Virus record (IMG/VR): IMGVR_UViG_3300027749_002876
Location: 62,001-126,000 of that record
DNA: 64,000 nucleotides
Reading direction: 5' to 3' (one strand)
Shown here: one piece after another, positions 1-64,000 of the stretch
How the letters are laid out: the number at the start of each line of letters is the position of its first letter
Numbering within the stretch: position 1 is the stretch's first letter
Notes under the pieces: generated by a model
What the model was told of the DNA's origin: nothing
What the model saw: the letters and a program-made list of their open reading frames with translations, nothing else
Database searches by the model: none
Made by a program: the position numbers and the translations under genes

Positions 1-505
1 ACATAAGTTTGGTGTAGATACAAATCGTAATCCTTTTATTGAAATAGGATTTGTATTTCATTGGAATTATAATTATATTGAATCATTAAATGAAGCACTA
101 TCTTTGTTAGAAGATGGTAGTAACGGATTGTTTAAAACAAGCCCGGGCAATGTGATAGTTATGGCCAAAGATCCAAAAGATTATGTCTTTGGAAAAAAGA
201 ATCATTATAAATTTAATGATGTATTGACAATGCATACCATTATTGATAGATTTAACAATCACATGCCTAATATACAATTGGTCATATACAATCAGAATAA
301 TACAGTTTTTTATAAACAATGCTACACACCAGAGTCATTTACAGGTAGAAAGCCTGGATTATATTCTATAGGGGATACCCTTATACTCTATGGTAATCAA
401 ACAGAAAACAATATAATAAGAATTCATCTATCAAACATCGGGGATGCATTGAAATTTATAGAACGAATTGAACTTAGTGTTGCCGGTCACGAAAGTTGTA
501 AGTGA
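1..505 (+). CDS. Hypothetical protein, 5'-truncated (frame open from the window start)
   Basis: Frame 2 has no stop from position 2 to TGA at 503-505. Confidence 0.6.
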   Translation, partial: HKFGVDTNRNPFIEIGFVFHWNYNYIESLNEALSLLEDGSNGLFKTSPGNVIVMAKDPKDYVFGKKNHYKFNDVLTMHTIIDRFNNHMPNIQLVIYNQNNTVFYKQCYTPESFTGRKPGLYSIGDTLILYGNQTENNIIRIHLSNIGDALKFIERIELSVAGHESCK

Positions 506-529
506 ATAATAAAACAGATAAGTAAAACT

Positions 530-1732
530 ATGTCAACAGAAACAAAACTAAACCATTGCACATTTTGTGGTGCCCATAAAGAAAAAGTTAAAAAACTCAT
601 TGTCAGTGAAGAGGTGGCAATTTGCAGTGATTGCGTAGACCTATGCAATAAATTGATGATGGATGATAGCCATGAAAAAATAGAACCAACGGAACACAAT
701 GTATCCTACGATCCAGAGTCTATCAAAGAATTTTTAGACCAACACATCATAGGACAAGATAGTGCTAAGGGTGTGTTAAGTGTAGCAATTGCTAACCACT
801 ATAAACGAATCAACAAGCCACCAAAAGATTTAGAAATCTCTAAGGGTAATGTTTTGTTAGTAGGACCCACTGGATCAGGTAAAACATTGCTTGCTAAAAC
901 AGTAGCAAAATACTTAGAAGTCCCCTTTATTATAGCAGATGCTACAAGTATTACTGAAGCAGGTTATGTAGGTGATGATGTTGAATCAATGATTAGTATG
1001 CTAGTCAATGCCGCCGGCGGCGATCCTAGACTAGCAGAACGCGGTATTGTGTTTGTTGATGAGATTGACAAGATTGCTCGCAGAGGTGAGTCAGCAAGTG
1101 TTACACGTGATGTATCCGGTGAGGGTGTGCAACAAGCATTACTTAAATTAGTTGAAGGTACTATATGTCGTATTCCAGCAAGTGGTGGACGCAAACACCC
1201 CGGTGGTGATATGCTTGAGATTAATACAAAAGACATTCTGTTTATTGCAGGTGGTGCGTTTGTAGGATTAAAAGAAATTATCAACAACCGCGAGAATGGA
1301 ACAAGTATTGGCTTTGGTGCAGAGATTAAAGATAATCGCAAAGAGTCAGAATTGACAAATGTGTCGCCTGATGACTTAGTTAAATTTGGAATGATTCCTG
1401 AGTTTATTGGTCGTTTTACTACTACAGTAAGTGTGAGTGATTTAAATAAAGAAGAATTGATTAAGGTTCTTAAGGAAGTTAAGAACAACTATATCGACCA
1501 ATACAAATATTTGCTCAGTTTAGACAACATTGCAATAGACTTTAATGAAGATGCATTGGATCAACTAGCAGAGAATTGCTTAAAATTAAAGACAGGTGCT
1601 CGTGGATTACATACTGAAATTGAACGCACATTAATGCCACATATGTTTAACACTAAAAAGTACCGTGAAAACAATGTTACCGAGATAAATATAGACAGAG
1701 ATTTAGTTTTGGAGCCAAAATCATTAGCATGA
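530..1732 (+). CDS. clpX: ATP-dependent Clp protease ATP-binding subunit ClpX
   Basis: N-terminal C4 zinc finger (CTFCG...CSDC), Walker A GPTGSGKT, Walker B FVDEIDK, RDVSGEGVQQALLK, RKHP, IGF loop, TGARGL. Confidence 0.97.
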   Translation: MSTETKLNHCTFCGAHKEKVKKLIVSEEVAICSDCVDLCNKLMMDDSHEKIEPTEHNVSYDPESIKEFLDQHIIGQDSAKGVLSVAIANHYKRINKPPKDLEISKGNVLLVGPTGSGKTLLAKTVAKYLEVPFIIADATSITEAGYVGDDVESMISMLVNAAGGDPRLAERGIVFVDEIDKIARRGESASVTRDVSGEGVQQALLKLVEGTICRIPASGGRKHPGGDMLEINTKDILFIAGGAFVGLKEIINNRENGTSIGFGAEIKDNRKESELTNVSPDDLVKFGMIPEFIGRFTTTVSVSDLNKEELIKVLKEVKNNYIDQYKYLLSLDNIAIDFNEDALDQLAENCLKLKTGARGLHTEIERTLMPHMFNTKKYRENNVTEINIDRDLVLEPKSLA

Positions 1733-1944
1733 GTGGAAGAAAAGTATTAGTGCAAGACGGCAACACAGAAAAAGCATTACGGAAATTCAAAAAGAAGATT
1801 ACTGATTCTGGGTTACTGCAGGAAGTTAGGGATAGACAAGAATTTGTCAAGCCCACTATCCGTCGTAAACTTGCAAAAAGTCAGGCAAAAAGACGCTGGC
1901 AGAAATACTTGCGTGACCAAAGTCTTCCTAAGAAAGAATTTTAA
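1729..1944 (+). CDS. rpsU: 30S ribosomal protein bS21
   Basis: EKALRKFKKK...GLLQEVRDRQEFVKPT signature, basic 71 aa. Confidence 0.9.
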   Translation: MSGRKVLVQDGNTEKALRKFKKKITDSGLLQEVRDRQEFVKPTIRRKLAKSQAKRRWQKYLRDQSLPKKEF

Positions 1945-1983
1945 GTTCCAAAATAGTAGATTTTTTACGTGTTTTTAGTTATA

Positions 1984-2055
1984 ATAAATACGTGTGTAGA
2001 TGCTCATGGTGAGGTCTACTTATACAGTCATCTTGCTTAATAGGAGAAAAATATG
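1984..2055 (+). promoter_or_regulatory. Late-type promoter (ATAAATA) plus ROSE-like RNA thermometer 5'UTR of hsp20
   Basis: Hairpin 1995-2018, then UCUUGCU-uaau-AGGAGA pairing over the SD with a bulged G. Confidence 0.65.
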
Positions 2056-2502
2056 ACAAAAACTTTAACCCTTCGTTCCCTCGACATTCCACAACTTCAC
2101 AAATTTGGCATCGGTTTTGATAACATGTTTGATGAAATTTTACGTGTGAATGCACAACAATCCAACAACAACTATCCACCATATAACATCGTTCAAATTA
2201 ATGAAGATGAATATACGATTAGTATTGCTGTTGCAGGCTTCAGCCAAGACGAGCTATCTATTACTAAAGAGAAAAATATCTTAGTAATTGAGGGCAAACA
2301 TGCTGATACTATTGAGGAAGAAGAAATTAACTATCTACATAAAGGTATTAGCGAACGCAATTTCCGTCGTGAGTTTCGACTTGCCGAACATGTGGTGGGA
2401 ATCTATTCTACATTAGAATTGGGTATTCTAAACATTCATTTAAAACGTGAGGTTCCTGAAGAACAAAAACCCATGACTATTGCTATTAATTACATTAAGT
2501 AA
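2053..2502 (+). CDS. Small heat-shock protein Hsp20 (IbpA-like)
   Basis: IGFD, YPPYNI, IAVAGF, YLHKGI..RNF.REF, GILNI.L. Confidence 0.95.
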   Translation: MTKTLTLRSLDIPQLHKFGIGFDNMFDEILRVNAQQSNNNYPPYNIVQINEDEYTISIAVAGFSQDELSITKEKNILVIEGKHADTIEEEEINYLHKGISERNFRREFRLAEHVVGIYSTLELGILNIHLKREVPEEQKPMTIAINYIK

Positions 2503-2567
2503 TATAATAGAAGTTAGTTAAATACAAGTGTGCGGGGTAACTCGCACACATTTAAAAAAGAAAAATT

Positions 2568-2873
2568 ATGTCCAAATCAGATACAAAAGTCAAGATTAAA
2601 CCAATAGTTAACTTGGTAGAACCTCCTCTTTATAAAATCATTTATATCAATGACACGGTTACAAGCATGAACTTTGTGGTTAACAGCCTGATTGGCTATT
2701 TTAATTACAATGAAGATACAGCTACTTCATTGACTCACAATATACATAACGAGGGTAGTGCAGTCGTTGCAGTTCTTCCATATGAAATTGCTGAACAAAA
2801 GGGAATTGAGGTTACACTAGATGCACGAAGCCAAGGATTTCCACTACAAGTCAAAGTAGAAGCAGAGGCTTAA
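2568..2873 (+). CDS. clpS: Clp protease adaptor ClpS
   Basis: EPPLYKIIYIND.T.M.FV...IH.EGSAVV...YEIAEQK...GFPL. Confidence 0.9.
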   Translation: MSKSDTKVKIKPIVNLVEPPLYKIIYINDTVTSMNFVVNSLIGYFNYNEDTATSLTHNIHNEGSAVVAVLPYEIAEQKGIEVTLDARSQGFPLQVKVEAEA

Positions 2874-3571
2874 ACCTCTATATCTATTCGTTTGGGCCAA
2901 TAAGGTTCTTTACCAAAACAAGAATTGTTGACATAATTAATATTATCTATTGTTGTGTCAACACTCTTATCATAACTCCCGTATACCCAATTACTTACTT
3001 TGCTTTCAGTATCGCTAAGTAGTGTATCTTTTAGCGCAAAATATTCTGTTATATTATGCGGTTCTTCTCCAAAAAATAATTCTGGACTTGGGGCTGAATG
3101 TGTTACTACTAAAATCTTTTTCACATCCAAATGTAGTTGAAGTTTTGCTAAACTAAGTCCTAAATACTGAATATCTTCTAGGTGCTGGGCATGTAGATGC
3201 ATTTTTTCTAAGTCTGAAGTTAATTCTATCTTATTTACATACCATCCATTACAACCTAGTATTGCAACACCATTAATGATAACCACATATTTATGCAGGA
3301 AAGAAACTTTAGGGATAGTTTTGCACAATCTAGTTAATTCATCATTTCGGTGTTTTACAAAGTGCATAGATTCGTATTCAGACGATCCTGCAATGTAGAA
3401 CACACCTTGATAGAATCTACTAAGATGAAGTAGCGTTTGATGTATGATCCTCAATTCGTTGCTGATATTGCCGGCTATCACTAGATATAAACTGGTAGCC
3501 TTACCTTCCCAATCAAAGTGGTCCTCAGCGTCCAAATTAAGGTCGCTGATTACATCAAACCCTATATTCAT
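2870..3571 (-). CDS. Calcineurin-like metallophosphoesterase (degenerate metal ligands)
   Basis: ISDL, IAGN, YIAGS.EY, VVTHSAP, WVYG; several canonical His/Asp residues replaced. Confidence 0.7.
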   Translation of the reverse strand: MNIGFDVISDLNLDAEDHFDWEGKATSLYLVIAGNISNELRIIHQTLLHLSRFYQGVFYIAGSSEYESMHFVKHRNDELTRLCKTIPKVSFLHKYVVIINGVAILGCNGWYVNKIELTSDLEKMHLHAQHLEDIQYLGLSLAKLQLHLDVKKILVVTHSAPSPELFFGEEPHNITEYFALKDTLLSDTESKVSNWVYGSYDKSVDTTIDNINYVNNSCFGKEPYWPKRIDIEV

Positions 3572-3885
3572 TAAGCTTGTGGCTTAGCTTTTGGCTTAGC
3601 CGGAGCTTTTGCTTTAGCCGGAGCTTTTGCTTTAGCCGGAGCTTTTGCTTTAGCTGAAGTTTTTGTAGCTATTGTGGCTTCTGTTCCCAATGGGATCACT
3701 TCTACTACAGGAGCAACTTCTTCCACTTTTACAGGCTCAGCGACTACGGGTGTTGTTGAAACAGGTAATTCAACTTTGTACGGAACTTCTTCAATTGTTG
3801 ATTCTGCTTGTTTACGTTTTTGATTAACGCTATAGATCCAATAACCTACTAAACCTAAAATGATTGCTACTAAAATAATTTCCAT
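3571..3885 (-). CDS. Membrane-anchored protein with Lys/Ala/Pro-rich C-terminal repeats
   Basis: N-terminal hydrophobic helix; (AKAKAP)n tail. Confidence 0.7.
   Translation of the reverse strand: MEIILVAIILGLVGYWIYSVNQKRKQAESTIEEVPYKVELPVSTTPVVAEPVKVEEVAPVVEVIPLGTEATIATKTSAKAKAPAKAKAPAKAKAPAKPKAKPQA
3599..3654. repeat. 18-bp tandem repeat x3 (GCCGGAGCTTTTGCTTTA)
   Basis: Seen directly; encodes the KAKAPA repeats. Confidence 0.9.
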
Positions 3886-3966
3886 TTTTATCTCCTAAAC
3901 ATATATTTAATCGGGTAAGATACCTAAAGTTTTTTTCCTGAAAAGTGTGTAGTTTCCATAATAACA

Positions 3967-4476
3967 ATGTATCATAAATACATGATGTTCAGAACCACTA
4001 CTATCGCCAATCTTATGCTTGAGGAATTGCCACCAATTACCTATCAAAAACGGCTTTATTATAGGACCGATCATGGTGAGGTAGTAGTATTATACAAGAT
4101 GTTAAATAAATTAATTTTCAACAATAAATTAATAATGCCCGAGATTGAAGTAATGCCTCGTTGTAGAAAGTATTGGGGAATGTGTTTTGCAACCATAAAC
4201 ATGCCCACCAAGACTGAGAGTTTTTGCAAGATCAGGTTGATGGATAAATGGTATTGCAAACAATGGCTCATCACAGTGTTAGCACATGAAATGTGTCATC
4301 AATATCAATGGGATGTACAAGGGGTGCAAAGACTTAATGAGGGTAAACAACCTATTATGAGTCATGGCCCTAGTTTCTTTGTGTTTAGAGATAAGTTAGC
4401 AAAGCATGGTATTTCACTAAAAAGCGCACATAGTCGTAGACGCTGGTTCAAACATCAAAACTTATTTAAGTGTTAA
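3967..4476 (+). CDS. SprT-like zinc metalloprotease (true start probably 3981/3984)
   Basis: LNKLIFNN.L, LAHEMCHQYQ (HExxH), SHGPSF. Confidence 0.85.
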   Translation: MYHKYMMFRTTTIANLMLEELPPITYQKRLYYRTDHGEVVVLYKMLNKLIFNNKLIMPEIEVMPRCRKYWGMCFATINMPTKTESFCKIRLMDKWYCKQWLITVLAHEMCHQYQWDVQGVQRLNEGKQPIMSHGPSFFVFRDKLAKHGISLKSAHSRRRWFKHQNLFKC

Positions 4477-4505
4477 TTCTGATAAATACTATATAGGTAT
4501 ATATT

Positions 4506-5930
4506 ATGAGAGCACACCAATTTTTAACTGAAGCACCACTTACCCCCGGAAGTTTGTTTGACCCCCGTCACTTAAAGTGGAGACCACAAAACTTTCTTAA
4601 AAAGTTAGAAGCAGGTACGCCATTTGTTGACAAAGATGGTGTTAAGTATTATCCGGACGATGGAGAATTTTCAAGAATTACTCCTATTGTTACTCAAACA
4701 CTAAAACAACTTGCAACACAACCCAACGCACCTTTACCAAGCATTGTAATCAATACTACTGATGCAGGACCGGTGCCAGTAAGTAAATTTCAAAAGGCTG
4801 ACTTAGAAACAGAAAAGGGTAAAAAGTCAAGTGAGGTTAATGTTCAACCATTGGGCATTGGCATTGCGGCTGATCCTATCAACAAACCGGGTACAAAGCC
4901 AAAAGACAAAATAACAATGACAACTGACGAAGAAATTAAAACTGCGTTGGACAAACATCAAGAAATTAAAGCAGGTAACTTGTATGATGTTATCATGTCA
5001 AATAAAACACTTGACTCTGCAGGTTTATTAGGCAAAGCAATTAAACAGGCTGCAACTGAAATGAATAATAGCCAAGTACCTGTTATTAAACAATACGATG
5101 AAGCTATGCAAAGAAAGATTGCTATTGATGCCGGTGAGTATTTAGGTGTGCTGGCAATGGTTAAAGATGTTGCTGAATTCCCTAAGAAGGCCGCCTTCTT
5201 AAATTTTTTGCGCTCACCTGATTTTGGTAATTTATCTCTTATTTTCCCCGGTGAACAGAATTCACCACTAGGCGATAGTTACGGAGTTCAAAATGCAGAA
5301 ACTGGCCACAACATTATTATCAGTAGTAAAGGTGGTAAAGGTAGTACTGCTTCAGGTGCGGCACCTAGTCTAGGTGGATTGCGTACATCTGTTGACAAGC
5401 GTAAAACAAAAATTAAAAAAGGCAATGCACTTGATTTCATAAATCACATTATTCAAGTTAGCCCAACATCGGCACAAGGTTTTGCTGGTATGAATTGGAT
5501 TGCAAATAATTATCCAGAAGCTGTACCAGAAAAGTATAGAAAATTAATTCCCTTTTACAGTGAAGATATTAAGGCAGTTTTGAAAAATATTCGTACTAAG
5601 AATGCAGAACCAATGCCCAAAAAATTCTTACCATTAATACAAGCACCAAGTATCCAAGCAAGTAAAGGTACTGATGGTGGTAAATTGGTATATGTAGTAA
5701 CCAAAGATTTGGTAGACGCTATTAATACCGGTATCATTAAAAACTTTAGAACAACTGTATTAGAATTACTAGATGAAAACTTTGTACAAATATTCTCACG
5801 CATTGTAGGTGGCAAACTAACTACCAAGGTATTGTGGCCTGGTAAAGTAGACGGCAATGTAGTATTACATACAAAAATTGCACCCGGTGAACCCGGTAAA
5901 GCTGGCTTGAGTTTTAAGGTTACCGATTAA
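4506..5930 (+). CDS. Late hypothetical protein, possibly head-packaged
   Basis: 474-aa ORF after GATAAATA; MRAHQFLTE N-terminus. Confidence 0.7.
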   Translation: MRAHQFLTEAPLTPGSLFDPRHLKWRPQNFLKKLEAGTPFVDKDGVKYYPDDGEFSRITPIVTQTLKQLATQPNAPLPSIVINTTDAGPVPVSKFQKADLETEKGKKSSEVNVQPLGIGIAADPINKPGTKPKDKITMTTDEEIKTALDKHQEIKAGNLYDVIMSNKTLDSAGLLGKAIKQAATEMNNSQVPVIKQYDEAMQRKIAIDAGEYLGVLAMVKDVAEFPKKAAFLNFLRSPDFGNLSLIFPGEQNSPLGDSYGVQNAETGHNIIISSKGGKGSTASGAAPSLGGLRTSVDKRKTKIKKGNALDFINHIIQVSPTSAQGFAGMNWIANNYPEAVPEKYRKLIPFYSEDIKAVLKNIRTKNAEPMPKKFLPLIQAPSIQASKGTDGGKLVYVVTKDLVDAINTGIIKNFRTTVLELLDENFVQIFSRIVGGKLTTKVLWPGKVDGNVVLHTKIAPGEPGKAGLSFKVTD

Positions 5931-5942
5931 TACCAAAATCAT

Positions 5943-5971
5943 TTGACTTCAACACAGACTTCTGATATAAT
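5943..5971 (+). promoter_or_regulatory. Sigma70-type promoter for clpP
   Basis: TTGACT-17-TATAAT. Confidence 0.75.
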
Positions 5972-5999
5972 AGTGTAAACATTTTTATAAAGGAAGTTT

Positions 6000-6587
6000 A
6001 TGAGTCTAGTCCCAATGGTAATCGAGCAAACCGCTAAAGGTGAGCGTAGTTACGATATATACAGCCGTCTATTGCGCGACCGTGTTATTTTGCTAGAAGG
6101 CGAAGTACATGATCAAATGGCCAATCTTATTGTTGCCCAACTCTTGTTCTTAGAGTCTGAAGGTGACAAAGATATATCAATGTACATCAATAGTCCCGGT
6201 GGTTCAGTTACAGCAGGTATGGCAATCTATGATTGTATGCAGTTCATTGCTCCCGACATTCACACTATTGTTATGGGTCAAGCATGTTCAATGGGTAGCT
6301 TACTTGCACAAGCAGGTGCTAAAGATAAACGATTTATGTTGCCAAACGCACGACATATGATTCATCAACCTTCTGGTGGCGCCCGTGGTCAAGCAACTGA
6401 TATGTTGATTCAAGTGGAAGAAATGCTGGCAATGAAAAAGAACCTCACACAAATCTATGTTAACCACAACAGTGCAGGCAAGACATTCGAACAACTAACT
6501 GCTGATATGGAACGTGATAACTTTATGTCTGCACAACAAGCATTAGCATATGGTCTAATCGACAAAATCATCGATAAACGCAGTTAA
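6000..6587 (+). CDS. clpP: ATP-dependent Clp protease proteolytic subunit
   Basis: LVPMVIEQ...[18 protein letters not shown], catalytic ACSMG / MIHQP / ERDNF. Confidence 0.98.
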
Positions 6588-6659
6588 ATACGCTTTACCC
6601 ATCTTGTAGTCAGTAATTTACTAATCATAAATACAATATGACTAACAGATGGGTAACCC

Positions 6660-9563
6660 ATGGATGAATTAGATCCGCGTAAATTATACGAACTTTCGGA
6701 ATCTCTCAACGAACTTACCGGTACAGTAAAATATACCGGCACAGCCATGCAGTCCATGTTGGGACCTCAGGCTGAAGCAAACAAGAAATTAAAAAACTCA
6801 GGTAAAAAACGTGCCAAGGTTGAAGAACAGGCGGCTGAACAACAAGCAAAGCAGTTAACCAAACAGGAAGAATCTCAAGCAAAACAGAAAAAAATGCTTG
6901 ATGATGAGTTACGATATCGCGGCTACGCAATAGATGCAACAGGTAACTTAACTAAAACAACCACATCACTAAGTGGTGCTCAAAAGCAAGCACTAGAATC
7001 ATTGGATAAGCGTATTGCCAAAGAGCGTGAACTTGCTGAAGTAATTAAAGATCCAGTCAAATCATTTAGAAGCATATCAAGCAGTATAAACAGCCTCGAC
7101 GGTGTTATGGGCCAGATGCAGGAGAAGATGTTTGAGATGACTGGTAAGAGCGTGCCAATGGCAGCAGGTCTTATCGCAGCCACAGCAGTTGTCGGTGGAG
7201 TAGTTAAAGCCGCAACCGGAATGGCTGACTCACTATATAAAGGTGAACGTGGTGCTAAAGTTGGTGCTAAAGCAGTTAAAGATTTAAATGATTCAGTAAC
7301 TAAAGCCGCATATGGTATCAGTGCGGCACTGATGTTTATGCCCGGATTGGGAATTGTTGCTAAAGTATTAGGAGCCGCAATTGGGCTGTTTTCTTTGGCA
7401 ATGGAGGGTTCCACAAAACTAATAGAAATGGGTGCAGAGTATAACGATAAGGTATACGATTCATTCAATAAATTAAGCGAGACGGGGTTAATAACAGCTA
7501 AGGGCATGAGTGGTGTTAGTAACACCATGGAAAAGCTAGGAGTAACAAGTGCTGAAATAGAGAAGATGAATTCTCTATTAGCAAGCAACTCAAAAGACTT
7601 AGCATTATTTGGTGGGACTGCGGCAGGTGGATTAGAAAAATTCACAGAAGTTGCCGGAACTATTTCACATCCAGCAAGTGAATTAAACAAAAAATTAATG
7701 TTGCTTGGTATATCAAGTGACGAACAAAGAGAACATACATTAAAGTACATGGCTTTGCAAACACGCATGGGCATGACGCAAGGCAAGACACAAGCTGACC
7801 TAGTTAAAGGTTCTGTTGCCTACATGGAAGAACTAGATAGAATTGCTTCTATCACTGGAATAGGTCGTAAAGAACAAGAAGAAGCACAGAAGCAGGTAAT
7901 GGCTATTGAAGAATTACGTGCGGCAATGTTCCAAGCTGAACGTAGTAGTGATACTAAACGACAAAAAGAATTAGAAACAGCATTTAAATACTCTAGCCGA
8001 TTGATGGCTGAGGGTAGAAAGAAAGAAGCGGCCGGTGTTGCTAAGTATTATGCCGCAGGTAAAAATGTTGTTGACAGTGATTCGGCAATGGCAGCACAGA
8101 ATAGTGCAGGTGCTATTAAAGCTATTGGTGAAGGTAAAGAAGGCGAAGATGTTTATCAAGAAGGCATCAAGAGTGCTAAAGAATCTGCTATACGTACAGC
8201 AGGCACTAAGCGAATTGGCGGTGATGTGTCTAATCAAATTGGAGACTTCAATGCTACACTAGATGCTATTAAACGTAGTGAGAAGTCGCAAGAGGAAATG
8301 AAGAAACTGGGTCTAAGTCCAGAAGCATATGCTAAAAAACTTCAAAAAGAAAAAGAAGAAAAGCCTGATCCAAATTTAGCAAAGAATGTTGATGCTATGC
8401 AGATACAGCAGAAGGCTGGTTTGACAATGGATCAAGCGGCAAAGGCAATGGATGGTGCAGGTCTTGCAATGGCATCATCAGTTAAGGCATTTAATGAGGC
8501 AGTGAAATTATTTAATCAAGCTTCTGGTACTGGCCCAGCACAAGGAGCCGCAGTAGAGAAAGCTAAACAAGCAGATACAGCGGCATTGAATAAACAACAA
8601 GCCGCAATGGATGCTAATAAGAAAACGCAAAATGATCCAACTGCAACAAAAGCACAAAAAGAATCTGCACAAAAATCAGAGGATGATGCTAATAAAGAGT
8701 CAATGAAGGCAATGGCGGCTAAGAGAGAAGCCTTCCTAAAAGAACAAAATGAATTACGTGAACTAAACAAAAAACAACGTGGTTCCGGCAAAGAAGTATT
8801 CAAGACCATGGAAGATGCACGAAAGGCTGGAGCCGCACCAAAAGCTGAAACAGCTCCGACGGCGGCTGCACCAAAAGCTGAAACAGCTCCGACGCAGGCT
8901 GCTAAGCCGGCATCATCACCTACGCCATCACCCGGTGCACCTTCAGAAGGTCACAGTGAAGGGGGTACAGAAAAATCAGCACCACCGGCTGCGCCAACAT
9001 CGGCTCCACCAGTTTCATTAAAATCAAGCTCAACCAAAACTGATTTATTAATAGCAAATGAACCAGTCACTGCTGATAAGCCATTAAGTAAAACACAAAT
9101 GTCAATAATTGAGCTTGGTATTAGTCAAGGAAATAAATTCTCTGACATGGTAATGCAAAAGTTCAATTCTCAAATGTTTGGTGCCAAACCAGTAGCTCCA
9201 AATTCTAAACCTGTGGGTGATGTTGAAATTCCAATTGACAAGGCTGCGACCGGGGGAGTATTTGACGGGCCGGGTAAGAATTCAGTAATGCTAAACAATA
9301 GCACTATGGCTGCAAATGATATATTAGCTTCACTCAGAGAATCATTTGGTAGTGTTCAAAAGAAATCAGTTGAGAGTGAATTACCAAAATTAACTAAATT
9401 TAATACAATGACTTCTTCAAGTAGAGGTATTTCAACAAATAGTTCAATGGACATACTAGAAAAATTTACTGACATTATGGAACAGAAACTATCCGACGTT
9501 ATAGATGCTATATCGGATAACAATAACATTAAAGAAGAAATCTTACTTTACAGTAAAGCATAA
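6660..9563 (+). CDS. Long alpha-helical virion protein (tape-measure/baseplate-hub-like)
   Basis: 967 aa, Ala/Lys/Glu-rich coiled coil, hydrophobic Gly/Ala segment, Pro-rich linker, late promoter upstream. Confidence 0.5.
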   Translation: MDELDPRKLYELSESLNELTGTVKYTGTAMQSMLGPQAEANKKLKNSGKKRAKVEEQAAEQQAKQLTKQEESQAKQKKMLDDELRYRGYAIDATGNLTKTTTSLSGAQKQALESLDKRIAKERELAEVIKDPVKSFRSISSSINSLDGVMGQMQEKMFEMTGKSVPMAAGLIAATAVVGGVVKAATGMADSLYKGERGAKVGAKAVKDLNDSVTKAAYGISAALMFMPGLGIVAKVLGAAIGLFSLAMEGSTKLIEMGAEYNDKVYDSFNKLSETGLITAKGMSGVSNTMEKLGVTSAEIEKMNSLLASNSKDLALFGGTAAGGLEKFTEVAGTISHPASELNKKLMLLGISSDEQREHTLKYMALQTRMGMTQGKTQADLVKGSVAYMEELDRIASITGIGRKEQEEAQKQVMAIEELRAAMFQAERSSDTKRQKELETAFKYSSRLMAEGRKKEAAGVAKYYAAGKNVVDSDSAMAAQNSAGAIKAIGEGKEGEDVYQEGIKSAKESAIRTAGTKRIGGDVSNQIGDFNATLDAIKRSEKSQEEMKKLGLSPEAYAKKLQKEKEEKPDPNLAKNVDAMQIQQKAGLTMDQAAKAMDGAGLAMASSVKAFNEAVKLFNQASGTGPAQGAAVEKAKQADTAALNKQQAAMDANKKTQNDPTATKAQKESAQKSEDDANKESMKAMAAKREAFLKEQNELRELNKKQRGSGKEVFKTMEDARKAGAAPKAETAPTAAAPKAETAPTQAAKPASSPTPSPGAPSEGHSEGGTEKSAPPAAPTSAPPVSLKSSSTKTDLLIANEPVTADKPLSKTQMSIIELGISQGNKFSDMVMQKFNSQMFGAKPVAPNSKPVGDVEIPIDKAATGGVFDGPGKNSVMLNNSTMAANDILASLRESFGSVQKKSVESELPKLTKFNTMTSSSRGISTNSSMDILEKFTDIMEQKLSDVIDAISDNNNIKEEILLYSKA

Positions 9564-9581
9564 TTCAAAGGTCGTATCAAA

Positions 9582-10232
9582 ATGGAAAAAACAATAGCAC
9601 TATTCATTAATCATCCCGAATGCTCTCAAGATTGTTGCGACGGTATGATACAGTCACTTGGACAAGACTATAATATCAAACTATTTAGGGTCAATGAATG
9701 TAATAGTGAAACATTATCATCAGTTGATATGGTCGCATTTCCAGGTGGTATTGGTGATGCCAGTTCATATGATAAATTTTTTAGAAGAAAAGCACAAAAT
9801 GCTGTAGCAGATTATGTGCAACAAGGTGGACGATATTTAGGAATATGTATGGGTGCGTATTGGGCTGGAAGTTATTACTTTGACATACTTGATAATGTTG
9901 ATGCTGTGCAGTACATACGACAACCAACTAGTGATATCAAACGATCCTATAGCACTATTGCGTCAATTAACTGGAACAACCAATCTGAAGATATGTTTTT
10001 TTATGACGGGTGTGCATTAGTTGGTGACACTAGTAAATTTAAAACTATTGCAACTTATGCAAACGGTGATGCGATGGCTATCATACAAAACAGAATAGGC
10101 TTGATAGGATGTCATCCTGAAAGCCAAGAGTACTGGTACAAAGAACCCAGGCAATATATTAATCAATACTGGCATCAAGGCAAACATCATTCGTTACTAT
10201 TAGAATTTGTCAATCAGTTGATGACACAATAG
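9582..10232 (+). CDS. Class I glutamine amidotransferase-like (BPL_N-type) protein
   Basis: FPGG, GGRYLGICMGAY nucleophile elbow, GCHPE. Confidence 0.8.
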   Translation: MEKTIALFINHPECSQDCCDGMIQSLGQDYNIKLFRVNECNSETLSSVDMVAFPGGIGDASSYDKFFRRKAQNAVADYVQQGGRYLGICMGAYWAGSYYFDILDNVDAVQYIRQPTSDIKRSYSTIASINWNNQSEDMFFYDGCALVGDTSKFKTIATYANGDAMAIIQNRIGLIGCHPESQEYWYKEPRQYINQYWHQGKHHSLLLEFVNQLMTQ

Positions 10233-10252
10233 TTAGAGTATAGAAATCAATA

Positions 10253-10274
10253 GAGCCCCAAAAGGGGCTTTTTT
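10253..10274 (+). terminator. Rho-independent terminator
   Basis: AGCCCC-AAAA-GGGGCT followed by a T-tract. Confidence 0.85.
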
Positions 10275-10282
10275 AATGGCTA

Positions 10283-10437
10283 AAAATGAGTACTTTTGTA
10301 TCTCAAAAAGGTAAACTTTAGTACTCATTTTCACCTCCCAGGTGCTTCAAAATCGCTAGAGGTTTTAGGGACGCATACTGACACACTTCTATCGGAATTC
10401 GCCAAAACTTGACAATAAATTGTTTTGGGTGTATGAT
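10283..10437 (+). repeat. Non-coding element, copy A (inverted copy at 41916-42060), ending in an early promoter
   Basis: 19-nt exact core GCTTCAAAATCGCTAGAGG; about 78% identity over ~118 nt by manual alignment. Confidence 0.9.
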
Positions 10438-10467
10438 GCAGTTTTACACACACATGGAGTTAGTTAA

Positions 10468-10983
10468 ATGAGCAAAGTACTAATTGGCTTAGCAACTATA
10501 TCAGCGGTTGCAATTCTAGGAGTTCAACAATATCAACTTGCTACCATCTCAGAAGATGTAGCCGAAATCAAACAAGCCTTCATTGCACAAACCACCGAAC
10601 GTGTTTCATATAGTGAAAGTGATGAAGCATGTCTTGCTAAAAATATTTACTACGAAGCCGGTATTGAAAGTGACCATGGTAAGTATGCTGTAGCACAAGT
10701 TACACTAAACCGATTGAAGACAGGTCGTTGGGGTGATACAATTTGTAGCGTGGTCTATTCCAAAGCACAGTTTAGTTGGACATTAAAAAAGAAACTAGAA
10801 AAACCCAATGGTCAAGCATGGGCTGATAGTCAATGGATTGCTCATAGAGTATTGGGAGGTGAGCGTGTGCCTCCTCTCAGTGAAGCCATTTTTTACCATG
10901 CTGATTATGTAAGTCCGTATTGGAAGAGTAGTGTTGTAAAAATACAACAAGTTGGCCAGCATATCTTCTATACCAAAATTTGA
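10468..10983 (+). CDS. Cell-wall hydrolase (SleB/Hydrolase_2 family)
   Basis: CLAKNIYYEA, AVAQVTLNR, TICSVVY..AQFSW, FYHADYVSP.W, GQHIFY; N-terminal anchor. Confidence 0.92.
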   Translation: MSKVLIGLATISAVAILGVQQYQLATISEDVAEIKQAFIAQTTERVSYSESDEACLAKNIYYEAGIESDHGKYAVAQVTLNRLKTGRWGDTICSVVYSKAQFSWTLKKKLEKPNGQAWADSQWIAHRVLGGERVPPLSEAIFYHADYVSPYWKSSVVKIQQVGQHIFYTKI

Positions 10984-11035
10984 CAATAAATCGTTTTGGG
11001 CTTATAATAGAATCTTAAACAGTAAAGAAAAGGAC
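10980..11035 (+). promoter_or_regulatory. Early promoter cassette
   Basis: TTGACAATAAAT...TATAATAGAATCTTAAACAGTAAAGAAAAGGA. Confidence 0.9.
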
Positions 11036-11040
11036 TAGAA

Positions 11041-11313
11041 ATGACACAAGTTTATGATCGTTTGACAGAGCAGGAAAAACGTGAAGTTCGTATGTATGGC
11101 GTTACCGAAGCAGGTATGCGTGAATCTATAGAACAAAGTATTACTTTTAAATTCTCAGGTCCTGCAATGATCGCCGCTAGCCTGATGAGTGACGCCCAGG
11201 AAATGATTAATCCTGAATACGGTGATGTTGACTATATGCGAGCCGAGGATGCCCGTCAATGTCTGAATCGTGCCAAATGGGTTCTCTTTGAATATGTCAT
11301 GTCCAAAACTTGA
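11041..11313 (+). CDS. Early hypothetical protein
   Basis: Promoter and SD upstream; stop codon lies in the next -35. Confidence 0.75.
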   Translation: MTQVYDRLTEQEKREVRMYGVTEAGMRESIEQSITFKFSGPAMIAASLMSDAQEMINPEYGDVDYMRAEDARQCLNRAKWVLFEYVMSKT

Positions 11314-11365
11314 CAATAAATAGGTATTCTGCTATAATAGAATCTTAGACAGTCAAACAAAGGAT
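11310..11365 (+). promoter_or_regulatory. Early promoter cassette
   Basis: TTGACAATAAAT...TATAATAGAATCTTAGACAG...AAGGA. Confidence 0.9.
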
Positions 11366-11370
11366 ACAAA

Positions 11371-11538
11371 ATGCAAATCGCAACAGCAATCAAAGTAATA
11401 CAAAAAGATGCAGAATTCTTGGGTATGGGTTTCTTGGAAATGATGCAGTTTATTCAAAAAGACCCATTAGCACAAACACACAAAACATTAGAAGCATACA
11501 ATGTAATTAAGTTTGCAGGTGCTAAGTTTTTTGCCTAA
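11371..11538 (+). CDS. Early hypothetical protein, 55 aa (MQIATAIKVIQKDAEFLG...), not in the ORF track
   Basis: AAGGA SD; fills the gap between two promoters. Confidence 0.75.
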   Translation: MQIATAIKVIQKDAEFLGMGFLEMMQFIQKDPLAQTHKTLEAYNVIKFAGAKFFA

Positions 11539-11540
11539 AT

Positions 11541-11593
11541 TTGACAATAAATCAAATTGGGTATATAATAGAGTCTTATTCAATCAAAAGGAA
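11541..11593 (+). promoter_or_regulatory. Early promoter cassette
   Basis: TTGACAATAAAT...TATAATAGAGTCTT. Confidence 0.9.
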
Positions 11594-11598
11594 ACAAA

Positions 11599-11946
11599 AT
11601 GTTAGTAGTCCATAAATTTCTCAAAACCGATGGCAAGGGTTACTGGTCACAAGTTGTTAGATCCGTTAAAGTTACAGGTTTTGACCTGGACTACGTGAAT
11701 GAAGAAGGTGACTTTGGTGAGTTGCGTGTATACTTTGATACTAAGTATTGGGACGTTAACAGTATGGGCCTGATCTATACTGACAAACAATTCCTGAAAG
11801 AATTGAAAACACTGTTGGCCGAACAACATCTCGGTACTGACGTTTCATATTCCGAGCAAGGTATGCAAGGTGATACTTTTGTATCACTGGATTGCGGATC
11901 CGAATTCATCAAATCTTTCCAAAATTTGCTTACAGTGGAACTGTGA
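11599..11946 (+). CDS. Early hypothetical protein
   Basis: SD and promoter upstream. Confidence 0.75.
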   Translation: MLVVHKFLKTDGKGYWSQVVRSVKVTGFDLDYVNEEGDFGELRVYFDTKYWDVNSMGLIYTDKQFLKELKTLLAEQHLGTDVSYSEQGMQGDTFVSLDCGSEFIKSFQNLLTVEL

Positions 11947-11959
11947 AAGGTAATACTAA

Positions 11960-12181
11960 ATGACTAAATTTGAAAACCTCCAGGAACTATTGTCTTTGCT
12001 CAACGAAGCGCAGGATTTGATTGAAGAAATTTACGGTGATGCAGACGAGGCTTTTGACATGTCCATCAACCTTAGTAATGTCATCTCCGATGTAGAGGTT
12101 GAGATAGATTTTGAGGACATTAAACTTGACCAAAATTTGACAATAAATGGTGTTCCTGTTATAATAGAATCTAGACAATAA
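11960..12181 (+). CDS. Acidic hypothetical protein whose 3' end reads through the next promoter
   Basis: AAGGT SD; Asp/Glu-rich. Confidence 0.65.
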   Translation: MTKFENLQELLSLLNEAQDLIEEIYGDADEAFDMSINLSNVISDVEVEIDFEDIKLDQNLTINGVPVIIESRQ

Positions 12182-12190
12182 AGAAAAGGA
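12137..12190 (+). promoter_or_regulatory. Early promoter cassette
   Basis: TTGACAATAAAT...TATAATAGAATCT. Confidence 0.88.
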
Positions 12191-12196
12191 CTCAAA

Positions 12197-12469
12197 ATGC
12201 GTACAAAAACTATCATTGACGGCTTCAATAACTCACAAAAATTCCGTGTAATTTTTAAGGGTGACGGAAGCGAAAACGATATCGGTATGTACTTGACTAT
12301 CAAGCAAATGTCCGAGCAATTTGCTACAGTTAACGCCCGCACACTTTGCTGGGATGCTATGCTTAAATTGTCTTATTTGCGTTATGAAGCCAAGCGCAAA
12401 AATGAGACAGTTCCGACAGGTCTCGGTGACACATTTAGGGGCAAACAAGTCCAAGTTGACTTGGTATAA
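12197..12469 (+). CDS. Early hypothetical protein
   Basis: AAGGA SD. Confidence 0.75.
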   Translation: MRTKTIIDGFNNSQKFRVIFKGDGSENDIGMYLTIKQMSEQFATVNARTLCWDAMLKLSYLRYEAKRKNETVPTGLGDTFRGKQVQVDLV

Positions 12470-12528
12470 AAGGTTGACAATAAATCACTTTGGGTATATA
12501 ATAGAATCTTAAACAGTAAAGAAACGGA
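12468..12528 (+). repeat. ~60-bp promoter direct repeat, identical to 12814-12874
   Basis: AAAAGGTTGACAATAAATCACTTTGGGTATATAATAGAATCTTAAACAGTAAAGAAACGGA present twice. Confidence 0.95.
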
Positions 12529-12534
12529 GTTAAT

Positions 12535-12810
12535 ATGAAAAAATCACTAATTGCAACATTGTTATTAGTATCAGGAATTGCTCATGCTGGAATTGAGCAG
12601 CCGCTTCAACAAGCAATTAACCAAGTAGGATCATCATGTGATAAGGTAACTCAAGTTTTTCAGAGTAGCGGGACATATAATATGTACAGTGTTGCATGTT
12701 CCGGTGGACAAACATATATGGTTCTAGTTAAACCTGAAACTAATTCAGCTAAGGTTATGACATGCCGAGAAATGGCAATGATTGGTACAAAGTGTTTTGT
12801 CAAATTGTAA
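12535..12810 (+). CDS. Small secreted protein with four Cys
   Basis: Signal peptide ending in AHA; flanked by the identical repeats. Confidence 0.75.
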   Translation: MKKSLIATLLLVSGIAHAGIEQPLQQAINQVGSSCDKVTQVFQSSGTYNMYSVACSGGQTYMVLVKPETNSAKVMTCREMAMIGTKCFVKL

Positions 12811-12813
12811 TTT

Positions 12814-12874
12814 AAAAGGTTGACAATAAATCACTTTGGGTATATAATAGAATCTTAAACAGTAAAGAAACGGA
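12814..12874 (+). repeat. Second copy of the ~60-bp promoter repeat
   Basis: Identical to 12468-12528. Confidence 0.95.
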
Positions 12875-12881
12875 ACACAAA

Positions 12882-13364
12882 ATGGCAACTCGCTCAACAA
12901 TCGCTCTCGAATTCGCTGATGGTACTATTGGTCAAGTATATTGTCACTGGGATGGTTACTTGGCTCACAACGGTAAAATGTTGCAGGAGTATTATTCTAA
13001 CCCCTTTGTTTTGCGTGACTTGATTGACCTCGGTGGGTTGTCTGGCTTGCGCCCAACAATCGGTACAAAACATCCCTTCAGTATGTACGAAGCAAACATG
13101 ACACAGGATGAATACGCTAACCTGTATCGTGACATGTGTACATTCTATGGCCGTGATCGTGGCGAAGGCGAATCTGATGCAAATTACTTCAAGGACTTTG
13201 CAGACTTCAAAGACAATGGTCAAGCTGAAGAATACGATTACATCCTGCGTAACGTGAATGGCGTTGCTACTTGGTTCGTATCCGATCATGGTGGAGACTA
13301 CATGTTGTTGACTGAGGCATTTGCTAAAGAAGCCGAAGCAGAAAAAGAAGAATTGCCCTTATAA
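12882..13364 (+). CDS. Conserved phage hypothetical protein
   Basis: MATRS.I...VYCHWDGY, YGRDRGE, EEYDY motifs. Confidence 0.8.
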   Translation: MATRSTIALEFADGTIGQVYCHWDGYLAHNGKMLQEYYSNPFVLRDLIDLGGLSGLRPTIGTKHPFSMYEANMTQDEYANLYRDMCTFYGRDRGEGESDANYFKDFADFKDNGQAEEYDYILRNVNGVATWFVSDHGGDYMLLTEAFAKEAEAEKEELPL

Positions 13365-13373
13365 GGAATAATA

Positions 13374-13703
13374 ATGGAAGCAGTAGTAGAAACAACAGTT
13401 TGGAATGATAGCAACCTTGCTAATCATACATACTTATTTGACGGAATGAAAATGGTTGCGTACATCAAGGTTGGTTCTACTACACCATTCTATTTCAAAA
13501 AGCCTATCACAATCGACAAGCGCGGCCGTAAGTTTACACCAGTTAAGCCAAATCCCTTCAAGGAAGTGAAAGAAAAGAGTACAATCATCAAAGTGTCCGG
13601 TAGTAAAGGCAATGTCTATTCTATTGACACTGAAGCTAACACCTGCTCTTGTATGGGGTTTCAGTTTAGGGCAACCTGTAAACACATAATGGAGTTAGTA
13701 TGA
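13374..13703 (+). CDS. SWIM zinc-finger protein
   Basis: GSKGNVY...CSCMGFQFRATCKH. Confidence 0.8.
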   Translation: MEAVVETTVWNDSNLANHTYLFDGMKMVAYIKVGSTTPFYFKKPITIDKRGRKFTPVKPNPFKEVKEKSTIIKVSGSKGNVYSIDTEANTCSCMGFQFRATCKHIMELV

Positions 13704-13861
13704 ATTACAAAACAAATTGGACACAGAATTACAGTACATGGCAAGTGCCATCCAATAGTAAATCTATTGAAGAAACACAGGAACAAATTGTTGAAGCTTT
13801 TGTAGAAGCTAGTGAGCTCCGTGAAGCAAACAGTGTAATTGATTATATTAAGTCACTATGA
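13700..13861 (+). CDS. Hypothetical protein, 53 aa (not in the ORF track)
   Basis: ATGA overlaps on both sides; GGAG SD. Confidence 0.6.
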   Translation: MNYKTNWTQNYSTWQVPSNSKSIEETQEQIVEAFVEASELREANSVIDYIKSL

Positions 13862-14169
13862 TACCCGACAAGTTTAGGCCACAGTCAATCGGTAAACGCT
13901 ACCTCATGCGTGAACGATTGAAGGGGCAAAAAGGTAGTTTTATGTACAATTGGCAAAGCCGTGTTATGTGGAGACCAGTTGTCTACAAACTAAATAAATT
14001 AACACTTAGTAGACAATTTGGTATACTTCATTATCTTGCTTGTCATGCACCAATTCCAATTCAAAAAAAGTGGAAGAATGCATATAGTGTTTTTCACGAT
14101 AAACATTTTGGATCAGTTAAGGCAAGTATGCGTTATTTGAACCAATGGAGTTGTCACAATTGGTTATGA
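13858..14169 (+). CDS. Hypothetical protein
   Basis: Translationally coupled ORF. Confidence 0.6.
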   Translation: MIPDKFRPQSIGKRYLMRERLKGQKGSFMYNWQSRVMWRPVVYKLNKLTLSRQFGILHYLACHAPIPIQKKWKNAYSVFHDKHFGSVKASMRYLNQWSCHNWL

Positions 14170-14351
14170 AAAATTCTTTACCCGTAATTGCACTTGTGTT
14201 AATTGCAGTACTCATTCTGTCTTATACAGGGCTTCCCCGTAATTCAGAAAGGGTGTATAATTGTAGTTTAGTAGAGATAAGCCCTGACTTCCCATTAGAA
14301 GTCAAACAAAAATGTAGAGAATTAAAATATGAAAATCGCACTATGCAGTGA
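14166..14351 (+). CDS. Small membrane protein
   Basis: Hydrophobic N-terminus; YNC...SPDFP..V..KC. Confidence 0.6.
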   Translation: MKNSLPVIALVLIAVLILSYTGLPRNSERVYNCSLVEISPDFPLEVKQKCRELKYENRTMQ

Positions 14352-15177
14352 CCTGCACTTAGAGTTTCAGGACATCAACCTCAAAAACACAGAAAATGCT
14401 GAGGTACTCATCCTATCGGGTGATATTATGGTTGCAGAAGACCTGCACAATCATCCAGAGATGGATTATGGAATGTATAGTAATGTCAATATTGCTGACC
14501 TAGGTCGTAGACAACAAGTAGCATTACGATTCCGTGACTTCCTCAAGCGTTGCAGTTTTCAGTTTCCGCATGTTATCTACATTGCAGGCAATCACGAATT
14601 CTATCATGGAAGATGGAAGGCTAGCTTAGATCACCTTCGTGAAGAATGTGCAAAGTTTCCTAATGTTTACTTTTTGGAAAATGATATTAAGGTTATCAAT
14701 CAAGTGTCCTTTATTGGTGCTACATTGTGGACTGATTGCAACAAGGGTGATCCATTAACATTGCATGCCTTGACTGACATGATGAATGACTTTAGAATCA
14801 TTCGTAATGATGAGCATGGGTACACCAAGTTGCGACCAGCACATATAATGCATCGCCATCAACAAACACTATCATATTTGAAAGCAGTATTGCCTGATAT
14901 GAAGGACAAAAAAGTTGTGTTCGTAGGACATCATGGTCCTTCTGCAATGAGTACACATCCTAGGTATATAAATGAATACTTAATGAATGGTGGTTATCGT
15001 AGTGAATTGAGTGAGATGATTTTGGATAATCCTCAGATTGTTCTTTGGACTCACGGTCACATGCACGACCCATTTGACTACATGATTGGTACTACCAGAG
15101 TGGTATGCAATCCTCGTGGTTATGCGGGCCATGATCCTCAAGCAGATGTGTTTGAGTTAAAGTTTTTGGAAATCTAA
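14329..15177 (+). CDS. Calcineurin-like metallophosphoesterase
   Basis: SDLH, GD, GNHE, GHH.P, HGHMH, NPRGY. Confidence 0.9.
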   Translation: MKIALCSDLHLEFQDINLKNTENAEVLILSGDIMVAEDLHNHPEMDYGMYSNVNIADLGRRQQVALRFRDFLKRCSFQFPHVIYIAGNHEFYHGRWKASLDHLREECAKFPNVYFLENDIKVINQVSFIGATLWTDCNKGDPLTLHALTDMMNDFRIIRNDEHGYTKLRPAHIMHRHQQTLSYLKAVLPDMKDKKVVFVGHHGPSAMSTHPRYINEYLMNGGYRSELSEMILDNPQIVLWTHGHMHDPFDYMIGTTRVVCNPRGYAGHDPQADVFELKFLEI

Positions 15178-15272
15178 TTAAAACAAGGTGTCCAGAATAT
15201 GTTGTATGATATAAGAAAGTATCGTATAATCATAACACGCTGTGAAAATAGCGAATTTTTAAGGAAAACAAA

Positions 15273-15533
15273 ATGAATGTAACTAAGCAAACAGCCTTAC
15301 TCAAGGCACTAAAGAACGGTGAAGAACTCACCGCAAAGCAAATCACCAGCCGTTTTGGTATTGCTAATCCAACAGCAACCGTGAGCGACCTTCGCATCCG
15401 CGGTGGTTTTGCTGTTTACGCTAACAAGCGTACAAACAAGCGTGGTGAGACCTTCACCAAGTATCGTTTGGGTACACCAACTCGTGCAGTTGTAGCCGCA
15501 GGTTACAAGGCTATGAGTATGGGTCTAGTTTAA
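15273..15533 (+). CDS. Winged-HTH DNA-binding protein
   Basis: LL.AL..G..LTAKQI..RFG...PTA.VS.LR. Confidence 0.65.
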   Translation: MNVTKQTALLKALKNGEELTAKQITSRFGIANPTATVSDLRIRGGFAVYANKRTNKRGETFTKYRLGTPTRAVVAAGYKAMSMGLV

Positions 15534-15552
15534 TCTCTTTTTGAGGTAAAAC

Positions 15553-15574
15553 AAAAGGGCATTCGTGCCCTTTT
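15553..15574. terminator. Bidirectional terminator
   Basis: AAAAGGGCA-TTCG-TGCCCTTTT. Confidence 0.85.
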
Positions 15575-15648
15575 CCTGCATGTATTACTTGCAATTAATT
15601 CAAAAGTATGTTATAATAGTGCATACGTAATTTCTACAGGAGCAATCA

Positions 15649-16164
15649 ATGAGTTTCTTTCACAGAGTAATGAATAAATTAGGACGATATCGTTTGATTC
15701 CTGATCGTAGAACAGGTCTTGATTATATGCATCGCTACTATTTGTTTTTGAAAGATCGCAAATGGTTCCCCTTCAATGTTACATTGCACAAAATTGTACG
15801 CAGTGATGATCCTATCATGCATGATCATCCCTGGCCTTATTTGACTATTGTGCTTAAAGGTGGTTACTGGGAACATACCCCTGTTTTTGATAATGACGGC
15901 AAAATGCTCACTGAGTTTCAAACATGGCGTGGTCCTGGTAGTTTTATCAAGCGTGGTGCTGGGGAATTTCATTGGCTTGAACTTGAAGAAGGTGCAACAG
16001 CAACTACTCTTTTCTTTATGGGCTCACAACAGCGAGAATGGGGATTCTTAACTAGTACAAAATCAGGAAAAAATCGCTGGGTAAAACATGATTACTACTT
16101 AACTGATTGGAAACCATATCACGAAAAATATGTAATGTCTAGGGGTAGCAGGAAACAAAAATGA
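15649..16164 (+). CDS. Cupin-fold hypothetical protein
   Basis: HDHPW...GGYWE...FHWLEL; sigma70 promoter at 15589-15617. Confidence 0.7.
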   Translation: MSFFHRVMNKLGRYRLIPDRRTGLDYMHRYYLFLKDRKWFPFNVTLHKIVRSDDPIMHDHPWPYLTIVLKGGYWEHTPVFDNDGKMLTEFQTWRGPGSFIKRGAGEFHWLELEEGATATTLFFMGSQQREWGFLTSTKSGKNRWVKHDYYLTDWKPYHEKYVMSRGSRKQK

Positions 16165-16319
16165 TAGTAAATATTTTGGTCACAGTATTTTTTGGTTATT
16201 TATTAGTGACTAACGATTACACCATTAGACCTAAATGGATATATTACATAGATGGAACTATTTTTGCAATTAACTTTGCAACTGTAGTTAAGTACTTAAC
16301 AGAAATGTTTGGATATTAA
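16161..16319 (+). CDS. Small membrane protein, 52 aa (not in the ORF track)
   Basis: ATGA overlap; hydrophobic. Confidence 0.5.
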   Translation: MIVNILVTVFFGYLLVTNDYTIRPKWIYYIDGTIFAINFATVVKYLTEMFGY

Positions 16320-16320
16320 T

Positions 16321-16602
16321 ATGAATGAAGATACCAGAGAAATTTTAATTATTCTGCAAGAAGAATGTGCTGAAGTTATTGTAGAGGTTAGTAAGTGTTT
16401 TAGATTTGGACCTGACCAAATGATGGAAGGTGTCGATGTTACCAATATACAACGACTACAAAAAGAATTAGGTGACCTCCAAGCAATGATTGAATTATTA
16501 GTTGATAACAAAGTAGGCGTCACTACACAGGGACTCAAAGAAGCTAAGAAAGCTAAATTTGAGAAATTAAAACAATGGTCTAGTATCATTATTAATAAAT
16601 AA
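16321..16602 (+). CDS. MazG-like NTP pyrophosphohydrolase
   Basis: LQEECAEV...LQKELGDL. Confidence 0.75.
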   Translation: MNEDTREILIILQEECAEVIVEVSKCFRFGPDQMMEGVDVTNIQRLQKELGDLQAMIELLVDNKVGVTTQGLKEAKKAKFEKLKQWSSIIINK

Positions 16603-16608
16603 GCTATT

Positions 16609-16974
16609 ATGTTTGAATCTCTTATCCTCGTAATAGTAGCTGTTATTGGTTATAATATTGGACTGTCGGTGACTGCTTATCGTTTACGATATTTAATTCA
16701 CAAAGAAGCCAAACGATTGGGTTTAGATAAAAGTGATGGCATTAATGTGTTTGAAGAAGCAGACCCAGAAGTATCTCAATTGGTTGTTGAAAAAACAAAT
16801 GACACACTATATCTTTACGATATAAATCACTCATTTATTTGTCAAGGTAAAACAATTGGTGAGTTAGCTATACTAGCAAAACAATACAAGAACATTAAAT
16901 ACGCCGCTGTCTTGTACGATGAAAATGCATATGGATTTATTGATGGTGTAGTTAAAACAGAAAAGAAGCAATAA
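16609..16974 (+). CDS. Membrane-anchored hypothetical protein
   Basis: N-terminal TM segment. Confidence 0.65.
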   Translation: MFESLILVIVAVIGYNIGLSVTAYRLRYLIHKEAKRLGLDKSDGINVFEEADPEVSQLVVEKTNDTLYLYDINHSFICQGKTIGELAILAKQYKNIKYAAVLYDENAYGFIDGVVKTEKKQ

Positions 16975-16975
16975 A

Positions 16976-17515
16976 GTGAAAGTTAAAATAGGTCCCTTTC
17001 CTAAAAAGGGCAGTCGCAGAAAAATTAATGTGCAGATAGATGATTTCGATACGTGGAGCTTTGACCACACACTTGCAAACATTATCTATCCTGCATTATT
17101 ACAACTCAAAGCAACCAAGCATGGAGTACCCGGTGGACTAGTAGAAGATGTAGGCGGGGAAGATTGGACCGATCAAACCAGCTTTGACTTCTATAAAGAA
17201 ACACATGATGAATCTTGGGAGATAGCAAGCAAACAATGGGACGAGATACTAGACAAAATGATCTGGTCATTCCATCAACTTGTAGTAGATGATTACAATG
17301 AAAAATACCATCATGGTAGTAGTGAGTATGATTGGGTTAAGAGCGACAAAACATTCCCTAATCCTATTACAGGTAAGATAGAACCAACATATCAAATGGT
17401 AGATAAAAATCCCGGTCAACACTTCTTTGACGCAACCGGATTATTCTTGCATGAAGAACGAATCCAAGAAGGTCTAGAATTGTTTGGTAAATATTATAGA
17501 AGTTTGTGGGATTAA
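16976..17515 (+). CDS. Conserved phage hypothetical protein
   Basis: DTWS.DHTLA.II.P.L..LK, GL.LFGKYY..LWD. Confidence 0.75.
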   Translation: MKVKIGPFPKKGSRRKINVQIDDFDTWSFDHTLANIIYPALLQLKATKHGVPGGLVEDVGGEDWTDQTSFDFYKETHDESWEIASKQWDEILDKMIWSFHQLVVDDYNEKYHHGSSEYDWVKSDKTFPNPITGKIEPTYQMVDKNPGQHFFDATGLFLHEERIQEGLELFGKYYRSLWD

Positions 17516-17516
17516 T

Positions 17517-17756
17517 ATGTTTGATAAAATGACACAGCAATTAAACATACAGACACTGGGTAGGGGTAAAAAGAATTTTACTATCTCTAAACAAGAATTT
17601 GAAGATTTTTGCAAAGAGTTTCTATTTGAACAAATTAAAGGTGACTATAATATAGGTGAAGCCTTTTGTCAAAAGTATGACGAACCAAATTATGTACTAA
17701 GTATATTACCCAATCATAGTGCAAAAGCACACATTAAAAAGTTTTACGTAAAATGA
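17517..17756 (+). CDS. Hypothetical protein
   Basis: In-operon ORF. Confidence 0.6.
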
Positions 17757-18073
17757 CACACTTAGTTACAGAAAATTGCATTAAATGCAAGCACACAGAC
17801 TGTGTGGACGTTTGCCCGGTAGATTGTTTTTATGAGGGGCCTAACTTTCTTGTCATCAATCCCGATGAGTGTATCGATTGTGCAGTATGCATTCCTGAAT
17901 GTCCTGTAGGAGCAATTAGTGCCCAAGAAGATGTGCCCAATGCTACTATTTGGTTTGACATTAATATGAGGTTAAGTAAGAAATGGCCCGTCATCACTAA
18001 GAAAAAATCTGCATTGCCTGATGCGGAAGAGTGGAAAGATAAACCTAACAAAATTAATTTACTAGAAGAATGA
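17753..18073 (+). CDS. fdxA: 7Fe ferredoxin (FdxA-type)
   Basis: [22 protein letters not shown]...[12 protein letters not shown]. Confidence 0.93.
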
Positions 18074-18591
18074 AACAAAAATTTATTGACTACTACATGG
18101 ATGTAGCAGAACGAACAAGCAAACTATCAAGTGCTATTCGTAGACAAGTGGGAGCAGTTATTGTGAAAGATAATCGTATTCTCAGTTATGGTTACAATGG
18201 TATGCCAACTGGATGGGATAACACTTGTGAATACAAAGACTATATGAGCGGTGATGCCGGGGGTTGGCTTGACGCAAACGAGATTGAAGAACGATGGCCC
18301 TTTGAAGAATATAGTGAACAATATGAATCTAATCGCAGATATCGGTTAGTCACTAAGGACGAAGTACTCCACGCTGAAAGTAATTCAATTGCTAAAGTGT
18401 CCGGGTCAAATGAATCTAGCGAAGATGCTACACTATTCGTAACAACTGCACCCTGCATTCATTGTGCTAAGATGATTTTTCAATCTGGTATCAAAACTGT
18501 ATTCTATCGTGATACTTACCGCGATGAAACAGGGATAGAATTTTTAACAAAAGGCGGCGTTAGTGTCACCAGATACCCAGTACAAGACTGA
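18070..18591 (+). CDS. dCMP deaminase
   Basis: GYNG, HAE, PCIHC. Confidence 0.92.
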
Positions 18592-18763
18592 AATCTCAAT
18601 TGGCTATGGTCAATTGAAGCCAGTCATTGACTGGTGTCAGAGAAACAGCGTCTATGATTGGGGATATGATTGTAAATTCCCTGCAGGACGTGATGCAGGA
18701 CTATATGATTTTTACTTTGAAACTGAGTCAGACTATTTAAACTTTATACTGTGGAAAAAATGA
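18563..18763 (+). CDS. Hypothetical protein
   Basis: In-operon ORF. Confidence 0.55.
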   Translation: MSPDTQYKTEISIGYGQLKPVIDWCQRNSVYDWGYDCKFPAGRDAGLYDFYFETESDYLNFILWKK

Positions 18764-19035
18764 AATACTATACCTTTTACCGTGAGAATAATAATTTTGA
18801 TGATATCTTAAACGATGCTATGCTCAAAAAATCTATCGATGAGATCATACGATGGTCTCAATATCTAATTATTGGGTTACATGAAACTACAAAGAATAAT
18901 CAAAATAATAGTTACATCACATTAAAATATGGTGATGAAATGAAAAATAATTTAGTTAAAGATTATAGTCCTATACCCGGGGTCGATTATATCCCTAAGG
19001 AAGATTTATCTAGATATAAACAAGTAGTTGAATAA
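18760..19035 (+). CDS. Hypothetical protein
   Basis: In-operon ORF. Confidence 0.55.
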   Translation: MKYYTFYRENNNFDDILNDAMLKKSIDEIIRWSQYLIIGLHETTKNNQNNSYITLKYGDEMKNNLVKDYSPIPGVDYIPKEDLSRYKQVVE

Positions 19036-19037
19036 AC

Positions 19038-19784
19038 TCAATAAGCTAATGCAATCATTTTAGCTTCAGGAATACGAGTTTTTGTATTCTTGCTACCCAA
19101 TAAGACCACTGTTCGTATACCGCGTTCAGTGGTCAACATCATTACAATACATCCACCACTCTTAGTAATCCATCCGGTCTTACTAACAATAAACTCATAA
19201 CCATGACCGACTAAAGTGTTGGTATTGTTAAAGAATGCAGTTTTCTTTTTATTGATTGCCATTTTCATAGAATCTTTATTACTATCTTCATTGATGGTTT
19301 GATACTTGCTTGCGGCAATAACAAGCTTAACTAAATCTTCTGCGGTACTTACATTGAATACACTTAATCCAGTAGGCTCAAGATATTTTGTGTCATTCAT
19401 TTCTAATGACTTAGCCTTCTCATTCATTGCCTGTATACAGGCAAATGAGCCCATTGGGTATTTTTGACAAAGTAATGTTGCGGCTTGATTGTCTGATTTG
19501 ATGATGGCAAGACTAATTAAGTCACGCCTAGATAGTTTTTTATTATAGAGTTTTGTAGAGATAATCTCATCTAAATCTTGCTGTGCATCTAACACAACCA
19601 TAACAGTCATAAGTTTAGTAATGCTTGCAACACTACGAATATCTTTGGTGTGATTGCCATCTAATATTTTGCCATTACCGTCAGCTACTAGCCAGGACTG
19701 TGCTGTTAATGGTACTACTTGTGCATGTGCTCCAAAATGCAAGAGGCACAACAATATAAAAATTCTAAGCATTCTTTTATCCAA
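19038..19784 (-). CDS. D-Ala-D-Ala endo/carboxypeptidase (peptidase S11, PbpG-like)
   Basis: Signal peptide; ASITK (SxxK), SDN (SxN), KTG. Confidence 0.92.
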   Translation of the reverse strand: MDKRMLRIFILLCLLHFGAHAQVVPLTAQSWLVADGNGKILDGNHTKDIRSVASITKLMTVMVVLDAQQDLDEIISTKLYNKKLSRRDLISLAIIKSDNQAATLLCQKYPMGSFACIQAMNEKAKSLEMNDTKYLEPTGLSVFNVSTAEDLVKLVIAASKYQTINEDSNKDSMKMAINKKKTAFFNNTNTLVGHGYEFIVSKTGWITKSGGCIVMMLTTERGIRTVVLLGSKNTKTRIPEAKMIALAY

Positions 19785-19791
19785 TCATTCA

Positions 19792-20115
19792 TTATAGGCT
19801 CAAAGATTTCTTATTTGGCATAACTTTAAAATGTGTGCCTGTACCAACCACACAACTTAAATCACCCTTAGTAGCAATTATAGTCCAATTACCATCTATA
19901 GGGTTGACCCAAAGAGACATCGTAGATTTGGCAACATCGTCTGCTTTGCCTATTAAAATCGGAGACTCTTTATAATTTTTCTTTAGTGTATTAAATAATA
20001 CAATAGTATTGTAACATGGCAATTCAATATTTACAATCTCTTCGGACACAATAGATTCTTCAGCGTATGCTAATGAAACTAAAAGTGCCATTAGTAGGGT
20101 AATAATTGTTTTCAT
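19792..20115 (-). CDS. Secreted hypothetical protein
   Basis: Signal peptide; WTII...SCVVGTG. Confidence 0.7.
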   Translation of the reverse strand: MKTIITLLMALLVSLAYAEESIVSEEIVNIELPCYNTIVLFNTLKKNYKESPILIGKADDVAKSTMSLWVNPIDGNWTIIATKGDLSCVVGTGTHFKVMPNKKSLSL

Positions 20116-20179
20116 TAGTTATTTATATTATGGAATTTATCTACATAGTTTTACACCCATATTTCTAAATAAATACCAT

Positions 20180-20950
20180 ATGAAAACATATCGTTCTATT
20201 TTTGTGAGTGATGTACATTTGGGTACCAAAGATAGTCAGGCTGATAAGTTAAATAATTTTTTAAAACACAATAGTTGTGACACACTGTATTTGGTAGGTG
20301 ATATTATAGATGCGTGGCGTATACAACAAAACAGGTGGCGATGGAAACAAAGCCATACCAATGTGGTTCGTAGAGTATTAGGTCATGCCAAACGTGGCAC
20401 TAGAGTTGTTTATATAGCAGGTAATCATGATGAGTTTCTTAGGCCAATGATTCCATATGGATTCAGTTTTGGTCTAGTAGAGATTCATAATCAAATAGAA
20501 CACATAGGTGCAGATGGCAAACATTATCTAGTAACCCACGGGGACTTGTTTGATGGTATCACAAGACTAGCACCGTGGATAGCATTTTTAGGAGACAAAG
20601 CATATGATATCATTTTATCGCTCAATAGTAGGTTCAATTGGATACGTCATCGTTTTGGTTTTGGGTACTTTAGTCTTAGTAAATATCTTAAATCAAAAGT
20701 AAAAAAAGCAGTAGATTTTATTTTTCATTTTGAAAAGAACCTAGCTGCCTATTGTAAAAAGCGAGGGTTTGATGGTGTAATATGTGGTCACATACACCAA
20801 GCAGAAATCAAATACATTGATGGGATTCGATATATGAACGACGGTGATTGGGTAGAATCCTGTACGGCACTAGTAGAACATCATGATGGCAAGTGGGAAA
20901 TAATTACATGGACTAAACAAAATGACAAAAACGATATTGATAATCACTGA
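20180..20950 (+). CDS. PlcP-like phospholipase C (LpxH/COG2908 metallophosphoesterase family)
   Basis: YRSIFVSDVHLG, YLVGDIID.W, GNHDEFLR, THGD.FD, ICGHIH, NDGDWVESCTALVE. Confidence 0.85.
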   Translation: MKTYRSIFVSDVHLGTKDSQADKLNNFLKHNSCDTLYLVGDIIDAWRIQQNRWRWKQSHTNVVRRVLGHAKRGTRVVYIAGNHDEFLRPMIPYGFSFGLVEIHNQIEHIGADGKHYLVTHGDLFDGITRLAPWIAFLGDKAYDIILSLNSRFNWIRHRFGFGYFSLSKYLKSKVKKAVDFIFHFEKNLAAYCKKRGFDGVICGHIHQAEIKYIDGIRYMNDGDWVESCTALVEHHDGKWEIITWTKQNDKNDIDNH

Positions 20951-21941
20951 TAACTTACCGGAGCAAATAAATGGCGTGGTCACGACCTACACGAATATTG
21001 AGACATGTGCGGTTTTGGATGGTTATAAGTTTGTGGTGTTGCATCCCGGGTGGTTCAGCTACATTGATTGTCCTAGCTACAACGAAGTCAAGATTGCCTA
21101 TCCAAGGAACTTGGGCCAGAAGGTTAAGGAGATCGATCCGGATTATATCCATATCGCCACAGAAGGTCCTCTTGGTCTGTGGGGTAGAAAGTATCTGTCA
21201 CTATGTAATATTAGGCACAATACCGCTTATCATACTAAATTTCCTGAGGGTTTAAAGAAACTATTTGGCATACCTGAAAGTCTCACTTGGGTATTTGTTC
21301 GTTGGTTTCATAAGCACAGCGGTAAAGTATTGACTACTACAGACTCAATGGTTCAAGAATTACGTAAGCATGGATTCACCGGTGAAGTTGTTTCTTGGAC
21401 TAGAGGTGTTGACAGAACAATATTTGATCCATCTCTTAGAGAAGAATTACCTAGCAAGTATTTGCTATGTGTTAGTCGTGTTAGCAAAGAAAAAAACCTA
21501 GAAGATTTTTTTAAATTAGATTATTTCGGGTATCAAAAGATCATGGTAGGTGATGGCCCCATGTTAGAGACCTACAAAAAGAAATACCCAGATGTACACT
21601 TTACTGGATTTAAAACAGGAGTAGATTTAGCTAGGTATTATGCTAATGCTGATGTGTTTGTGTTTCCTAGTCGTTGGGAAACATTTGGTTTAGTAATGAT
21701 TGAATCAATGGCGTGTGGTACCCCTGTCGCGGCTTATCCTTGTCAAGGCCCCGTAGATGTTATAGATGAAGGTGTTACTGGTTGTATGAACAATAATTTA
21801 AAACAGGCTGTGACTGATGCATTAGCGTTAAAAAGAGAAGTAGTACTGAGTGGGAGCAACAGATGGACTTGGCAAAAGGCATGGGAAATATTTAGAGATA
21901 ATCTAGTCCCTGTCACATCATTGTCACATAATATGCGTTAA
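20922..21941 (+). CDS. GT4 glycosyltransferase (Agt-like diacylglycerol glycosyltransferase)
   Basis: TD..P.Q.NGVV.T, HIATEGPLG, YHTKFPE, RVSKEKN, FPS..ETFGLV..ESMACGTPV. Confidence 0.85.
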   Translation: MTKTILIITDNLPEQINGVVTTYTNIETCAVLDGYKFVVLHPGWFSYIDCPSYNEVKIAYPRNLGQKVKEIDPDYIHIATEGPLGLWGRKYLSLCNIRHNTAYHTKFPEGLKKLFGIPESLTWVFVRWFHKHSGKVLTTTDSMVQELRKHGFTGEVVSWTRGVDRTIFDPSLREELPSKYLLCVSRVSKEKNLEDFFKLDYFGYQKIMVGDGPMLETYKKKYPDVHFTGFKTGVDLARYYANADVFVFPSRWETFGLVMIESMACGTPVAAYPCQGPVDVIDEGVTGCMNNNLKQAVTDALALKREVVLSGSNRWTWQKAWEIFRDNLVPVTSLSHNMR

Positions 21942-21991
21942 ATAATTATGTGCCATGGTGGCACACAATTAACACCCACAAGGAGAAACAC

Positions 21992-22645
21992 ATGAGATTA
22001 GATGACTTAGCCGTAAGATTAGTAGCAGTAGAAGCCAAATTAGCATCACTAACTGGAACATCAGTTAACACAGACAATGCAAAAAACATTGATGAACTAG
22101 ACGCAAGACTATCAGTAGTTGAAGCACAAATCGATCAGTTAGTAGCTGTAAAAACTCAAGAGCATGTTGACGCTATTGTTGCCGCAGCCGCACAAGCAGT
22201 TGAAAGCATACAAGCCGCAGTTGCAGAAGTAGTTGCACTTTCTCCAAGTGCTGACCACGCAGAAGCCGCTGACATCGTTACTGACGTTGTTACAGCACAA
22301 GCAGAAGCAGATGCAGTTGATCACCCAGAAGTTGCTGACATTATTTCAGCCGCAGTTCAAGCAGTTGTTGCCGCAGAGCCAGAAGTTGTTACAGATCCAG
22401 TAGCAATCACAGCCGCTATCATGGAAGCAGTTGCTGAAATGCCAGCTCCGGCCCCAGAAGTTGCAGAAGAAGTTGCAGCCGCAGTTGCTGAAGTTATTGC
22501 AGCCGCAACAGGTGAAGAAGTTGCTCCAGAAATACACGCTGACATCGTTGAAGCAGTTGCAGCTCCTTCAAATCAAGCACTAGATGATATCGAAGCACGT
22601 TTGGAAGTTGCAGAAGCTAAAGTTGATACATTATTAGGAAAATAA
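21992..22645 (+). CDS. Very acidic Ala/Val/Glu-rich protein with three coiled-coil motifs
   Basis: AGGAG SD before ATG at 21992; LD(D/E)(L/I)..RL...EA repeats. Confidence 0.75.
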   Translation: MRLDDLAVRLVAVEAKLASLTGTSVNTDNAKNIDELDARLSVVEAQIDQLVAVKTQEHVDAIVAAAAQAVESIQAAVAEVVALSPSADHAEAADIVTDVVTAQAEADAVDHPEVADIISAAVQAVVAAEPEVVTDPVAITAAIMEAVAEMPAPAPEVAEEVAAAVAEVIAAATGEEVAPEIHADIVEAVAAPSNQALDDIEARLEVAEAKVDTLLGK

Positions 22646-22685
22646 TAGCTAGCATTTGATGTTGGTTTTCAACCTTTTTTAAATC

Positions 22686-22752
22686 GGGCACAAGATAGAG
22701 TGCCGCTGGATTCTCGTAACCAGTACTAAGGGTTCGGTAGGGCTCTTTTTTA
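22686..22752 (+). ncRNA. Candidate structured RNA: two hairpins plus a terminator
   Basis: GGCAC/GTGCC, GCTGG/CCAGT, then AGGGTTC-GGTA-GGGCTCT and a T-tract. Confidence 0.5.
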
Positions 22753-22802
22753 TTGGATAGTAGTAAGACAATTTACCTACTACCTAGCATAAATACAATA
22801 CT

Positions 22803-23621
22803 ATGAAAAAACTACTACTATTATTATTTGTATTTATTAGTTCAGTTGTCAACGCACAATTACCAACTAGTAATGTACCGCTACCCGCTGATATTGCCGC
22901 AATTAAGAAAGCAAACGTTCTTATTGTAGCAATGACCAAAAAAGATAACCCTCCCTTCTTCAGTGGTAGCGAGGATGATATCCATGGTCTTGACGTTGAA
23001 ATTGCACGAAGAATTGGAGTAATGCTTGGAGTTCCTGTACAGTTTAGACGAGATGCAGAAAGTTTTGCAGAAGTTGTAGAACAAGTTCGAGACGGGCGTG
23101 CCGATGTTGCAGTTAGCAAATTATCTGTAACCGGCCCTAGATTGCAAGTAGTTAGATTCAGTGATCCTTACATCAAACTAAGACAAAGTTTAGTTATCAA
23201 TCGATTATGGCTAAGCCAAAATAGTCAAGGTCGTGAAGTATATCAAGTCATTAGAAATTTCAATGGTAAAATAAGTTTCATTCGCAACTCAAGCTATGAC
23301 ACATTTGCACGTACTAATTTCCCTAATGCCACGTTTCTTCCGGAAGATAAATGGGATGTGATTATTGACAAAGTTACACGTGGTGATATTGCAGCCGCTT
23401 ATCGTGATGAATTTGAGATTAAGAAAATTGCTTTTGAAAAACCAGAAGCCGCAATCAGTACAAAGAGTATCACAATCAGTGACAGCGTGGATAACATTGC
23501 TGTTGCGGTAAATCCTAAATCATTACAATTGTTAAGTATTATTAATTATGTTATTAAAAATGAATACAACAATATTGACACTAAGAAGTTGATGGACCGC
23601 TACAAAGCTGAAAAGAAATAA
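22803..23621 (+). CDS. Amino-acid ABC-type periplasmic binding protein (SBP family 3)
   Basis: Signal peptide; PPF, GLDVEIA..I...LGV, D.A.S.LS.T..R...V.FS.PY. Confidence 0.9.
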   Translation: MKKLLLLLFVFISSVVNAQLPTSNVPLPADIAAIKKANVLIVAMTKKDNPPFFSGSEDDIHGLDVEIARRIGVMLGVPVQFRRDAESFAEVVEQVRDGRADVAVSKLSVTGPRLQVVRFSDPYIKLRQSLVINRLWLSQNSQGREVYQVIRNFNGKISFIRNSSYDTFARTNFPNATFLPEDKWDVIIDKVTRGDIAAAYRDEFEIKKIAFEKPEAAISTKSITISDSVDNIAVAVNPKSLQLLSIINYVIKNEYNNIDTKKLMDRYKAEKK

Positions 23622-23630
23622 GGATATAAA

Positions 23631-24905
23631 ATGAAATTTAATTTAAAAAACTTCTTATCTAGTCCGTGGACTATTTTAGGATCAATTATACTTGGAGTAC
23701 TGGCAGGAATATATGCTCCTGCACAAAGTATGAACTTTGAAAGTGTTGGAGGAATTTACATTAGCTTGCTTAAAGTTGTGGTAATACCTTTCTTACTTGC
23801 AACTATTTTGGTTGGTGTTATCAGCCTACTACAAAAAGAAGGCAGTGCCGCAATGATACGCAAAATTATCATTGGCTTTGTTGGCAGTATGTTCTTGGCC
23901 GCAGTTATTGGTGTTGGTACTGTTGCACTGACCGGCAGCGAAATGACTCCTGCAAAACAAGCACAACTTGGTGCTATTGTCAACGATAAAGAATCTGGTA
24001 GTGATCTTAACATAACACTAAAAGAACCAATGCCTGCCGCACCGCACGTTGACCCAATGCAAATGGCACAGAAGTTTATTCCAGAAAATATTTTTAATAC
24101 ACTAGCCGCTGGCGAGAGTTTAAAGATTGTTATCTTTTGTTTAATCTTTGGTATTGCATTAGGTAACTTAAAAACTACTGGTCAAGAAATGCTAGTGGAT
24201 ATATTAAAGAGCGTACAACAGGCCAGTATCAGTATTTTTAAATTCTTAAACTACTTTCTACCGTTTGCACTATTGGCAATGATTAGCAGCCAAGTTGGTA
24301 AGGTTGGAGTTGGTATTTTCTTGACCATGGTTGAGTTTATCATGCAACAGGCCATTGGTGGATTGCTTGTTGTTATTGCTGGTACTATTGTTATTTGGCA
24401 ACGTTCAGGACTAAGCTTAATGACTGTTATTAAAGAAACTAAGGAAACATTAATTGTGGCTGTTAGTTCACGCAGTAGTTTAGCATGTATTCCTTATGCA
24501 CAAGAAGCACTGCACAAATTACATTTTGATAGAACTGGTGTAGAATTAACCGTGCCATTAAGTTTTACAGTTAACCGTATTGGTAGTATTGTTTATTACG
24601 CAATTGCCACAGTATTTATTGCCAACATCTACGGTGCACCTATGGGAGTAACTGGTTTGCTGGTTGTATTGTTTGGTAGTATTTTAGCTGGATTAGCAAG
24701 TGCTGGTACAACAGGTATCTTAACAGTTGCTACAGTAGCAGTCGTTTGTGATTTATTAAAACTACCAAGTGAAGCGGTATTAGTATTATTAATTGCAGTT
24801 GATCCGTTAATGGACATGATTCGCACAGCAAGTCATGTACACGGCAATGTGGCAGTAACAGCATTTGTCTGCGACAAAGAGATAACAGATAATGGACAAA
24901 CTTAA
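23631..24905 (+). CDS. Dicarboxylate/amino-acid:cation symporter (GltP/SDF family)
   Basis: LLK..VIP, IPENIF, SSRSS, PL..TVN, AVDPLMDM.RT..HV.GN. Confidence 0.92.
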   Translation: MKFNLKNFLSSPWTILGSIILGVLAGIYAPAQSMNFESVGGIYISLLKVVVIPFLLATILVGVISLLQKEGSAAMIRKIIIGFVGSMFLAAVIGVGTVALTGSEMTPAKQAQLGAIVNDKESGSDLNITLKEPMPAAPHVDPMQMAQKFIPENIFNTLAAGESLKIVIFCLIFGIALGNLKTTGQEMLVDILKSVQQASISIFKFLNYFLPFALLAMISSQVGKVGVGIFLTMVEFIMQQAIGGLLVVIAGTIVIWQRSGLSLMTVIKETKETLIVAVSSRSSLACIPYAQEALHKLHFDRTGVELTVPLSFTVNRIGSIVYYAIATVFIANIYGAPMGVTGLLVVLFGSILAGLASAGTTGILTVATVAVVCDLLKLPSEAVLVLLIAVDPLMDMIRTASHVHGNVAVTAFVCDKEITDNGQT

Positions 24906-25506
24906 AGATTTTCTTTTAAGTTTATTAACCTATATAGGCGAGAGTCCATTTCGTTTATTCACAGTTGTATTCCTTTGCATAATTGGATTTGGCGGCTGGA
25001 TTGTCTATTCAGAAAAAGATGCCTTTATGGCCAGCTATCGTGCCCAACAAGCACTGCCTCGAATGAATGGTGAGTATGAAAAAGCCACTAACTTTATACT
25101 TAAAAACAGCCAAGCAGAATTAATAGCCATATTTGAAGTCAATACTTTATTAAACACTAGAAAATTGGTATACTTTGCCACACGCAAAGGCGGACAAGAA
25201 AAGGGGATGTATGGCACTGATGTTGGCTTGTTGACCAAAAACTACGACAACAATAACGATGTGATTTCCATGATGTCAGGCAAGATACCTTGCCAAACTT
25301 ACGAGAAACCTCAAAGTATGATGGGATTCATTTATGTTGAAAAAGGCGTCAAGTGGATGTGTCGTATCAGCGTTCCAGCAGAACCTGGCATATTTATTGG
25401 ACAAATATCAGTAGGTTGGACTGAGGTACCTATAGATAAAATGCCCGTCGATACACAACAAACTGTAATGATTGTGGCTAGCGGCTTACTGTATAACAAG
25501 AAATGA
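24892..25506 (+). CDS. Putative T4-t/T5-type holin (one TM plus periplasmic GAF-like domain)
   Basis: Single TM near residues 22-39; C-terminal C...P....IGQISVGW resembles T5 holin C.P....AGYIGIAW. Confidence 0.5.
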   Translation: MDKLKDFLLSLLTYIGESPFRLFTVVFLCIIGFGGWIVYSEKDAFMASYRAQQALPRMNGEYEKATNFILKNSQAELIAIFEVNTLLNTRKLVYFATRKGGQEKGMYGTDVGLLTKNYDNNNDVISMMSGKIPCQTYEKPQSMMGFIYVEKGVKWMCRISVPAEPGIFIGQISVGWTEVPIDKMPVDTQQTVMIVASGLLYNKK

Positions 25507-25564
25507 GACTTCCCTCTGTCATGGCTGGTTTCATTTTTTTAATTATTTTAATAATTATATTTTT

Positions 25565-26290
25565 ATGAAAAAATTAGGTGTATTGGGCGGAATGGGTCCT
25601 GCAGCCAGTGCTGAATTTATAGTTAGACTAATTCAACAAACACCTGCTAGCAAAGACCAAGATCATATTCCGTTTGTTCTTTGGAACAATCCACAAATCC
25701 CCGACCGTAGCACCAGCATGAGAAACGGTGATGACAAACCATTACCTTACTTGATAGAAGGTATACAGGCATTAAAATATTCAGGTTGCGATTTAATTGT
25801 TATACCTTGCAATACAGCACACTTTTGGTATCATGAATTAAGTAGATTGAATGTGAAAATTATTCACATTGTGGATAGTGTTGCTGACGCATTAAGTGAA
25901 ATAGATGTTACTAATACTACTATAGGGGTAATGGGTACACAAGCTACAGTTGAGTTTGGATTATATCAATACATGTTGAACAAGTCAGGATGGAATTGTA
26001 TCACCCCTACAAAAGAGGAAATGGATACATTAGTACAACCAGCTATTGATTTAATTAAAAGTGGCAATATTTCACAAGCACAACTCATGTTAATGACAGT
26101 AATAAACAGTTTGATTGATAGAGGTGCCAAAGCAGTGGTATTGGGTTGTACAGAAATACCATTGGCAATAAAGCAGACTGAAGAAAATGGTATACCTATC
26201 ATCAATAGTATTGATAGTTTGGTTAAGATAGCAATCAGGAATTTTAACCCAATGTATTTGAATAGTCATGTCGATTGTGATATAATCTAG
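25565..26290 (+). CDS. Aspartate/glutamate racemase
   Basis: LGVLGGMGP.AS, PDR, PCNTAH, LGCTEIP (two catalytic Cys). Confidence 0.93.
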   Translation: MKKLGVLGGMGPAASAEFIVRLIQQTPASKDQDHIPFVLWNNPQIPDRSTSMRNGDDKPLPYLIEGIQALKYSGCDLIVIPCNTAHFWYHELSRLNVKIIHIVDSVADALSEIDVTNTTIGVMGTQATVEFGLYQYMLNKSGWNCITPTKEEMDTLVQPAIDLIKSGNISQAQLMLMTVINSLIDRGAKAVVLGCTEIPLAIKQTEENGIPIINSIDSLVKIAIRNFNPMYLNSHVDCDII

Positions 26291-26292
26291 GA

Positions 26293-26838
26293 ATGAAGAT
26301 AAAAGAAATCAAATCAAAAATGCCCCATCTATATCTAGATATGGATGGCGTACAAGCCGACTTCTTTGGAGCTTGGGCCGCAATGCATAATGTTGGTAAT
26401 TACAAAGAAATCCCTGATACTGAAACATCTATTAATCAATTAGCCTCAAGTAGCCCTCTAGAAGTTTATAATTTTTTTAGAGAACTAAAACCTCTAGAAG
26501 GTGGAAATAGAGTGGTACAATGGTTGAATCAGAATAACATTCCATATACTGTGTTAAGTGCTCCTTTACGAGGCCCATATGCTAGTGCTAGCGTAGAGGC
26601 TAAAAAAGATTGGTTAGACGAACATAATCCTAGTGCTACTCAAAACGCTATCTTTACACAACACAAACACAAATATGCACTAAAAAATGGTGAGCCAAAT
26701 GTCTTAGTAGATGATTATGGCAAGTATTTAAATCTTTGGAGTAATGCAGGTGGTATTGCTGTAAAACATGAAGATAGTAATACACAATATACTATCGATG
26801 AGTTAGAAAAGATTTACTCACCTTACATAAACAGATAA
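26293..26838 (+). CDS. HAD-family 5'(3')-deoxyribonucleotidase
   Basis: DMDGVQADF, LSAP, K..W, LVDD. Confidence 0.85.
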   Translation: MKIKEIKSKMPHLYLDMDGVQADFFGAWAAMHNVGNYKEIPDTETSINQLASSSPLEVYNFFRELKPLEGGNRVVQWLNQNNIPYTVLSAPLRGPYASASVEAKKDWLDEHNPSATQNAIFTQHKHKYALKNGEPNVLVDDYGKYLNLWSNAGGIAVKHEDSNTQYTIDELEKIYSPYINR

Positions 26839-26845
26839 GTAATAT

Positions 26846-27031
26846 ATGGCTAAAAAGAATCCAGCACAAGAAAATGTGAGATATGAAGTTATCACCCAAG
26901 AAGATCCTGAAAACGGTGATATGATTATTCCATTACCCCCACAACTCTTACGAGAGTTAGGTTGGAAAGAAGGAGATAATATTGATTTTCAGATTGATGA
27001 CAAGGGCAGAGTAATCATTAAAAAACTATGA
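26846..27031 (+). CDS. AbrB/MazE/SpoVT-like DNA-binding protein
   Basis: IPLP..LLRELGWKEGD. Confidence 0.75.
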   Translation: MAKKNPAQENVRYEVITQEDPENGDMIIPLPPQLLRELGWKEGDNIDFQIDDKGRVIIKKL

Positions 27032-27429
27032 CATATTCAATAAACACTACAATGAATAATACCTATATAGGTGACCCACTAACTACAGGTAGTAACGGAC
27101 AGGTTTATACAACATCTAGTACAGGCAATATTAACTGGGGTAATTTAAATGGTACATCTACCTCTTGGGCTACCCTTAGTCAAGACCCAAACTTGAGTGG
27201 TCATAGTCTTACAGTAAAAGGTACCGCTGACTTTGAAGGTGAAGTAACTATCAAGGGCAAGAGCCTAACTGGTATGATTGAAAAAATTGAAGAAAGATTG
27301 GCAATTCTTCATCCAAATGAAAAGTTAGAAGAAAAATGGGATGAGTTAAAAGAATTGGGCAAACGCTATAAAGAACTTGAAGCCGAAATAATAGAAAAAG
27401 AAAAAGTTTGGGCTATTCTTAAAAAGTAA
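27028..27429 (+). CDS. Hypothetical protein
   Basis: IEERLAIL.PN..LEEKW..LKEL. Confidence 0.7.
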   Translation: MTYSINTTMNNTYIGDPLTTGSNGQVYTTSSTGNINWGNLNGTSTSWATLSQDPNLSGHSLTVKGTADFEGEVTIKGKSLTGMIEKIEERLAILHPNEKLEEKWDELKELGKRYKELEAEIIEKEKVWAILKK

Positions 27430-27443
27430 TACTATAGTAATAC

Positions 27444-27472
27444 TTGACAAATAATCTATACCCTGCTATAAT
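27444..27472 (+). promoter_or_regulatory. Sigma70-type promoter
   Basis: TTGACA-17-TATAAT. Confidence 0.85.
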
Positions 27473-27504
27473 AGAAACTGTTTAACAACTATGACACACA
27501 CAAT

Positions 27505-27903
27505 ATGACCATGCATTTAGAAGGACCCTGGTTAAGTACCGATGGTAAACGTAAGGGCAAAATTAAATTTCGCAATGCTGACGAGGCACGTAAGGCACGT
27601 GAACTCGACCAATCTTGGAAAGACTTGCAAAAAAAGTGGGGAGTTGAAGCTGACGAGAAAAAGCGCAAACGTGCCATGTCTCAACCTACCCTTGACTATA
27701 AACTGTCTGCACCTCCGGGTCGTTCAACTTCTAACCATATTCACAGCCGTAATACAGGCGAAGCAGGGGCGGTCACATACAAAGCAAGTCCTCAATATAC
27801 AGGTACAAAAATTAAGGGCATTGGAACAATGCACAAGAGTAATGCAGTACCAGTGTTCAGTGACGAAGAAGCACACGATATCGCAACCATGCGCCGTGGA
27901 TAA
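27505..27903 (+). CDS. Conserved T4-like phage hypothetical protein
   Basis: YTGT...GI.TMHKSNAVP motif. Confidence 0.75.
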   Translation: MTMHLEGPWLSTDGKRKGKIKFRNADEARKARELDQSWKDLQKKWGVEADEKKRKRAMSQPTLDYKLSAPPGRSTSNHIHSRNTGEAGAVTYKASPQYTGTKIKGIGTMHKSNAVPVFSDEEAHDIATMRRG

Positions 27904-27924
27904 TAGGAGAAAATAGAAACACAT

Positions 27925-28140
27925 ATGGCTAAAGAAGAAGGTATTAAGATGGACGGTAAGGTAATAGATGTATTACCTAATGCTGTTTTTAGGGTAACGT
28001 TACATAGTGGTCAAACTGTCAACGGTTACATCTCGGGTAAAATGCGGCAACATGATATTAAAATTCTATTAGGTGACACAGTAGAAGTTGAATTTAGTCC
28101 ATATGATTTGACAAAAGGTCGTATTGTTAGGAGACGATAA
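27925..28140 (+). CDS. infA: Translation initiation factor IF-1
   Basis: MAKEE.I..DG.V.DVLPNA.FRV.L...ISGKMR...[22 protein letters not shown]. Confidence 0.97.
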
Positions 28141-28907
28141 TGTTATCATTTAATAATGATTTTTTAGGGTATCATCCACTAGCACATAATGTAGATTTTT
28201 CAGGCAATGATAGTGAGGAATTGTACCAAAAAAATTTAAAGATACAATCAAATGACTGGTATTATAGAAATAATAAAGTTTCCTATGTCCGTAATAGTAA
28301 TGGACATAGATGCAAAGACCTAGAAGATATTGACCTAAACAACTACATATTGTTTACGGGGTGTAGTCATACTGAAGGTATCGGGTTAGAATTAGAAAAA
28401 ACTTATCCTTACTTAGTAAGTAAAGAATTAAATTGCGACTATTATAATCTTGCCATTGGTGGTAGTGGTATTGATACATTAAGTTATAATTTAATTACAT
28501 GGTTTTCTACTATAAAGAAAAAACCAAAATTTTTAGTATTACAATGGACTCATCATAATAGATTTATAACAGTCAAAGATAAAAACAAAAATACCTATGA
28601 GGTTTGTGGACCATGGTCAACTGATGATGACAAAAAAAACATGTTAATATACGGTGCCGAAAACGGTTTTTTTGAAACCAAAAGAAATATGACACATACC
28701 TTATTAAAAAATCTTATTGATTGTCCTATAATTGAAATAGCAAATTTAAATGCAAAATTCAATGATGATACAATAATATTAGATCCTATTAAAGAAGATT
28801 ATGCAAGAGATAAACTACATTTTGGAATTCTTTCTAATCTAAAATATGCAAGTATTATAACTGCTAGAATAAAAGATAAATATAATCATGAACTTAACTA
28901 TAACTGA
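28140..28907 (+). CDS. SGNH-like hypothetical protein
   Basis: GCSHTEG, NLA.GGSG, ARD..H.G. Confidence 0.65.
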   Translation: MLSFNNDFLGYHPLAHNVDFSGNDSEELYQKNLKIQSNDWYYRNNKVSYVRNSNGHRCKDLEDIDLNNYILFTGCSHTEGIGLELEKTYPYLVSKELNCDYYNLAIGGSGIDTLSYNLITWFSTIKKKPKFLVLQWTHHNRFITVKDKNKNTYEVCGPWSTDDDKKNMLIYGAENGFFETKRNMTHTLLKNLIDCPIIEIANLNAKFNDDTIILDPIKEDYARDKLHFGILSNLKYASIITARIKDKYNHELNYN

Positions 28908-29220
28908 AAACGCACAGACAAAATTACAAGAAATCCTATCACAAGAAGCACAAGGCTCTAAAACCAAAGTTAGAGTTTTTGTTCAAGGTGGCGGATGCAG
29001 TGGTATGGAGTATGGCTTTACTATGGATGATGAACAAAATGAAGATGACTGGGAAATTCCAGCCGGTTCTCAGAGTGTTTTAGTTGATAGCATGTCTGCA
29101 CAGTACTTGATGAATGCAGAAATTGACTATGTTGATGATTTAAACGGTTCAAGATTTAAAATAAGCAACCCTCAAGCACAAACAACGTGCGGATGCGGTA
29201 GCTCTTTCAACCCATACTGA
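28888..29220 (+). CDS. A-type Fe-S carrier (ErpA/IscA/HesB)
   Basis: GGGCSG..YGF, TCGCGSSF. Confidence 0.95.
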   Translation: MNLTITENAQTKLQEILSQEAQGSKTKVRVFVQGGGCSGMEYGFTMDDEQNEDDWEIPAGSQSVLVDSMSAQYLMNAEIDYVDDLNGSRFKISNPQAQTTCGCGSSFNPY

Positions 29221-29230
29221 CAATATAGCA

Positions 29231-29268
29231 TTTAGTCCTTTTCTGATAAATACAGAATAAGGACTAAA
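29231..29268 (+). promoter_or_regulatory. Late promoter in the loop of an SD-sequestering hairpin
   Basis: TTTAGTCCTTTTCTG-ATAAATA-CAGAA(T)AAGGACTAAA. Confidence 0.8.
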
Positions 29269-29269
29269 A

Positions 29270-30397
29270 ATGACTATAGGAAACTTAGAAGTAATCGATA
29301 TTGGCTTAGCCAACGAGTCTACGGGCAGTGATTCACTTTACTTAGCATTTAACAAAACAAAAAACAACTTTGCAGTATTAGCAAATACCGCCAGTCAGTA
29401 CGTCAATTTTACAGGAAATACTGGTATAGGAGTAAATGCTAACGCCACAACGGGCACAGTTTACATAACAAATACTGGTGTTAACAGTTTAACTGCAGGA
29501 GATAGCAGTATTATTTTAACAGAACCTACCCCGGGTAATATATCAATTGTTGCTTCAGGTGTGGGTAACGGCGGTAGTGGTACAGTAACTAGTGTAGGAG
29601 TTACTTCGTCTACACTGACTATTAGTAATAGCCCTATTGTTAGTTCCGGAAATATTACATTAAATCTAACATCAATAAGTCCCACACTTGCAGGGACATA
29701 TACATACCCAACCGTAACAGTTGATCAATTTGGTAGGGTTACTACAATAGCAAACGCCGCTAGTGTAGGTACTGTAACTAGCGTAGGCATTGCCCCAGGG
29801 GCAGGTATTTCTGTTACAAATAGCCCTATTACTGCATCCGGAGACATTACAGTAATTAATACGGGTGTCACAAGAGTTAGTGCAGGATCAGGAATTCAAG
29901 TAAGTAGTGGTAATGGCAATGTTACTATTTCAACAACCCCGGTGGCGGCTGTTACTTCAGTGTCACTAGCAAGTTCGTCATTAACAGTAACCGGTAGTCC
30001 AATTACAGGATCGGGAACAATCACAGTTGAGTTACCTAGTGCAATAACTATTGCAGGTAATCTAACTGCAGGTAATATTTTATCAAATGGTAGAATGGTA
30101 CTCAATGGTAGTGAAGATTTGGCAGCATCGGCAGCGGCAAATCTATTAGTTACAGCAAGTTATTTCACAACAGTATCCGCTGAGACAGCTACATTGGCAG
30201 CCGGAGTTGACGGTCAAATTAAAACTTTTATGATGGTTGCTGACGGTGGTGATATGGTTATCACTGTCGCTAATGCAGGTTGGAAAAGTTCGGGTACAGG
30301 AACTATAACATTCAATGACATGGGTGATGGTTGCACTCTACAATATATTACAAACAAATGGTTTTGCGTTGGCAACAATGGAGTAACTTTTGCATAA
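29270..30397 (+). CDS. Virion structural/fibre-like protein
   Basis: IDIG.....GSDSL..AF.K.. N-terminus; repeated GTVTSV...SPI..SG.I; TVDQFGRVT. Confidence 0.7.
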   Translation: MTIGNLEVIDIGLANESTGSDSLYLAFNKTKNNFAVLANTASQYVNFTGNTGIGVNANATTGTVYITNTGVNSLTAGDSSIILTEPTPGNISIVASGVGNGGSGTVTSVGVTSSTLTISNSPIVSSGNITLNLTSISPTLAGTYTYPTVTVDQFGRVTTIANAASVGTVTSVGIAPGAGISVTNSPITASGDITVINTGVTRVSAGSGIQVSSGNGNVTISTTPVAAVTSVSLASSSLTVTGSPITGSGTITVELPSAITIAGNLTAGNILSNGRMVLNGSEDLAASAAANLLVTASYFTTVSAETATLAAGVDGQIKTFMMVADGGDMVITVANAGWKSSGTGTITFNDMGDGCTLQYITNKWFCVGNNGVTFA

Positions 30398-30415
30398 AGA
30401 ATTTAGGAAATAGAT

Positions 30416-33400
30416 ATGACAATAACAGTTAAAATTACAGAATTATCAGACATAGGCGCAAACTTAGCAAGTTCTACAGTCGTGCCGGTAGTCAATATGG
30501 CGGGTATACCAATCACACAAAAAACAAATATAGGCAATATTGCTAATATTATATTAGAAGGTGCCGGTGTTGATTATCCAGAAGCTACAGTAGCATTACT
30601 TGCACAAACAGTTAGCAATGCGGCTCAACCAAACATTACAAGTGTTGGTACATTAACTAGTTTAAGTGTCACTGGTAATACTGCATTGGGCGCTGTAGGT
30701 AATGTTAAAATTACCGGTGGTAGTAGTGGACAAATATTATCTACCGACGGCGCGGGTAATTTAAGTTGGACAAACGATACAACAACATACGGTAATAGCA
30801 ATGTTGCAACATTACTAAGTGCATTTGGTTCTAATATAATTAGTACGACAGGTAATATTACCGGTGGCAATTTAGTAACCGGTGGACAAGTCGTAGCAAG
30901 CGGTAACGTATCATCGGGAACTGGACTCAGTACCGGTGGCTTTTTAAGTGTAGATGGCACTGCTGATCTGCATGATACCTCAGTGACTGGTAACTTATCG
31001 GCTACAGGTAATGTCACTGCTAATGCGTTTATCGGTGATGGTAGTCAACTTACCAATATACCATCAGCCGGAACTTCAGGAGAAGTACAAGTAAACTGGC
31101 TGGGTAGTTTTAGTAATCAAGGTGGTACTCCCGGTGATACCTATAGTACACTACAGTTTGACAGCAATGGTATGCCAACATTGAACGGCACTAATGCATA
31201 TCAGCAACGGGTTGATTACTCACCTTATTTACAAGTTCTTGCACCTAGAGTAGAGAGTACTGACTTTGGAATTGTTGCTGGGCCCGCTATTCAAATAACT
31301 GGATATGCAGACAACGTTTTTTATAACACACCCTGTAGTGCTTACTTGTCAGTACAAGATCAGGCCAATGCTACACAGCAATGGGACTTTGGTATCCTGG
31401 GCAATGGCAGCAACAATTTTAGCATACAAGACAGAACTGGCAATCAGGTCTGGAGTTTTGGCACCGACGGCAACATAAACATACCTGGACTGGCATTCAA
31501 CATCAACTATGCCAATAGCGAATCAGCCACACTGAGCCCATCAGTGGGAAACTCAGGCGCAGTACAGTTTAATTGGCAAGGATCGTTAAGCAACCAGGGT
31601 GGTACTCCAGGCGATACCTACAGTACTCTACAGTTTGACAGCAACGGAATGCCCACTCTGGATGGCACCACAGCATATCAACAGCGTATTGACTACTCAC
31701 CCTATCTGCAGGTACTGGCTCCTAGAGTAGAAAGCACAGACTTTGGTATTGTAGCTGGTCCTGGACTAACAGTAGTTGGATATGATGACAACTACAACAT
31801 ACCTCGCAGTGCTTACTTGTCAGTACAAGATCAAGCCAATGCTACACAACAATGGGACTTTGGTATTCTTGGTAACGGTAATAATAATTTTGTTGTTAGT
31901 GATAGAACTAACAGCAATCAATGGACATTTGGTACAGATGGTAACACAACATTTCCCGATGGTACTGTAATACAAGGTGATGGCAGTGGTATATACTACC
32001 CAACAAACGACGGATGGAATTTACATCGCCCTGACAATTTAGTATGGATTGGTTCAGGAACCAATGTTGCCTATATTGATACATATAGTCCTAATGTTAG
32101 TGTTAGAATAAGAACTCTCGGTGATCCAGAAGAGGGCCCAGGATATGATTGGATTTTTGATCCTACTGGTAACTTAACACTACCAACAAATACATTTAGC
32201 ATTAATTATGCTAACGGACAACAAGTTCAGTTAGGTGGTGGCGCCAATTTAGGTAATTTTGTATTCCCTAATCCAACTAGCAACACAAGTACAATAACTG
32301 TTAATGACGGTAGTGATATTGTTATTAATCCAACATACGGTGGTACTAGTCCAGCATACATCAATGTTCCGGGTAATATCAATGGCCCAACTACTGAGCC
32401 ACTACAAATTTATAATGGTTATTTTGCGGGTAATGCTAATGCAGCCGCAGTATCAATAGGTGCTGATGTACTTAAAGGTATTACTATATTTGGTGATGGT
32501 AGTGTTGTAGCATCTAATACTGTAACTGTCCCAGCTAGTGATAGTGGTAGTATCATATTCAGCAGTGACGGTACATCAAATAATGGTAGTCTAAAAGTTG
32601 ATAGTGGTTATAACATGACTGTTAGTGCCAATAGCAACTTCTATGTTAAACAAAATGGTAGTGATAGACTTGGTATAACAAATACTAATACTGATTTGAT
32701 GGCAGCTAGTAATGTTGTTATTCATGCAAACAAAGCAGGCACAGAAAAGAATTGGATATTCAGTAGTGATGGTAATTTAAGCACACCGGGAGAACTTATC
32801 ATATACGGTGGTACTACTATTGATTTCCATCAACAAGTTGGTAATATCACTTGGGGTACAAATTACATGGCATTCAGTCAGTATGGTAGAGTTGAAACCA
32901 ATATTGATTTCTTTGCTAATGCTAATACTATCGGCGCACAATACCTTAAAGGTGATGGTAGTAACATCAGCAATATCAATGCTAGTAATATCACCAATGC
33001 ATATAACGATTCAAATGTAATTAGTTTATTGAGTGATTTAGGTGGTAATGGAATTGGTAATGTAGGTAATATAGATATATCAGGCAACATCAATTTTACT
33101 AACAACTCAGCAGTACAACAAAGTTCAATTGTAGTAAACCCATTCCGTACAATAGAGACTGTAACATTATCTGCAAATTCACAGAACAATGCTACTTTAC
33201 TAACACTAGAAGATACTGGCAATGCAAATTTAAGAGCATGGCAAGATATCAATCTTAATACATATACACAAACAACCAACAACAATTTTAAATTTGATGC
33301 TAGCGGTAACTTAACTATTCCTGGCAATATCAGTGGTAGTGGTGCTAACGGGTTAATGATAAGTTCAAACGGTAATGTAACTCTTAATAGCAAAGGTGCT

Positions 33401-34039
33401 CAGTTTATATTTGATGCCCCGGCAGGTAATTTCTATCTTCCTAACCCAGGTGGTGCAATTGTTTTTGCTGATAGTTCAGTGCAAAATACAGCATACACCG
33501 GTAGTATTGCTGGTGCAAATGTAACTGGTCAAGTAGGTAATGCCTTAGTAGCAGGTACTGTATATACTAATGCACAACCAAACATCACAAGTGTTGGCAC
33601 ACTATCAAGCCTATCAGTTACTGGTAATGTCTCAGCTAACAACTTTACTGGTAACGGTAGCCAACTTACTGGCATTCCCACACAAACAACAGGTAATTGG
33701 GAACTTGTACCCGGAGTTAACACAGTGAATATTAGCGTACCTATAAACGGCACGTACTCTATATGGGTTAAAGGGAATATTCCAAATGGTATTGTTACAT
33801 ATACTGCTACCGCGGTTGTGACTAATACCAATGTACCGGTACTAGGTACTAGTTATGGTTGGTATTATGCAGCCGGCAATGCATTAGTACTTACATCGAT
33901 ACCTACACAATTTGTTGGCACATTAAACAATATCAGTAATGCTGTAGTTGCAACTACAACTGCCAATGTGTTTACATTTGGTATTACTAACAATAGCGGT
34001 GCCAACGCAGTTGTAAATTGGGGTTACACTAAATTATAA
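30416..34039 (+). CDS. Tail fibre/adhesin-like protein
   Basis: 1207 aa, Gly/Asn/Thr-rich; AQPNITSVGTL and W.FG.DGN repeats; internal duplication. Confidence 0.75.
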   Translation: MTITVKITELSDIGANLASSTVVPVVNMAGIPITQKTNIGNIANIILEGAGVDYPEATVALLAQTVSNAAQPNITSVGTLTSLSVTGNTALGAVGNVKITGGSSGQILSTDGAGNLSWTNDTTTYGNSNVATLLSAFGSNIISTTGNITGGNLVTGGQVVASGNVSSGTGLSTGGFLSVDGTADLHDTSVTGNLSATGNVTANAFIGDGSQLTNIPSAGTSGEVQVNWLGSFSNQGGTPGDTYSTLQFDSNGMPTLNGTNAYQQRVDYSPYLQVLAPRVESTDFGIVAGPAIQITGYADNVFYNTPCSAYLSVQDQANATQQWDFGILGNGSNNFSIQDRTGNQVWSFGTDGNINIPGLAFNINYANSESATLSPSVGNSGAVQFNWQGSLSNQGGTPGDTYSTLQFDSNGMPTLDGTTAYQQRIDYSPYLQVLAPRVESTDFGIVAGPGLTVVGYDDNYNIPRSAYLSVQDQANATQQWDFGILGNGNNNFVVSDRTNSNQWTFGTDGNTTFPDGTVIQGDGSGIYYPTNDGWNLHRPDNLVWIGSGTNVAYIDTYSPNVSVRIRTLGDPEEGPGYDWIFDPTGNLTLPTNTFSINYANGQQVQLGGGANLGNFVFPNPTSNTSTITVNDGSDIVINPTYGGTSPAYINVPGNINGPTTEPLQIYNGYFAGNANAAAVSIGADVLKGITIFGDGSVVASNTVTVPASDSGSIIFSSDGTSNNGSLKVDSGYNMTVSANSNFYVKQNGSDRLGITNTNTDLMAASNVVIHANKAGTEKNWIFSSDGNLSTPGELIIYGGTTIDFHQQVGNITWGTNYMAFSQYGRVETNIDFFANANTIGAQYLKGDGSNISNINASNITNAYNDSNVISLLSDLGGNGIGNVGNIDISGNINFTNNSAVQQSSIVVNPFRTIETVTLSANSQNNATLLTLEDTGNANLRAWQDINLNTYTQTTNNNFKFDASGNLTIPGNISGSGANGLMISSNGNVTLNSKGAQFIFDAPAGNFYLPNPGGAIVFADSSVQNTAYTGSIAGANVTGQVGNALVAGTVYTNAQPNITSVGTLSSLSVTGNVSANNFTGNGSQLTGIPTQTTGNWELVPGVNTVNISVPINGTYSIWVKGNIPNGIVTYTATAVVTNTNVPVLGTSYGWYYAAGNALVLTSIPTQFVGTLNNISNAVVATTTANVFTFGITNNSGANAVVNWGYTKL

Positions 34040-34053
34040 ATAAAGGATGACTA

Positions 34054-34899
34054 ATGGCATTGAAACAAGATCCACGAACAATAATAGATACAAGTCAGGA
34101 TCATACCTTCAACCCACCTGTCACCAAAAAAGTAATATCTAGGACACTTGACGACAAATTTAATTTAGTGTGGAAGGCTGATAAACTAGATACTAGAGAT
34201 TACAGATATCAATTAACACAAAAAATTAATCCTGATATAGTTGACCTAAGAAGTTATTGTAGTCCAATTGAAAATCAAGGTAATCTAGGTAGCTGTACCG
34301 GACAATCTATTGCCGGTGCAATAGAACTACTAAACAAACGCAATGGTAAACCAACTGATGTTAGTAGATTGTTTATATACTATTATGAACGAGTATTGCT
34401 AGGAACAGTTAACTATGATAGTGGTGCATACATTCGTGATGGCATTAAAGCAACTAATAAGTATGGGGTAAGTTTAGAATCATACTGGCCATATGATATT
34501 AGAAAATTTAAACAAGAACCAATCAATGAAGCAAAGAGTGACGCATTAAATCGTAAGGTAACACGATACGAAAGAGTGGAAGACTTTAATGGATGTATTG
34601 ACGCATTAAGTAATGGTTATTCAGTTATCATAGGCTTCAGTGTGTATGATAGCTTTATGTCAATGAATGTTGCCAAGACCGGTATGATGCCTTATCCAAA
34701 CACAAAGCGTGAAAAACTATTAGGTGGACATGCAGTGTTACTTGTTGGATACGACAAAAACAAAAAAGTATTCATTGCAAGAAACAGTTGGGGAACAGGT
34801 TGGGGCGACAGAGGTTACTTCTATATGCCGTTTCAAGTTATTCAGAATACAAATATGAGTAGCGACTTCTGGATTATAAAGTCAGTTTCAAACCCATAA
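34054..34899 (+). CDS. Papain-like C1 cysteine peptidase
   Basis: NQG.LGSCT, GGHAVLLVGY, RNSWG..WG..GYF. Confidence 0.92.
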   Translation: MALKQDPRTIIDTSQDHTFNPPVTKKVISRTLDDKFNLVWKADKLDTRDYRYQLTQKINPDIVDLRSYCSPIENQGNLGSCTGQSIAGAIELLNKRNGKPTDVSRLFIYYYERVLLGTVNYDSGAYIRDGIKATNKYGVSLESYWPYDIRKFKQEPINEAKSDALNRKVTRYERVEDFNGCIDALSNGYSVIIGFSVYDSFMSMNVAKTGMMPYPNTKREKLLGGHAVLLVGYDKNKKVFIARNSWGTGWGDRGYFYMPFQVIQNTNMSSDFWIIKSVSNP

Positions 34900-34922
34900 A
34901 AAAGCCCCTTAAGGGGCTTTTT
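34897..34922. terminator. Bidirectional terminator where the + and - gene blocks converge
   Basis: AAAAAAGCCCC-TTAA-GGGGCTTTTT. Confidence 0.9.
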
Positions 34923-35134
34923 TATTTCATCTTCTCTAGCATGTAAGTTGTGAATTTGTTTTCACACATTGCCGGAATCTCAACGAACGGATCCTCTAGA
35001 AAGAATGGACAACCTGTTTTCCATTTACCATTCTTTTTAAAGAATTGTAATTCTAACAAATCTTTTTTATCTGCTGGATTGAATTCTCTACGAGGATTAA
35101 ATGATCGGCGAAAGGTAGATAGATTCATGTTCAT
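34922..35134 (-). CDS. Hypothetical protein
   Basis: FNP....DL...F.....W..GCPF.LE.P. Confidence 0.65.
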   Translation of the reverse strand: MNMNLSTFRRSFNPRREFNPADKKDLLELQFFKKNGKWKTGCPFFLEDPFVEIPAMCENKFTTYMLEKMK

Positions 35135-35159
35135 AGTAAGAGGGCCTAAGCCCTATTAA

Positions 35160-35537
35160 TTATTCAGCAATAGCAGACAATACATCTTCTGCGGACACTT
35201 CTTTGCTTTTTTTGCCACGTGCTTTGATAGCATCAAGACTAGGCTTAGATGCTTTAACTTTAACTGTGCCTTTGTTTGCTTCTTTTGTCTTATCCTCAAG
35301 GGTATCAGCAATAGTTGCTTGGTCACTTGCACTAGCGAACTCAGGAAGTGTAGCGAGATATTTCAATGCATCAACCTTAGTCATCTCACTGGGCAACTCA
35401 ACAAATTCTACACGCGAAGCTCCACCCTTAGTGAATTGCTTGATACGGCGAACCATGTCATCTGTGAAACGAACCTTAGCATTACCATTGTGAATAGTGA
35501 TACCGGCGACTTTGAAAGTTTGATTAGAATTAGCCAT
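35160..35537 (-). CDS. Hypothetical protein
   Basis: AAGGA SD; promoter at 35602-35630. Confidence 0.75.
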   Translation of the reverse strand: MANSNQTFKVAGITIHNGNAKVRFTDDMVRRIKQFTKGGASRVEFVELPSEMTKVDALKYLATLPEFASASDQATIADTLEDKTKEANKGTVKVKASKPSLDAIKARGKKSKEVSAEDVLSAIAE

Positions 35538-35652
35538 TGTGTTTCCTTTAAATAAAAGCTAAGTTTAAAAAATGTGCCGCTAAATTCACAGCACTGTTAT
35601 AATGATAACACAGATTGGCATTATTGTCAATCATTGTGTTACCCATTATTCG

Positions 35653-36090
35653 TTAAACGGTAACTGCTTCCCATGAACCTGTCAGTTCATAGGGCTTGTC
35701 CCATTTGCCAATATTAACGTCTACATAGTAGGCGGTGTTAAAATAATCTGTCATTGCGTCAGATTCATCATACCAATCCGCAGCCTTAAGAGCCTTGAAT
35801 GCTTCGGTCATGAATTCCTTAGCAACGCCATCATAATGATCCTGAAACCAATATGGGTTAACTTGATCGTAGCCATTAGTGTTAGGCTTGAAGCCGCGAG
35901 CCACTTGATAAAAGTCATTGCCGCAAACACGATTGCTATTGCCAATAAAGTCAATAGTGCCAGATTTGAGTGTCAACACGATGGACATGTGATTACGGAC
36001 ACTCAGTGAACCTTTGACCTTGTACTTAGCCAATATTGGCTTTAGTGCTTGGGCAATTTTTTGTTTGCGTTCTTGATTCATGTAAGCCAT
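35653..36090 (-). CDS. Conserved early phage protein
   Basis: SDAMTDYF..AYY....IG.WDKPY. Confidence 0.8.
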   Translation of the reverse strand: MAYMNQERKQKIAQALKPILAKYKVKGSLSVRNHMSIVLTLKSGTIDFIGNSNRVCGNDFYQVARGFKPNTNGYDQVNPYWFQDHYDGVAKEFMTEAFKALKAADWYDESDAMTDYFNTAYYVDVNIGKWDKPYELTGSWEAVTV

Positions 36091-36096
36091 TTTGTT

Positions 36097-36151
36097 TCCT
36101 TTTCTTTACTGTCTAAGATTCTATTATAGCACCAAACCGATTTATTGTCAA
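36097..36151 (-). promoter_or_regulatory. Early promoter cassette
   Basis: Reverse complement TTGACAATAAAT...TATAATAGAATCTTAGACAGTAAAGAAAAGGA. Confidence 0.9.
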
Positions 36152-36156
36152 CCTTT

Positions 36157-36330
36157 TTACGAATTGACTGTCCTAAAAGGGCTCAATTCCTCAGCATCAG
36201 AATGAATACTTTCTACTACATCATAGACAAAGAACACCGGAACATCAAGGACCGCGGAGATAGTTGCCGGATGTGTGCCTTTTTCAAGCATGTCCTCAAT
36301 CTCCATATATAAGTCTGCCATTTTACTCAT
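36157..36330 (-). CDS. Hypothetical protein, 57 aa (MSKMADLYMEIEDML...), not in the ORF track
   Basis: Coupled to the upstream ORF. Confidence 0.65.
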   Translation of the reverse strand: MSKMADLYMEIEDMLEKGTHPATISAVLDVPVFFVYDVVESIHSDAEELSPFRTVNS

Positions 36331-36542
36331 TTTGTATTACTCACATTAGATTTAAACAAAAAACCACACAATACTGTCAAGCCCCAGGCTTGGAGCCAAG
36401 TAACCTGAGAGACACCTTGAACAGCGCCAACCAAACAACCATTCCATAGCATGTAGACAGGCCAACTCAATAGAAAACTGAGGGCTAGAATACCTACAAT
36501 ACTAACAACGATTGTACCAATAGCAAGAGAGATTGCTTTCAT
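36327..36542 (-). CDS. Small membrane protein
   Basis: AAGGA SD; LWN......I.WLQA.GL. Confidence 0.7.
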   Translation of the reverse strand: MKAISLAIGTIVVSIVGILALSFLLSWPVYMLWNGCLVGAVQGVSQVTWLQAWGLTVLCGFLFKSNVSNTK

Positions 36543-36552
36543 AATTGTTCCT

Positions 36553-36768
36553 TTAACTAATAGCATGTTCAACCGGAACCGAAGTGACCTCATGCCAAAA
36601 CTGATCCCAGTAAGTGTTACTGACATTTTCAAAACGAATAAACATAGATTTTTCTGCCATGTTAACTGAAGTTCCCTTCAGCAATTCCCTTAACAATTGA
36701 CGCCTGCATTTACTTACAGTGGGTTCCCAATTGTCTCTGTTCGGACGAACATAGAAATATTGTGCCAT
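36553..36768 (-). CDS. Hypothetical protein
   Basis: AAGGA SD. Confidence 0.6.
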   Translation of the reverse strand: MAQYFYVRPNRDNWEPTVSKCRRQLLRELLKGTSVNMAEKSMFIRFENVSNTYWDQFWHEVTSVPVEHAIS

Positions 36769-36778
36769 TTTAAATTCC

Positions 36779-37066
36779 TTAAATAACAGTTAACATACTA
36801 GCAGGGACGCGCCAGTTTGTAGCAATGAATCCGGGGTTGTTCTCACGTACAATTACGAACTTACGATTTACCTTTTCAACATTACCAATCACAGTCACAC
36901 CTGAGCGTGAATTAGTGAATTTTACTTTGGAACCTTTACCCATGGCCATTTTGTTTTGGGCCGCAAGTTGTGCTCGGGCAAATTTAATCGCATCACCAAT
37001 ACTATTCAATTCTTCACTAGTGAAACGACCGTGAATGATAGCAGTATTAACTTCTTTGATGTTCAT
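36779..37066 (-). CDS. SH3-like hypothetical protein
   Basis: G.KVKF...G.VEKVNRK...WRVPASML; promoter at 37096-37124. Confidence 0.7.
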   Translation of the reverse strand: MNIKEVNTAIIHGRFTSEELNSIGDAIKFARAQLAAQNKMAMGKGSKVKFTNSRSGVTVIGNVEKVNRKFVIVRENNPGFIATNWRVPASMLTVI

Positions 37067-37128
37067 GTGAACTCCTTTTGATTGAATAAGACTCTATTAT
37101 AGACCCAAACTGATTTATTGTCAACCTT

Positions 37129-37302
37129 TTAGTAGGTTTCTTTAATGATTTGGAATTTATCTTCTGGATACTTTTCCACAAACTCCGGTGTTTTGATGTA
37201 GTCATTCAATTCTTTTGCATTGAAAAACATTTTGGTGAAAACACTGGTATGTGATCCTTTTGGACAAACCGTGAGATACATTGATTTTGCTTTACCTGCC
37301 AT
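37129..37302 (-). CDS. Hypothetical protein, 57 aa (MAGKAKSMYLTV...), not in the ORF track
   Basis: Promoter at 37336-37364 and AAGGA SD. Confidence 0.7.
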   Translation of the reverse strand: MAGKAKSMYLTVCPKGSHTSVFTKMFFNAKELNDYIKTPEFVEKYPEDKFQIIKETY

Positions 37303-37360
37303 TTTGTAGTCCTTTAGTTAACTGTCTAAGATTGTATTATATACCCAAATTAATTTATTG

Positions 37361-37516
37361 TCAAATTTCGGTGCGATTTGGATGTTTAGATTTACGTTGA
37401 TAGCCCGTTTTGGGCTTAGCAACCTTAGGTTTAAACGGGGTGTTCTCACAGAAAAGAACACGGTGAGCCCTGTGTTTGGGTTCTTTAACAGTGAAGGATA
37501 GTATTTCTCTTTTCAT
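37361..37516 (-). CDS. Small basic protein, probably leaderless
   Basis: PFKPKV..K..YQRK.KH; ATG 7 nt after TATAAT. Confidence 0.6.
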   Translation of the reverse strand: MKREILSFTVKEPKHRAHRVLFCENTPFKPKVAKPKTGYQRKSKHPNRTEI

Positions 37517-37548
37517 AACCCATATTATAGCATGAGTCTTATTTATTG

Positions 37549-38877
37549 TCAACCTAAATTTTTAAGTTCTGTACTGATGGATTCTAGCACATTGTCCCAT
37601 GTTCCATTTGTCTGACGGAATAGTCTCATGCAATCATAGAATGGGCTATCGTTACGATTCATAAACCAACGCCAATCACACCCGTAATCAGTTAACATCA
37701 CCCAAGTGGGAACTCCCATTGCACCACTCAGGTGAGGGATAACTGTATCAATTGATATCACCAAATCTAGTTGGCTAATTAATCCTGCTGTATTGTAAAA
37801 GCCAGTTAAGTTTTCATGGAATGTTTTGACATTATACTTTGCTAATGTCTCCAATATTTGTTCATCCACTTCATATGATAGACTAATAAATTCATAATCA
37901 TCATTTGTTATTGATAATAATTGTTCTAATTCAATTCTACGGAAGCGTGATATGAATGCAATCTTATTTGGACTAGACAATAATCCAATTCGTTTTTTAG
38001 TCTTGGGGCCTAACAATTGTTTCCACAACTGTTTCATACCTTCATCTACATCTAAATAAGGAGTAGAATAAGGGATCGTATCAATGGTTGTACTAAAACA
38101 TTTTGGTATATCCATCAATGCAACATGATAGTGATATGGTGGTATCTGTGCGTCAGCATTTAGTACAGTCAAGTCAGGCAAGTTATATTTAAACAAATCA
38201 TACAATTGTGGTTTGGTTATAACTGTTACTTCTGCACCCTTGTCTTTTAATTGTTTTGCAAAACGAATAAATTGAACACTATCACCAAATCCCTGTTCAT
38301 AGTATACGAGAACTTTCTTACCTATAATATCTTGTGATCCATCATATTCTGGCCCGGGCAAGTTAGGCTTAAGGCTTATGTCGCTTTGATAATACCAACG
38401 TGCTTCATACTTCTTCCAACCTTCAATCAAATCACCTTTCATTAAATGACTAACTGATTCGTTTAACTCATAGTTAACATTATTAGGAGTGAGACCTTGT
38501 GCTATTTGTAAAAAAGGAATAGCAAGTTCAGGTAATCCAAACTCACGCAAGGTGTTGCCGTAATTACTGTATGCTGTTGAATGTTTGGGGTCGAGAGCAA
38601 AGGTGTGTGCAAATGTAATTAATGCTTCCCTATAATGTCCCAAACTGCGTAATGCTGTTCCTCTACTTAGCCAACTTTCAACATAGTTATGACTGCATGG
38701 TAATTCAAAGCATTCTAATGCTTCTACATCTCTACCTAACTGTGATAGTGTAATGCCAAGATTATGCCACACTATATAATTCTGTGGCTCTTGTTCTAAA
38801 AATCTTCTGTAACATTCACTGGCTTCGTGATACTCTTTAGCCATGTAGTGAATGTTACCTTGTTCAAAGTCGTTCAT
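37549..38877 (-). CDS. TPR-repeat glycosyltransferase (GT9-like C-terminus)
   Basis: TPRs; EGW..YE.RW, EQGFGD..QF.RF, TA.LI..LDLVISIDT...HL.GA.G.PTW, W.W..R.DSP.Y..RLFRQ. Confidence 0.9.
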   Translation of the reverse strand: MNDFEQGNIHYMAKEYHEASECYRRFLEQEPQNYIVWHNLGITLSQLGRDVEALECFELPCSHNYVESWLSRGTALRSLGHYREALITFAHTFALDPKHSTAYSNYGNTLREFGLPELAIPFLQIAQGLTPNNVNYELNESVSHLMKGDLIEGWKKYEARWYYQSDISLKPNLPGPEYDGSQDIIGKKVLVYYEQGFGDSVQFIRFAKQLKDKGAEVTVITKPQLYDLFKYNLPDLTVLNADAQIPPYHYHVALMDIPKCFSTTIDTIPYSTPYLDVDEGMKQLWKQLLGPKTKKRIGLLSSPNKIAFISRFRRIELEQLLSITNDDYEFISLSYEVDEQILETLAKYNVKTFHENLTGFYNTAGLISQLDLVISIDTVIPHLSGAMGVPTWVMLTDYGCDWRWFMNRNDSPFYDCMRLFRQTNGTWDNVLESISTELKNLG

Positions 38878-39164
38878 TCTATCGTAAAATTAACTTGTTT
38901 AACTTTCTTGATAGTGAAGCTACGCCACTCTTTTTTCTCTAAATCAAATACACGCATACTTGTAGCTGATTCTTTGCGTGGTTTTGCATCCTCTTTGATT
39001 TCAACCTTAGGTAATTGGTTTGGCACTAGAGTACATTTCATTACACGCTCAGTACCATCTGATTTGGTGAATGTCACTGTACCTTCACTTACTCGCAACA
39101 TACCACTTAACCATTCAGTAAACTTGTCCCAATCTTTATCGGTCCATTCTGTGGTGATGTTCAT
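38874..39164 (-). CDS. WYL-like SH3-fold phage protein
   Basis: VTFTK.DGTERVMKCTL...VFDL.K.EWRSF. Confidence 0.75.
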   Translation of the reverse strand: MNITTEWTDKDWDKFTEWLSGMLRVSEGTVTFTKSDGTERVMKCTLVPNQLPKVEIKEDAKPRKESATSMRVFDLEKKEWRSFTIKKVKQVNFTIE

Positions 39165-39484
39165 TTTGTCATTCCTAAAATAGTTTTTGCTCTAGCAACG
39201 AGTTCATCATCACTATCATCAAAAGTGTAACCTTCTTCAATTAACTTAAGAGTGTAGTATTTGTTGAAGAACAATCCAAATACTACTGCGGTGATAATCC
39301 AAAAGGGCAAAGTTAACACATGAATGATTAAACATATTAGTGTGATTAGCAATTCACCTCGATATAGAGGAACTAACCATCCCATATTAAAGATACCTAA
39401 TAAAAAGTAGCTGTAACTAAAACCTATGTATCCATCTTTAGTGATACCGGTTTTCTTGTTTATCATTTTAATTGCAGTTGTCAT
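39161..39484 (-). CDS. Membrane protein
   Basis: GFS...F...W.VPL.RG...N..Y...L...GY. Confidence 0.65.
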   Translation of the reverse strand: MTTAIKMINKKTGITKDGYIGFSYSYFLLGIFNMGWLVPLYRGELLITLICLIIHVLTLPFWIITAVVFGLFFNKYYTLKLIEEGYTFDDSDDELVARAKTILGMTK

Positions 39485-39771
39485 TATGTCATCATCCTTA
39501 TTAATCCTATACTATCAATGGACACTAGCAGTAGATAGTTAGCCAGCATGCCAAAAGATTTCCTAGTCCAACTAGCCCAAGCATACAAAGCACAACCAGT
39601 AATCCAAATGGGATAAAGAGCAAGAAGCGGAGGAGTGGGGACTGTAACCGCCATAGTAATACTGCATCCAATACTAATAGCCCATGCAAGAAGCTCAATA
39701 GCAAAGCGAATTCTGTTAGACTTAAAGTCATCTTTTATCCACGAAAAAATACCATAAAAAATATCGTTCAT
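39484..39771 (-). CDS. Membrane protein, probably leaderless
   Basis: Three hydrophobic segments; ATG 6 nt after TATAAT. Confidence 0.7.
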   Translation of the reverse strand: MNDIFYGIFSWIKDDFKSNRIRFAIELLAWAISIGCSITMAVTVPTPPLLALYPIWITGCALYAWASWTRKSFGMLANYLLLVSIDSIGLIRMMT

Positions 39772-39816
39772 ACGTGTATTATAACATAATGAACGATATT
39801 GTACAAGTTACTTTGG

Positions 39817-40134
39817 TCACTGATTACAGGTTCGTGTACGAGTAATAGTGCCATCTGAGTTTTGTGTTTCAGTCCATGGGGTACAGTTTTGATTTTGTTG
39901 AACTATAACAGGCTGTTGTTGCTGTACAACTACTGGAGGTTGCTGAACAACTACTGGTCGATTATAGATATCATAAATTACTGCTCCAGCTAGTGCGCCG
40001 CCGAGTACAGGTCCCCAGCCCCAACCACCGCCACGATAACCACCGTGACCATAATGTCCGTGATGACCATAATGCTGTGCTGATGCTGAACCAGCTAGTA
40101 AAATCAATGATATTGCTAATATAACTTTTTTCAT
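39817..40134 (-). CDS. Secreted Gly/His/Gln-rich protein
   Basis: Signal peptide; AGGAG SD. Confidence 0.7.
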   Translation of the reverse strand: MKKVILAISLILLAGSASAQHYGHHGHYGHGGYRGGGWGWGPVLGGALAGAVIYDIYNRPVVVQQPPVVVQQQQPVIVQQNQNCTPWTETQNSDGTITRTRTCNQ

Positions 40135-40166
40135 AACTATCTCCTGTGTTATACTTATATAACGTG

Positions 40167-40700
40167 TCAGACCAATGATTCGTTGACACGGTGACTGTCG
40201 ATTGCCTCTTGTAAAACAAACTCTATCATCTTATTTAGTGTAATGTCACGCTTGTGCGCTTCCTTGGCTAAATGAAGTATTAGGTCATCATCCAAATCAA
40301 CTTCTATTTGTACACGGGTATCCCAATACTCACCGTTGAACATTGCTTTTGCTTTTTCTAGGAAATCTTCTTCTACATCCAGATCAATCCACTTAACATC
40401 ATCCCATGCCTGATCGGGATCGACATTGCGTTCTGTTGCTTCATTAAGGTAAGCATCTTTAAACAAAGCATTTGTCCAACGATAGGGCTTATCATAGCGT
40501 TCGTCATTGGGCCAAGCATCACGTTTAAGTGAGGCGTCAGCCTGGTATACAGTTTGATCTACAGTACTATACAATACACTAACGTGACCATAGTCACTTT
40601 CATAGTCTAAGAATCGTGCATCAGGAAAGCATTGCCATTGATATTCAGAACCACCGGTGATTTGGTGATTCATTGCTTCGTTAATCTGGTTCAATTTCAT
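40167..40700 (-). CDS. Hypothetical protein with C-terminal ribbon-helix-helix-like segment
   Basis: EAHKRDITLNKMIE..L. Confidence 0.7.
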   Translation of the reverse strand: MKLNQINEAMNHQITGGSEYQWQCFPDARFLDYESDYGHVSVLYSTVDQTVYQADASLKRDAWPNDERYDKPYRWTNALFKDAYLNEATERNVDPDQAWDDVKWIDLDVEEDFLEKAKAMFNGEYWDTRVQIEVDLDDDLILHLAKEAHKRDITLNKMIEFVLQEAIDSHRVNESLV

Positions 40701-40908
40701 GTGTGTCTTTCAAAATTTTAATACATTGTTTTTTGATATGTTCCGGAATAGAATGTAACCGTAATAATATCTCACATTTATAACTAACAGTAATAGTTGG
40801 TTCTTCGATTTCAGGTTCTTCTAAAATCATCCAACCAAAGATCACTATTGCTATGATTATAGCAAGAATTCTCTTAACTGTCAACTCATATTTTTCCCAA
40901 AGACTCAT
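40681..40908 (-). CDS. Small membrane protein
   Basis: TM segment; ATAAATA-5-ATG. Confidence 0.55.
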   Translation of the reverse strand: MSLWEKYELTVKRILAIIIAIVIFGWMILEEPEIEEPTITVSYKCEILLRLHSIPEHIKKQCIKILKDTHEIEPD

Positions 40909-40942
40909 ATCGTTATTTATGAGTCCTCTGAGATATTGCTAA

Positions 40943-41236
40943 TTAATCACCCGAATCAATTTGATATCTGTCACCGCAATGTTTACAAGTGTAGCCGGTC
41001 AAGCATCTGCCGTCTGATTTGGTTGTGTAATGATGGTTGCACGGTGCACCTTCGGCATTCAATCGTACTTCACCCTTAGGGGATCCATACATATACTGTC
41101 CACCGCAGTTATGACAACCACGTTGTGTCTTATCTTTATTCCAAGAATAAGCTTTTTCTTGTTCCGTCAAATTGACATAACAAGTCCCGTTACATACAGG
41201 ACATACTCCATATCCATCTCTCATACTAAAATCCAT
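40943..41236 (-). CDS. Zinc-finger protein
   Basis: CPVCNG, CHNCGG, C.H, CKHCG. Confidence 0.7.
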   Translation of the reverse strand: MDFSMRDGYGVCPVCNGTCYVNLTEQEKAYSWNKDKTQRGCHNCGGQYMYGSPKGEVRLNAEGAPCNHHYTTKSDGRCLTGYTCKHCGDRYQIDSGD

Positions 41237-41308
41237 CCTTTAAAATTATTGCCAGACCCATCACAATGACGGGTAACATTACGATAATCAAGTTAGTAAT
41301 TGCTTGCA

Positions 41309-41647
41309 TTATTTTACTCCAAATGTGTTCAATGCTGGTTGCAATGTGTTAATCAATAGTGTTTCACGCTCATGAGCAGGGCGCTTGCCACGCACAACTT
41401 CCAACTTACCGAACACAAAACGCTCGGCACCACGCTCACGCAAAGCACGAGACAGGCCCCAGTTTTTGTTCTCAGTCATAGCCCGTTGCATATGTTTTTG
41501 CATACGACGGCGTAGTGTCAAAAACACATTGCCTTTGTATGAAAGAGCAGTCAAACCAATGTAGTACTCAAGTGTTACAGTATCTTGGATAAAGTAGATA
41601 ACTTGATTTCTATCAGTTCTACGCTTGCGGACGATTTTCGAGTTCAT
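41309..41647 (-). CDS. GIY-YIG-like nuclease domain protein, probably leaderless
   Basis: VIY.I......YYIG.T...R...H...E...I....P.LN; promoter at 41654-41682. Confidence 0.7.
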   Translation of the reverse strand: MNSKIVRKRRTDRNQVIYFIQDTVTLEYYIGLTALSYKGNVFLTLRRRMQKHMQRAMTENKNWGLSRALRERGAERFVFGKLEVVRGKRPAHERETLLINTLQPALNTFGVK

Positions 41648-41684
41648 AAGTGTATTATATACCCAAATTGATTTATTGTCAACC

Positions 41685-41909
41685 TCAGAATGCTCGGTAC
41701 AATCCAAGCATACAAATAACAACTGATACGATATTCACTACCATTTGTGCATTGTTGCGAACCCGGTAAGCCCATGTAAGAAAGAATACAGTTCCAAAAC
41801 TGAATGCTATAATGTTATATGGATCCATATTGCCCATCGAGTTCAGGATATGACCTGCTATGATGAAAACTACCCCTGTCCACTGAATGATGTCATTTGT
41901 TTTATTCAT
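41685..41909 (-). CDS. Small membrane protein, probably leaderless
   Basis: ATG 6 nt after TATAAT. Confidence 0.65.
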   Translation of the reverse strand: MNKTNDIIQWTGVVFIIAGHILNSMGNMDPYNIIAFSFGTVFFLTWAYRVRNNAQMVVNIVSVVICMLGLYRAF

Positions 41910-41915
41910 AGATGA

Positions 41916-42060
41916 ATTATACACTAAAGCCCATTTATTGTCAACTGTTGGTAAAATCGCTAGAAGTGTATCAGAGTGCGTTCCTGAATCCTCTAGCGAT
42001 TTTGAAGCCCCTGAGGGGGCAAAAGTAGTACTTTTGTTTCTTAAATATGTAGTACTAAAG
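41916..42060 (-). repeat. Non-coding element, copy B (inverted relative to copy A), ending in an early promoter
   Basis: AAAATCGCTAGA...TCTAGCGATTTT 12-bp inverted repeat at 41953-42003; GCCCC-TGA-GGGGGC. Confidence 0.9.
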
Positions 42061-42062
42061 TA

Positions 42063-42341
42063 TTAGTGTACTACTTCACCTACCGAAGTATTCATATAAG
42101 TTCTAATTTCTTTATATAAATCCTTTTGAGTATATCCTAAATCGGCTAATTCTTGTATTAATGCTACAAATAATCCATGAGTAGCAATACCGGGAATATA
42201 TTCAGGATCATCATTATTATTTTCAAATTCTTCTAATAATGGTAATAAATTATCATATATAAAATCACACGCTAATAATGCACTATTTTCTATTTGTTCT
42301 ACTTCTTCACTAGTACTAACCATTTTAACTTCTTTTACCAT
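42063..42341 (-). CDS. Acidic hypothetical protein
   Basis: Coupled ORF, very AT-rich. Confidence 0.6.
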   Translation of the reverse strand: MVKEVKMVSTSEEVEQIENSALLACDFIYDNLLPLLEEFENNNDDPEYIPGIATHGLFVALIQELADLGYTQKDLYKEIRTYMNTSVGEVVH

Positions 42342-42345
42342 AATA

Positions 42346-42795
42346 TTACTCACTAATTGTTTTAGTATATTCATAGTTAATGGTTTCTATATTCTCACGG
42401 AATATAATAGCACCATTTTTTAAATGAAATCTTCTAGCCATTTCTGTTTTAGGACTTAATGTCACAAATCTATTTACACTAGGATATTGTTCCTGAATAC
42501 CTTTTACCGCTTGTATTAATAAATCACGACCTTTACCGGCTTTATAACTCCATATGGTATAGAATACTGCTGTAGTTGGGACCTCAGATACATGTGATAA
42601 ATCATCTACACCGGCTGGAACAAAATCATGAAAACTAACACATACCATTGCATCCGGATCATCATCATTACTAGATAATGCCGCAACCATTCTTCCATTA
42701 GTTACTCTGAAATCAGTAGATATTTCTGGTCGTACAGGATCGTCTTTAATAAATGATAATAGTTTGTGTGTTAGGTCTGTGATAAAATGTAGCAT
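42346..42795 (-). CDS. GNAT-fold protein resembling the malonyl-CoA decarboxylase catalytic core
   Basis: TAVFYTIWS...G.G..L....V......P...RFVTLSP. Confidence 0.55.
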   Translation of the reverse strand: MLHFITDLTHKLLSFIKDDPVRPEISTDFRVTNGRMVAALSSNDDDPDAMVCVSFHDFVPAGVDDLSHVSEVPTTAVFYTIWSYKAGKGRDLLIQAVKGIQEQYPSVNRFVTLSPKTEMARRFHLKNGAIIFRENIETINYEYTKTISE

Positions 42796-42860
42796 GGTGT
42801 TCTCTTTTGTGTATTTATACTATATCGTAAATATACGAGTATTTAGTTTACCCACTAAAT

Positions 42861-43754
42861 ATGAGTATGTCAGAAATATTGCAATGGTCTACTGGATTAA
42901 ATGGGTACAAAAAACATACCCTGCATGATAATCATTTTACTACAGAATTAACAGAATGTCAATTTGAACCGGGTAGAAGTGTGGATGATATATTCTATGA
43001 CCATTTAGTAGATTGCCCAAATAGTCCAATTGAGTTACTCTATAGCGGCGGATTGGATAGTGAACTGGTTCTTATGTCTTTATTAAAAAATAAGATACCA
43101 GTAGAAGCAATGACTATGGTTATTACTATTAAAGGTGCAATATTGAATGTAGTGGATCTGTATTACTCAGAAAAGTTTTGTAGGGAAAATAATGTCAAAC
43201 AGAATTTATTCTACTTTGATGCTATTGACTTTTATGAGAGCGGTAAGTATTTAGAGTATGCTCTGCCATTTAAAATAACAGAACCGCATGTTCCTAGTCA
43301 TTTTTGGTTAATAGAACAATGTCATAACTACCCAATCGTTGGTGGTGATTGGCCCTGGCTACAAGCAGAGAAAAATGTGTTGAGTCCATTTAAATTGGCA
43401 TTCAGTAGTTATGAACGATTCATGCAATCAAAGAGTATACCCGGTATAGGCAACATGATAAGTCACAGCTTTGAATCTAGTTATCATTTCATTGAACAGC
43501 ATTTAAAAGAACATAAGAGGGGTAATGATAAATTTCATACAGTGCCTTTCTTAAAGTACAAGATGTATGGTACAAAGGAACCTAGAATAAAAAGTTATGG
43601 TTGGGAACAATGTCCTAGAGAACTTTTTAACATTACTAAATATCAAATTGAATTATTAAAAAAACTTGGTGTCCCAAAGTCTAATATAGTTTGGGGCAAT
43701 CAAGTTGCAACTTTAATTAACTCAACTGTAACATCTAATAATCTTTTTATATGA
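42861..43754 (+). CDS. PP-loop (adenine nucleotide alpha-hydrolase-like) protein
   Basis: LLYSGGLDSE. Confidence 0.7.
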   Translation: MSMSEILQWSTGLNGYKKHTLHDNHFTTELTECQFEPGRSVDDIFYDHLVDCPNSPIELLYSGGLDSELVLMSLLKNKIPVEAMTMVITIKGAILNVVDLYYSEKFCRENNVKQNLFYFDAIDFYESGKYLEYALPFKITEPHVPSHFWLIEQCHNYPIVGGDWPWLQAEKNVLSPFKLAFSSYERFMQSKSIPGIGNMISHSFESSYHFIEQHLKEHKRGNDKFHTVPFLKYKMYGTKEPRIKSYGWEQCPRELFNITKYQIELLKKLGVPKSNIVWGNQVATLINSTVTSNNLFI

Positions 43755-44326
43755 ATATCCACGAATCATTCTCACATAGTTTAGTACAAAGCAAGTTATG
43801 GTTATGTGAAAGAATAGAACAGGTTATTGATAATGAAGGTATCAAGAATCCTGCAGTCAACATATTAGCCAGTTGGGATAGCTTATTAGCTTTTATGATG
43901 CTAACAAGACGCCCTAGATTTTATGGTATTGTTAATGCGTATGACATTGATCCAATTGCAACAGAAAATGCAAACAAGTTATGCGACCATTGGCAATTTG
44001 AATATCCTAAGGTTTACAACCACACAAGAGACATAAACACCCTTGACTTTAGTAACACCGGAAGTGAATCTATCTTTATCAATTGTAGTGTTGACCAATT
44101 AGATAACACAAGTTGGTATGATGTTATACCTGACAACAGATTGGTATGTTTTCAAAGCACAAACTTACCTATTAATACAATTGATTGGGATATAAAGCAA
44201 AGTTATGCTGATATGTCATTGTTCACTGAAACATATAAAGTTCAAAAACTAATTTACTGTGACTCAATTAACATCAACTATGAGCATTTAAGATTCAAAC
44301 GCCACATGATGATTGGTGTCAAGTAA
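43751..44326 (+). CDS. SAM-dependent methyltransferase-like protein
   Basis: SK.WL, AYDIDP, INCS, RHM.IG.K. Confidence 0.6.
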   Translation: MNIHESFSHSLVQSKLWLCERIEQVIDNEGIKNPAVNILASWDSLLAFMMLTRRPRFYGIVNAYDIDPIATENANKLCDHWQFEYPKVYNHTRDINTLDFSNTGSESIFINCSVDQLDNTSWYDVIPDNRLVCFQSTNLPINTIDWDIKQSYADMSLFTETYKVQKLIYCDSININYEHLRFKRHMMIGVK

Positions 44327-45509
44327 CATCTTTCATGTAGTACATTTTAGAATAGCATCCTAACGTGCCTTGATACGGATCTTCTTTGTTAAAGATATTA
44401 GCATAGTGTGTTTTCAAATAAGTCATAGCGTCACTAAAGTTGTGTGCTGACTTCCATTTATCATCTGTGGCATTTTTTAGTAGTCGCTGAAATACTTGTT
44501 CACGACCCTCAGTCTTATACTTACTCTTACCATTCTGAATACTTAGATTAATATTCCATGCCGCGCCCCTACCAGATGCAATACAAAAATCATCATAGTA
44601 TTCACTGTGACTGTTGCCGCAATAATCTTTTAAAAATTCACTTGTAATTTTATTTGATTTAATTACTTTTTCAGGTCTAGTGATAGAAAAACTCGTAGGA
44701 GCGGAGCCTAATTTAGTATTAATTAATGGATCAATTTGCTCTGGTTTGTATATTACAGTAGTACCATACATTCTCTCAATATGATTTAATGTCATCCATG
44801 ATTGTTTCAGATGAAGTTTAGGCATGTCCGGAGCATAATAAAACAACTCAATGTTTAGAATGTCAGTCATATACGTTTCCATAGTCTTATCAATGACTGT
44901 AGAATAATACTTACCATCTTCTAATACAATACGTGGTTTATCAACACCTAAGATAACACCGTGATTAGGTTCATCGGCATGCATGATGCTTTTAACATAG
45001 AAGCTAAAATTAGTTGGTTGAAAGTAACCATGTGTCAATGCACTAGCCGGTTTCTCTAGCCAATCATCTAAGAAATAATTATCAAAATCTTCTGGACCTA
45101 CATCAACTGTGGTAATCTTTGTATTTGGGTATGCTTTCAAAAACTCTTGTACTTGCGGATATATTAAACGAATCAATTCATCTTGTCGTACAGGGTTTGT
45201 TCGTAGGTTTAACAATACAATTTCATCTAATGGTATATTAAAATGATAAAAACATCTTAGAATGTGATGACTATCACGGCCTGCGCTATAGAACAAACTT
45301 AGCTTGTTATAACGCTGACGCAATTGTGTACATCTATCATAACACAATTGATCCCATGTTTCTGTTGGTTCAACTGTCCAGTCTAATGTGTCATATGCTT
45401 CTTCATAAAAGTAGAAGTGTGGTTTAGTTTTTAATTTGTATGCGGCTCTCCACGCATCAATTTGACTTGATGTTCTGTTTCCGTCTACGATCCAATGTGG
45501 TAAATACAT
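44319..45509 (-). CDS. PP-loop protein
   Basis: LFYSAGRDSH.IL..F, G.DKP. Confidence 0.65.
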   Translation of the reverse strand: MYLPHWIVDGNRTSSQIDAWRAAYKLKTKPHFYFYEEAYDTLDWTVEPTETWDQLCYDRCTQLRQRYNKLSLFYSAGRDSHHILRCFYHFNIPLDEIVLLNLRTNPVRQDELIRLIYPQVQEFLKAYPNTKITTVDVGPEDFDNYFLDDWLEKPASALTHGYFQPTNFSFYVKSIMHADEPNHGVILGVDKPRIVLEDGKYYSTVIDKTMETYMTDILNIELFYYAPDMPKLHLKQSWMTLNHIERMYGTTVIYKPEQIDPLINTKLGSAPTSFSITRPEKVIKSNKITSEFLKDYCGNSHSEYYDDFCIASGRGAAWNINLSIQNGKSKYKTEGREQVFQRLLKNATDDKWKSAHNFSDAMTYLKTHYANIFNKEDPYQGTLGCYSKMYYMKDVT

Positions 45510-45510
45510 A

Positions 45511-46392
45511 TTATTTCTTCGCTACTGATTTTACAATGTTTCTAATTTCTTCTGTTGTATAAAACATAGGGCCCGATGACATTGATTCTAATCTGTTCAA
45601 TACATCAATATCCTTGTTGCATTCGTATATTGAATTTACTAACATACTTCTTGCTTCTTTACTAGCAGAAGGGTTTACACTTAACAGAATACCCAAAGGC
45701 ATTTTACTCAATTTTTTACTAAAAGTTTGTACGCTTTCGTGATTGTACTTGTTTGCTGTTCGTTTGTCAAACGTACTGGCAATGATTTTGACCTTTCCTG
45801 ATTCAATCATTGGCTTCGCTCCAATGTATGTGTCTAGTAGGATATCCAAACTACCATTCACTGTATCAGTTAACATGTTGACATTGTTTTTATAAGGTAT
45901 AACTTGATACGGGATGTTCAACTCAGTAAACAATGTCTCAATCATAAAGTTACCTAACACTGTGCTTGAACCTGCATTGATTGGTCTAGTCTTTGATAGT
46001 GTTCTCAACTCATCAATTGTATCAGTCTTGCCTGTCTTACCTACAAACACCATTGCAATTTGATTCATGTATACAGTTGGATTAATATCTTCTAGTAAGT
46101 CAATATTAGGAAAGCTACCCAACATGTTCAGCCCAAAATTTCCCACTAACAAGTTAGTAACCTTGTCAGTATCTTTTGCTTGCTGTAATGTGTTGATTGC
46201 TATTAAACCATTTGCACCCGGTTTGAATTCTTTTAATACATTAATCTTTTGACGTTCTAAACAACCAGTATAGGTATCCACAACTATATCAGATCCTGAT
46301 CCGGGTCCAGAACTTAGTATGAATTTATACGTGTGTATTTGAGCGTGTGCAATACCAAATAATAGTAAAAATAATGCTAATAGTTTTTTCAT
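45511..46392 (-). CDS. Bug/TctC-family periplasmic binding protein
   Basis: Signal peptide; PGSGSD, KPGANG.IA, IPYK, G.VK.IA. Confidence 0.75.
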   Translation of the reverse strand: MKKLLALFLLLFGIAHAQIHTYKFILSSGPGSGSDIVVDTYTGCLERQKINVLKEFKPGANGLIAINTLQQAKDTDKVTNLLVGNFGLNMLGSFPNIDLLEDINPTVYMNQIAMVFVGKTGKTDTIDELRTLSKTRPINAGSSTVLGNFMIETLFTELNIPYQVIPYKNNVNMLTDTVNGSLDILLDTYIGAKPMIESGKVKIIASTFDKRTANKYNHESVQTFSKKLSKMPLGILLSVNPSASKEARSMLVNSIYECNKDIDVLNRLESMSSGPMFYTTEEIRNIVKSVAKK

Positions 46393-46406
46393 TCAACTAT
46401 TTATAT

Positions 46407-46505
46407 AGAGATAAAGCTCACTTTAGATTTCCTAGTAGCGAATTAGTACGTCAAGCCAGCAGCCGGCTACACCACGGTAACGAGTACCGGTCCTAAGGTG
46501 ATTTC
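46407..46505 (-). ncRNA. Candidate multi-stem structured RNA
   Basis: GC-rich intergenic island; stems UCACCUUAG/CUAAAGUGA, CGGUA/UACCG, AGCCG/UGGCU. Confidence 0.5.
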
Positions 46506-47307
46506 ATTTTAAACCTAAGCTTTTACGTATATTTGTAGCACTGATATTATGTATTGCTTCGTCAAAGGTTTCTTGTTCTATTTTATAACCAACATCACGG
46601 CCATATGTAATATTCACAATGTTTGGTACTACTTGAATTTCATATTGACCTTGATAAAGCATGTCCAAATCACGCTTGATGAATGATTTTACTTTGTCAA
46701 TTTCAAAAGGATTAGAACCCTGCCAACCTTGACAATCTCTAATCTGTATAACAACTTGCCCGGTTTTTGCAATAGCACGTTCGAATAATGCACGATGTCC
46801 AGCATGCCAGGGTTGCCAACGACCCAACATCTGAACTGTAGGTTTTTGCCAATCAAACACAAGGCGCAATCTATTGTCTAGTATATGTGCGGCAATAAAC
46901 TCGCCCCACTTAACAGCATTCTGTTCAGTAATTCTAAAATCATATTGTTCGGGTGGAATAAAGGCTTTGTTGGTATCTTCGTATCTTCCTTTGTCAATTG
47001 TGTCGACCCATACAGTCCAATCTGCTTTAAAGTTGTTACGCATTTCAACTAGTGGTGCAACAAAATCACAAATAACATAATCTACATCTGTCATGCTATC
47101 AGCCAGTTCTCGCATACGTAGACTTTGACGAACTCGACCTTCTGTACTAAAGTCCCAGTCATTGTATTTTTTACGCACATCATCGGCGTTTAACCAACCT
47201 ACACGTTTTTTATCTGCTTGTAAGTGGTCTACTATATATTGTGCTAAGTAAGTTTTACCCGCTCCAGGTAGACCCATTACTAATATTCTTTTAGAACCAT
47301 GATTCAT
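46504..47307 (-). CDS. APS-kinase-like domain fused to an HxGH nucleotidyltransferase domain
   Basis: GLPGAGKT, NAD.VR...DWDFS.EGR, DFVAP; then GRWQPWHAGH. Confidence 0.85.
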   Translation of the reverse strand: MNHGSKRILVMGLPGAGKTYLAQYIVDHLQADKKRVGWLNADDVRKKYNDWDFSTEGRVRQSLRMRELADSMTDVDYVICDFVAPLVEMRNNFKADWTVWVDTIDKGRYEDTNKAFIPPEQYDFRITEQNAVKWGEFIAAHILDNRLRLVFDWQKPTVQMLGRWQPWHAGHRALFERAIAKTGQVVIQIRDCQGWQGSNPFEIDKVKSFIKRDLDMLYQGQYEIQVVPNIVNITYGRDVGYKIEQETFDEAIHNISATNIRKSLGLK

Positions 47308-47983
47308 TTTTTAACTCCAATTGGTGACTGTCAAATCTCTTTAGTCTGTTTATAAATGCAGTAGTTTTCTCTGTCATAACACCTGTCAATTGAAATGTTA
47401 GTCTAGGATTATGTCCTGCATTTGCTGTACAATGAGGTATATTTTGCCAGTCAAATGTTGTTACATCGCCGGCACGCCATTGTTGATATTGATAATTACC
47501 ATATGACCAAAAGTGACCAGGCTCCCAATCATTCAATGCAATCATAACACGCATTATTTTCCATGGTTCTTCTGGTGCCCATTTTTGTAACTTATCAATA
47601 TGTAAGTTCCATACTTCGCCGGGCATTTGTACATGTATACGTTCCATACAATCATCCAATGCAAACAGTTCGCTGACTTTTTGCAATGCAGGGGTCAATT
47701 TCCAATTCAAATGAGTAATAACTATTTTTGGATCTACCCCTGCACGTGTCAGATCATATTCTTCTGCTAGCAAATCTTCTTTAGGTGGTAGTACACCTTC
47801 ACCTTTATAACCGCGTGTTTCCCATGTTGCCGGTTTTACATCTTTGATGATTTCGGCTACATCATTTTTCCAGTCGTGTGTGATTCTACCTAACTTAGTT
47901 ACTTTATCAACTTGTGAATCGTTCTTAAAATTATCAAAGTGATAATTACTTTTTGCTTTTGTTGTGTCCCAACTACTAATCAT
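47291..47983 (-). CDS. Fe(II)/2OG-dependent oxygenase-like protein
   Basis: PG....LHID...W..G...W.AGD......PH.TANAG..PR. Confidence 0.75.
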   Translation of the reverse strand: MISSWDTTKAKSNYHFDNFKNDSQVDKVTKLGRITHDWKNDVAEIIKDVKPATWETRGYKGEGVLPPKEDLLAEEYDLTRAGVDPKIVITHLNWKLTPALQKVSELFALDDCMERIHVQMPGEVWNLHIDKLQKWAPEEPWKIMRVMIALNDWEPGHFWSYGNYQYQQWRAGDVTTFDWQNIPHCTANAGHNPRLTFQLTGVMTEKTTAFINRLKRFDSHQLELKNESWF

Positions 47984-48612
47984 AGTGTGTCCTTTATTCC
48001 ACTTACTTTTCTTACAAGACTATCTAACTCTTGTCTTTCGATACTTTTAAAATATTTGCTATTTGCATCTTCTTCTAATATGATATTTATTCTAGGATCG
48101 TCATACGCTATAGGAAAGTCTAACTGCTTAGATAAGCTTTGTAGATATTTACCCTTATACAAATACAGTAGTTCTTGGCTTATGAATACTGAATCTAATG
48201 TCATTAGATACTCAAGTGGTTCATCAAAGTCAGATAGACTAACTCTATCTCTTACTCTATGTTGTTGATGCTTTAAAATATTTTGGTCTCTGCCAATGAT
48301 TGCTATTTTAACTTTGATACCAAATTTCTCTAGTGTCTCAACAAACAGTTTGTATTTGGGTATAGTAACAACCCCGTTATTTGCATAAGGGCAACTGATG
48401 CTGGTTACATAATTATCACATTTTGACCAGTCAATACTATGAACAAGACTAGGTGTATTCCAGCATTCACTAAAAGGTTCATGGTCATGTGCTATCCAAT
48501 AATCAATAAGCAATTCTTTCCAACCAGATACATCTTGGTGTAGTGCTAATACTTTACTGAACACATGATTACCGGATCCTTGTGGTCCGGTAATAATTAA
48601 CAGTTGTTTCAT
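47980..48612 (-). CDS. Sulfotransferase-like P-loop protein
   Basis: IITGPQGSGN, I.RD. Confidence 0.5.
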   Translation of the reverse strand: MKQLLIITGPQGSGNHVFSKVLALHQDVSGWKELLIDYWIAHDHEPFSECWNTPSLVHSIDWSKCDNYVTSISCPYANNGVVTIPKYKLFVETLEKFGIKVKIAIIGRDQNILKHQQHRVRDRVSLSDFDEPLEYLMTLDSVFISQELLYLYKGKYLQSLSKQLDFPIAYDDPRINIILEEDANSKYFKSIERQELDSLVRKVSGIKDTL

Positions 48613-49229
48613 ATCACTGTAACTCTTACATCTGATGCACCGTAGTCTTGATAATAATCATTAGGAGGCAATTGTATTTTTAACATCTTGCAGAGCATGT
48701 GATTAGTTAATGGAACTTTACCGGGATATTTGTAGTTTGCTTTAACTATGCCCTGATTCTGTTGTTTAATCTTCTCTGCCATGACTTTCAAGTTCTGATA
48801 GTATTCACTGTAGTCAGGGTATGTAATGTCAAAGTGACCGCACTTGACCCACCACCCTAAACACGCATCATCAGGACGATGTACTAACACGATAGGACAA
48901 TCAGGCCATGTTTCTTTGATGTAATCAATATGATTGCTGAACACATGACTTTTAATGATACGTACACCTTCACCGGTAAATGCTTCATCAAAGTCACGCT
49001 CTAATGTTTCTCTATCATACATTGGTAATCGATGAAATAGTTTACCAAACTCCATGCCAGGGTCGTAGTATGCACCTAAATGCATCAATTCCATTTTGCC
49101 ACTGGCGTCATGGTAATATGTTCTAGTATCACTGTAATCTGATTGGTCAACGCTAGGACTATAGTAGATGTTCTTTACAACACTAGACCATTTACTGCCC
49201 GGTGCTCCTGCGACAAATATGTATTTCAT
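48609..49229 (-). CDS. Sulfotransferase-like protein
   Basis: IFVAGAPGSKWS, IIKSH, WP...IVLVHR. Confidence 0.6.
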   Translation of the reverse strand: MKYIFVAGAPGSKWSSVVKNIYYSPSVDQSDYSDTRTYYHDASGKMELMHLGAYYDPGMEFGKLFHRLPMYDRETLERDFDEAFTGEGVRIIKSHVFSNHIDYIKETWPDCPIVLVHRPDDACLGWWVKCGHFDITYPDYSEYYQNLKVMAEKIKQQNQGIVKANYKYPGKVPLTNHMLCKMLKIQLPPNDYYQDYGASDVRVTVI

Positions 49230-50207
49230 TTAATCCTTAGATAGGTCAATCTTACTTAGCACAGGCAAGAATGCCGCGCGTAAATCGTCCATATGTTTTT
49301 TCAATCCTGCAGGCGTAAGTTCATCTTCTGCATAGAATATAACATTAGCATCAATGTATTCCTTGTATTCAGTGCTACGGACTGCTTTACTAAACTGTTG
49401 TTGATACCATGCAACAATATCTTTATCTGTGCCAGGTGGTAATTCAATACTCCATGCGGCATACACGTTAATGCCCGGGGCTACTGTGTTTAGTAAGGGA
49501 ACATCAGGAAACTGAGGCATCTTACGTGTGCCAGTAAACCCAATTGGTTTAACTTTGCCACCTTCAATCAATGGTTTAGCAACTGCAATTGGCATGATAC
49601 CAAACTCTGTGCCAGTTTTACCATCATAACTTGCTACGCTAGTAACTGCCGGTAACGGTCCGTTGAATTTAATACTTTTGACAGCATCTTTGTTTCCATT
49701 ACCCTTGTCTAGTAGATATTCAAATGCTGTTCTATGTGCTCCGCCACCAATAGCAACGTTAATGTTTCTACCTGATTGAATGTATTTGATAAACTCTTGC
49801 GGGGTGTTGATGCCACTCTTTACACTAGCAACTAATACTAGAGGGCTCTTTCCCATTGTCAATACGTCAATGAAGCTGTCGTAGTTATACTTCTTAATAT
49901 TCTTTTCCCAGATATCATTCGTTACATATGAACTCATGTGACTTGGTAAGTTGATAGTGTGTCCATCATTAGGAGCTTCTAAAAACTTGTTGTTGGCAAT
50001 GACTGAATCAGCACCAGGAATATTCTGAACTACATATGTGAACTTTGGATTAGATTTCTGTACAATCTCTGCTAGTTTACGAAATGCCATTTCGTTACCA
50101 GCACCGGGAGTGTTACCAATATAAACTTGTACTGGTTTGGTTGGTTCCCATGCAAATGATAACATAGGTAATACTGCTAATGTAAGTGTTGCTAAAATTT
50201 TTTTCAT
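49230..50207 (-). CDS. Bug/TctC-family periplasmic binding protein
   Basis: W.P.KPV......PG.G.E...R.LA, V.NIPGA...IA, DGHT, GKVKPI..TG..R...PDVP, PPGT. Confidence 0.88.
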   Translation of the reverse strand: MKKILATLTLAVLPMLSFAWEPTKPVQVYIGNTPGAGNEMAFRKLAEIVQKSNPKFTYVVQNIPGADSVIANNKFLEAPNDGHTINLPSHMSSYVTNDIWEKNIKKYNYDSFIDVLTMGKSPLVLVASVKSGINTPQEFIKYIQSGRNINVAIGGGAHRTAFEYLLDKGNGNKDAVKSIKFNGPLPAVTSVASYDGKTGTEFGIMPIAVAKPLIEGGKVKPIGFTGTRKMPQFPDVPLLNTVAPGINVYAAWSIELPPGTDKDIVAWYQQQFSKAVRSTEYKEYIDANVIFYAEDELTPAGLKKHMDDLRAAFLPVLSKIDLSKD

Positions 50208-50286
50208 CGTTCCTCCTAATATAAATATGATGACAATATATTTATGCCATTCAGCATAAAAATTTACTAAATATAGAAAAAATCAG

Positions 50287-51015
50287 ATGAATACTAAAAT
50301 TTTTAAGCTATTACAAGAAAATTTACAGCTTGCGTTCAATTTACCCAAGTACAGTAAAATTTCTATAGACGAACAAACTATTGTGCAAGACTTACCTTGG
50401 ACGCCCGCACGATATAGCAAATTCAAAGATAGTGTAGAAGCTGAATTGCATTTGCCCTGCGATTATGTAGGGACACTAGGTGCTATTACTAATGACTTGT
50501 CAGAACGCTATATCCTAAGATTCTTTAGTGAGATATGGAAGCCTAGAACAGGTGACTATGAGCATACTGGATGGGAACTTGCTGATGAAATCAACAAACT
50601 AAACCCGGAGAAAGTACTTGATGTTGGTTGTGGGTATCACCCATTTAAGGGTCGTATTCAGAATATTATTGGCATTGATCCATATAACAATCAAGCTGAC
50701 TATGAGGTTGACATCTTAGAATATAAAGTAAAGCCAGAAAGTCACGATGTTATAATGGCTCTTGGATCTATTAATTTTAATTCACGTGATGAGATTGAAT
50801 CACGGTTCAGTCATTGCATCAATCTATTGAAGAAGGGTGGAAAATTCTATCTACGTGCTAACCCAGGGATCACTCACAAGACAGGGCCGTATGTTGAAAT
50901 ATTTCCTTGGACATTTGAAGTTGTAAATGAATTTGCTGAAAAATATAATCTCAAGTTAGATACTTTTAAGAAAGATAATAATGATAGATTATATTTTGTT
51001 TATACTAAATTATAG
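50287..51015 (+). CDS. Class I SAM methyltransferase with ACP-like N-terminal domain
   Basis: VLDVGCG, GIDPY, ALGSINF, LKKGG. Confidence 0.8.
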   Translation: MNTKIFKLLQENLQLAFNLPKYSKISIDEQTIVQDLPWTPARYSKFKDSVEAELHLPCDYVGTLGAITNDLSERYILRFFSEIWKPRTGDYEHTGWELADEINKLNPEKVLDVGCGYHPFKGRIQNIIGIDPYNNQADYEVDILEYKVKPESHDVIMALGSINFNSRDEIESRFSHCINLLKKGGKFYLRANPGITHKTGPYVEIFPWTFEVVNEFAEKYNLKLDTFKKDNNDRLYFVYTKL

Positions 51016-51021
51016 CCAAAA

Positions 51022-51046
51022 AAATAGACCCCGAAAGGTCTATTTT
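51022..51046. terminator. Bidirectional terminator
   Basis: AAAATAGACC-CCGAAA-GGTCTATTTT. Confidence 0.8.
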
Positions 51047-51647
51047 ACATTGTGGGGCCGTTCCCACTTTTGAATCCAACTGAACCGCCTTCTGCCTCGA
51101 TACGTTTGATAACGTCTTCAAACAGGATAGGTGTAAAATCTGTTTGTTCAACACATACACAATGATAACGAACATCGTTTTCATCACTGTATAATGTTAC
51201 ACCTGTCTTAGCGTCAATACCTCTAGCTTTTTTCACTCTATTAGAATGTAAGTGGCCATGAATGTTGACACCAAAACGTCCTAATGATGCCTCATGTAAC
51301 GGGATGTGACTTAAAATCATACCGTTCATTACATGATACGCACGTAATTCACGGAAGTATAATCTATACTCATCATCACGAAAGATATCGTGGTTACCAC
51401 GAATCAATACCTTGTCACCGTTTAAGCGACTCAACGTAATTAATGACTTGCGGTTAATAACTACGTCACCTAAGTGATATACTTTGTCATTTGGACGAAC
51501 TCGGTCGTTCCAACGCTTAATCATTTCCTCATCCATCTCATGTGGATCAGTCCATGGACGAATCTTTGTAACACCGTCTGCTTCGGTGAATCTGCACACG
51601 CCGGCATGACCAAAGTGGGTGTCACTCGTTAAAAATACTGCTGGCAT
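51045..51647 (-). CDS. Calcineurin-like phosphoesterase
   Basis: SDTHFGH, HLGD, GNHD, SH.P, HGHLH. Confidence 0.9.
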   Translation of the reverse strand: MPAVFLTSDTHFGHAGVCRFTEADGVTKIRPWTDPHEMDEEMIKRWNDRVRPNDKVYHLGDVVINRKSLITLSRLNGDKVLIRGNHDIFRDDEYRLYFRELRAYHVMNGMILSHIPLHEASLGRFGVNIHGHLHSNRVKKARGIDAKTGVTLYSDENDVRYHCVCVEQTDFTPILFEDVIKRIEAEGGSVGFKSGNGPTM

Positions 51648-51862
51648 TATACCCTCTCTTTCTTTACTCGTCCGATGCGTGACGTTTTGTTCCAATCATA
51701 AGCGATGCCATCCGGACACTTACCATCACGCACACTGTCTACACCAAACATACCGCATACTTCGAATCCGTCTCCTATGATAGAAATGAATTCGTTTAAT
51801 GACTTAGCATAATCCATTGCTGAATTTAAGTCTACAAATTCTAATTCTTTTACTTTAAACAT
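51647..51862 (-). CDS. Hypothetical protein
   Basis: AAGGA SD. Confidence 0.65.
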   Translation of the reverse strand: MFKVKELEFVDLNSAMDYAKSLNEFISIIGDGFEVCGMFGVDSVRDGKCPDGIAYDWNKTSRIGRVKKERV

Positions 51863-51871
51863 TTTATTCCT

Positions 51872-52180
51872 TTACGCAACCATCCAGTGGTCGCTTTCTT
51901 TGTATTCGATGGATTCGGCACCATCATATTCATTTATTTTGAATTCTGTTCCTACCGGCATCCATTCTACTTCTAAATCTTTCATACCACCGGTGTAGAT
52001 ATCTGGATACTTCAATGCTACATATGTTGCCAATTCATCCCATTTTTCCTTTTCAACAAACTTTACGATTGCTGGATCAAAAAGAATTTCAGGACATTCA
52101 TAGTTCCATGTGTACCATCCTGCACCGAAGCCAGGACTATACAACACTGCCACCTTACCATCTTCATTTAACTTGTTCAT
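51872..52180 (-). CDS. Conserved phage hypothetical protein
   Basis: VAVLYSPGFGAGW.TWN, F.I.EYDG.E. Confidence 0.75.
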   Translation of the reverse strand: MNKLNEDGKVAVLYSPGFGAGWYTWNYECPEILFDPAIVKFVEKEKWDELATYVALKYPDIYTGGMKDLEVEWMPVGTEFKINEYDGAESIEYKESDHWMVA

Positions 52181-52641
52181 TCTATTCTCTTAAAAGATCG
52201 CCAATCATCAATGTTTGGCTTTTCATCTTCATCATATGTCCAACCTAATGCCTTCATCATACGATGTTTGACAAGTAAGTTAGGGCTACGCCATCTTCCT
52301 ACGTCTTCAAACCCCATCATAACACCAACTTCGCATACTGCACCACTACGGCATACACCTGCAAAACAATGAACAACCACGTTCATTCTATTTTCTTTGG
52401 CATGTTGCAATAGTCTAACCAATTCGTTTGCTTGTTCTTGACTGCAACGCATTGCTTCATCTAAAGCAAAATCATTCTTCTCAATGTCCAAGAATTCAAA
52501 ATTGTGAATCTCTTTGAATTTGTGAGCAGGTGTTGGTCTCCAACTCGCAGGGTCTGTGATGCTAATCAGCATACTATTCTCTCCGGCTTCATGATGAAAT
52601 CTAGTAGGTATATCAGCGGCTGCTACATTTTCAATCCACAT
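52177..52641 (-). CDS. Protein-tyrosine/dual-specificity phosphatase-like protein
   Basis: VVHCFAGVCRS (CX5R). Confidence 0.85.
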   Translation of the reverse strand: MWIENVAAADIPTRFHHEAGENSMLISITDPASWRPTPAHKFKEIHNFEFLDIEKNDFALDEAMRCSQEQANELVRLLQHAKENRMNVVVHCFAGVCRSGAVCEVGVMMGFEDVGRWRSPNLLVKHRMMKALGWTYDEDEKPNIDDWRSFKRIE

Positions 52642-52682
52642 ATCTAACTCCTTAATAATGTATTATACTACACCTTGGATTA

Positions 52683-53249
52683 TTAGTCAACCTTGGGCAA
52701 GGGTGCTATAATTTTATGTAACCAGTGATTGTATATATTGACGTTTAATGGAGTGTCTATCCATTGCTGTAATTTTTCTATTAGATTACCTTCTAATATA
52801 TCTTTAAAGAGTATGACTTTACGAATATGGCCATATTTTTTAGCAAATTTAACTCTTTGAATTCGTCTAGCGAGTTCTGTTTCATTAAATGGAGGATGAG
52901 ATTTAGGAAGAATTATATGACTCCGTTCCATACACCATTTGGCATATTTATAATCAGAGTCATCAATTAAAATAGTATCTATTATATGTTGTAATCCAAA
53001 ATCAAAATAATGACTACAGGTAATTGCTGTGTATTTTTTTTCTATTTCTTCTAAATATGGAGTTTTTCTAGAACCAGAATATAATACATTTTCTGCACCA
53101 TTATTTTTAATAATAGCCAACTTAAAGTGTAATCTTAATGTATTAGGCCTAGCCCGCACATCAATATTGGTTAAATCATAATCTTTACTATCTATTACTG
53201 CGGCTAACATATCTCCTGCCGCACCAGGATTATATAATACTTGATACAT
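52683..53249 (-). CDS. Hypothetical protein (P-loop/sulfotransferase-like N-terminus)
   Basis: VLYNPGAAGD; ATAAATA-4-ATG. Confidence 0.6.
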   Translation of the reverse strand: MYQVLYNPGAAGDMLAAVIDSKDYDLTNIDVRARPNTLRLHFKLAIIKNNGAENVLYSGSRKTPYLEEIEKKYTAITCSHYFDFGLQHIIDTILIDDSDYKYAKWCMERSHIILPKSHPPFNETELARRIQRVKFAKKYGHIRKVILFKDILEGNLIEKLQQWIDTPLNVNIYNHWLHKIIAPLPKVD

Positions 53250-53265
53250 AATGTATTTATCTAGG

Positions 53266-53287
53266 AAAAGGTCGTTAACGACCTTTT
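53266..53287. terminator. Terminator at the distal end of the tRNA array
   Basis: AAAAGGTCG-TTAA-CGACCTTTT. Confidence 0.8.
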
Positions 53288-53292
53288 GTTTT

Positions 53293-53368
53293 TGGCATCC
53301 CGGGTAAGCCTCGAACTTACAACCCCTGGTTTTGGAGACCAGTGCTCTGCCAATTGAGCTACCGAGAT
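53293..53368 (-). tRNA. tRNA-Trp(CCA)
   Basis: Cloverleaf, encoded CCA end. Confidence 0.93.
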
Positions 53369-53375
53369 ATATTCT

Positions 53376-53597
53376 TTATGCGTTTTTTCTAATACGCTTG
53401 AGGTATTCTCTACCCACAAGTCCTGCTTCAATTTCTTGAAGTGCAGTCACAATAGGACCTGCTTTAGAGACTAGTGTAGAACGATGTCCACGCTTTAACT
53501 CTCTTACTCTATGTGAAGCGATAAGAACTAAATCAAATCGATTACCAACCATATTAACGGCGTCTTCACTTGTATATCTTGCTCTGCTTTCAGTCAT
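53376..53597 (-). CDS. rpoZ: RNA polymerase omega subunit
   Basis: AR.T.EDA...VGNRFDLVLIAS.R.REL...TAL.EI..G. Confidence 0.9.
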   Translation of the reverse strand: MTESRARYTSEDAVNMVGNRFDLVLIASHRVRELKRGHRSTLVSKAGPIVTALQEIEAGLVGREYLKRIRKNA

Positions 53598-53608
53598 TTT
53601 CTTCCTTT

Positions 53609-54208
53609 TTAAAATTCAAACATTAATCTTTTCATTGTCTCAAAATAAATTTTAGGTCTTAATGCTAATGCAGGCCTTAATGTTAATACAACTCTTTCAT
53701 TATCTGATTGTGAATTATCCCAATCGTGAAATATTTCGGTATTAAACAATATTGCTTCATTGGGCTGAGCCACCATTGATTTAACCGGGGAGTGTTTAGT
53801 TTTATCAAATCCAACACATTCCCTTGATCCATTATGTTTAGGATCGATTTCATACATAGATAAATCTTCATCACTATACCAGCTGGTCACACACTTATCA
53901 TCTAATATTTTAGAAGTATAATTTATACTAACATGGTCAAATGATCCGTCTTTATGAGCCCTATATGTCATATGCGGCTTTGATATGAATAACGATACCC
54001 GATCAATTTCTAATGGTGGAAATTTTAAGGGAATCATACTCAGCATTTTTTTAGATTCATCTGGCTGTAATTTATAATGAGTAAAATCTTCATTTATCTT
54101 ATAAATATCCGGGGTGATTACATTGCAATAATCTATTATAGACTGTATACCGGCGTGAGTATATCTAATATAATAAGGACTACAATCTTCAATGATTTCG
54201 TATTTCAT
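53609..54208 (-). CDS. Fe(II)/2OG oxygenase- or cupin-like protein
   Basis: AHKD...LFNT...H...N...R..L..R. Confidence 0.6.
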   Translation of the reverse strand: MKYEIIEDCSPYYIRYTHAGIQSIIDYCNVITPDIYKINEDFTHYKLQPDESKKMLSMIPLKFPPLEIDRVSLFISKPHMTYRAHKDGSFDHVSINYTSKILDDKCVTSWYSDEDLSMYEIDPKHNGSRECVGFDKTKHSPVKSMVAQPNEAILFNTEIFHDWDNSQSDNERVVLTLRPALALRPKIYFETMKRLMFEF

Positions 54209-54210
54209 GC

Positions 54211-54864
54211 TTACTCTAAAAATAATAGGTTGTTATTTTTAAATACATCTCTCCAGTATCCTGTGTTAGGTATCAGAGCCCATAATTTAGTATTTTCAAA
54301 AACTATCAATGTTCTATTTTTTTTTGTTTGATTTAATGCGACCGCAACCCCATTAAACCAGGGATGAAAATCATCTCCTAGTAATAATCCGGTATCGGAT
54401 TCATACTTTTCAATATCATGTTTAACATCCAATAATGTATGTGAAGCATCAATAAAGGTAAGATCGTAATGTTTTACTTTCTCAAAATCTTTGCTAGAAG
54501 TAGGGTGTACATTTATATTAGCATACATTTCTTCACCTATACAAAATCTAAATGCATCATGCCATCCTGTAGCTTTTGCAATTTCTCTTGCATCAGCATA
54601 CATAATAGGATCGCCTAGTGCAAATTGCAAATTTTCAAACTCAATATTTAATAATGATTGGCTAGAAACAATTCTAAAATTATCAACTATATCCATGCTT
54701 ACAGAAGAATTTTTACCTCTATAGAGGGCAGTAGTAGAACTACCCAAAAAACAACCTATTTCTAAAATAGAACCATTATCAGGAACATAACCAGCCAATG
54801 TTGAAAGAATTATTAATTCTTTTTCGAGCATCCAACCCGGAATGTTTACATTGTATTTTTGCAT
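54211..54864 (-). CDS. Class I SAM methyltransferase
   Basis: PGWM, LEIGC..GSST, FIDASH, GDD. Confidence 0.85.
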   Translation of the reverse strand: MQKYNVNIPGWMLEKELIILSTLAGYVPDNGSILEIGCFLGSSTTALYRGKNSSVSMDIVDNFRIVSSQSLLNIEFENLQFALGDPIMYADAREIAKATGWHDAFRFCIGEEMYANINVHPTSSKDFEKVKHYDLTFIDASHTLLDVKHDIEKYESDTGLLLGDDFHPWFNGVAVALNQTKKNRTLIVFENTKLWALIPNTGYWRDVFKNNNLLFLE

Positions 54865-54884
54865 ATTGTATTTATGTTTATATT

Positions 54885-54960
54885 TGGAGCGGGAAATCGG
54901 GTTCGAACCGACGACATTCACGTTGGCAACGTGATGCTCTACCAACTGAGCTATTCCCGC
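54885..54960 (-). tRNA. tRNA-Gly(GCC)
   Basis: Cloverleaf. Confidence 0.95.
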
Positions 54961-54967
54961 ATATTCT

Positions 54968-55042
54968 TGGTACATCGACACGGTTTCGAACCGCGGACCC
55001 TCTCCGTGTAAAGGAGACGCTCTACCCCTGAGCTATCGATGC
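54968..55042 (-). tRNA. tRNA-Val(TAC)
   Basis: Cloverleaf. Confidence 0.95.
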
Positions 55043-55052
55043 ATATTTTTAT

Positions 55053-55232
55053 TTAACCCCCTTGAGAGCTGTCTTTAACTTCTGTTTCTCTAGCAATTTT
55101 TTCAAACGCTTCATCTTCATTCTTTTGATCCTCAATCATTCTTGGATCAGGCTTACGAAAGATTTTGTCATAGTTGTTTGCATATTCTTGTTGACTGACA
55201 CTGTATGGTCTTGGACTAGAACCTTTGCTCAC
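55053..55232 (-). CDS. Small protein, 59 aa (MSKGSSPRPYSVSQQEY...DKIF), GTG start, not in the ORF track
   Basis: GTGA overlap with the upstream ORF. Confidence 0.6.
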   Translation of the reverse strand: MSKGSSPRPYSVSQQEYANNYDKIFRKPDPRMIEDQKNEDEAFEKIARETEVKDSSQGG

Positions 55233-55399
55233 TTCTTGTCCCCTTTACCCCCACTGTATGATCGCAAACCTTCTTGTGCAATCTTAGCATAGCTACGCAA
55301 AAATGAACCACGTACATGTGGATCAAGAATTTGAGCGGCTGCAATCTTTACTAGCTTACCGATTTTAACGGCTTTTGGGTCATAACCTCTGCATGTCAT
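55229..55399 (-). CDS. Small hypothetical protein
   Basis: AGGA SD before MTCRGYD. Confidence 0.6.
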   Translation of the reverse strand: MTCRGYDPKAVKIGKLVKIAAAQILDPHVRGSFLRSYAKIAQEGLRSYSGGKGDKK

Positions 55400-55422
55400 A
55401 CTATCTTCCTTTGTTAAAAACT

Positions 55423-55499
55423 TGGTCGGAATAGTAGGATTCGAACCTACGACCTCTTGCTCCCAAAGCAAGCGCACTACCAGGCTGTGCTACACTCCG
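55423..55499 (-). tRNA. tRNA-Pro(TGG)
   Basis: Cloverleaf. Confidence 0.95.
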
Positions 55500-55503
55500 T
55501 AAT

Positions 55504-55577
55504 TGGATGCGGGTGACAGATTCGAACTGCCGATGCACCTGGCTTATGAGACCGGTGTGGTGACCACCCAACCCGCG
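55504..55577 (-). tRNA. Atypical initiator-like tRNA(CAT)
   Basis: CGCGGG 5' end, C1:A72 mismatch, truncated D-arm. Confidence 0.7.
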
Positions 55578-55581
55578 TATT

Positions 55582-56268
55582 TCACAATTCTGCATAATTA
55601 GTAATACTTGGTGGTTTAGCAAACGCATCCACATACATAATCTTACTGTTATCTTTTATTGTTAATTTATTAATGTAATTATACACTACTTCAAAAGTTT
55701 GTTTGTATATTTCGGGATTATCGTATGTAAAATGCGGAGCTATAGCTGTTGCTATTGCACCTTTGTCATTGTGTTCGGCAAATGCCCTCATCATGTGAGC
55801 TTGCATTGCTTTGCTTCCTGCATACCCCGCATAACTTGTCCATTCATTACGATTGAACTTTACTGCCATATATGATATAATAAAAATAATTTTACTATTT
55901 TCATTCATTCGTTTTAATGCTTCTACACCCAAAACATGAGGTATATGGCATGCAAGTCTTATATTCTCTTCCCATCTTTTTAAGTCAACTACACTAGTAG
56001 AAGTAAAGCAATTTTCATCATTTGGATAAGAACCTGAATTGGAATTAAAAAGAATCATATCAACAGTATCAACATCTTTGGTCACTTCATTAAATGCTTC
56101 TACTACACATTGAACACTATCAAAGTTTGCTTTGATATCATGTGGATGTCCTGTATTGTAATTCTTGTGAGATACAATATAAACGTTATGACCATCAGTA
56201 CGCATACGCAATACTAGGTCATTACCAAACTTACCGGGTTCACCTCCCCCTATTATCACTATGTTCAT
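55582..56268 (-). CDS. Short-chain dehydrogenase/reductase-like protein
   Basis: IGG...G.FG, YAGSK (YxxxK). Confidence 0.75.
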   Translation of the reverse strand: MNIVIIGGGEPGKFGNDLVLRMRTDGHNVYIVSHKNYNTGHPHDIKANFDSVQCVVEAFNEVTKDVDTVDMILFNSNSGSYPNDENCFTSTSVVDLKRWEENIRLACHIPHVLGVEALKRMNENSKIIFIISYMAVKFNRNEWTSYAGYAGSKAMQAHMMRAFAEHNDKGAIATAIAPHFTYDNPEIYKQTFEVVYNYINKLTIKDNSKIMYVDAFAKPPSITNYAEL

Positions 56269-56288
56269 ATTATGAGTCCTCAAGTATT

Positions 56289-56364
56289 TGGTGGAGGATA
56301 CCAGGATCGAACTGGTCACCTACTGCTTGCAAAGCAGCCGCTCTCCCAAATGAGCTAATCCCCC
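56289..56364 (-). tRNA. tRNA-Ala(TGC)
   Basis: Cloverleaf with G3:U70. Confidence 0.95.
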
Positions 56365-56438
56365 ATGTAGAAACACACTTGATATAGTAGCAAAAGCTAT
56401 CACGGATGAACCCGAGTTTAGTCAAATATGTTTTTATA
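56365..56438 (-). ncRNA. Candidate small RNA with a long closing stem
   Basis: AUAUAAAAACAUAUUUGA/UCAAGUGUGUUUCUACAU. Confidence 0.5.
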
Positions 56439-56515
56439 TGGTGCCCCAGAGGAGACTCGAACTCCTAAAATTTGGCTTCTAAGACCAACACGTATACCAA
56501 TTCCGTCACCAGGGC
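56439..56515 (-). tRNA. tRNA-Leu(TAG) with short variable region
   Basis: Leu-type D-arm, 77 nt. Confidence 0.88.
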
Positions 56516-56516
56516 A

Positions 56517-56605
56517 GTTATAATATAACACACTACGAATCTCCTTCTAAGTTATGGACCTAGCGAGTACTCCAGTTGTGTTCATGTAATGTGTTATATT
56601 ATAAC
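56517..56605 (-). ncRNA. Candidate small RNA / 16-bp inverted repeat overlapping a promoter -10
   Basis: GTTATAATATAACACA/TGTGTTATATTATAAC; TTGACA-17-TATAAT at 56598-56626. Confidence 0.5.
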
Positions 56606-56690
56606 ATATATCTATTTATATGTCAACTATCTTTGGATAAGAAGAACTCAGACGTATGATAACCATTTACCGGTTAGTTATTACAGAGGT

Positions 56691-57227
56691 CTAAGCCGTG
56701 TTATATATTGCTAGATCACCATAGCGTTTTAAACTACACTCTATCAATTGTTTATGTTTTTCTACATCCAAGAAACCTTTAATATAAAGTGTTTCTCTCA
56801 TAAAATCTTCCTTTACTCTATGCAAACATGCGGTAAGATTAAGCAGGTATGCTATGGGCACTTGAGGCAATATAGGAGTTATCCATTCTTTGCCATTAAA
56901 TATTTCAAGCGAGTCGCATTTACCTTTTAATACTACATGATACCCAGCCGGTTCAGCTTGTGCAATGTGTTTATATTCATTAGATAAATTATCACCGGGA
57001 TAATAATCATGGTGAGGATTAACTACTATTTGTTGAAACTTATGCGTAAATGTTGTGATATCTATTATTGGTATTTGATCTAATAAACTTCTATATTGTT
57101 GATAGTTATTTTCTTTACCAAGAACTTCTTTTGTTTCCCAAAAATTTTGATGATAGGTATGTTGATCACCTAACTCAAAACTAGTTTCAGTAACGTCTAT
57201 ATCTAGTGGAACAAATAATAATTTCAT
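56691..57227 (-). CDS. Oxygenase/cupin-like hypothetical protein
   Basis: PHHD, EP.GY, H.V...R; TTAAATA-4-ATG. Confidence 0.6.
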   Translation of the reverse strand: MKLLFVPLDIDVTETSFELGDQHTYHQNFWETKEVLGKENNYQQYRSLLDQIPIIDITTFTHKFQQIVVNPHHDYYPGDNLSNEYKHIAQAEPAGYHVVLKGKCDSLEIFNGKEWITPILPQVPIAYLLNLTACLHRVKEDFMRETLYIKGFLDVEKHKQLIECSLKRYGDLAIYNTA

Positions 57228-57244
57228 CTAGTATTTAATAACAT

Positions 57245-57318
57245 TGGAGCGGGGTAACAGAATCGAACTGTCAGCATTAGCTTGGAAGGCTAAGGTATTA
57301 CCACTATACGAACCCCGC
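57245..57318 (-). tRNA. tRNA-Gly(TCC)
   Basis: Cloverleaf. Confidence 0.95.
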
Positions 57319-57330
57319 ATAAATATATTT

Positions 57331-57495
57331 ATGTACATATATGACGCTATCACAAAAACAGGACTTGTTATACACTTATCAATGAGTGCTGAACATACAT
57401 TTTACATTATGGTATTTGATATTGACAACTTCACATTGACCATGAAATTCTTCAACAACATCGAAACAGCACTTGCTTTTATACAAGCACTTTAG
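57331..57495 (+). CDS. Small protein antisense to the tRNA array
   Basis: CATAAATA just upstream of ATG. Confidence 0.5.
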   Translation: MYIYDAITKTGLVIHLSMSAEHTFYIMVFDIDNFTLTMKFFNNIETALAFIQAL

Positions 57496-57500
57496 TTAAC

Positions 57501-57578
57501 TGGAGCAACGGGTCAGATTTGAACTGACGGTTTTACGGATTTGCAATCCGTTGCATTGGGCCGCTCTGCCACCGTTGC
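57501..57578 (-). tRNA. tRNA-Cys(GCA)
   Basis: Cloverleaf, U73. Confidence 0.92.
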
Positions 57579-57582
57579 ATAT

Positions 57583-57792
57583 TGCTCCTGCATCCCCCGG
57601 CGGTAATTATACTGCATCAATCATCGGACTAGACGAATAATCCACGACAACATCACACACAGCTTCCACCCGCTTCCCGACAGGGACCGCTCTCGTGTTG
57701 CTAACGGCCTTTCGGTTCGAAGACTACCACCCGTAGTTGTCACACTACTTCTCATCCTGTGGGTCACAGTATCCGGAGACACCCGGAACGTT
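57583..57792 (-). ncRNA. Candidate ~210-nt structured RNA
   Basis: GC-rich; several hairpins; long-range GGUGGUAGU/AUUACCGCC pairing. Confidence 0.65.
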
Positions 57793-57793
57793 C

Positions 57794-57881
57794 TGGCGGA
57801 GTATGTAGGAATCGAACCTACCCACCGGTTGCCCAGTGACAGATTAGCAATCTGTTGCCTTAACCGCTCGGCCAATACTCC
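57794..57881 (-). tRNA. tRNA-Ser(GCT)
   Basis: Long variable arm. Confidence 0.95.
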
Positions 57882-57888
57882 TGATACT

Positions 57889-57965
57889 TGGTGCCTCGAA
57901 CTGGACTCGAACCAGTAACCTAACGATTATGAGTCGTGTGCTCTAACCAATTGAGCTATCAAGGC
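57889..57965 (-). tRNA. tRNA-Ile2(CAT), lysidine-type
   Basis: CGACUCAUAAUCG anticodon arm as in ileX. Confidence 0.8.
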
Positions 57966-57971
57966 ATTGTT

Positions 57972-58056
57972 TGGTACGACTGGCCGGAATCGAACCGGCA
58001 CGCTGTTGGGCGAGAGATTTTAAGTCTCTTGTGTCTACCTATTTCACCACAGTCGC
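57972..58056 (-). tRNA. tRNA-Leu(TAA)
   Basis: Long variable arm. Confidence 0.95.
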
Positions 58057-58102
58057 AAATCTTGTTACTATTATATATCATAATAGATTTGTTGTCAATG
58101 AA

Positions 58103-58319
58103 TTTGTAAGTAGTATCACCATCGTTATTGATACCATTCACCCGTGTAATAAAGTCGACCGGGACTCGGTACGCTACTTGGGATTCATCCAGCTGATACG
58201 CCATCATGTATGCCGATCCCACTCAAGCGATCAGCCGGGCATCGAACCCGCAACCTTCTACTAACTCAGTCCTTCGAAGAAACCTCATTAGCGTGACTTC
58301 ACTTGCTAACACTTACAAA
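58103..58319 (-). ncRNA. Candidate ~215-nt structured RNA
   Basis: 9-bp closing stem TTTGTAAGT/ACTTACAAA; internal T-arm-like CGGG-UUCGAUG-CCCG. Confidence 0.6.
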
Positions 58320-58320
58320 A

Positions 58321-58860
58321 CTATTTTTTCCACCACCAAACCAATCGTTCAACTGTTGGAAAATTTTTATTGATATCTAAAACAATTGGTTTACAAACTG
58401 ATAAGTTCAACTTATTAGTCCATTCATAAAATGTTTTATAACTTAATCTATGTTTAGTACCAAAATTAGATATATGATCTTCATTATGACCTATATAATC
58501 TAAAAATGGTTGCATTCTTACTACAATATATCCACCGGGCTTGATCCAACTTACAATTTTTTCTACATCATAGAATTGATTTTCTACGGGTTTATATTGT
58601 ATGGAACCTAAACAAAGTGCGATATCTATTGATTCTTTTTCAAAGACGACATCATTTACTGAAGCCTGCATATCACTATTTGGATATGGATCAGCGTCAA
58701 AGCCAATCAAATTATGTATTTTGTCCTTGAAAAGATTTTCCCCACATCCCACATCAATTACTTTTTGCGGAAATAAGGAATTTACCTCTTCAATTAAATT
58801 GTAACCTGAATATGTGAATCCACGCATTCTAGTATCATTGTAAATATAAGCTTCATTCAT
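58321..58860 (-). CDS. Class I SAM methyltransferase (paralogue of the C-terminal part of 50287-51015)
   Basis: SG..L.EEVN...P.KVIDVGCG.N.FK..I.NLIG.D, CLGSI. Confidence 0.8.
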   Translation of the reverse strand: MNEAYIYNDTRMRGFTYSGYNLIEEVNSLFPQKVIDVGCGENLFKDKIHNLIGFDADPYPNSDMQASVNDVVFEKESIDIALCLGSIQYKPVENQFYDVEKIVSWIKPGGYIVVRMQPFLDYIGHNEDHISNFGTKHRLSYKTFYEWTNKLNLSVCKPIVLDINKNFPTVERLVWWWKK

Positions 58861-58875
58861 GAAGATATTTATCGA

Positions 58876-58950
58876 TGGCGACTCGTGGGAGAATCGAACT
58901 CCCGTAATCGGATAGACAATCCGAAGTAATGACCATTATACGAACGAGCC
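58876..58950 (-). tRNA. tRNA-Asp(GTC)
   Basis: Cloverleaf. Confidence 0.93.
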
Positions 58951-59034
58951 TAAATTAGTAGTAGTTTCTATATCACCCATTGAAACTAATAAACATTGAG
59001 AAAGAGCTTGCGTAGCAAGATTTCTATTTGTTCT

Positions 59035-59118
59035 TGGTGGAGACGGTTGGAGTTGAACCAACAGTGCCGAAGCGGAAGATTTACAGTCTCCTGGGGTTAC
59101 CAATTTTCCTACATCTCC
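59035..59118 (-). tRNA. tRNA-Tyr(GTA)
   Basis: Cloverleaf with variable arm. Confidence 0.93.
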
Positions 59119-59119
59119 A

Positions 59120-59325
59120 AATTAGGATAAGCTACTTGTTTCCACACAAGCCCTTAATTGAGCGGTTACTCTGTCCATCTCTTTTATTCTATATGTCTGT
59201 GTGCAGAGAGATACTGCCTATCAGAGTCTGCCGGGGTAGTTTCCATCCCTGCTTTTACGGTTTTCTGCCACCGGATCTCTATCGCTAATCAAACGCTACT
59301 TTGACGAAAGTAGTAACGGGATTCT
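59120..59325 (-). ncRNA. Candidate ~200-nt structured RNA between tRNA-Glu and tRNA-Tyr
   Basis: Hairpins CUACUUU-CGUC-AAAGUAG and CUUGU-GUGGAA-ACAAG; no credible ORF. Confidence 0.55.
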
Positions 59326-59326
59326 T

Positions 59327-59401
59327 TGGAAGAGCTACGGGGAATCGAACCCCGCTTGCCTGGATGAAAACCAGATGTCCTAACCGATAGACGATAGCTC
59401 C
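59327..59401 (-). tRNA. tRNA-Glu(TTC)
   Basis: Cloverleaf. Confidence 0.93.
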
Positions 59402-59402
59402 A

Positions 59403-59530
59403 TGTTATTAGTTTTGCTGACGCACTGTTTGCTATGCTCAACGGAATTGCCAGCTGGACGTACCGTTTATATACATAGTTACTCAGGGTTGACGTTTCCC
59501 CCATGGCTTACATCAGCAAAACTAATAACA
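59403..59530 (-). ncRNA. Candidate ~128-nt RNA closed by a perfect 18-bp stem
   Basis: TGTTATTAGTTTTGCTGA/TCAGCAAAACTAATAACA. Confidence 0.65.
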
Positions 59531-59767
59531 CTCTATATGAAAACACATTATGGGAACTACATTCGTCTGTCCAGGACCGTCTCCTGTACCCCGGCTTGTA
59601 CACCGGGAACTCTGAACTTCGTCATTACTGCCTAACTGCCCGTCACGTTCATAACTTTCGTTATCATACGCTTCATGATGTATGTCTTGGCGTGTATCCG
59701 TCGATACCCTTATAACCTTCGTACACCCTAACGGATCAGGTAACCCTTAATATGTTTACATATAGAG
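59531..59767 (-). ncRNA. Candidate ~237-nt RNA with a ~20-bp closing stem
   Basis: CUCUAUAUGUAAACAUAUUA/UAAUGUGUUUUCAUAUAGAG; internal CCCGG..CCGGG. Confidence 0.6.
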
Positions 59768-59800
59768 CCCTGAACTTAACAGGGATATATGAATTCTAAA

Positions 59801-59957
59801 TTTTAAAGAACTCTTGCAACTACTCTATCGTTTGTTGCTATGTGTCTATTATAACACCTTTACCATTTATTGTCAAATTCTTTTTTGTGTCTCTGTGTCC
59901 GAGAACTTGTTCAATCAATCTAAGTATCTATTATAGCACCAACTTGATTTATTGTCA
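59801..59957 (-). promoter_or_regulatory. Tandem sigma70 promoters plus boxA-like antitermination site
   Basis: Two TTGACAATAAAT..TATAAT promoters ~80 bp apart; AGTTCTTTAAAA at 59812-59801. Confidence 0.7.
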
Positions 59958-59993
59958 AACTTTGTGTTGTTGTATTTTTACAACACCTGTTAT

Positions 59994-60068
59994 TGGTCCG
60001 GCGTAAGGGAATCGAACCCCTATAAACACTTTAGAAGAATGTTGTCCTATCCGTTGAACGAACGCCAG
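59994..60068 (-). tRNA. tRNA-Arg(TCT)
   Basis: Cloverleaf. Confidence 0.92.
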
Positions 60069-60139
60069 ATATATTTCTTACTTGTCTCTATTATAGAGGA
60101 TTGTTGATTTGTTGTCAAGTTTGACAACAACTATTTGAA

Positions 60140-60215
60140 TGGCTCCTCAAGATGGGATCGAACCACCGACATTCTGATTAACAGTCAGACGCAACTACCG
60201 CTGTGCTATTGAGGA
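60140..60215 (-). tRNA. tRNA-Asn(GTT)
   Basis: Cloverleaf. Confidence 0.95.
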
Positions 60216-60222
60216 ATATTTT

Positions 60223-60298
60223 TGGTGCCCACACCATGATTCGAACACGGCACCTACGCATTACAAGTGCGTTGCTCTACCAAATGAGCTATGTGGGC
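60223..60298 (-). tRNA. tRNA-Thr(TGT)
   Basis: Cloverleaf. Confidence 0.95.
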
Positions 60299-60359
60299 TT
60301 GTGTCTTACGACATGTTTATTTAACAGCTATTGTATCATAGGAAAACTTTTATGTCAAC

Positions 60360-60920
60360 CTATGATAGCAATATTCTGCTGTGTTTGGGAACACCTGCAA
60401 GCAAGTATTCCATTTGGTCAGCAAGAATTGTTCTATGTTGTAGAATCATATTTTCGTAGTGGTTTGGGATATACGGAGTGTATAATAATTCCATACGGGA
60501 ATCTTTCAATGTCTTATGACCTTTTTTGCTGTTACAATCTTTACATGCCGTAACAACGTTCATCCAGGTGTTTTCGCCACCTTTACTTTTTGGATGAATA
60601 TGGTCTCTACTTAACGCATGGTAGTTAGCAAAGTATTCTCCGCAATATGCACAAACGTGTCTGTCACGACCAAACAATGTTTTATTAGTTAGTGCCACAC
60701 ATGAATGTTTATATGGATTGAATCCATGACCTTTGATAGCAATAATGCTATTAGCTTCCAAGTAACTTAATGTACCGTCATTTTGCATACCACCACGATA
60801 TTTAGCCACAATATTGCCCATACTCCATGCAATGGCATCTTTTGCTTTATAGGTAATTGCGTCATCATTTGATATCCATTGCCGGGGAACTCCCGAGATA
60901 TCTAGTGCTAGAACAGCCAT
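60360..60920 (-). CDS. HNH endonuclease
   Basis: LFGRDRHVCAYCG...SRDHIHP.SKGG...W.NVVTAC..CN..KG. Confidence 0.92.
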   Translation of the reverse strand: MAVLALDISGVPRQWISNDDAITYKAKDAIAWSMGNIVAKYRGGMQNDGTLSYLEANSIIAIKGHGFNPYKHSCVALTNKTLFGRDRHVCAYCGEYFANYHALSRDHIHPKSKGGENTWMNVVTACKDCNSKKGHKTLKDSRMELLYTPYIPNHYENMILQHRTILADQMEYLLAGVPKHSRILLS

Positions 60921-60968
60921 GTAGTACTCCTTTTCTGTTATTATCACTATATGTATTTAATATTATAT

Positions 60969-61043
60969 TGGCGGGTCCTGCAGGAATCGAACCCACATCT
61001 CCAAGTTCGAAGCATGGCATTCTATCCATTGAACTAAGGACCC
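60969..61043 (-). tRNA. tRNA-Arg(TCG)
   Basis: Cloverleaf with one anticodon-stem mismatch. Confidence 0.88.
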
Positions 61044-62030
61044 TTATTGAGATTGTACTCCCTTTACGATTTCTTGTAAAGATTGATCTAACCAATCTGT
61101 GTTAGTTAGTTTTGGGAGTAATTCCATTACTACATATGCTTGTATTAATGGATCTGAACACAAATAATCTGTTAGTTGTTTGGTTCTATTAAATTCCGTT
61201 ATCTCATTTAAAAAATTTAAATGAGGTTGTGCTTTTATATATGTTGGGTGATAATTTTTTGCATAAGAAAAATCAAATATTCCTGCATCTGATTCACTAC
61301 ATATAGATTCTAATAAATCTATAAAGTTTGATTCATATATTTTCAATAAATTAATTGAATAATAATTTTTTGGTATGTGATATGGTTCTACATACATATC
61401 ACTATTGACCTCATGAGGATTATTTGCATGTCTAATGTCATACCAATGTTTATATAAATCTAGATGATGTCTATAATCGTATTGTTTCATACTAGGACTA
61501 ATATAATCCAAAGGATAAGATGATGAAAATATATCATCATATGATACAACAAATTTATTACGATTTTCTATTGTGTTTTCGCAAGGAAAAGTTAAATTAT
61601 ATTTTGTAGTTGTTCCAACAAAATCAAAGTATAATGGCCATTTGGTAATACAATTTAAATTTCCTACTGCTTGTGAATTTAAATCAGTTGCTGTTATTTG
61701 AATAATTATTGGATCTCGGTCAAACGTAAGTATCCATGCAACCGTCTCTTGGAATTTTAAATCATTTCTAGCATTTAATAAAAATATTTTGTTTTCTGTT
61801 GGTTTGTTTAATATTAACCACATTATCAATTCTTTGATTCCACAATGTGTTGGAATTCTATGGTGCAAATGACTGGTACCGATACCACCGTATTTAAGAC
61901 TAGCTGATGTATTAAGAGGGTCATCTATTGTTAGATGTGATAAATCTATTTCACTCTTACTAATACACCAATTTATATAACTTCCAGAGTAACCCGGTGG
62001 ATATAAAATATAAATGTTTTTACGGAGCAT
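61044..62030 (-). CDS. Hypothetical protein (P-loop/sulfotransferase-like N-terminus)
   Basis: IYILYPPGYSGSYI; very AT-rich. Confidence 0.6.
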   Translation of the reverse strand: MLRKNIYILYPPGYSGSYINWCISKSEIDLSHLTIDDPLNTSASLKYGGIGTSHLHHRIPTHCGIKELIMWLILNKPTENKIFLLNARNDLKFQETVAWILTFDRDPIIIQITATDLNSQAVGNLNCITKWPLYFDFVGTTTKYNLTFPCENTIENRNKFVVSYDDIFSSSYPLDYISPSMKQYDYRHHLDLYKHWYDIRHANNPHEVNSDMYVEPYHIPKNYYSINLLKIYESNFIDLLESICSESDAGIFDFSYAKNYHPTYIKAQPHLNFLNEITEFNRTKQLTDYLCSDPLIQAYVVMELLPKLTNTDWLDQSLQEIVKGVQSQ

Positions 62031-62289
62031 CTAGTATTTGAGTACTAACAATATTACAATTATATTGAGTTGCTTTCTGCATAATAAAATCAATATATTC
62101 TTGTGCAGCCGATTGATCTATCCAATATCTATCACAGGTAACATCATCAACCATTATTCCAATTCCGTCTGTTTTGTTTGCCGCAGTCATTTCTTGAATT
62201 TTAATTTCTCTATCACTATCAAGTGCCTCATGTCCTGCCCAATCTGCAACCGTTAGCCATTTAATTTTAGTAATTTTAGTTAGTGCCAT
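62020..62289 (-). CDS. Hypothetical protein
   Basis: AGGAG SD; late promoter upstream. Confidence 0.7.
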   Translation of the reverse strand: MALTKITKIKWLTVADWAGHEALDSDREIKIQEMTAANKTDGIGIMVDDVTCDRYWIDQSAAQEYIDFIMQKATQYNCNIVSTQILDAP

Positions 62290-62352
62290 TTATGTTCTCC
62301 TGTATACTCTATTTATCTAAAAATAACATTAATTATTACAAATGTACTTATT

Positions 62353-62428
62353 TGGTGCCAACAGCTGGACTTGAACCAGCAACACAAGAATTTTCAATCC
62401 TCTGCTCTACCATTGGAGCTATGTCGGC
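62353..62428 (-). tRNA. tRNA-Phe(GAA)
   Basis: Cloverleaf. Confidence 0.95.
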
Positions 62429-62433
62429 TTGTT

Positions 62434-62508
62434 TGGTGGATGATAGTGGGGTCGAACCACTGACCTCTTTCTTGTCACGAAAGTATTCTACCGCTGAAAT
62501 AATCATCC
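62434..62508 (-). tRNA. tRNA-Val(GAC)
   Basis: Cloverleaf; unusual G32. Confidence 0.85.
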
Positions 62509-62584
62509 TGGTGCTCCTAGATGGATTCGAACCATCGACTTCTCCATACCAAAGAGATATTTTACCATTGCAAACTATGGGAGC
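62509..62584 (-). tRNA. tRNA-Thr(GGT)
   Basis: Cloverleaf. Confidence 0.88.
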
Positions 62585-62745
62585 ATATAAAAGTGGGAGC
62601 CTAGCTATCTTATTGTTAATAAACCTCACTAGATTGTCTCGTATAGGCAAGTTTATACACCCATCAATCATACTATAGTGTCATCACAGTTAACCCCACC
62701 GTGACTAGATTGACAGGGACTCAAACCTATCGTCTATCCCTAAAC

Positions 62746-62819
62746 TGGCACCCGGGGTAGGAATCGAACCTACAATAGCAGAGTCAAAGTCTGTTGTGTT
62801 ACCACTACACTACCCGGGA
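62746..62819 (-). tRNA. tRNA-Gln(TTG)
   Basis: Cloverleaf; U1:U72 mismatch. Confidence 0.92.
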
Positions 62820-62826
62820 ATAAATT

Positions 62827-62903
62827 TGGTAGCCTCACCCTGACTCGAACAGGGGACCTTCCGCTTATCAAGCGGATGCTCTAACCAACTGAGCTATGAG
62901 GCT
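62827..62903 (-). tRNA. tRNA-Ile(GAT)
   Basis: Cloverleaf. Confidence 0.95.
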
Positions 62904-62911
62904 AAACTGTT

Positions 62912-62986
62912 TGGTGGATGTAAGTAGATTTGAACTACTGACCTATTCCGTATGAAGGAATTGCACTACCGCTGTGCTATACATCC
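62912..62986 (-). tRNA. tRNA(CAT), probably elongator Met
   Basis: Cloverleaf; loop UUCAUAC. Confidence 0.85.
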
Positions 62987-62988
62987 AT

Positions 62989-63064
62989 TGGGGTGAAGGA
63001 CGAGACTTGAACTCGCAACAACTGGAATCACAATCCAGGGCTCTACCATTGAGCTACCGACACC
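62989..63064 (-). tRNA. tRNA-His(GTG)
   Basis: G-1:C73; two acceptor-stem mismatches. Confidence 0.85.
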
Positions 63065-63070
63065 ATATGT

Positions 63071-63157
63071 TGGAGGAAGATAACAGAATCGAACTGTCAC
63101 CGTGTAAACAGTGGGACGGTTTTCAAGACCGTGTCCGCGCCATGCAGCCTATCTTCC
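63071..63157 (-). tRNA. Atypical tRNA-Ser(TGA), possible 8/4 fold
   Basis: GGAAGAUA/UAUCUUCC acceptor, long variable arm, no U8. Confidence 0.8.
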
Positions 63158-63159
63158 TA

Positions 63160-63345
63160 TTATGCTTTTTTATCTACTTGATGATTACTATGTGTAGGTT
63201 CTAATTTACCTACTTTATCATATAGATACTGTACAACTTCTAAGTATTGTTTATTAGTTGCAGGATCTTGTAATGTTTTATAAACTGTTGTACGATATTG
63301 ATGATTGGTAATATCGTTTACCGCTGATATAGTTTGAATTATCAT
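63160..63345 (-). CDS. Small hypothetical protein
   Basis: ATAAATA upstream. Confidence 0.55.
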   Translation of the reverse strand: MIIQTISAVNDITNHQYRTTVYKTLQDPATNKQYLEVVQYLYDKVGKLEPTHSNHQVDKKA

Positions 63346-63373
63346 AATGTATGTATTTATTAATAAATACAGT

Positions 63374-63925
63374 ATGATACTCACAACAACTCCAATTAAG
63401 CAACATACTCAGTTAGTACATTTAGATATGCCATACACATATGAAGAAGTTTTAAATGAGCTAAACACATATGAGTTTAATGAAATTCATCCTTATCGTT
63501 ATAATTCTGCAATAACCACCAAAATTCTTAGTGAAATAAGACAACTAATAGTTGACTACTCTTTTATAGATAAATTTTATGAAATAAAAGATTTTCAAAA
63601 GTTGTGGAATAATGTATCTAAGGAAGAACTTAAAAAAAAATGTAAGTTCGATTGTTCTTTACATCTTGATAAACCTAAATTTTCTCTTACACCCCACCTT
63701 GATAGTAGACAAATTGTAATAGTTGGGATGATTTTCTTGAACCCAGTGAATGATATTAAACAAAACTCTGTACTATATGATACAGAAAATATGCTGAATC
63801 CACAATATGTACCTTCATCATTTGGAGAAGGATGGGTTATGGCTAATGCACATAACACATGGCACTCAGGTGGAAACTCATCTGACTATGATAGATATAG
63901 TATATTGTTCACCTATACCATATAG
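63374..63925 (+). CDS. Fe(II)/2OG oxygenase-like protein
   Basis: PHLD...WHSG...R; ATAAATA-4-ATG. Confidence 0.7.
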   Translation: MILTTTPIKQHTQLVHLDMPYTYEEVLNELNTYEFNEIHPYRYNSAITTKILSEIRQLIVDYSFIDKFYEIKDFQKLWNNVSKEELKKKCKFDCSLHLDKPKFSLTPHLDSRQIVIVGMIFLNPVNDIKQNSVLYDTENMLNPQYVPSSFGEGWVMANAHNTWHSGGNSSDYDRYSILFTYTI

Positions 63926-64000
63926 ATATTTATACTATCATGATTACAATGTAAATTGGATTTGAACCAACATTTCCAGGACAAGACGCCGGGTTTCCTA

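What the first reader, a model, noticed from the sequence alone, without database searches (positions are those of the whole stretch)
530..6587. Phage-encoded ClpXP, ClpS, Hsp20 and bS21: a proteostasis/translation takeover block
Seen: intact clpX (IGF loop, zinc finger), rpsU coupled to it by an ATGA overlap, hsp20, clpS, an SprT-like protease, and a host-type clpP with full catalytic residues and its own sigma70 promoter. Established: ClpS normally partners ClpA, and ClpXP degrades ssrA-tagged and regulatory proteins. Inference: the phage brings its own degradation machine and N-degron adaptor to re-target host proteins such as antitoxins or defence proteins. No clpA is in this window.
Basis: partly seen in the sequence, partly recalled or inferred. 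Interest (0 to 1): 0.6.

Follow-up and report, generated by a model that had tools for sequence, protein, structure and literature searches.

The report
Conserved Clp proteostasis module in freshwater jumbo phages
The window really does carry an intact, phage-encoded ClpX–bS21–Hsp20–ClpS–ClpP gene module, which is conserved across a large clade of ~350-kb freshwater phages that also encode ClpA and a tmRNA; similar phage Clp sets are already published, and the 524-kb record holding it is probably one and a half phage genomes joined in assembly.

Summary
The module clpX–rpsU–hsp20–clpS–(metallophosphoesterase-like gene, minus strand)–SprT-like–variable slot–clpP keeps its order in 80 of 80 related IMG/VR contigs. 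It is under strong purifying selection (median dN/dS 0.07–0.19) and its catalytic and docking residues are invariant.

The "missing" ClpA is about 60 kb upstream, next to a DnaJ-like gene. Every complete relative has one ClpA, one ClpX and one permuted tmRNA whose tag ends in [L/I]AA, the ClpX degron. The phages therefore carry ClpXP, ClpAPS, a tmRNA and chaperones. SspB and SmpB were not found.

The record is viral (terminase, S77 prohead protease, no rRNA), but it is probably not a 524-kb phage. A 347.5-kb unit closes on itself, and the window lies in a 173-kb piece of a second, related phage.

Phage ClpX forms one clade outside all sampled cellular ClpX.

Comparable Clp sets are published for Atu_ph07-type jumbo phages, so novelty is modest. 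New here are the compact module and a thermometer-like hsp20 leader.

The parts
530..1732 (+). clpX: AAA+ unfoldase with an N-terminal C4 zinc finger and an IGF loop for docking on ClpP
   Evidence: NF003745 509.6 bits (cut-off 359). Aligns with E. coli ClpX 8e91_A. Motifs invariant in 65 unique clade sequences. dN/dS median 0.068.
1729..1944 (+). rpsU: ribosomal protein bS21, translationally coupled to clpX by an ATGA overlap
   Evidence: TIGR00030 56.4 bits. Overlap read and conserved in 38 of 41 unique junctions. Found in 71 of 80 related loci.
1975..2057 (+). hsp20 leader. It has a -10-like TATAAT (1980-1985) and hairpin 1 (1996-2019). A weak second hairpin pairs GUCAU (2027-2031) with AUGAC (2053-2057), and UUGCU (2033-2037) with the AGGAG Shine-Dalgarno (2042-2046). 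This is a candidate RNA thermometer.
   Evidence: Conserved in 52 unique relatives. 8 of 9 pairs in hairpin 1 show compensatory changes. Single-sequence folds hide SD and AUG, with z of -2 to -4.4 in 5 of 6. No Rfam match at E<=1.
2053..2502 (+). hsp20: small heat-shock protein, closest to IbpA
   Evidence: Pfam HSP20 62 bits. IbpA NF008013 134 bits, below its cut-off of 212. phrog_432. Found in 75 of 80 loci.
2568..2873 (+). clpS: N-degron adaptor for ClpAP
   Evidence: Pfam ClpS 80.7 bits. PDB ClpS matches. Pocket residues N28, D29, T32, F36 and H60 are invariant and M34 is present in 51 of 56. Complex model with the phage ClpA N-domain scored 0.85 against a best control of 0.26.
2870..3571 (-). 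u233: conserved protein with a metallophosphoesterase fold and substituted metal-ligand motifs; role unknown
   Evidence: Found in 74 of 80 loci. AlphaFold pLDDT 91.9. Foldseek matches PptH, MPPED2 and Rv0805 at TM 0.56-0.70. phrog_1649.
3571..3885 (-). u104: small poorly conserved ORF
   Evidence: Detected in 1 of 80 loci by tblastn. No family above cut-off.
3967..4476 (+). SprT-like zinc metallopeptidase
   Evidence: PF10263 30 bits (cut-off 25.6). HExxH at 107-111 invariant in 40 unique sequences. Found in 50 of 80 loci.
4506..5930 (+). u474: occupant of a variable slot between the SprT-like gene and clpP
   Evidence: No Pfam, NCBIfam or PHROG hit. 30% identity to the B-copy occupant. Found in 21 of 80 loci.
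5943..5971 (+). sigma-70-type promoter-like site for clpP
   Evidence: TTGACT-17-TATAAT with TG, 11 of 12. Conserved 23-29 nt upstream of the ATG through the A/B subclade.
6000..6587 (+). clpP: host-type Clp peptidase that starts at the mature N-terminus
   Evidence: Pfam 260.8 bits. NF001368 304 bits (cut-off 249). The Ser97/His122/Asp173 contexts and the N-terminal LVPMV are conserved.

Best explanation
The block is a vertically inherited proteostasis module of a large clade of ~350-kb freshwater myovirus-like phages related to the Atu_ph07, PA5oct and Rak2 group.

Together with genes elsewhere in the same genomes, it gives the infected cell a second set of ATP-dependent proteolysis and chaperone machinery:
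- ClpXP, which among other substrates degrades proteins carrying the phage tmRNA tag ending in [L/I]AA.
- ClpAP with ClpS, for N-degron substrates.
- An IbpA-like small heat-shock protein, which may be under translational control by a thermometer-like leader.
- Co-chaperones: a DnaJ-like protein beside ClpA, and DnaK inside the module in some relatives.

bS21 is co-translated with ClpX.

The most likely role is autonomous protein quality control, ribosome rescue and clean-up, and timed turnover of proteins during a long, protein-heavy infection.

Shown: gene identity, intactness, conservation, selection and co-occurrence. Inferred: activity, partners and role.
For: - Family assignments and motifs.
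- Synteny in 80 of 80 related contigs.
- dN/dS of 0.07-0.19.
- ClpA is full length, has no ClpB-type middle domain, and has IGF at the ClpP-docking loop.
- Each of five complete or near-complete relatives has one ClpA, one ClpX and one tmRNA.
- tmRNA tags read ANDSQFSIAA, ANDELYSLAA, ANDSQFALAA (three times) and ANDSVFALAA.
- The ClpS-ClpA N-domain model scored 0.85 against a best control of 0.26. That mark was reached by 51 of 78 solved complexes and 2 of 108 mismatched pairs, with at least 91% contact agreement between runs and partner pLDDT of at least 88.
- DnaK lies in or beside the module in 22 of 80 relatives.
- A separate S77 prohead protease exists.
- Phage ClpX is monophyletic and lies outside the sampled cellular ClpX.
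- Similar sets are reported in cultured jumbo phages: PMC6102473, PMC11242549, PMC7824862.
Against: - There are no expression, activity or substrate data.
- The ClpS-ClpA model resembles a solved E. coli complex, so its pass may reflect memory of that structure.
- ClpS, ClpA and Hsp20 score below NCBIfam equivalog cut-offs, so their specificity may differ from the model enzymes.
- SmpB and SspB were not found, so tmRNA function would depend on the host's SmpB.
- The tmRNA was seen in the complete unit B and in relatives, not on the 173-kb arm that holds the window.
- 'General quality control' and 'targeted host takeover' cannot be told apart from sequence.
Confidence: 0.55

Rival explanations
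1. One reading: the phage Clp machines and ClpS mainly re-target specific host proteins (defence proteins, regulators, antitoxins) for destruction as a takeover or counter-defence weapon.
For: - Iyer et al. (PMC7824862) suggest that patchily distributed ClpP and ClpS in jumbo phages may be deployed against the host.
- ClpS position 30 (E. coli D36) varies (E/N/D/T) within an otherwise fixed pocket.
- A variable slot sits between the SprT-like gene and clpP.
- The phage ClpX lineage is long diverged from cellular ClpX.
Against: - No substrate evidence exists.
- The recognition elements are host-like (RKH, zinc finger, N-degron pocket), and the tmRNA tag is canonical.
- Extra antitoxin degradation would favour abortive infection (inference).
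- Strong conservation across hundreds of contigs looks more like housekeeping than an arms race.
Confidence: 0.2
2. The module mainly times the phage's own programme. ClpXP/ClpAP would remodel or remove phage replication, transcription or early proteins (as host ClpXP does for lambda O and Mu proteins), with bS21 biasing translation.
For: - Precedent is cited for Atu_ph07 and AP-J-162 (PMC6102473, PMC11242549).
- clpX is tightly coupled to rpsU.
- The module lies in a non-structural arm near a DNA ligase gene.
Against: - No phage substrates have been identified.
- The presence of sHSP, DnaJ/DnaK, ClpS and a tmRNA points to broad quality control rather than a single regulatory switch.
Confidence: 0.15
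3. ClpP is simply the head-maturation protease, and the neighbouring genes are assembly chaperones.
For: ClpP matches PHROG head-maturation protease families (phrog_94, 176.7 bits) and the NCBIfam ClpP-related head-maturation model at 108.5 bits.
Against: - That NCBIfam score is below its cut-off of 120, while the true ClpP subfamily model scores 304 against 249.
- The genome has its own T4-type S77 prohead protease in the structural region.
- The module lies far from the terminase and structural genes.
- ClpX and ClpA both carry IGF loops for docking on ClpP.
Confidence: 0.04
4. The block is cellular DNA, or an assembly artefact, misfiled as viral.
For: - The 524-kb record is probably a composite.
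- A distant relative of the module sits in a contig binned as a Haliscomenobacter MAG.
Against: - That MAG contig carries the same phage module in the same order, and the MAG has a separate 47%-identical ClpX of its own.
- No rRNA was found.
- 276 viral contigs carry the same clpX lineage, including four 349-364 kb records at 100% CheckV completeness, one with terminal repeats.
- Phage ClpX lies outside all 104 sampled cellular ClpX.
Confidence: 0.02

Closest known systems
Clp/chaperone gene sets of the Atu_ph07 and AP-J-162 jumbo phages (Agrobacterium, Sinorhizobium; 'group 2.2' of Iyer et al. 2021)
   Same: Phage-encoded ClpX, ClpA (adjacent to DnaJ), ClpP, ClpS, Hsp20 and bS21, with a tmRNA in AP-J-162 (PMC6102473, PMC11242549, PMC7824862). 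By terminase, the nearest cultured relatives are Sinorhizobium Phosso 50.7%, PA5oct 48.7% and GAP32 43%.
   Different: In those phages the Clp genes are scattered (gp2, gp292, gp676 and gp708 in Atu_ph07). Here clpX, rpsU, hsp20, clpS and clpP form one compact module with fixed order, ATGA coupling and a structured hsp20 leader. No ClpB-type frame was seen: the Clp_N search found only the two ClpA frames. The genomes are ~350 kb and come from fresh water.
Bacterial ClpXP / ClpAPS / tmRNA quality-control system (E. coli paradigm)
   Same: All defining motifs of ClpX, ClpP and ClpA; the ClpS N-degron pocket; an ssrA-like tag ending in LAA or IAA.
   Different: ClpX is only 46-52% identical to the sampled cellular ClpX and forms a separate clade. 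ClpP has no propeptide. SspB and SmpB were not found. The tmRNA is of the permuted two-piece type. The gene order is unlike the bacterial tig-clpP-clpX-lon arrangement (own knowledge).
bS21-encoding freshwater phages of Chen et al. 2022 (PMC9723584)
   Same: Large freshwater phages with bS21. That paper records Hsp20 (n=127) and two Clp protease families (n=50 and 47) among the common neighbours of phage bS21 genes.
   Different: In their clades bS21 lies on the reverse strand among structural genes and the predicted hosts are Bacteroidetes. Here rpsU is coupled to clpX in a non-structural arm, and the strong Shine-Dalgarno sites and sigma-70-type promoter fit a proteobacterial-type host better (inference).
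ROSE-type RNA thermometers on ibpA/hsp20 genes
   Same: A leader hairpin followed by a weak helix in which UUGCU pairs with the AGGAG Shine-Dalgarno and the AUG is also occluded, upstream of an IbpA-like gene.
   Different: No Rfam ROSE family matches at E<=1. The leader is shorter and phage-encoded, and its response to temperature is untested.

Membership tests
ClpX | N-terminal C4 zinc finger, plus an AAA+ module with Walker A/B, GYVG pore loop, RKH loop, IGF loop, arginine finger and sensor II | tested here: met
   all present and invariant or nearly so in 65 unique sequences. NCBIfam equivalogs score 509.6 against 359 and 486.3 against 370.75.
ClpX | ATP-dependent unfolding and delivery of substrates to ClpP | not testable with these tools
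   Needs biochemistry.
ClpP | Ser-His-Asp triad in the GxAxSMG / MIHQP / ERD contexts, plus N-terminal axial loop residues | tested here: met
   S97, H122 and D173 invariant in 50 unique sequences. NF001368 scores 304.1 against 249.
ClpP | Score above the strict equivalog model TIGR00493 | tested here: not met
   289 bits against a cut-off of 308.6. Just below, which fits a diverged viral lineage.
ClpS | ClpS fold with N-degron pocket residues (E. coli N34, D35, T38, M40, H66) | tested here: met
   Pfam 80.7 against 23. N28, D29, T32 and H60 are invariant, M34 is present in 51 of 56, and position 30 (E. coli D36) varies.
ClpS | NCBIfam equivalog cut-offs | tested here: not met
   Best is 70.4 bits against a cut-off of 149.
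ClpS | Binds the ClpA N-domain | tested here: inconclusive
   The model supports binding, 0.85 against a best control of 0.26, but a similar complex has been solved, so the pass shows likeness and does not prove binding.
ClpA | Clp_N domain plus two AAA+ modules, no ClpB middle domain, and a ClpP-docking IG[LF] loop | tested here: met
   End-to-end alignment with E. coli ClpA 1ksf (5-740 to 4-744). IGF sits where E. coli has IGL, and both Walker A/B pairs are present. TIGR02639 aligns over positions 3-730 of 734.
ClpA | NCBIfam equivalog cut-off | tested here: not met
   773.6 bits against a cut-off of 993.15.
bS21 | Ribosomal_S21 family score | tested here: met
   TIGR00030 56.4 against 28.95; Pfam 58.4 against 27. 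Incorporation into ribosomes not testable.
Hsp20 / IbpA | Alpha-crystallin domain; IbpA equivalog | tested here: inconclusive
   Pfam HSP20 is met (62 against 20.8). The IbpA equivalog is not met (134.1 against 212).
SprT-like metallopeptidase | SprT-like domain with HExxH | tested here: met
   30 bits against 25.6. H107, E108 and H111 invariant.
tmRNA (permuted, beta type) | Rfam gathering scores and an ssrA-like tag | tested here: met
   RF04321 98.9 against 47 and RF01850 95.4 against 84. Four of five relatives score above the cut-off. Tags end in [L/I]AA. It lies in genome unit B, not in the window.
ROSE RNA thermometer | Match to the Rfam ROSE models | tested here: not met
   No Rfam match at E<=1 in window 1-7000. 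Only the architecture resembles ROSE.
Megaphage with a genome over 500 kb | One continuous genome of the stated size with single-copy core genes | tested here: not met
   - A 347,553-bp unit is bounded by a 4,089-bp direct repeat that runs to the contig end.
- 297 of 628 ORFs are duplicated as a diverged inverted arm.
- Complete relatives are 349-364 kb with single ClpX, ClpA and tmRNA.
- There is one terminase and one S77 protease.

The most novel reading that the evidence does not exclude
These phages run an orthogonal, stress-responsive proteostasis regulon. A thermometer-controlled sHSP, phage-specific ClpXP and ClpAPS, a phage tmRNA and a ClpX-coupled bS21 would act together as a phage-owned ribosome-associated quality-control circuit, keeping the takeover running when the host's heat-shock response is shut off or turned against the phage.
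Probability: 0.15. Interest if true: 0.6.

Novelty: new member of a known kind. Interest (0 to 1): 0.35.

Why it matters
- **Complete set in an abundant clade.** A very abundant, uncultured freshwater phage clade (more than 276 contigs by ClpX, more than 599 by terminase) carries a near-complete bacterial-type proteolysis and chaperone system, with ClpA to match ClpS and a tmRNA whose tag matches ClpX. This turns 'scattered Clp genes in jumbo phages' into a defined, conserved module that can be cloned and tested.
- **Database quality.** A record that appears as a 524-kb phage at '100% completeness' is most likely about 1.5 genomes. That matters for size records and for any gene-copy-number claims made from it.
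- **Possible RNA thermometer.** If the hsp20 leader proves to be one, it would be, as far as I know, the first RNA thermometer reported on a phage gene.

Tried and rejected
- **PHROG scan of ten large window ORFs.** It gave almost nothing, so viral identity had to come from whole-record searches instead.
- **Cellular donor for ClpX.** The genome-contig scan was limited by its search patterns and gave 45-51% hits from unrelated phyla. An even sample of 201 genomes of the class holding a Neisseriaceae MAG gave a uniform 46-52%. That sample included one unpublished genome, G049; no claim depends on it and it is not in the tree. No donor lineage was found. True Bacteroidota and many other phyla were barely sampled.
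- **The 'Haliscomenobacter' hit (59%).** Rejected as cellular, because the contig carries the same phage module.
- **Rfam scan for a known thermometer or other RNA in 1-7000.** Nothing at E<=1.
- **Exact-match search for the A-side junction flank in IMG/VR.** No hits, so uninformative.
- **Read depth at the junction.** It cannot separate 'repeat present twice in one molecule' from 'segment shared by two phages'.
- **First dN/dS script.** It timed out and was redone.
- **Alternative genetic code.** Considered and dropped. Table 11 gives 95% coding density and normal stop-codon usage.
- **Searches not used.** The search for homologous proteins and the large representative-protein search were not needed, because family scans settled every named gene.

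Full report
**Observation**

- clpX, 530-1732: NCBIfam equivalog 509.6 bits against a cut-off of 359.
- rpsU (bS21), 1729-1944.
- hsp20, 2053-2502: best match is IbpA.
- clpS, 2568-2873.
- SprT-like peptidase, 3967-4476.
- clpP, 6000-6587.

Alignment with solved structures shows the following.
- In ClpX: the C4 zinc finger, Walker A, GYVG, Walker B, RKH, IGF, the arginine finger and sensor II.
- In ClpP: the Ser/His/Asp contexts, and an N-terminus that begins at the mature LVPMV with no propeptide.
- In ClpS: the N-degron pocket Asn-Asp and His.

The ATGA overlap between clpX and rpsU is in the sequence. The clpP promoter-like site at 5943-5971 scores 11 of 12 with a TG extension. However, promoter-like sites overall are no more frequent than in shuffled sequence.

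**Is it a phage, and is the record sound?**

The window is bases 62,001-126,000 of a single 524,565-bp IMG/VR virus record.

Viral features:
- No SSU rRNA.
- 56 tRNAs and a tmRNA.
- 95% coding density in the standard code.
- One T4-type terminase and one S77 prohead protease.
- Tail-fibre and virion proteins.

By terminase, the nearest cultured phages are Sinorhizobium Phosso (50.7%), Pseudomonas PA5oct (48.7%) and Cronobacter GAP32 (43%).

The record is odd in several ways.
- 297 of 628 ORFs have a paralogue, and about 14-152 kb mirrors about 522-399 kb in inverted order at diverged identity. This includes a second copy of the whole module at 463,963-473,309, with ClpX 81%, ClpP 93% and Hsp20 54% identical.
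- The only long near-identical repeat is 172,924-177,012 against 520,477-524,565. It is direct, 99.6% identical, and runs to the contig end, which marks out a 347,553-bp unit.
- Complete relatives are 349-364 kb, one with terminal repeats. Each has exactly one ClpX, one ClpA and one tmRNA.
- In those relatives, and on the window's arm, ClpA and ClpX lie about 38-70 kb apart. In unit B they are 63 kb apart only if the unit is closed through the repeat (coordinates).
- The A and B copies are saturated at synonymous sites (dS > 1).
- Other contigs (L010, L014) are closer to copy A than copy B is.
- Metagenome 3300009151 assembled the A arm (L009, 100% identical) and the B arm (L022, DnaK 100% identical) as separate contigs. 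It also holds a separate terminase contig at 86% identity.

I conclude, at roughly 75-80% confidence, that the record is a complete ~348-kb phage (B) joined to a 173-kb piece of a related phage (A, which holds the window).

A caveat applies. Logan contigs from three samples bridge the A flank into the repeat, so that join exists in real DNA. One sample shows only the A context and another mostly the B context. The 16 mismatches all lie in the first ~92 bp of the repeat. The join sits inside a multi-copy glycine-rich gene, next to a Dps-like gene and an HNH endonuclease gene. What follows the repeat in phage A is unknown. The window itself is colinear with B and with all relatives, so the finding does not rest on the join.

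**The module**

In 80 related contigs the order is fixed: clpX, rpsU, hsp20, clpS, u233 (minus strand), SprT-like, a variable slot, clpP.

| Gene | Loci with the gene (of 80) |
|---|---|
| ClpX | 80 |
| Hsp20 | 75 |
| ClpS | 75 |
| u233 | 74 |
| bS21 | 71 |
| ClpP | 62 |
| SprT-like | 50 |

Most absences are contig ends. bS21 is truly missing in about eight loci, where hsp20 follows clpX directly.

- Median dN/dS is 0.07-0.19 for every gene.
- Functional residues are invariant across 65 ClpX, 50 ClpP, 56 ClpS and 40 SprT-like unique sequences. Only ClpS position 30 (E. coli D36) varies.
- The ATGA coupling holds in 38 of 41 unique junctions.
- The clpP promoter is conserved in place and sequence in the A/B subclade, while other subclades carry a different conserved upstream element.
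- In or beside the module, 22 of 80 relatives, including copy B, carry a full-length DnaK, usually between rpsU and hsp20. The window copy lacks it.
- u233 folds confidently (pLDDT 91.9) as a calcineurin-like metallophosphoesterase. By my reading of alignment A2, several canonical metal ligands are replaced.

**Partners elsewhere in the genome**

Two 757-aa ClpA-type proteins, each beside a DnaJ-like gene, lie at 846-3119 (arm A) and 188,778-191,051 (unit B). They align end to end with E. coli ClpA, lack a ClpB middle domain, keep both Walker A/B pairs, and have IGF at the ClpP-docking loop.

A ClpS-ClpA N-domain model scored 0.85 against a best control of 0.26.
- That mark was reached by 51 of 78 solved complexes and 2 of 108 mismatched pairs.
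- The runs agreed in at least 91% of contacts, and partner pLDDT was at least 88.
- A similar complex has been solved, so this shows likeness and does not prove binding.

Unit B carries a permuted tmRNA (RF04321 98.9 bits, RF01850 95.4 bits). All five relatives have one too, and every tag ends in [L/I]AA. SmpB and SspB were not found.

**Origin**

Sampled cellular ClpX is 45-52% identical to the phage protein. In a quick maximum-likelihood tree, 25 phage sequences form one clade, separated by a fully supported long branch from 104 cellular ones. The cellular sample is uneven, so the donor remains unknown. The '59% Haliscomenobacter' contig is a phage contig with the same module.

The strong Shine-Dalgarno sites, the sigma-70-type promoter, the proteobacterial character of the IbpA/ClpA/ClpS matches and the beta-type tmRNA together suggest a proteobacterial host. 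This is inference.

**Mechanism and novelty**

I favour an autonomous quality-control and regulated-proteolysis system over specific anti-host targeting. Sequence alone cannot decide between them.

Published work already reports the following:
- ClpX, ClpA+DnaJ, ClpB, ClpP and ClpS in Atu_ph07 (PMC6102473).
- Six Clp ORFs, Hsp20, DnaJ, bS21 and a tmRNA in AP-J-162 (PMC11242549).
- ClpP, ClpS, SprT-like peptidases, ClpA, ClpX and DnaJ across group 2.2 jumbo phages (PMC7824862).
- Hsp20 and Clp proteases as frequent neighbours of phage bS21 (PMC9723584).

The finding is therefore a new member of a known kind. What is new is the compact, coupled module in an abundant freshwater clade, the demonstration that the set is complete, and the structured hsp20 leader.

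**The hsp20 leader**

All 52 unique relatives share the same leader. It consists of:
- a -10-like TATAAT;
- a hairpin with compensatory changes in 8 of 9 pairs;
- an invariant CUUGCUUA;
- a weak helix hiding the Shine-Dalgarno sequence and the AUG.

This is the architecture of a ROSE-type thermometer, but Rfam gives no match.

Noticed in passing
whole record G000; join at genome 172,923/172,924 (outside the window); repeat at 172,924-177,012 and 520,477-524,565: The 524,565-bp 'complete' virus record is probably a 347.5-kb complete phage plus a 173-kb arm of a related phage. About half of all ORFs are duplicated as a diverged inverted arm, whereas complete relatives are 349-364 kb with single-copy ClpX, ClpA and tmRNA. 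Contigs from three samples nevertheless bridge the join, so its nature is not fully settled.
   Followed up: partly
window 1975-2057: The hsp20 5' leader is conserved and structured. Its first hairpin is supported by covariation, and a weak second helix pairs UUGCU with the Shine-Dalgarno sequence and GUCAU with the start codon. The architecture resembles a ROSE-type RNA thermometer, but there is no Rfam match.
   Followed up: partly
window 2870-3571 (-): u233 is present in 74 of 80 related modules and has a confident metallophosphoesterase fold (nearest PptH, MPPED2, Rv0805). It appears to have lost several canonical metal-binding residues, so it may be a pseudo-enzyme or have an unusual active site.
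   Followed up: partly
genome 469,901-471,847 (-), i.e. L006; and 22 of loci L009-L088: A full-length DnaK/HSP70 lies between rpsU and hsp20 in copy B and, in or beside the module, in 22 of 80 relatives. It is absent from the window's copy.
   Followed up: yes
genome 15-3819 (L003) and 188,069-191,884 (L004): A conserved trio of a DnaJ-like gene (269 aa), ClpA (757 aa) and an unknown 240-aa protein. The DnaJ-ClpA adjacency matches Atu_ph07 gp292-gp293.
   Followed up: partly
genome 288,480-288,896 (L005 1981-2397); relatives L286-L290: A permuted (two-piece) beta-type tmRNA with the tag ANDSQFSIAA. All five relatives have one, and their tags end in LAA. No SmpB gene was found in the record.
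   Followed up: yes
L287 1934-2008 and L290 2950-3024 (relatives G001, G004): A tRNA with a CUA anticodon (amber suppressor; ARAGORN calls it tRNA-Pyl) sits next to or near the tmRNA in two relatives. None was called in this record, where TAG is a rare stop (37 of 628).
   Followed up: no
window 53,293-64,000 (genome 115,293-126,526) and genome 417,045-426,585: Two tRNA arrays of about 30 and 25 genes are mirror copies on the two arms. The window holds most of one of them.
   Followed up: no
genome 311,466-329,135 (-): A single 5,889-aa ORF lies in the central region. I did not examine it.
   Followed up: no
genome 170,790; 172,457; 518,181; 520,016 and about 270-288 kb, 358-361 kb: A multi-copy family of glycine-rich proteins starts with MT[IV]TVTGGITFSGG. 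The A|B join lies inside one member, next to a Dps-like gene and an HNH endonuclease gene (175,024-175,620).
   Followed up: partly
L181 and genome G009 (contigs C31, C57): A 6.9-Mb MAG labelled Haliscomenobacter contains two contigs with phage-type ClpX (59-60%) besides its own ClpX (47%). At least one of them (C31, locus L181) carries the phage module in the same order, so it is a mis-binned phage contig; C57 was not examined.
   Followed up: partly

What the first reader, a model, noticed from the sequence alone, without database searches (positions are those of the whole stretch)
1984..2055. ROSE-like RNA thermometer on the phage small heat-shock gene
Seen: ATAAATA late-type promoter, a first hairpin (GTAGA..CTCA-TGG-TGAG..TCTAC), then UCUUGCU pairing with AGGAGA with an unpaired G opposite the SD. 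Established: bacterial ROSE elements control sHsp translation through a U(U/C)GCU motif paired to the SD. Inference: the phage gates Hsp20 by both infection stage and temperature.
Basis: partly seen in the sequence, partly recalled or inferred. Interest (0 to 1): 0.6.

Follow-up and report, generated by a model that had tools for sequence, protein, structure and literature searches.

The report
ROSE-type leader on phage hsp20
The untranslated leader of a giant lake phage's small heat-shock gene is a two-hairpin relative of the bacterial ROSE RNA thermometers, and the same leader sits in front of hsp20, dnaK and groES genes in hundreds of other phages, so phages probably sense temperature or protein damage to time chaperone synthesis.

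Summary
Folding this one sequence is not convincing: z is -0.8 and the minimum-energy fold uses another register. No Rfam ROSE model hits this copy. The comparative evidence is strong. The window lies in a 524-kb phage genome that carries the leader three times (hsp20, dnaK, a second hsp20). About 250 distinct leaders from other viral contigs and seven cultured phages keep the same plan. In hairpin 1 all ten pairs covary. U(U/C)GCU lies before the SD in 54 of 57 leaders collected without reference to it. Two lineages show compensatory changes in the SD helix. Paralogues and relatives score 25-34 bits against Rfam ROSE_3 (cut-off 43), whose consensus shares GAUGCC..GGGUC and the bulged G. ATAAATA is a T4-type late promoter here: it precedes structural genes, and the genome encodes a gp55-like sigma factor. 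Temperature sensing itself is inferred, not shown. Repression by the sHsp, as with E. coli IbpA, is a live rival or partner. I rate this a new member of a known kind. Its wide spread in phages appears unreported in the open-access papers and preprints I searched.

The parts
1953..1972 (+). Upstream promoter box ATAGTAGATTTTTTACGTGT. It is shared with the dnaK promoter of the same genome and with one subgroup of relatives.
   Evidence: TTTT(A/G)CGT(A/G)T followed 8-16 nt later by ATAAATA occurs only twice in the 524-kb genome, before hsp20-1 and before dnaK. The box is conserved in relatives L005, L009, L011, L017, L021, L027, L051, L064 and others. Its function was not tested.
1980..1990 (+). 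TATAATAAATA: a T4-type late promoter element (NATAAATA, 1984-1990) overlapping a TATAAT. No -35 hexamer is present.
   Evidence: - ATAAATA occurs 209 times in the genome, 128 of them in the 8.5% that is intergenic. It mostly ends 10-30 nt before start codons.
- It precedes tail sheath, baseplate wedge, tail-fibre and virion structural genes.
- A gp55-like late sigma factor is encoded in the genome.
- The sigma-70 scan finds no promoter here.
- NATAAATA is the late promoter of T4-like cyanophages (PMC2984593).
1996..2019 (+). Hairpin 1: a 10-bp stem with U2001.G2014, bulged G2002 and loop UGG 2007-2009. It can optionally extend by pairing 1992-1995 with 2022-2025. It is the 5'-terminal structural hairpin of the leader.
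   Evidence: - It forms in the minimum-energy fold at 15-45 C.
- On the MAFFT alignment A2, 100% of cells are paired and 6 of 10 pairs change on both sides. RNAalifold predicts it independently.
- Over 75 distinct diverse leaders, all 10 pairs change on both sides.
- It matches hairpin I of the Rfam ROSE_3 consensus, CGgGAUGCCGAAg.CGGGUCcCG.
2027..2031 (+). GUCAU, the 5' arm of the outer helix of hairpin 2. It pairs with AUGAC 2053-2057, which holds the start codon.
   Evidence: - It is in the minimum-energy fold of both paralogues at all temperatures tried, and RNAalifold predicts it.
- It is conserved in the window's clade. Relatives that lose the last U (GUCAA, GUCAC, GUC) all read AUGACU instead of AUGACA, which extends the helix at its base.
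- It is not a family-wide feature: over 232 leaders the best complementary run averages 3.76 against 3.79 with shuffled partners.
2032..2037 (+). Anti-SD CUUGCU, the ROSE motif U(U/C)GCU, with G2035 unpaired. U2031 can add a sixth pair with A2047 in place of its outer-helix pair.
   Evidence: - It is invariant or changed compatibly in relatives: UUUGCU in L008 and L044, and UCGCU in the marine clades.
- It is present in 54 of 57 leaders collected using only the top of hairpin 1 plus AGGAG.
- Compensatory changes occur in the S-TIM5 clade and in L240.
- It aligns to ACUcGCu of ROSE_3.
2038..2041 (+). Loop UAAU of hairpin 2.
   Evidence: Its length varies from 3 to 11 nt (mode 6) across 248 distinct leaders, while both flanks stay fixed. 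That is the behaviour of a loop.
2042..2047 (+). Shine-Dalgarno AGGAGA, the 3' arm of the inner helix of hairpin 2.
   Evidence: The sequence is. Only about 55 of 563 crude gene calls in this genome have a full AGGAG.
2053..2502 (+). hsp20, encoding a 149-aa IbpA-like small heat-shock protein. Its first five bases, AUGAC, form the 3' arm of the outer helix.
   Evidence: - Pfam HSP20, 6e-17.
- 49% identical to Salmonella IbpA, with the residues that IbpA needs for mRNA binding conserved: Y41, R102 and R106 correspond to IbpA Y34, R93 and R97 (PMC10474464).
- Lake metatranscriptome contigs lie on the gene and its leader.

Best explanation
The roughly 57-62-nt leader of this phage hsp20 mRNA is a short, two-hairpin ROSE-type translational control element. 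It descends from the leaders of proteobacterial ibpA/hspA genes.

Transcription starts from a T4-type late promoter (ATAAATA, 1984-1990) a few bases before hairpin 1. Hairpin 1 (1996-2019) is a stable 5' clamp that does not melt. Hairpin 2 is the sensor. CUUGCU (2032-2037) pairs imperfectly with the SD AGGAG (2042-2046), leaving G2035 bulged. In this clade GUCAU (2027-2031) also pairs with AUGAC (2053-2057), so both the ribosome-binding site and the start codon are occluded.

The structure is only marginally stable. It should be closed in cold lake water and open progressively as temperature rises, so that 30S subunits can bind and Hsp20 is made. dnaK and the second hsp20 of the same genome carry their own copies of the leader and would respond together.

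Shown here: the elements, their conservation, covariation in hairpin 1, compensatory changes in the SD helix, the kinship to ROSE_3, and the class of the promoter. Inferred: the transcription start site, melting with temperature, and the effect on translation.
For: - **Conservation in close relatives.** 299 IMG/VR relatives of the protein were found. Of the 80 loci fetched, 79 keep promoter, hairpin 1, linker, GUCAU, CUUGCUUA, a variable loop, AGGAGA and AUGAC. The one that lacks them has the gene abutting another ORF.
- **Hairpin 1 covaries.** All 10 pairs change on both sides across 75 distinct leaders. 96% of cells are paired, against 40-54% when the 3' partners are slid by 1-3 columns. The same holds on a MAFFT alignment that was not fitted to any model.
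- **The motif marks chaperone genes.** CTTGCTTA-N0-8-AGGAGAAA gave 81 matches in viral contigs. 71 lie before Hsp20 genes, 3 before DnaK and 1 before GroES, and about 3 are chance.
- **The motif appears without being selected for.** Among leaders collected only by the top of hairpin 1 plus AGGAG, 54 of 57 have U(U/C)GCU. None of the 23 chance hits does.
- **Changes in the SD helix keep the ROSE register.** U.G alternates with C-G (UUGCU/UCGCU, 167 against 81 leaders). The S-TIM5 clade has CCACGCUU facing AAGGUGG, a switch from U-A to A-U. L240 has AUCGCU facing AGGAU where its relative L238 has CUCGCU facing AGGAG, a switch from C-G to A-U. Both switches break the alternative register that RNAalifold prefers.
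- **Kinship to ROSE_3.** ROSE_3 scores 34.1 bits on the leader of phage Melnitz, 27.7 on the genome's own hsp20-2 and 24.8 on its own dnaK. Its consensus has the same hairpin I and the same bulged G. In return, my phage model hits a Pseudomonas leader that ROSE_3 scores at 58.3 bits.
- **Bacterial homologues carry the motif.** 70 of the 80 nearest bacterial loci have U(U/C)GCU before the SD.
- **Stability is in the sensing range.** Hairpin 2 is worth -6.5 kcal/mol at 20 C, -2.9 at 37 C and -1.2 at 45 C.
- **The leader is unusually long.** It measures 62 nt from promoter motif to ATG, against 10-30 nt for other late genes.
- **The leader is in RNA-derived contigs.** Contigs from four lake metatranscriptomes cover it upstream of UUGCU. 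The flanking clpX has no coverage, and S21 and clpS almost none.
Against: - No Rfam ROSE model matches this copy, even at E<=10.
- The nearest-neighbour model does not choose the ROSE register.
- That model predicts no temperature-driven opening of the SD. The mean unpaired probability is 0.36 at 25 C and 0.38 at 45 C. The gene ranks 67th of 230 for SD occlusion in this genome.
- The inner helix is only 5-6 bp long.
- The SD helix is almost invariant, so direct covariation rests on two lineages plus wobble changes. The optional sixth pair is mismatched in many leaders.
- One exact RNA-library contig begins at 1983, upstream of the expected start. This means read-through, carried-over DNA or a different start site.
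- The host is unknown. One relative sits in a Bacteroidota MAG. Ribosomes of that phylum make little use of the SD (cited in PMC9723584).
- No experiment exists for any phage copy.
Confidence: 0.65

Rival explanations
1. The leader is mainly an operator for the phage sHsp itself. Free Hsp20 oligomers bind the structured leader and repress translation of hsp20, and of dnaK and groES where they carry the leader. Misfolded proteins titrate Hsp20 away and release translation. On this view the element senses aggregation rather than temperature, as shown for E. coli IbpA. This can coexist with thermosensing.
For: - E. coli and Vibrio IbpA repress their own translation by binding the ROSE-type ibpA leader. 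This needs R93, a cationic residue at position 97 and an aromatic residue at position 34 (PMC10474464; bioRxiv 10.1101/2020.04.20.050740).
- The phage protein keeps all three as R102, R106 and Y41, and R102 is conserved in at least 90% of 32 diverse phage Hsp20s.
- One shared leader on hsp20, dnaK and groES fits a common trans-acting regulator.
- A phage late in infection faces a flood of assembling proteins. That is a proteostasis signal, not a heat signal.
Against: - The arginine is conserved in most sHsps for structural reasons, so its presence is weak evidence.
- K98 of IbpA is E107 in the phage protein.
- No binding data exist, and binding could not be tested with these tools.
- The compensatory changes in the SD helix show that pairing is under selection. 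Both models need that pairing.
Confidence: 0.3
2. The leader no longer regulates anything. Hairpin 1 is a 5' stabiliser against RNase attack, AGGAGA is simply a strong SD, and the conserved CUUGCUUA is an inherited relic or a translation enhancer.
For: - 5'-terminal hairpins stabilise mRNAs (established knowledge, for example ompA).
- The nearest-neighbour model predicts only partial, temperature-insensitive occlusion of the SD.
- clpS, the next gene, also has a promoter followed by a hairpin.
Against: - A relic would not stay invariant across leaders whose proteins are only 25-70% identical while the linker and loop change freely.
- A relic would not show compensatory changes with the SD.
- A relic would not have been copied onto dnaK and groES.
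- None of the 53 other AGGAG-SD genes of this genome has the motif.
Confidence: 0.08
3. Hairpin 1 is the terminator or a processing site of the upstream gene (bS21 here, dnaK at the second copy) and is not part of the hsp20 leader.
For: At the second copy the hairpin follows the dnaK stop codon directly, with no promoter motif between them.
Against: - No U-tract follows the hairpin, and the terminator scan does not call it.
- In the window and in most relatives the promoter motif lies upstream of the hairpin, so the hairpin is transcribed with hsp20.
- The hairpin is homologous to hairpin I of ROSE_3.
- RNA-library contigs run through it into the gene.
Confidence: 0.05

Closest known systems
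Short ROSE-like RNA thermometers of Pseudomonas ibpA (Rfam ROSE_3, RF02523; Krajewski et al. 2013, PMC3669281)
   Same: - Two hairpins in a leader of about 60 nt before an IbpA-type sHsp gene.
- A GC-rich hairpin I with the GAUGCC..GGGUC core, a U.G pair and a bulged G.
- A hairpin II in which U(U/C)GCU faces the SD with a bulged G.
- The two models recognise each other's members. ROSE_3 gives 24.8-34.1 bits on phage leaders. The phage model gives 21.7 bits on a Pseudomonas leader that ROSE_3 scores at 58.3 bits.
   Different: - It is carried by phages, not bacteria.
- It is driven by a T4-type late promoter, not sigma-32.
- The inner helix is shorter: 5-6 bp, without the flanking G-C clamps and the GA/UC extension of the Pseudomonas elements.
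- The loop is A/U-rich and varies in length.
- In this clade the start codon is paired, whereas it is free in Pseudomonas.
- The window copy scores below any reportable ROSE_3 threshold.
- The leader also occurs on dnaK and groES.
Classical ROSE elements (Rfam ROSE RF00435, rhizobial hspA; ROSE_2 RF01832, enterobacterial ibpA)
   Same: - The same U(U/C)GCU:SD pairing with a bulged G.
- The same gene family downstream. The 80 nearest bacterial loci are almost all alpha- and gamma-proteobacterial, and 70 of them carry the motif.
- The start codon is occluded, as in rhizobial ROSE.
   Different: - The classical elements have three or four hairpins and are 70-120 nt long.
- ROSE (RF00435) gives no hit to any phage copy even at E<=10. 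ROSE_2 gives none at the thresholds searched (E<=10 for the window copy, E<=1 for the other phage loci).
- As a control, Salmonella ibpA scores 94.9 bits on ROSE_2.
Synechocystis hsp17 RNA thermometer (PMC4477652)
   Same: A single sensing hairpin in which an internal loop separates a lower stem holding the AUG from an upper stem holding the SD. This is the layout of hairpin 2 here, with GUCAU:AUGAC below and CUUGCU:AGGAG above.
   Different: hsp17 has no U(U/C)GCU motif, no bulged G and no 5' hairpin I. The two are not homologous in sequence.
Phage lambda cIII RNA thermometer
   Same: It is a phage-encoded mRNA element whose structure sets translation according to temperature (my own knowledge; not tested here).
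   Different: It works by switching between two alternative structures and is on at low temperature. It is unrelated in sequence, structure and regulated gene.
IbpA autoregulation through the ibpA leader (PMC10474464)
   Same: A ROSE-type leader before an IbpA-like gene, with the RNA-binding residues of IbpA conserved in the phage protein.
   Different: Binding of the phage protein to its leader is untested. In the phages the leader also occurs on dnaK and groES.

Membership tests
ROSE-like RNA thermometer | Lies in the 5' UTR of a small heat-shock (alpha-crystallin) gene | tested here: met
   The leader at 1991-2052 directly precedes a Pfam HSP20 protein (6e-17) that is 49% identical to Salmonella IbpA.
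ROSE-like RNA thermometer | A U(U/C)GCU motif faces the SD in the 3'-proximal hairpin | tested here: met
   - CUUGCU 2032-2037 faces AGGAG 2042-2046.
- The motif is present in 54 of 57 leaders collected without selecting for it.
- Compensatory changes occur in two lineages.
- Caveat: the nearest-neighbour minimum-energy fold prefers another register.
ROSE-like RNA thermometer | An unpaired (bulged) G opposite the SD | tested here: met
   G2035 has no partner in the ROSE register. It aligns to the unpaired G of the ROSE_3 consensus structure in the paralogues. The non-canonical geometry seen by NMR in ROSE cannot be tested here.
ROSE-like RNA thermometer | One to three additional 5' hairpins upstream of the SD hairpin | tested here: met
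   Hairpin 1 at 1996-2019 covaries at all 10 pairs across the family. It is homologous to hairpin I of ROSE_3.
ROSE-like RNA thermometer | Scores at or above the gathering cut-off of an Rfam ROSE model (RF00435, RF01832, RF02523) | tested here: not met
   - The window copy has no hit at the gathering score or at E<=10.
- The genome's own paralogues score 27.7 and 24.8 bits on ROSE_3, and relatives up to 34.1, against a cut-off of 43.
- The criterion is operational and insensitive. Only 1 of 20 bacterial ibpA-like loci scanned passes any ROSE cut-off, although 70 of the 80 bacterial loci fetched carry the U(U/C)GCU-SD motif. Salmonella ibpA itself scores 23.9 bits on ROSE_3.
ROSE-like RNA thermometer | The SD hairpin melts with temperature, and translation rises with it | not testable with these tools
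   Only nearest-neighbour energies are available. Hairpin 2 goes from -6.5 kcal/mol at 20 C to -1.2 at 45 C, but the ensemble accessibility of the SD is flat. Reporter, probing and toeprint experiments are needed.
T4-type late promoter | A (N/T)ATAAATA element without a -35 hexamer, a few bases before the transcript start | tested here: met
   AATAAATA is at 1983-1990. The sigma-70 scan finds no -35. The motif is 7-fold enriched in intergenic DNA and lies 10-30 nt before start codons. Some relatives add TTGACA 17 bp upstream, which makes overlapping early and late promoters (PMC2984593).
T4-type late promoter | Used for virion structural genes and read by a gp55-type sigma factor | tested here: met
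   The motif precedes tail sheath, baseplate wedge, tail-fibre and virion structural genes. A sigma factor for late transcription is encoded at about G000 341.2-342.1 kb (phrog_12791, 1e-72; weak direct match to T4 gp55, E 4e-5).
T4-type late promoter | Transcript 5' end mapped just downstream of the motif, with late timing | tested here: inconclusive
   The only RNA data are Logan contigs of lake metatranscriptomes. They cover the leader and the gene, but contigs cannot show 5' ends, and one exact contig begins at 1983. The extra upstream box shared only with dnaK may mean this is a special promoter sub-class.

The most novel reading that the evidence does not exclude
The leader is the cis-element of a phage-encoded proteostasis regulon that spans many phage lineages: jumbo lake phages, T4-like cyanophages such as Syn9 and S-TIM5, SAR11 and Methylophilales phages, and Sinorhizobium phage Phosso. 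One ROSE-derived leader, captured with a proteobacterial ibpA gene, has been copied onto phage dnaK and groES. It integrates temperature with feedback from the phage sHsp, which binds the leader and is titrated away by misfolded virion proteins. Chaperone output late in infection would then track folding load. ROSE control of dnaK or groES is not among the described ROSE targets in the papers I read or in my own knowledge.
Probability: 0.3. Interest if true: 0.8.

Novelty: new member of a known kind. Interest (0 to 1): 0.6.

Why it matters
RNA thermometers are regarded as bacterial devices. The textbook phage example is the unrelated lambda cIII switch. Here a ROSE-type leader is a conserved, selected part of the hsp20 genes of hundreds of uncultured phages and of well-studied cultured ones (Syn9, S-TIM5, Melnitz, Mosig, HTVC115P, Phosso), and it has spread to phage dnaK and groES.

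If it senses temperature, the phage itself adjusts chaperone supply to water temperature. That bears on how infection success of abundant marine and lake phages changes with warming, and on why hsp20 is so common in T4-like cyanophages.

The element is about 60 nt long and portable, and cultured phage-host pairs exist, so the idea can be tested directly.

The work also shows that the Rfam ROSE models miss most real ROSE-like leaders, bacterial ones included. A broader model is warranted.

Full-text searches for RNA thermometer with phage and hsp20, and for cyanophage with hsp20 and thermometer, found no prior description. The library holds only open-access papers and preprints, so this is not proof that none exists.

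Tried and rejected
- **Rfam on the window copy.** All 4227 families at the gathering score, and at E<=10 on 1900-2120, gave only chance-level preQ1-II and HIV_FE hits. RF00435 and RF02523 over the whole genome did not report the window copy.
- **Single-sequence thermodynamics.** z is -0.8, the minimum-energy fold uses a different inner register, and SD accessibility is neither unusual for this genome nor dependent on temperature. I treat these results as uninformative rather than negative. ROSE helices rely on non-canonical pairs that the energy model does not describe.
- **Family-wide start-codon helix.** Rejected. There is no enrichment over shuffled partners in 232 leaders, so the helix is specific to this clade.
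- **T4 MotA box.** CTTGCTTA resembles the middle-promoter box (a/t)(a/t)TGCTT(t/c)A (my own knowledge). Rejected, because a -10 element about 12 bp downstream would start transcription inside the gene, after the ATG.
- **Sigma-70 promoter or intrinsic terminator at the site.** Neither was found.
- **More SD variants.** The pattern returned only AGGAG leaders and added nothing.
- **Bacterial search with a 32-sequence Hsp20 alignment.** I repeated it with 10 sequences.
- **Phage megablast of 6.6 kb.** No near relative exists among the deposited phage genomes.
- **Host assignment.** Not achieved. The nearest bacterial Hsp20s are proteobacterial at up to 46% identity. The two closer hits (50% and 57%) are MAG contigs that carry the phage-type leader and are probably phage DNA binned into MAGs.
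Full report
**What is there**

The window is bases 62,001-126,000 of a 524,565-bp IMG/VR virus record that CheckV rates complete. It is a tailed jumbo phage. It encodes tail sheath, baseplate and virion proteins, and the window alone holds 25 tRNA genes.

The finding sits in a proteostasis gene cluster:

| Gene | Window coordinates |
|---|---|
| clpX | 530-1732 |
| ribosomal protein bS21 | 1729-1944 |
| hsp20 | 2053-2502 |
| clpS | 2568-2873 |
| clpP | 6000-6587 |

| Element | Coordinates |
|---|---|
| TATAAT, overlapping ATAAATA | 1980-1985; 1984-1990 |
| Hairpin 1 (G2002 bulged, loop UGG) | 1996-2019 |
| UCUUGCU | 2031-2037 |
| Loop UAAU | 2038-2041 |
| SD AGGAGA | 2042-2047 |
| ATG | 2053 |

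Hairpin 2 can therefore cover the start codon as well as the SD.

**The single sequence is not enough**

- The leader does not fold better than shuffled sequence (z = -0.8). The minimum-energy fold keeps hairpin 1 and the GUCAU:AUGAC helix but uses a different 3-bp inner register.
- In the ROSE register, hairpin 2 is worth -6.5 kcal/mol at 20 C, -5.5 at 25 C, -2.9 at 37 C and -1.2 at 45 C. That is marginal, as expected of a thermometer, and just as expected of noise.
- The predicted ensemble accessibility of the SD is ordinary for this genome (rank 67 of 230) and flat with temperature.
- No Rfam family, ROSE or other, matches this copy above chance.

**Comparative evidence**

*Within the genome.* The genome holds a diverged duplicate of the hsp20-clpS-phosphoesterase segment, placed after a dnaK gene. 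Both dnaK and this second hsp20 have the leader. Each has a hairpin of unrelated sequence but the same shape, followed by CUUGCU, a short A/U loop and AGGAGA. These three are the only places in 524 kb where U(U/C)GCU lies 2-14 nt before an AGGAG SD of a called gene. None of the 53 other AGGAG-SD genes has it.

*Close relatives.* IMG/VR holds 299 relatives of the protein. Of the 80 loci fetched (66-100% identity), 79 keep the full plan. The exception has the gene abutting another ORF and retains only the SD.

*Diverse relatives.*
Of the 81 matches returned, 71 precede Hsp20 genes as little as 25% identical to this one, 3 precede DnaK, 1 precedes GroES, and about 3 are chance.
- A second pattern fixed only the top of hairpin 1 and AGGAG. 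It returned 57 true leaders, 54 of them with U(U/C)GCU, and 23 chance hits with none.
- In all I counted 248 distinct leaders in viral loci by the stricter filter: 220 before Hsp20 and 10 before DnaK. Loops are 3-11 nt long. The looser filter gave 232.
- Operons in which dnaK and hsp20 each carry their own leader recur in at least four contigs.

*Cultured phages.* Six of the seven I sampled have the standard leader: Melnitz, Mosig, Syn9, HTVC115P, C48C1 and Phosso. The seventh, S-TIM5, has it with a changed SD helix and a different hairpin 1.

**Structure support**

- Hairpin 1 is proven by covariation. On a MAFFT alignment of 23 relatives every cell pairs and six pairs change on both sides, and RNAalifold predicts the hairpin by itself. 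Over 75 distinct diverse leaders all ten pairs change on both sides, with 96% of cells paired against 40-54% when partners are slid. That second alignment was fitted to the model.
- The SD helix cannot covary freely because the SD is fixed by the ribosome. The changes that do occur fit the ROSE register:
  - U.G alternates with C-G (UUGCU in 167 leaders, UCGCU in 81).
  - C-G becomes U.G in L008 and L044.
  - The optional sixth pair is U-A in 105 leaders, C-G in 5 and A-U in 3, though it is mismatched in many others.
  - The S-TIM5 clade has CCACGCUU opposite AAGGUGG, a switch from U-A to A-U.
  - L240 has AUCGCU opposite AGGAU where its relative L238 has CUCGCU opposite AGGAG, a switch from C-G to A-U.
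- The last two are full compensatory switches. Both would break the alternative register that the energy model prefers.
- The start-codon helix is conserved in the window's clade. Loss of its top pair is accompanied by a synonymous ACA-to-ACU change that adds pairs at the bottom. It is not a property of the whole family.

**Kinship with ROSE**

- Controls work. Salmonella ibpA scores 94.9 bits on ROSE_2, and a Pseudomonas ibpA leader scores 58.3 bits on ROSE_3.
- ROSE_3 gives specific sub-threshold hits, against a cut-off of 43 bits:

| Leader | ROSE_3 bits |
|---|---|
| Phage Melnitz | 34.1 |
| Own hsp20-2 | 27.7 |
| Phage C48C1 | 26.8 |
| Own dnaK | 24.8 |
| L133 | 24.8 |

  Salmonella ibpA, a genuine ROSE element, scores only 23.9 bits on the same model.
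- The printed ROSE_3 consensus, ugCGgGAUGCCGAAg.CGGGUCcCG...ACUcGCuGA....UCaGgAG, has the same hairpin-I core (GAUGCC..GGGUC with a U.G pair and a bulged G) and the same anti-SD with an unpaired G as the phage leaders.
- My phage model in turn finds the Pseudomonas element.
- The nearest bacterial homologues of the protein are alpha- and gamma-proteobacterial IbpA-type genes at 36-46% identity. Of the 80 bacterial loci fetched, 70 carry U(U/C)GCU before the SD. Several also have the GAUGCC..GGGUC hairpin.
- Only 1 of 20 bacterial leaders scanned passes any Rfam ROSE cut-off. Failing those cut-offs therefore says little.
- I conclude that the gene was captured together with its ROSE leader. The leader was then trimmed to two hairpins, as in Pseudomonas (PMC3669281), and copied onto phage dnaK and groES.

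**Promoter**

The genome has two clear promoter classes.
- TTGACA-N17-TATAAT occurs 54 times, before small ORFs and clpP.
- (G/T)ATAAATA: the core ATAAATA occurs 209 times, 128 of them in the 8.5% of the genome that is intergenic. It usually ends 10-30 nt before a start codon. It precedes tail sheath, baseplate wedge, tail-fibre or decoration, and virion structural genes.

The genome encodes a sigma factor for late transcription (phrog_12791, 1e-72; weak direct match to T4 gp55). NATAAATA is the known late promoter of T4-like cyanophages (PMC2984593).

Two refinements apply.
- The hsp20 leader is unusually long for this class, at 62 nt.
- The hsp20-1 and dnaK promoters share an extra upstream box (TAGAWTTTTTTACGTRT) found nowhere else in the genome in that arrangement. 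Other relatives instead have a perfect TTGACA 17 bp upstream, which makes overlapping early and late promoters.

**RNA evidence**

- Contigs from four lake metatranscriptomes lie on hsp20 and its leader. The two exact ones span 1983-2067 and 2038-2179.
- Others come from relatives and from the second copy.
- clpX has no coverage, and bS21 and clpS almost none.
- This argues for an abundant hsp20 message that includes the UUGCU motif.
- Contigs cannot show 5' ends, and carried-over DNA cannot be excluded. A contig starting at 1983 is upstream of the expected start.

**Mechanism and rivals**

- Most likely (0.65): a ROSE-type switch in which hairpin 2 hides the SD and, in this clade, the AUG in the cold and opens on warming.
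- Serious rival or partner (0.3): repression by the sHsp itself, as shown for IbpA in E. coli and Vibrio (PMC10474464). The residues IbpA needs are conserved in the phage protein as Y41, R102 and R106. A single leader shared by hsp20, dnaK and groES would suit a common trans-acting sensor of folding load late in infection.
- Less likely: a purely stabilising leader (0.08) and a terminator role for hairpin 1 (0.05). Conservation, the compensatory changes and the lack of a U-tract argue against them.
- The host is unknown. One relative sits in a Bacteroidota MAG. Ribosomes of that phylum make little use of the SD, and the phage bS21 gene lies directly upstream. Phage bS21 has been proposed to retune initiation late in infection (PMC9723584). 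This is a caveat and a lead.

**Verdict**

Thermosensing is still to be shown.
- It is a new member of the ROSE-like kind.
- Full-text searches found no description of ROSE-like or other RNA thermometers on phage hsp20. The breadth of the family in phages and its extension to dnaK and groES therefore appear to be new.

Noticed in passing
window 29231-29268 (upstream of the gene at 29270-30397); also G000 217311-218108(-), 445374-447146(-), 236993-237241(-): Several late promoters (GATAAATA, here at 29245-29252) sit in the loop of a long inverted repeat, TTTAGTCCTT...AAGGACTAAA, whose 3' arm contains the SD. Read-through transcripts would hide the SD, while transcripts started at the late promoter would lack the 5' arm. 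This is the arrangement known for T4 genes e and soc (my own knowledge). It independently suggests that ATAAATA is a real start signal.
   Followed up: partly
window 1729-1944: A phage-encoded ribosomal protein bS21 (Pfam 5.7e-16; phrog_21469) lies directly upstream of the SD-dependent hsp20 leader and overlaps the end of clpX. Phage bS21 has been proposed to retune translation initiation late in infection of Bacteroidota (PMC9723584).
   Followed up: partly
window 530-6587, and G000 about 463.9-472 kb: There are two proteostasis islands. The first holds clpX, bS21, hsp20, clpS, a metallophosphoesterase and clpP. The second holds clpP, dnaK, hsp20, clpS and a metallophosphoesterase. The hsp20-clpS-phosphoesterase segment is duplicated, with about 75% DNA identity over the stretches that align.
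   Followed up: partly
window 2480-2549: Between hsp20 and clpS lies a sigma-70-like promoter (TTGCTA-17-TATAAT, 2480-2508) followed by the hairpin GTGTGCGGGGTAACTCGCACAC (2528-2549). Both are conserved in the paralogous copy. clpS therefore also has a promoter followed by a 5' hairpin, but no anti-SD motif.
   Followed up: no
window 1953-1972, and G000 about 471870-471890(-): The upstream box (A)TAG(N)AGAWTTTTTTACGTRT is shared only by the hsp20-1 and dnaK promoters of this genome and by one subgroup of relatives. It may be a site for a dedicated regulator of the chaperone genes.
   Followed up: partly
window 53296-63063 (-): Twenty-five tRNA genes lie in a 10-kb stretch on the minus strand.
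   Followed up: no
window about 11000-13400 (G000 73041-75364): A run of small ORFs (90-160 aa), each preceded by a nearly identical sigma-70-type promoter and leader cassette, TTGACAATAAAT..TATAATAGAATCTTAnACAGTAAAGAAA. The same cassette recurs elsewhere in the genome.
   Followed up: no
L294:4207-4401, L169:757-1011, L171:3364-3606: In some relatives the same leader precedes small ORFs of 65-85 aa of unknown function. In L294 the small ORF is followed directly by hsp20.
   Followed up: no
L126:1041-1459: A related viral contig carries a permuted (two-piece) tmRNA gene about 1 kb downstream of its hsp20 leader (Rfam tmRNA_permuted 119.7 bits).
   Followed up: no
L395 (NZ_JBBAKG010000031.1, 70-kb contig of a Haliscomenobacter MAG) and L396 (Pirellulales MAG, 6.9-kb contig): These contigs, filed under bacterial MAGs, carry the phage-type promoter, leader and hsp20 (L395 scores 63.6 bits on the phage model). 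They are probably phage DNA binned into MAGs. If the binning is instead meaningful, L395 hints at a Saprospiria host.
   Followed up: partly
hairpin 1 (window 2001-2014) compared with hairpin 2 (2033-2045): Both hairpins contain the same small motif: a U.G pair, then a bulged G, then a C-G pair (AUGCC/GGGU and UUGCU/AGGA). The ROSE_3 consensus has the same motif in both hairpins. Whether the repeat has a meaning, for example as a common protein-binding feature, is open.
   Followed up: no

What the first reader, a model, noticed from the sequence alone, without database searches (positions are those of the whole stretch)
10283..42060. A ~120-bp non-coding element in two inverted copies brackets a 31.7-kb domain and heads both early-promoter arrays
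Seen: 10320-10437 (+) and 41916-42032 (-) align at about 78% (92/118 by hand), with an exact 19-nt core GCTTCAAAATCGCTAGAGG. Conservation extends ~90 bp upstream of the -35, which none of the other early promoters share. Each copy sits directly before the first promoter of an inward-pointing array, and the arrays meet at the bidirectional terminator at 34897-34922. Both copies are rich in dyads. Copy A has AAAATGAGTACT...AGTACTCATTTT. Copy B has AAAATCGCTAGA-27nt-TCTAGCGATTTT and GCCCC/GGGGC. Each copy has two AGTACT palindromes about 24-30 bp apart. Inference: a cis-acting boundary or organiser, such as a replication origin, an invertase/recombination site that flips the early domain, a staged-injection or packaging signal, or an activator-loading site. 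I know of no described element with this arrangement.
Basis: partly seen in the sequence, partly recalled or inferred. Interest (0 to 1): 0.85.

Follow-up and report, generated by a model that had tools for sequence, protein, structure and literature searches.

The report
Stem-loop plus early-promoter cassette, two copies
The two inverted 120-bp copies are real and conserved in related uncultivated freshwater phages. They look like a known kind of phage regulatory cassette: stem-loops that end the upstream gene's transcript, joined to a strong early promoter, where gene modules get swapped by recombination. They do not look like a new origin, invertase site or packaging signal.

Summary
Copy A (10283-10437, +) and copy B (42060-41916, -) are about 79% alike and share an exact 19-mer found nowhere else in the window.

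The element occurs in well over 100 fetched loci from freshwater viral and metagenome contigs, in 53 distinct variants, and in no bacterial genome. It always follows the stop codon of a co-directional gene.

- **Anatomy:** three sense-strand hairpins, then a consensus sigma-70 promoter. H0 is built from the AGTACT boxes, H1 is GC-rich, and H2 is long and usually followed by a T-run.
- **Conservation:** stems and boxes (0.91-0.97) exceed synonymous sites (0.82). Loops (0.78) do not.
- **Module junction:** upstream and downstream genes are shuffled around it, and one copy is a chimera with its crossover inside the core. Copy A's right end is replaced by DNA that ends a gene in another phage.
- **Not obligatory:** five of six hydrolase-gene relatives at 72-79% identity lack it at site A. 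Copy number and orientation vary between genomes.
- **No inversion isomer** was seen in any fetched locus.

Best reading: a terminator/stem-loop plus early-promoter cassette, working like the PeSL cassettes of T4-type phages. This version is unusually long and low in copy number. The terminator function, the AGTACT boxes and any DNA-level role are untested.

The parts
10254..10274 (+). Canonical intrinsic terminator (AGCCCC-AAAA-GGGGCT plus T5) ending the upstream GATase-like gene 9582-10232, just before copy A
   Evidence: Sequence; the same hairpin is listed by the terminator scan on the opposite strand; fold (L121 is identical to the window)
10283..10331 (+). Copy A, hairpin H0: 12-bp inverted repeat AAAATGAGTACT / AGTACTCATTTT with a 25-nt loop. 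Each arm carries an AGTACT palindrome.
   Evidence: Both arms changed together in relatives: GAATACT/AGTATTC in L029 and L154, GTGTACT/AGTACAC in L160
10332..10344 (+). Copy A, hairpin H1: CACCT-CCC-AGGTG, a re-registered version of B's GCCCC-CTCA-GGGGC
   Evidence: -4.3 kcal/mol; changes on both arms in A, L042, L038 and L043
10344..10362 (+). Copy A, exact 19-nt core shared with copy B. It is the 5' arm of H2.
10354..10394 (+). Copy A, remnant of hairpin H2/H3. The lower stem and T-run are gone. The right end, CGGAATTCGCCAAAAC, matches the 3' end of a coding gene in L238.
   Evidence: -10.2 kcal/mol against -8.4 +/- 2.5 for shuffles
10409..10437 (+). Copy A promoter: TTGACA, 17 nt, TATGAT, with the extended TTGACAATAAAT. 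It drives the cell-wall hydrolase gene 10468-10983.
42027..42056 (-). Copy B, H0 region: two AGTACT boxes (42051-42056 and 42027-42032) starting 6 nt after the stop codon of gene X (42063-42374)
42007..42020 (-). Copy B, hairpin H1: GCCCC-CTCA-GGGGC
   Evidence: -9.9 kcal/mol
41953..42003 (-). Copy B, hairpin H2 with inner helix H3. AAAATCGCTAGAGG pairs with CTTCTAGCGATTTT (14 pairs). TCAGG 41987-41983 pairs with TCTGA 41975-41971. The stem ends in UUUU here; most relatives have UUUUU.
   Evidence: -22.1 kcal/mol; 95% of cells paired across 50 variants
41916..41944 (-). Copy B promoter: TTGACA, 17 nt, TATAAT (12 of 12). The ATG at 41909 lies 6 nt after the -10, so the mRNA for a 74-aa DUF6552-like membrane protein is probably leaderless.
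41309..41682 (-). Ordinary promoter (41682-41654) plus a 109-aa GIY-YIG gene. In most relatives this gene follows the element directly.
34896..34925 (.). Bidirectional terminator where the + and - gene runs converge

Best explanation
Each copy is a composite intergenic regulatory cassette. The first ~90 nt is the 3' untranslated end of the upstream, co-directional gene. It folds in the sense RNA into three hairpins (H0, H1, H2). In most versions H2 ends in a U-run and would act as an intrinsic terminator or attenuator, and as a 3'-end stabiliser. A consensus host-type (sigma-70) early promoter follows directly and restarts transcription for a run of small early genes. The cassette therefore insulates an early array from upstream transcription.

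Because ~120 bp are near-identical between related phages and between sites in one genome, the cassette is also a preferred site of homologous recombination. Gene modules on either side are exchanged there.

Shown here: the anatomy, conservation, position after co-directional stop codons, flank shuffling and chimeric copies. Inferred: termination, promoter activity and timing.
For: 1. **Position.** In 17 of 19 contexts with enough upstream sequence, the longest open frame upstream is co-directional and ends within about 60 nt of the element.
2. **Fold.** The sense strand folds far better than shuffles: B z = -6.3, A z = -2.8. The antisense strand gives -4.0 and -0.6. Intact H2 versions reach -22 to -30 kcal/mol against about -9 for shuffles, and are followed by TTTT(T)GCC.
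3. **Pairing.** Across 50 variants, 90.5% of cells pair, against 35-56% when partners are slid. G-U pairs that work only in the sense RNA are common (110 cells). A-C mismatches are rare (15 cells). Gene X shows no C/T mutational bias (19 C/T against 24 A/G polymorphic columns).
4. **Conservation.** In a sample chosen through gene X, not through the element, stems, boxes and the -35 score 0.91-0.97. The H2 loop scores 0.78 and the box spacer 0.83. Third codon positions score 0.82.
5. **Contrast with ordinary promoters.** Of the 18 other promoters folded, only the one at 40884 has a stable stem-loop just upstream of the -35. In most, the upstream gene's coding sequence runs up to the -35.
6. **Module junction.** There are 10 upstream and 10 downstream contexts. 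U0/U1 with D0/D1 occur in all four combinations. L150 has the left half of L125 and the right half of L140. Copy A's right end equals the C-terminal codons of a gene in L238. The DUF6552 gene in the window is flanked by two promoter copies, while most relatives have GIY-YIG directly after the element.
7. **Analogue.** PeSL cassettes were shown by experiment to terminate and to promote transcription, and to recombine (PMC2839356).
Against: - Covariation is not statistically significant. Only 2 pairs change on both sides, and the shuffle controls are not exceeded.
- Three hairpins with near-invariant sequence are more than a terminator needs.
- H1 is followed by UUCAAAAU, which is not a U-run.
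- A whole sub-lineage, including window copy A, lacks the H2 lower stem and the T-run but keeps the rest.
- The AGTACT palindrome survives in a distant relative (L117) where the H1 and H2 sequences are replaced. This hints at a sequence-specific reader.
- There are no transcript data.
Confidence: 0.6

Rival explanations
1. The element is a DNA-level control region. The AGTACT palindromes and the AAAATCGCTAGA/TCTAGCGATTTT dyad are operators for a phage or host regulator that turns the first promoter of each array on or off. This need not exclude the terminator reading.
For: Each H0 arm is itself a palindrome, which a hairpin does not require. The proximal box AAAGTACTCATTTT is among the best conserved parts (0.956). 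An AGTACT-centred 14-bp palindrome persists after gene X in L117, although the H1 and H2 sequences are replaced. The 19-nt core is identical in A and B although A has lost its pairing partner.
Against: Box spacing differs, 31 bp in A and 24 bp in B, so the boxes are out of helical phase. The arms co-vary so as to keep complementarity in L029, L154 and L160, which base pairing explains and a binding site does not. Neither the 12-mer box nor AGTACT is enriched elsewhere in the window. No candidate regulator was identified. Recombination explains the isolated core identity in A.
Confidence: 0.15
2. The element is a structured non-coding RNA with a function of its own, such as a processing site, an antitermination RNA or a 3'-UTR-derived small RNA.
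For: Three conserved sense-strand hairpins with z = -6.3. Substitutions are wobble-tolerant in the sense strand. H2 is an interrupted stem of about 19 bp, the size of an RNase III substrate (established knowledge of T7 early mRNA processing sites).
Against: No Rfam family matches at E up to 10. No promoter is evident upstream of H0. The element is dispensable at site A in five relatives. The A sub-lineage has lost half of H2.
Confidence: 0.1
3. The element is a replication origin, priming signal, packaging site or injection-stop site that marks a physical genome domain.
For: Promoter-linked origins exist in T4 and T7 (established knowledge). The DNA is rich in hairpins. An inward-pointing pair 31.6-33.5 kb apart recurs in two genomes.
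Against: Copy number is 2-3 and orientation varies, with direct copies in contig 3300046786_000203. The element is absent at site A in five relatives. No iterons or AT-rich unwinding stretch are present; GC is 0.40-0.42. The skew turning point lies at 35 kb, not at the copies. The element lies in the interior of a 524-kb contig.
Confidence: 0.06
4. The two copies are crossover sites of a site-specific inversion system that flips the 31.7-kb segment.
For: Inverted orientation with a shared exact 19-mer.
Against: No hybrid arrangement was seen in any fetched locus from viral and metagenome collections. No recombinase family appeared among the 50 window proteins scanned, though that set is incomplete. 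The only chimera found (L150) joins two A-type copies from different phages, not A with B.
Confidence: 0.02
5. The element is a passive relic. A promoter-bearing segment was duplicated and is kept alike by recombination or by co-conversion with the mobile GIY-YIG gene. The upstream 90 nt have no function.
For: A GIY-YIG nuclease gene is the commonest neighbour. Recombination inside the element is documented. The element is optional at site A.
Against: Conservation is patterned: stems and boxes exceed synonymous sites while loops sit at the synonymous level. Hitch-hiking would not produce this. Hairpins are kept through changes on both arms. Diverged 'type C' versions keep the hairpin and T-run with other sequences.
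Confidence: 0.07

Closest known systems
PeSL (promoter-early stem-loop) cassettes of T4-type phages (Arbiol et al. 2010, PMC2839356; Comeau et al. 2014, PMC4122927)
   Same: [quoted passage not shown] It has a consensus sigma-70 early promoter, an adjacent stable stem-loop often built from G and C runs (H1 is GCCCC/GGGGC), and about 100 bp of conservation. It sits among small orphan genes and acts as a crossover point that swaps, inserts or deletes gene modules and yields chimeric cassettes.
   Different: All stem-loops lie upstream of the -35. There are three, spanning about 90 nt, and they include AGTACT palindromes. Only 2-3 full copies occur per genome, while most of the promoters in the arrays lack a stem-loop. 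The sequence is far more uniform between phages. The host phage is an uncultivated freshwater phage on a 524-kb contig, and a T4-type affiliation was not established. Termination and mini-circle formation are untested here.
Rho-independent (intrinsic) terminators, including the bidirectional A-tract/stem/T-tract type
   Same: H2 in most copies is a stable hairpin flanked by an A-tract and a T-tract, directly after a co-directional gene.
   Different: The hairpin is long (about 47 nt), with an internal loop and a 7-8 nt apical loop. It is preceded by two further hairpins. The T-tract is absent in the copy A sub-lineage.
Morons and conserved boundary sequences at mosaic junctions of lambdoid phages
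   Same: Genes carried with their own promoter and terminator. Conserved intergenic sequence marks module boundaries.
   Different: Here the conserved regulatory sequence itself appears to be the recombination substrate, as in PeSLs.
RNase III processing hairpins between T7 early genes
   Same: Interrupted hairpins of about 20 bp between early genes.
   Different: The element lies upstream of a promoter rather than inside a polycistronic early transcript. No evidence of cleavage.

Membership tests
PeSL-type terminator/promoter cassette | Sigma-70-like early promoter consensus | tested here: met
   TTGACA, 17 nt, TATAAT, 12 of 12 in B and 11 of 12 in A. Sequence only; activity not measured.
PeSL-type terminator/promoter cassette | Adjacent sequence able to form a stable stem-loop | tested here: met
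   H0, H1 and H2; z = -6.3 for B; 90.5% of cells paired over 50 variants
PeSL-type terminator/promoter cassette | The stem-loop terminates or attenuates upstream transcription | not testable with these tools
   Needs a reporter assay or transcript 3'-end mapping. Indirect support only: position after co-directional stops and a T-run after H2.
PeSL-type terminator/promoter cassette | Occupies the whole gap between the upstream stop codon and the downstream start | tested here: met
   The first AGTACT box of copy B starts 6 nt after the gene X stop codon. The cassette ends at the ATG of the next gene.
PeSL-type terminator/promoter cassette | Many copies flanking small orphan genes in plastic regions | tested here: inconclusive
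   The promoter part occurs 17 times at up to 1 mismatch, on the strand that matches the local genes. The full stem-loop version occurs only twice in 64 kb.
PeSL-type terminator/promoter cassette | Serves as a recombination point for modular shuffling | tested here: met
   All four flank combinations occur. L150 is a chimera. Copy A's right end is replaced. The DUF6552 gene is flanked by promoter repeats. Evidence is comparative, not experimental.
PeSL-type terminator/promoter cassette | Host phage is a T4-type myovirus | not tested
   No structural or core replication genes lie in the window. The ClpX-like protein's best phage hits are jumbo phages such as Atu_ph07 at about 50% identity.
Intrinsic terminator | GC-containing hairpin followed directly by a U-rich tract | tested here: inconclusive
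   Met in B (UUUU) and in most relatives (UUUUU). Not met in copy A. The tool's own terminator scan misses it because the loop exceeds 8 nt.
Site-specific DNA inversion system (Hin/Gin type) | Both orientations of the bracketed segment occur in a population | tested here: not met
   No hybrid junction in any fetched locus. Assemblies show majority forms only.
Site-specific DNA inversion system (Hin/Gin type) | Recombinase gene next to or within the segment | tested here: inconclusive
   None among the 50 proteins scanned. Many small ORFs were not scanned.
Known RNA families (Rfam 15) | Match to a curated covariance model | tested here: not met
   No hit overlaps H1 or H2, even at E up to 10. 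Two weak hits (E 3.6-7.4, far below gathering score) centre on the terminator before copy A and reach its first box.
Replication origin | Iterons, initiator boxes, an AT-rich unwinding region, or a skew switch at the site | tested here: not met
   No tandem or iterated repeats in the element. GC is 0.40-0.42. The skew maximum lies at 35 kb. Promoter-type origins cannot be excluded from sequence.

The most novel reading that the evidence does not exclude
The three-hairpin module with its AGTACT palindromes and near-invariant 19-nt core is more than a terminator. It could be a dedicated cis-element, in RNA or extruded DNA, read by a phage factor. Examples are a switch that gates read-through into the early arrays late in infection, or a promoter-coupled R-loop origin. 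It would be specific to an uncultivated lineage of very large freshwater phages.
Probability: 0.12. Interest if true: 0.6.

Novelty: new variant of a known kind. Interest (0 to 1): 0.33.

Why it matters
If the reading is right, the terminator-plus-early-promoter recombination cassette described for T4-type coliphages and vibriophages also operates in an unrelated-looking, uncultivated freshwater phage lineage with contigs up to 524 kb. That lineage is rich in transporter and cell-wall genes.

This gives a concrete mechanism for how such phages gain and lose small early genes. It also supplies a compact DNA marker of 19-22 nt for recovering the lineage from metagenomes. It does not open a new class of element.

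Tried and rejected
- **Phage database:** megablast of both flanks against 50,697 phage records found nothing. tblastn of the GIY-YIG protein found nothing.
- **Rfam** at E up to 10: two weak matches (E 3.6 and 7.4, far below gathering score) touch copy A's first box but centre on the upstream terminator; nothing covers H1, H2 or the core.
- **Bacterial and archaeal genomes:** 20-mer scan of 185,579 species, 0 hits.
- **Formal covariation** (RNAalifold and pair counts): consistent with the structure but not significant. Variation is too low in these close relatives.
- **Operator motif elsewhere:** AGTACT and AGTACTCATTTT are not enriched elsewhere in the window.
- **T4-style late promoter TATAAATA:** not enriched overall, at 9 found against 10.4 expected. 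Four or five sites sit just upstream of gene starts. Left as a side note.
- **A decayed H2 is explained by a canonical terminator just upstream:** only the window lineage has a clear one. L141 and L127 share that context by descent, so this is one case, not three.
- **Copy A's H2 decayed by point mutation:** replaced by the finding that its right end is foreign sequence joined by recombination.
- **Recombinase search** within the domain: none found, but the search was incomplete.
- **A third, diverged copy in the window** at the position where L013 has one (about 36.15 kb): absent.

Full report
**1. The observation**

The two copies exist as described. Copy A (10283-10437, +) and copy B (42060-41916, -) align at about 79%. 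They share the exact 19-mer GCTTCAAAATCGCTAGAGG, which has no third match in the window even with three mismatches; 0.01 are expected by chance. A covariance model built from relatives, run without filters, finds only these two full copies. All weaker hits are the promoter part alone.

The dyads and the four AGTACT sites are present. The other TTGACAATAAAT promoters share nothing upstream of about -5 from the -35, and in most of them the upstream gene's coding sequence runs up to the -35. The convergent terminator at 34896-34925 is real.

Three corrections apply. AGTACT is not enriched in the window. The same promoter type recurs at 58-60 kb, outside the bracket. The genes outside each copy run the same way as those inside, so the copies are not at strand switches.

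**2. Where the window comes from**

The window is bases 62001-126000 of a single 524,565-bp metagenome contig. This record is Ga0209084_1000001, also listed as IMGVR_UViG_3300027749_002876. No deposited phage is close.

The window carries 27 tRNA genes. It has a ClpX-like gene whose best phage relatives are jumbo phages. It also has two TctC-type receptors, a dicarboxylate/amino-acid symporter, a solute-binding protein, an Asp/Glu racemase, an S11 carboxypeptidase, a dCMP deaminase and a papain-like protease. It is an uncultivated large freshwater phage.

**3. Distribution**

The 19-mer is found in 37 viral-collection stretches and 39 metagenome stretches. A pattern taken from the other end of the element finds 78. 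A profile search gives 53 distinct variants. No bacterial or archaeal genome has the core.

Loci were also fetched through the protein of gene X (window 42063-42374), independently of the element.
- 33 of the 35 loci, at 83% identity or more, carry the element directly after the stop codon.
- One has a diverged copy 1.2 kb further on.
- The 52% relative L117 has other AT-rich palindromes there, including AGTTAGTACTAACT. It keeps the same promoter and GIY-YIG gene.

Loci were fetched through the hydrolase gene downstream of copy A in the same way. Five relatives at 72-75% identity have no element, and the upstream gene runs into the promoter. The 79% relative L160 has a diverged 'type C' version.

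**4. Anatomy**

The sense strand folds into three hairpins, followed by the promoter.
- **H0** comes from the AGTACT boxes. In A-type copies it is a 12-bp inverted repeat.
- **H1** is GCCCC-CTCA-GGGGC.
- **H2** pairs AAAATCGCTAGAGG with CTTCTAGCGATTTT, 14 pairs in all. It has an inner 5-bp helix and is followed by TTTT(T)GCC.
- **The promoter** follows directly.

In the sample chosen through gene X, mean pairwise identity is 0.925, 0.955 and 0.816 at codon positions 1, 2 and 3. In the element, boxes, stems and the -35 reach 0.91-0.97. The H2 loop (0.78) and the spacer between boxes (0.83) sit at the synonymous level.

Over 50 variants, 90.5% of cells pair, against 35-56% with slid partners. 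Only two pairs change on both sides, and the shuffle controls are not exceeded. Covariation is therefore not significant.

Supporting detail:
- G-U pairs that work only in the sense RNA are frequent (110 cells), while A-C is rare (15 cells). Gene X shows no C/T bias.
- H0 arms change together in L029 and L154 (G-C to A-U) and in L160 (A-U to U-A).
- H1 keeps a hairpin through changes on both arms, with shifting register, in copy A, L042, L038 and L043.
- Type C copies (L013:6551, L116:4525, L160) keep a hairpin and T-run made of different sequence.

In 17 of 19 contexts the longest upstream open frame is co-directional and ends within about 60 nt of the element.

**5. The element as a junction**

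Ten upstream and ten downstream sequence contexts surround the element. Contexts U0/U1 and D0/D1 occur in all four combinations.

L001 and L030 are collinear with the window from copy A inward, but unrelated to it outside. L013 is collinear with 42.8 to 34.9 kb.

L150 carries the left half of L125 and the right half of L140, so a crossover lies inside the core or loop.

Copy A's H2 is no better than shuffles (-10.2 against -8.4 +/- 2.5 kcal/mol). Its right end, CGGAATTCGCCAAAAC plus the promoter, equals the last codons (PEFAKI-stop) of a 90-aa gene in L238. In L238 no element is present. Copy A is therefore a recombinant, which explains why the 19-mer stands as an island of identity.

In the window a DUF6552-like gene sits between the element's promoter and a second promoter that drives the GIY-YIG gene. 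In most relatives GIY-YIG follows the element directly. That is the pattern expected from insertion between repeated promoters.

**6. Arrangement**

A 90.9-kb relative has an inward-pointing pair 33.5 kb apart plus a third, diverged direct copy. A 52.5-kb contig has two direct copies 14.8 kb apart. The 524-kb contig has a further B-like copy near 430.2 kb. The inverted pair is thus recurrent but not fixed.

No contig shows an A/B hybrid that an inversion would create.

**7. Interpretation**

The best-supported reading is a stem-loop/terminator plus early-promoter cassette that ends one transcription unit, starts the next, and serves as a recombination site. This is how PeSL cassettes of T4-type phages work. 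Their stem-loops terminate as strongly as rrnB T1, their promoters are very strong, and recombination between them was shown directly (PMC2839356; PMC4122927).

The differences are real. This version has three hairpins, all upstream of the -35. It carries AGTACT palindromes, has a low copy number and is highly uniform in sequence. Termination, promoter activity and timing are inferences.

Three features remain unexplained by a plain terminator: the persistence of AGTACT in L117, the weak tail of H1, and the sub-lineage without a T-run.

**8. Verdict**

It is a new variant of a known kind, of moderate to low interest.

Noticed in passing
L045 and L088 (contig Ga0209084_1000001, 420,968-433,209) against window 39,500-60,200: The same 524-kb contig holds a second, diverged copy (about 45-95% amino-acid identity, with indels) of the tRNA / gene X / element / GIY-YIG region. 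It lies in the opposite orientation, about 326 kb away. No second hydrolase homologue from that contig appeared among the 80 best hits. It is either a large paralogous segment or an assembly chimera of two co-occurring strains.
   Followed up: partly
41916-41907 and 41654-41645 (- strand); also L117:3413-3430: The DUF6552-like gene and the GIY-YIG gene both start exactly 6 nt after the TATAAT -10 and have no Shine-Dalgarno sequence. This implies leaderless mRNAs. The arrangement is kept in the distant relative L117.
   Followed up: partly
20120-20127(-), 34035-34042(+), 42812-42819(-), 46398-46405(-), 50220-50227(+): TATAAATA, the T4 late-promoter motif, is not enriched overall. Even so, 4-5 of its 9 sites lie 5-60 nt upstream of gene starts, including the operon that ends at copy B. 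This may be a late promoter type.
   Followed up: partly
53,293-63,157 (- strand): 27 tRNA genes are interspersed with early-type promoters at 58.1, 59.9 and 60.1 kb.
   Followed up: no
19038-26290 and 45511-50207: A cluster of host-like metabolic and envelope genes: two TctC-type receptors, a DAACS-family symporter, an SBP_bac_3 binding protein, an Asp/Glu racemase, an S11 D-Ala-D-Ala carboxypeptidase, a glycosyltransferase and two metallophosphoesterases. TctC receptors are typical of Burkholderiales, which hints at the host.
   Followed up: partly
L023:8191-8260: A deletion variant. The promoter spacer of the element is fused directly into the middle of the DUF6552-like gene, which removes the -10 and the gene's start.
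   Followed up: no
L013:6551-6677, L116:4525-4644, L160:2334-2428: A diverged 'type C' sub-family of the element shares CGCTAGGACCGAT and its own hairpin plus T-run. In L013 it lies with an extra gene where the window (about 36,156) has only an ordinary promoter.
   Followed up: partly
6660-9563 and 30416-34039: Two large proteins (967 and 1207 aa) have internal repeats and match no family. The first has short Ala/Pro/Lys-rich repeats. The second has a 255-nt unit repeated at 31061 and 31538.
   Followed up: no
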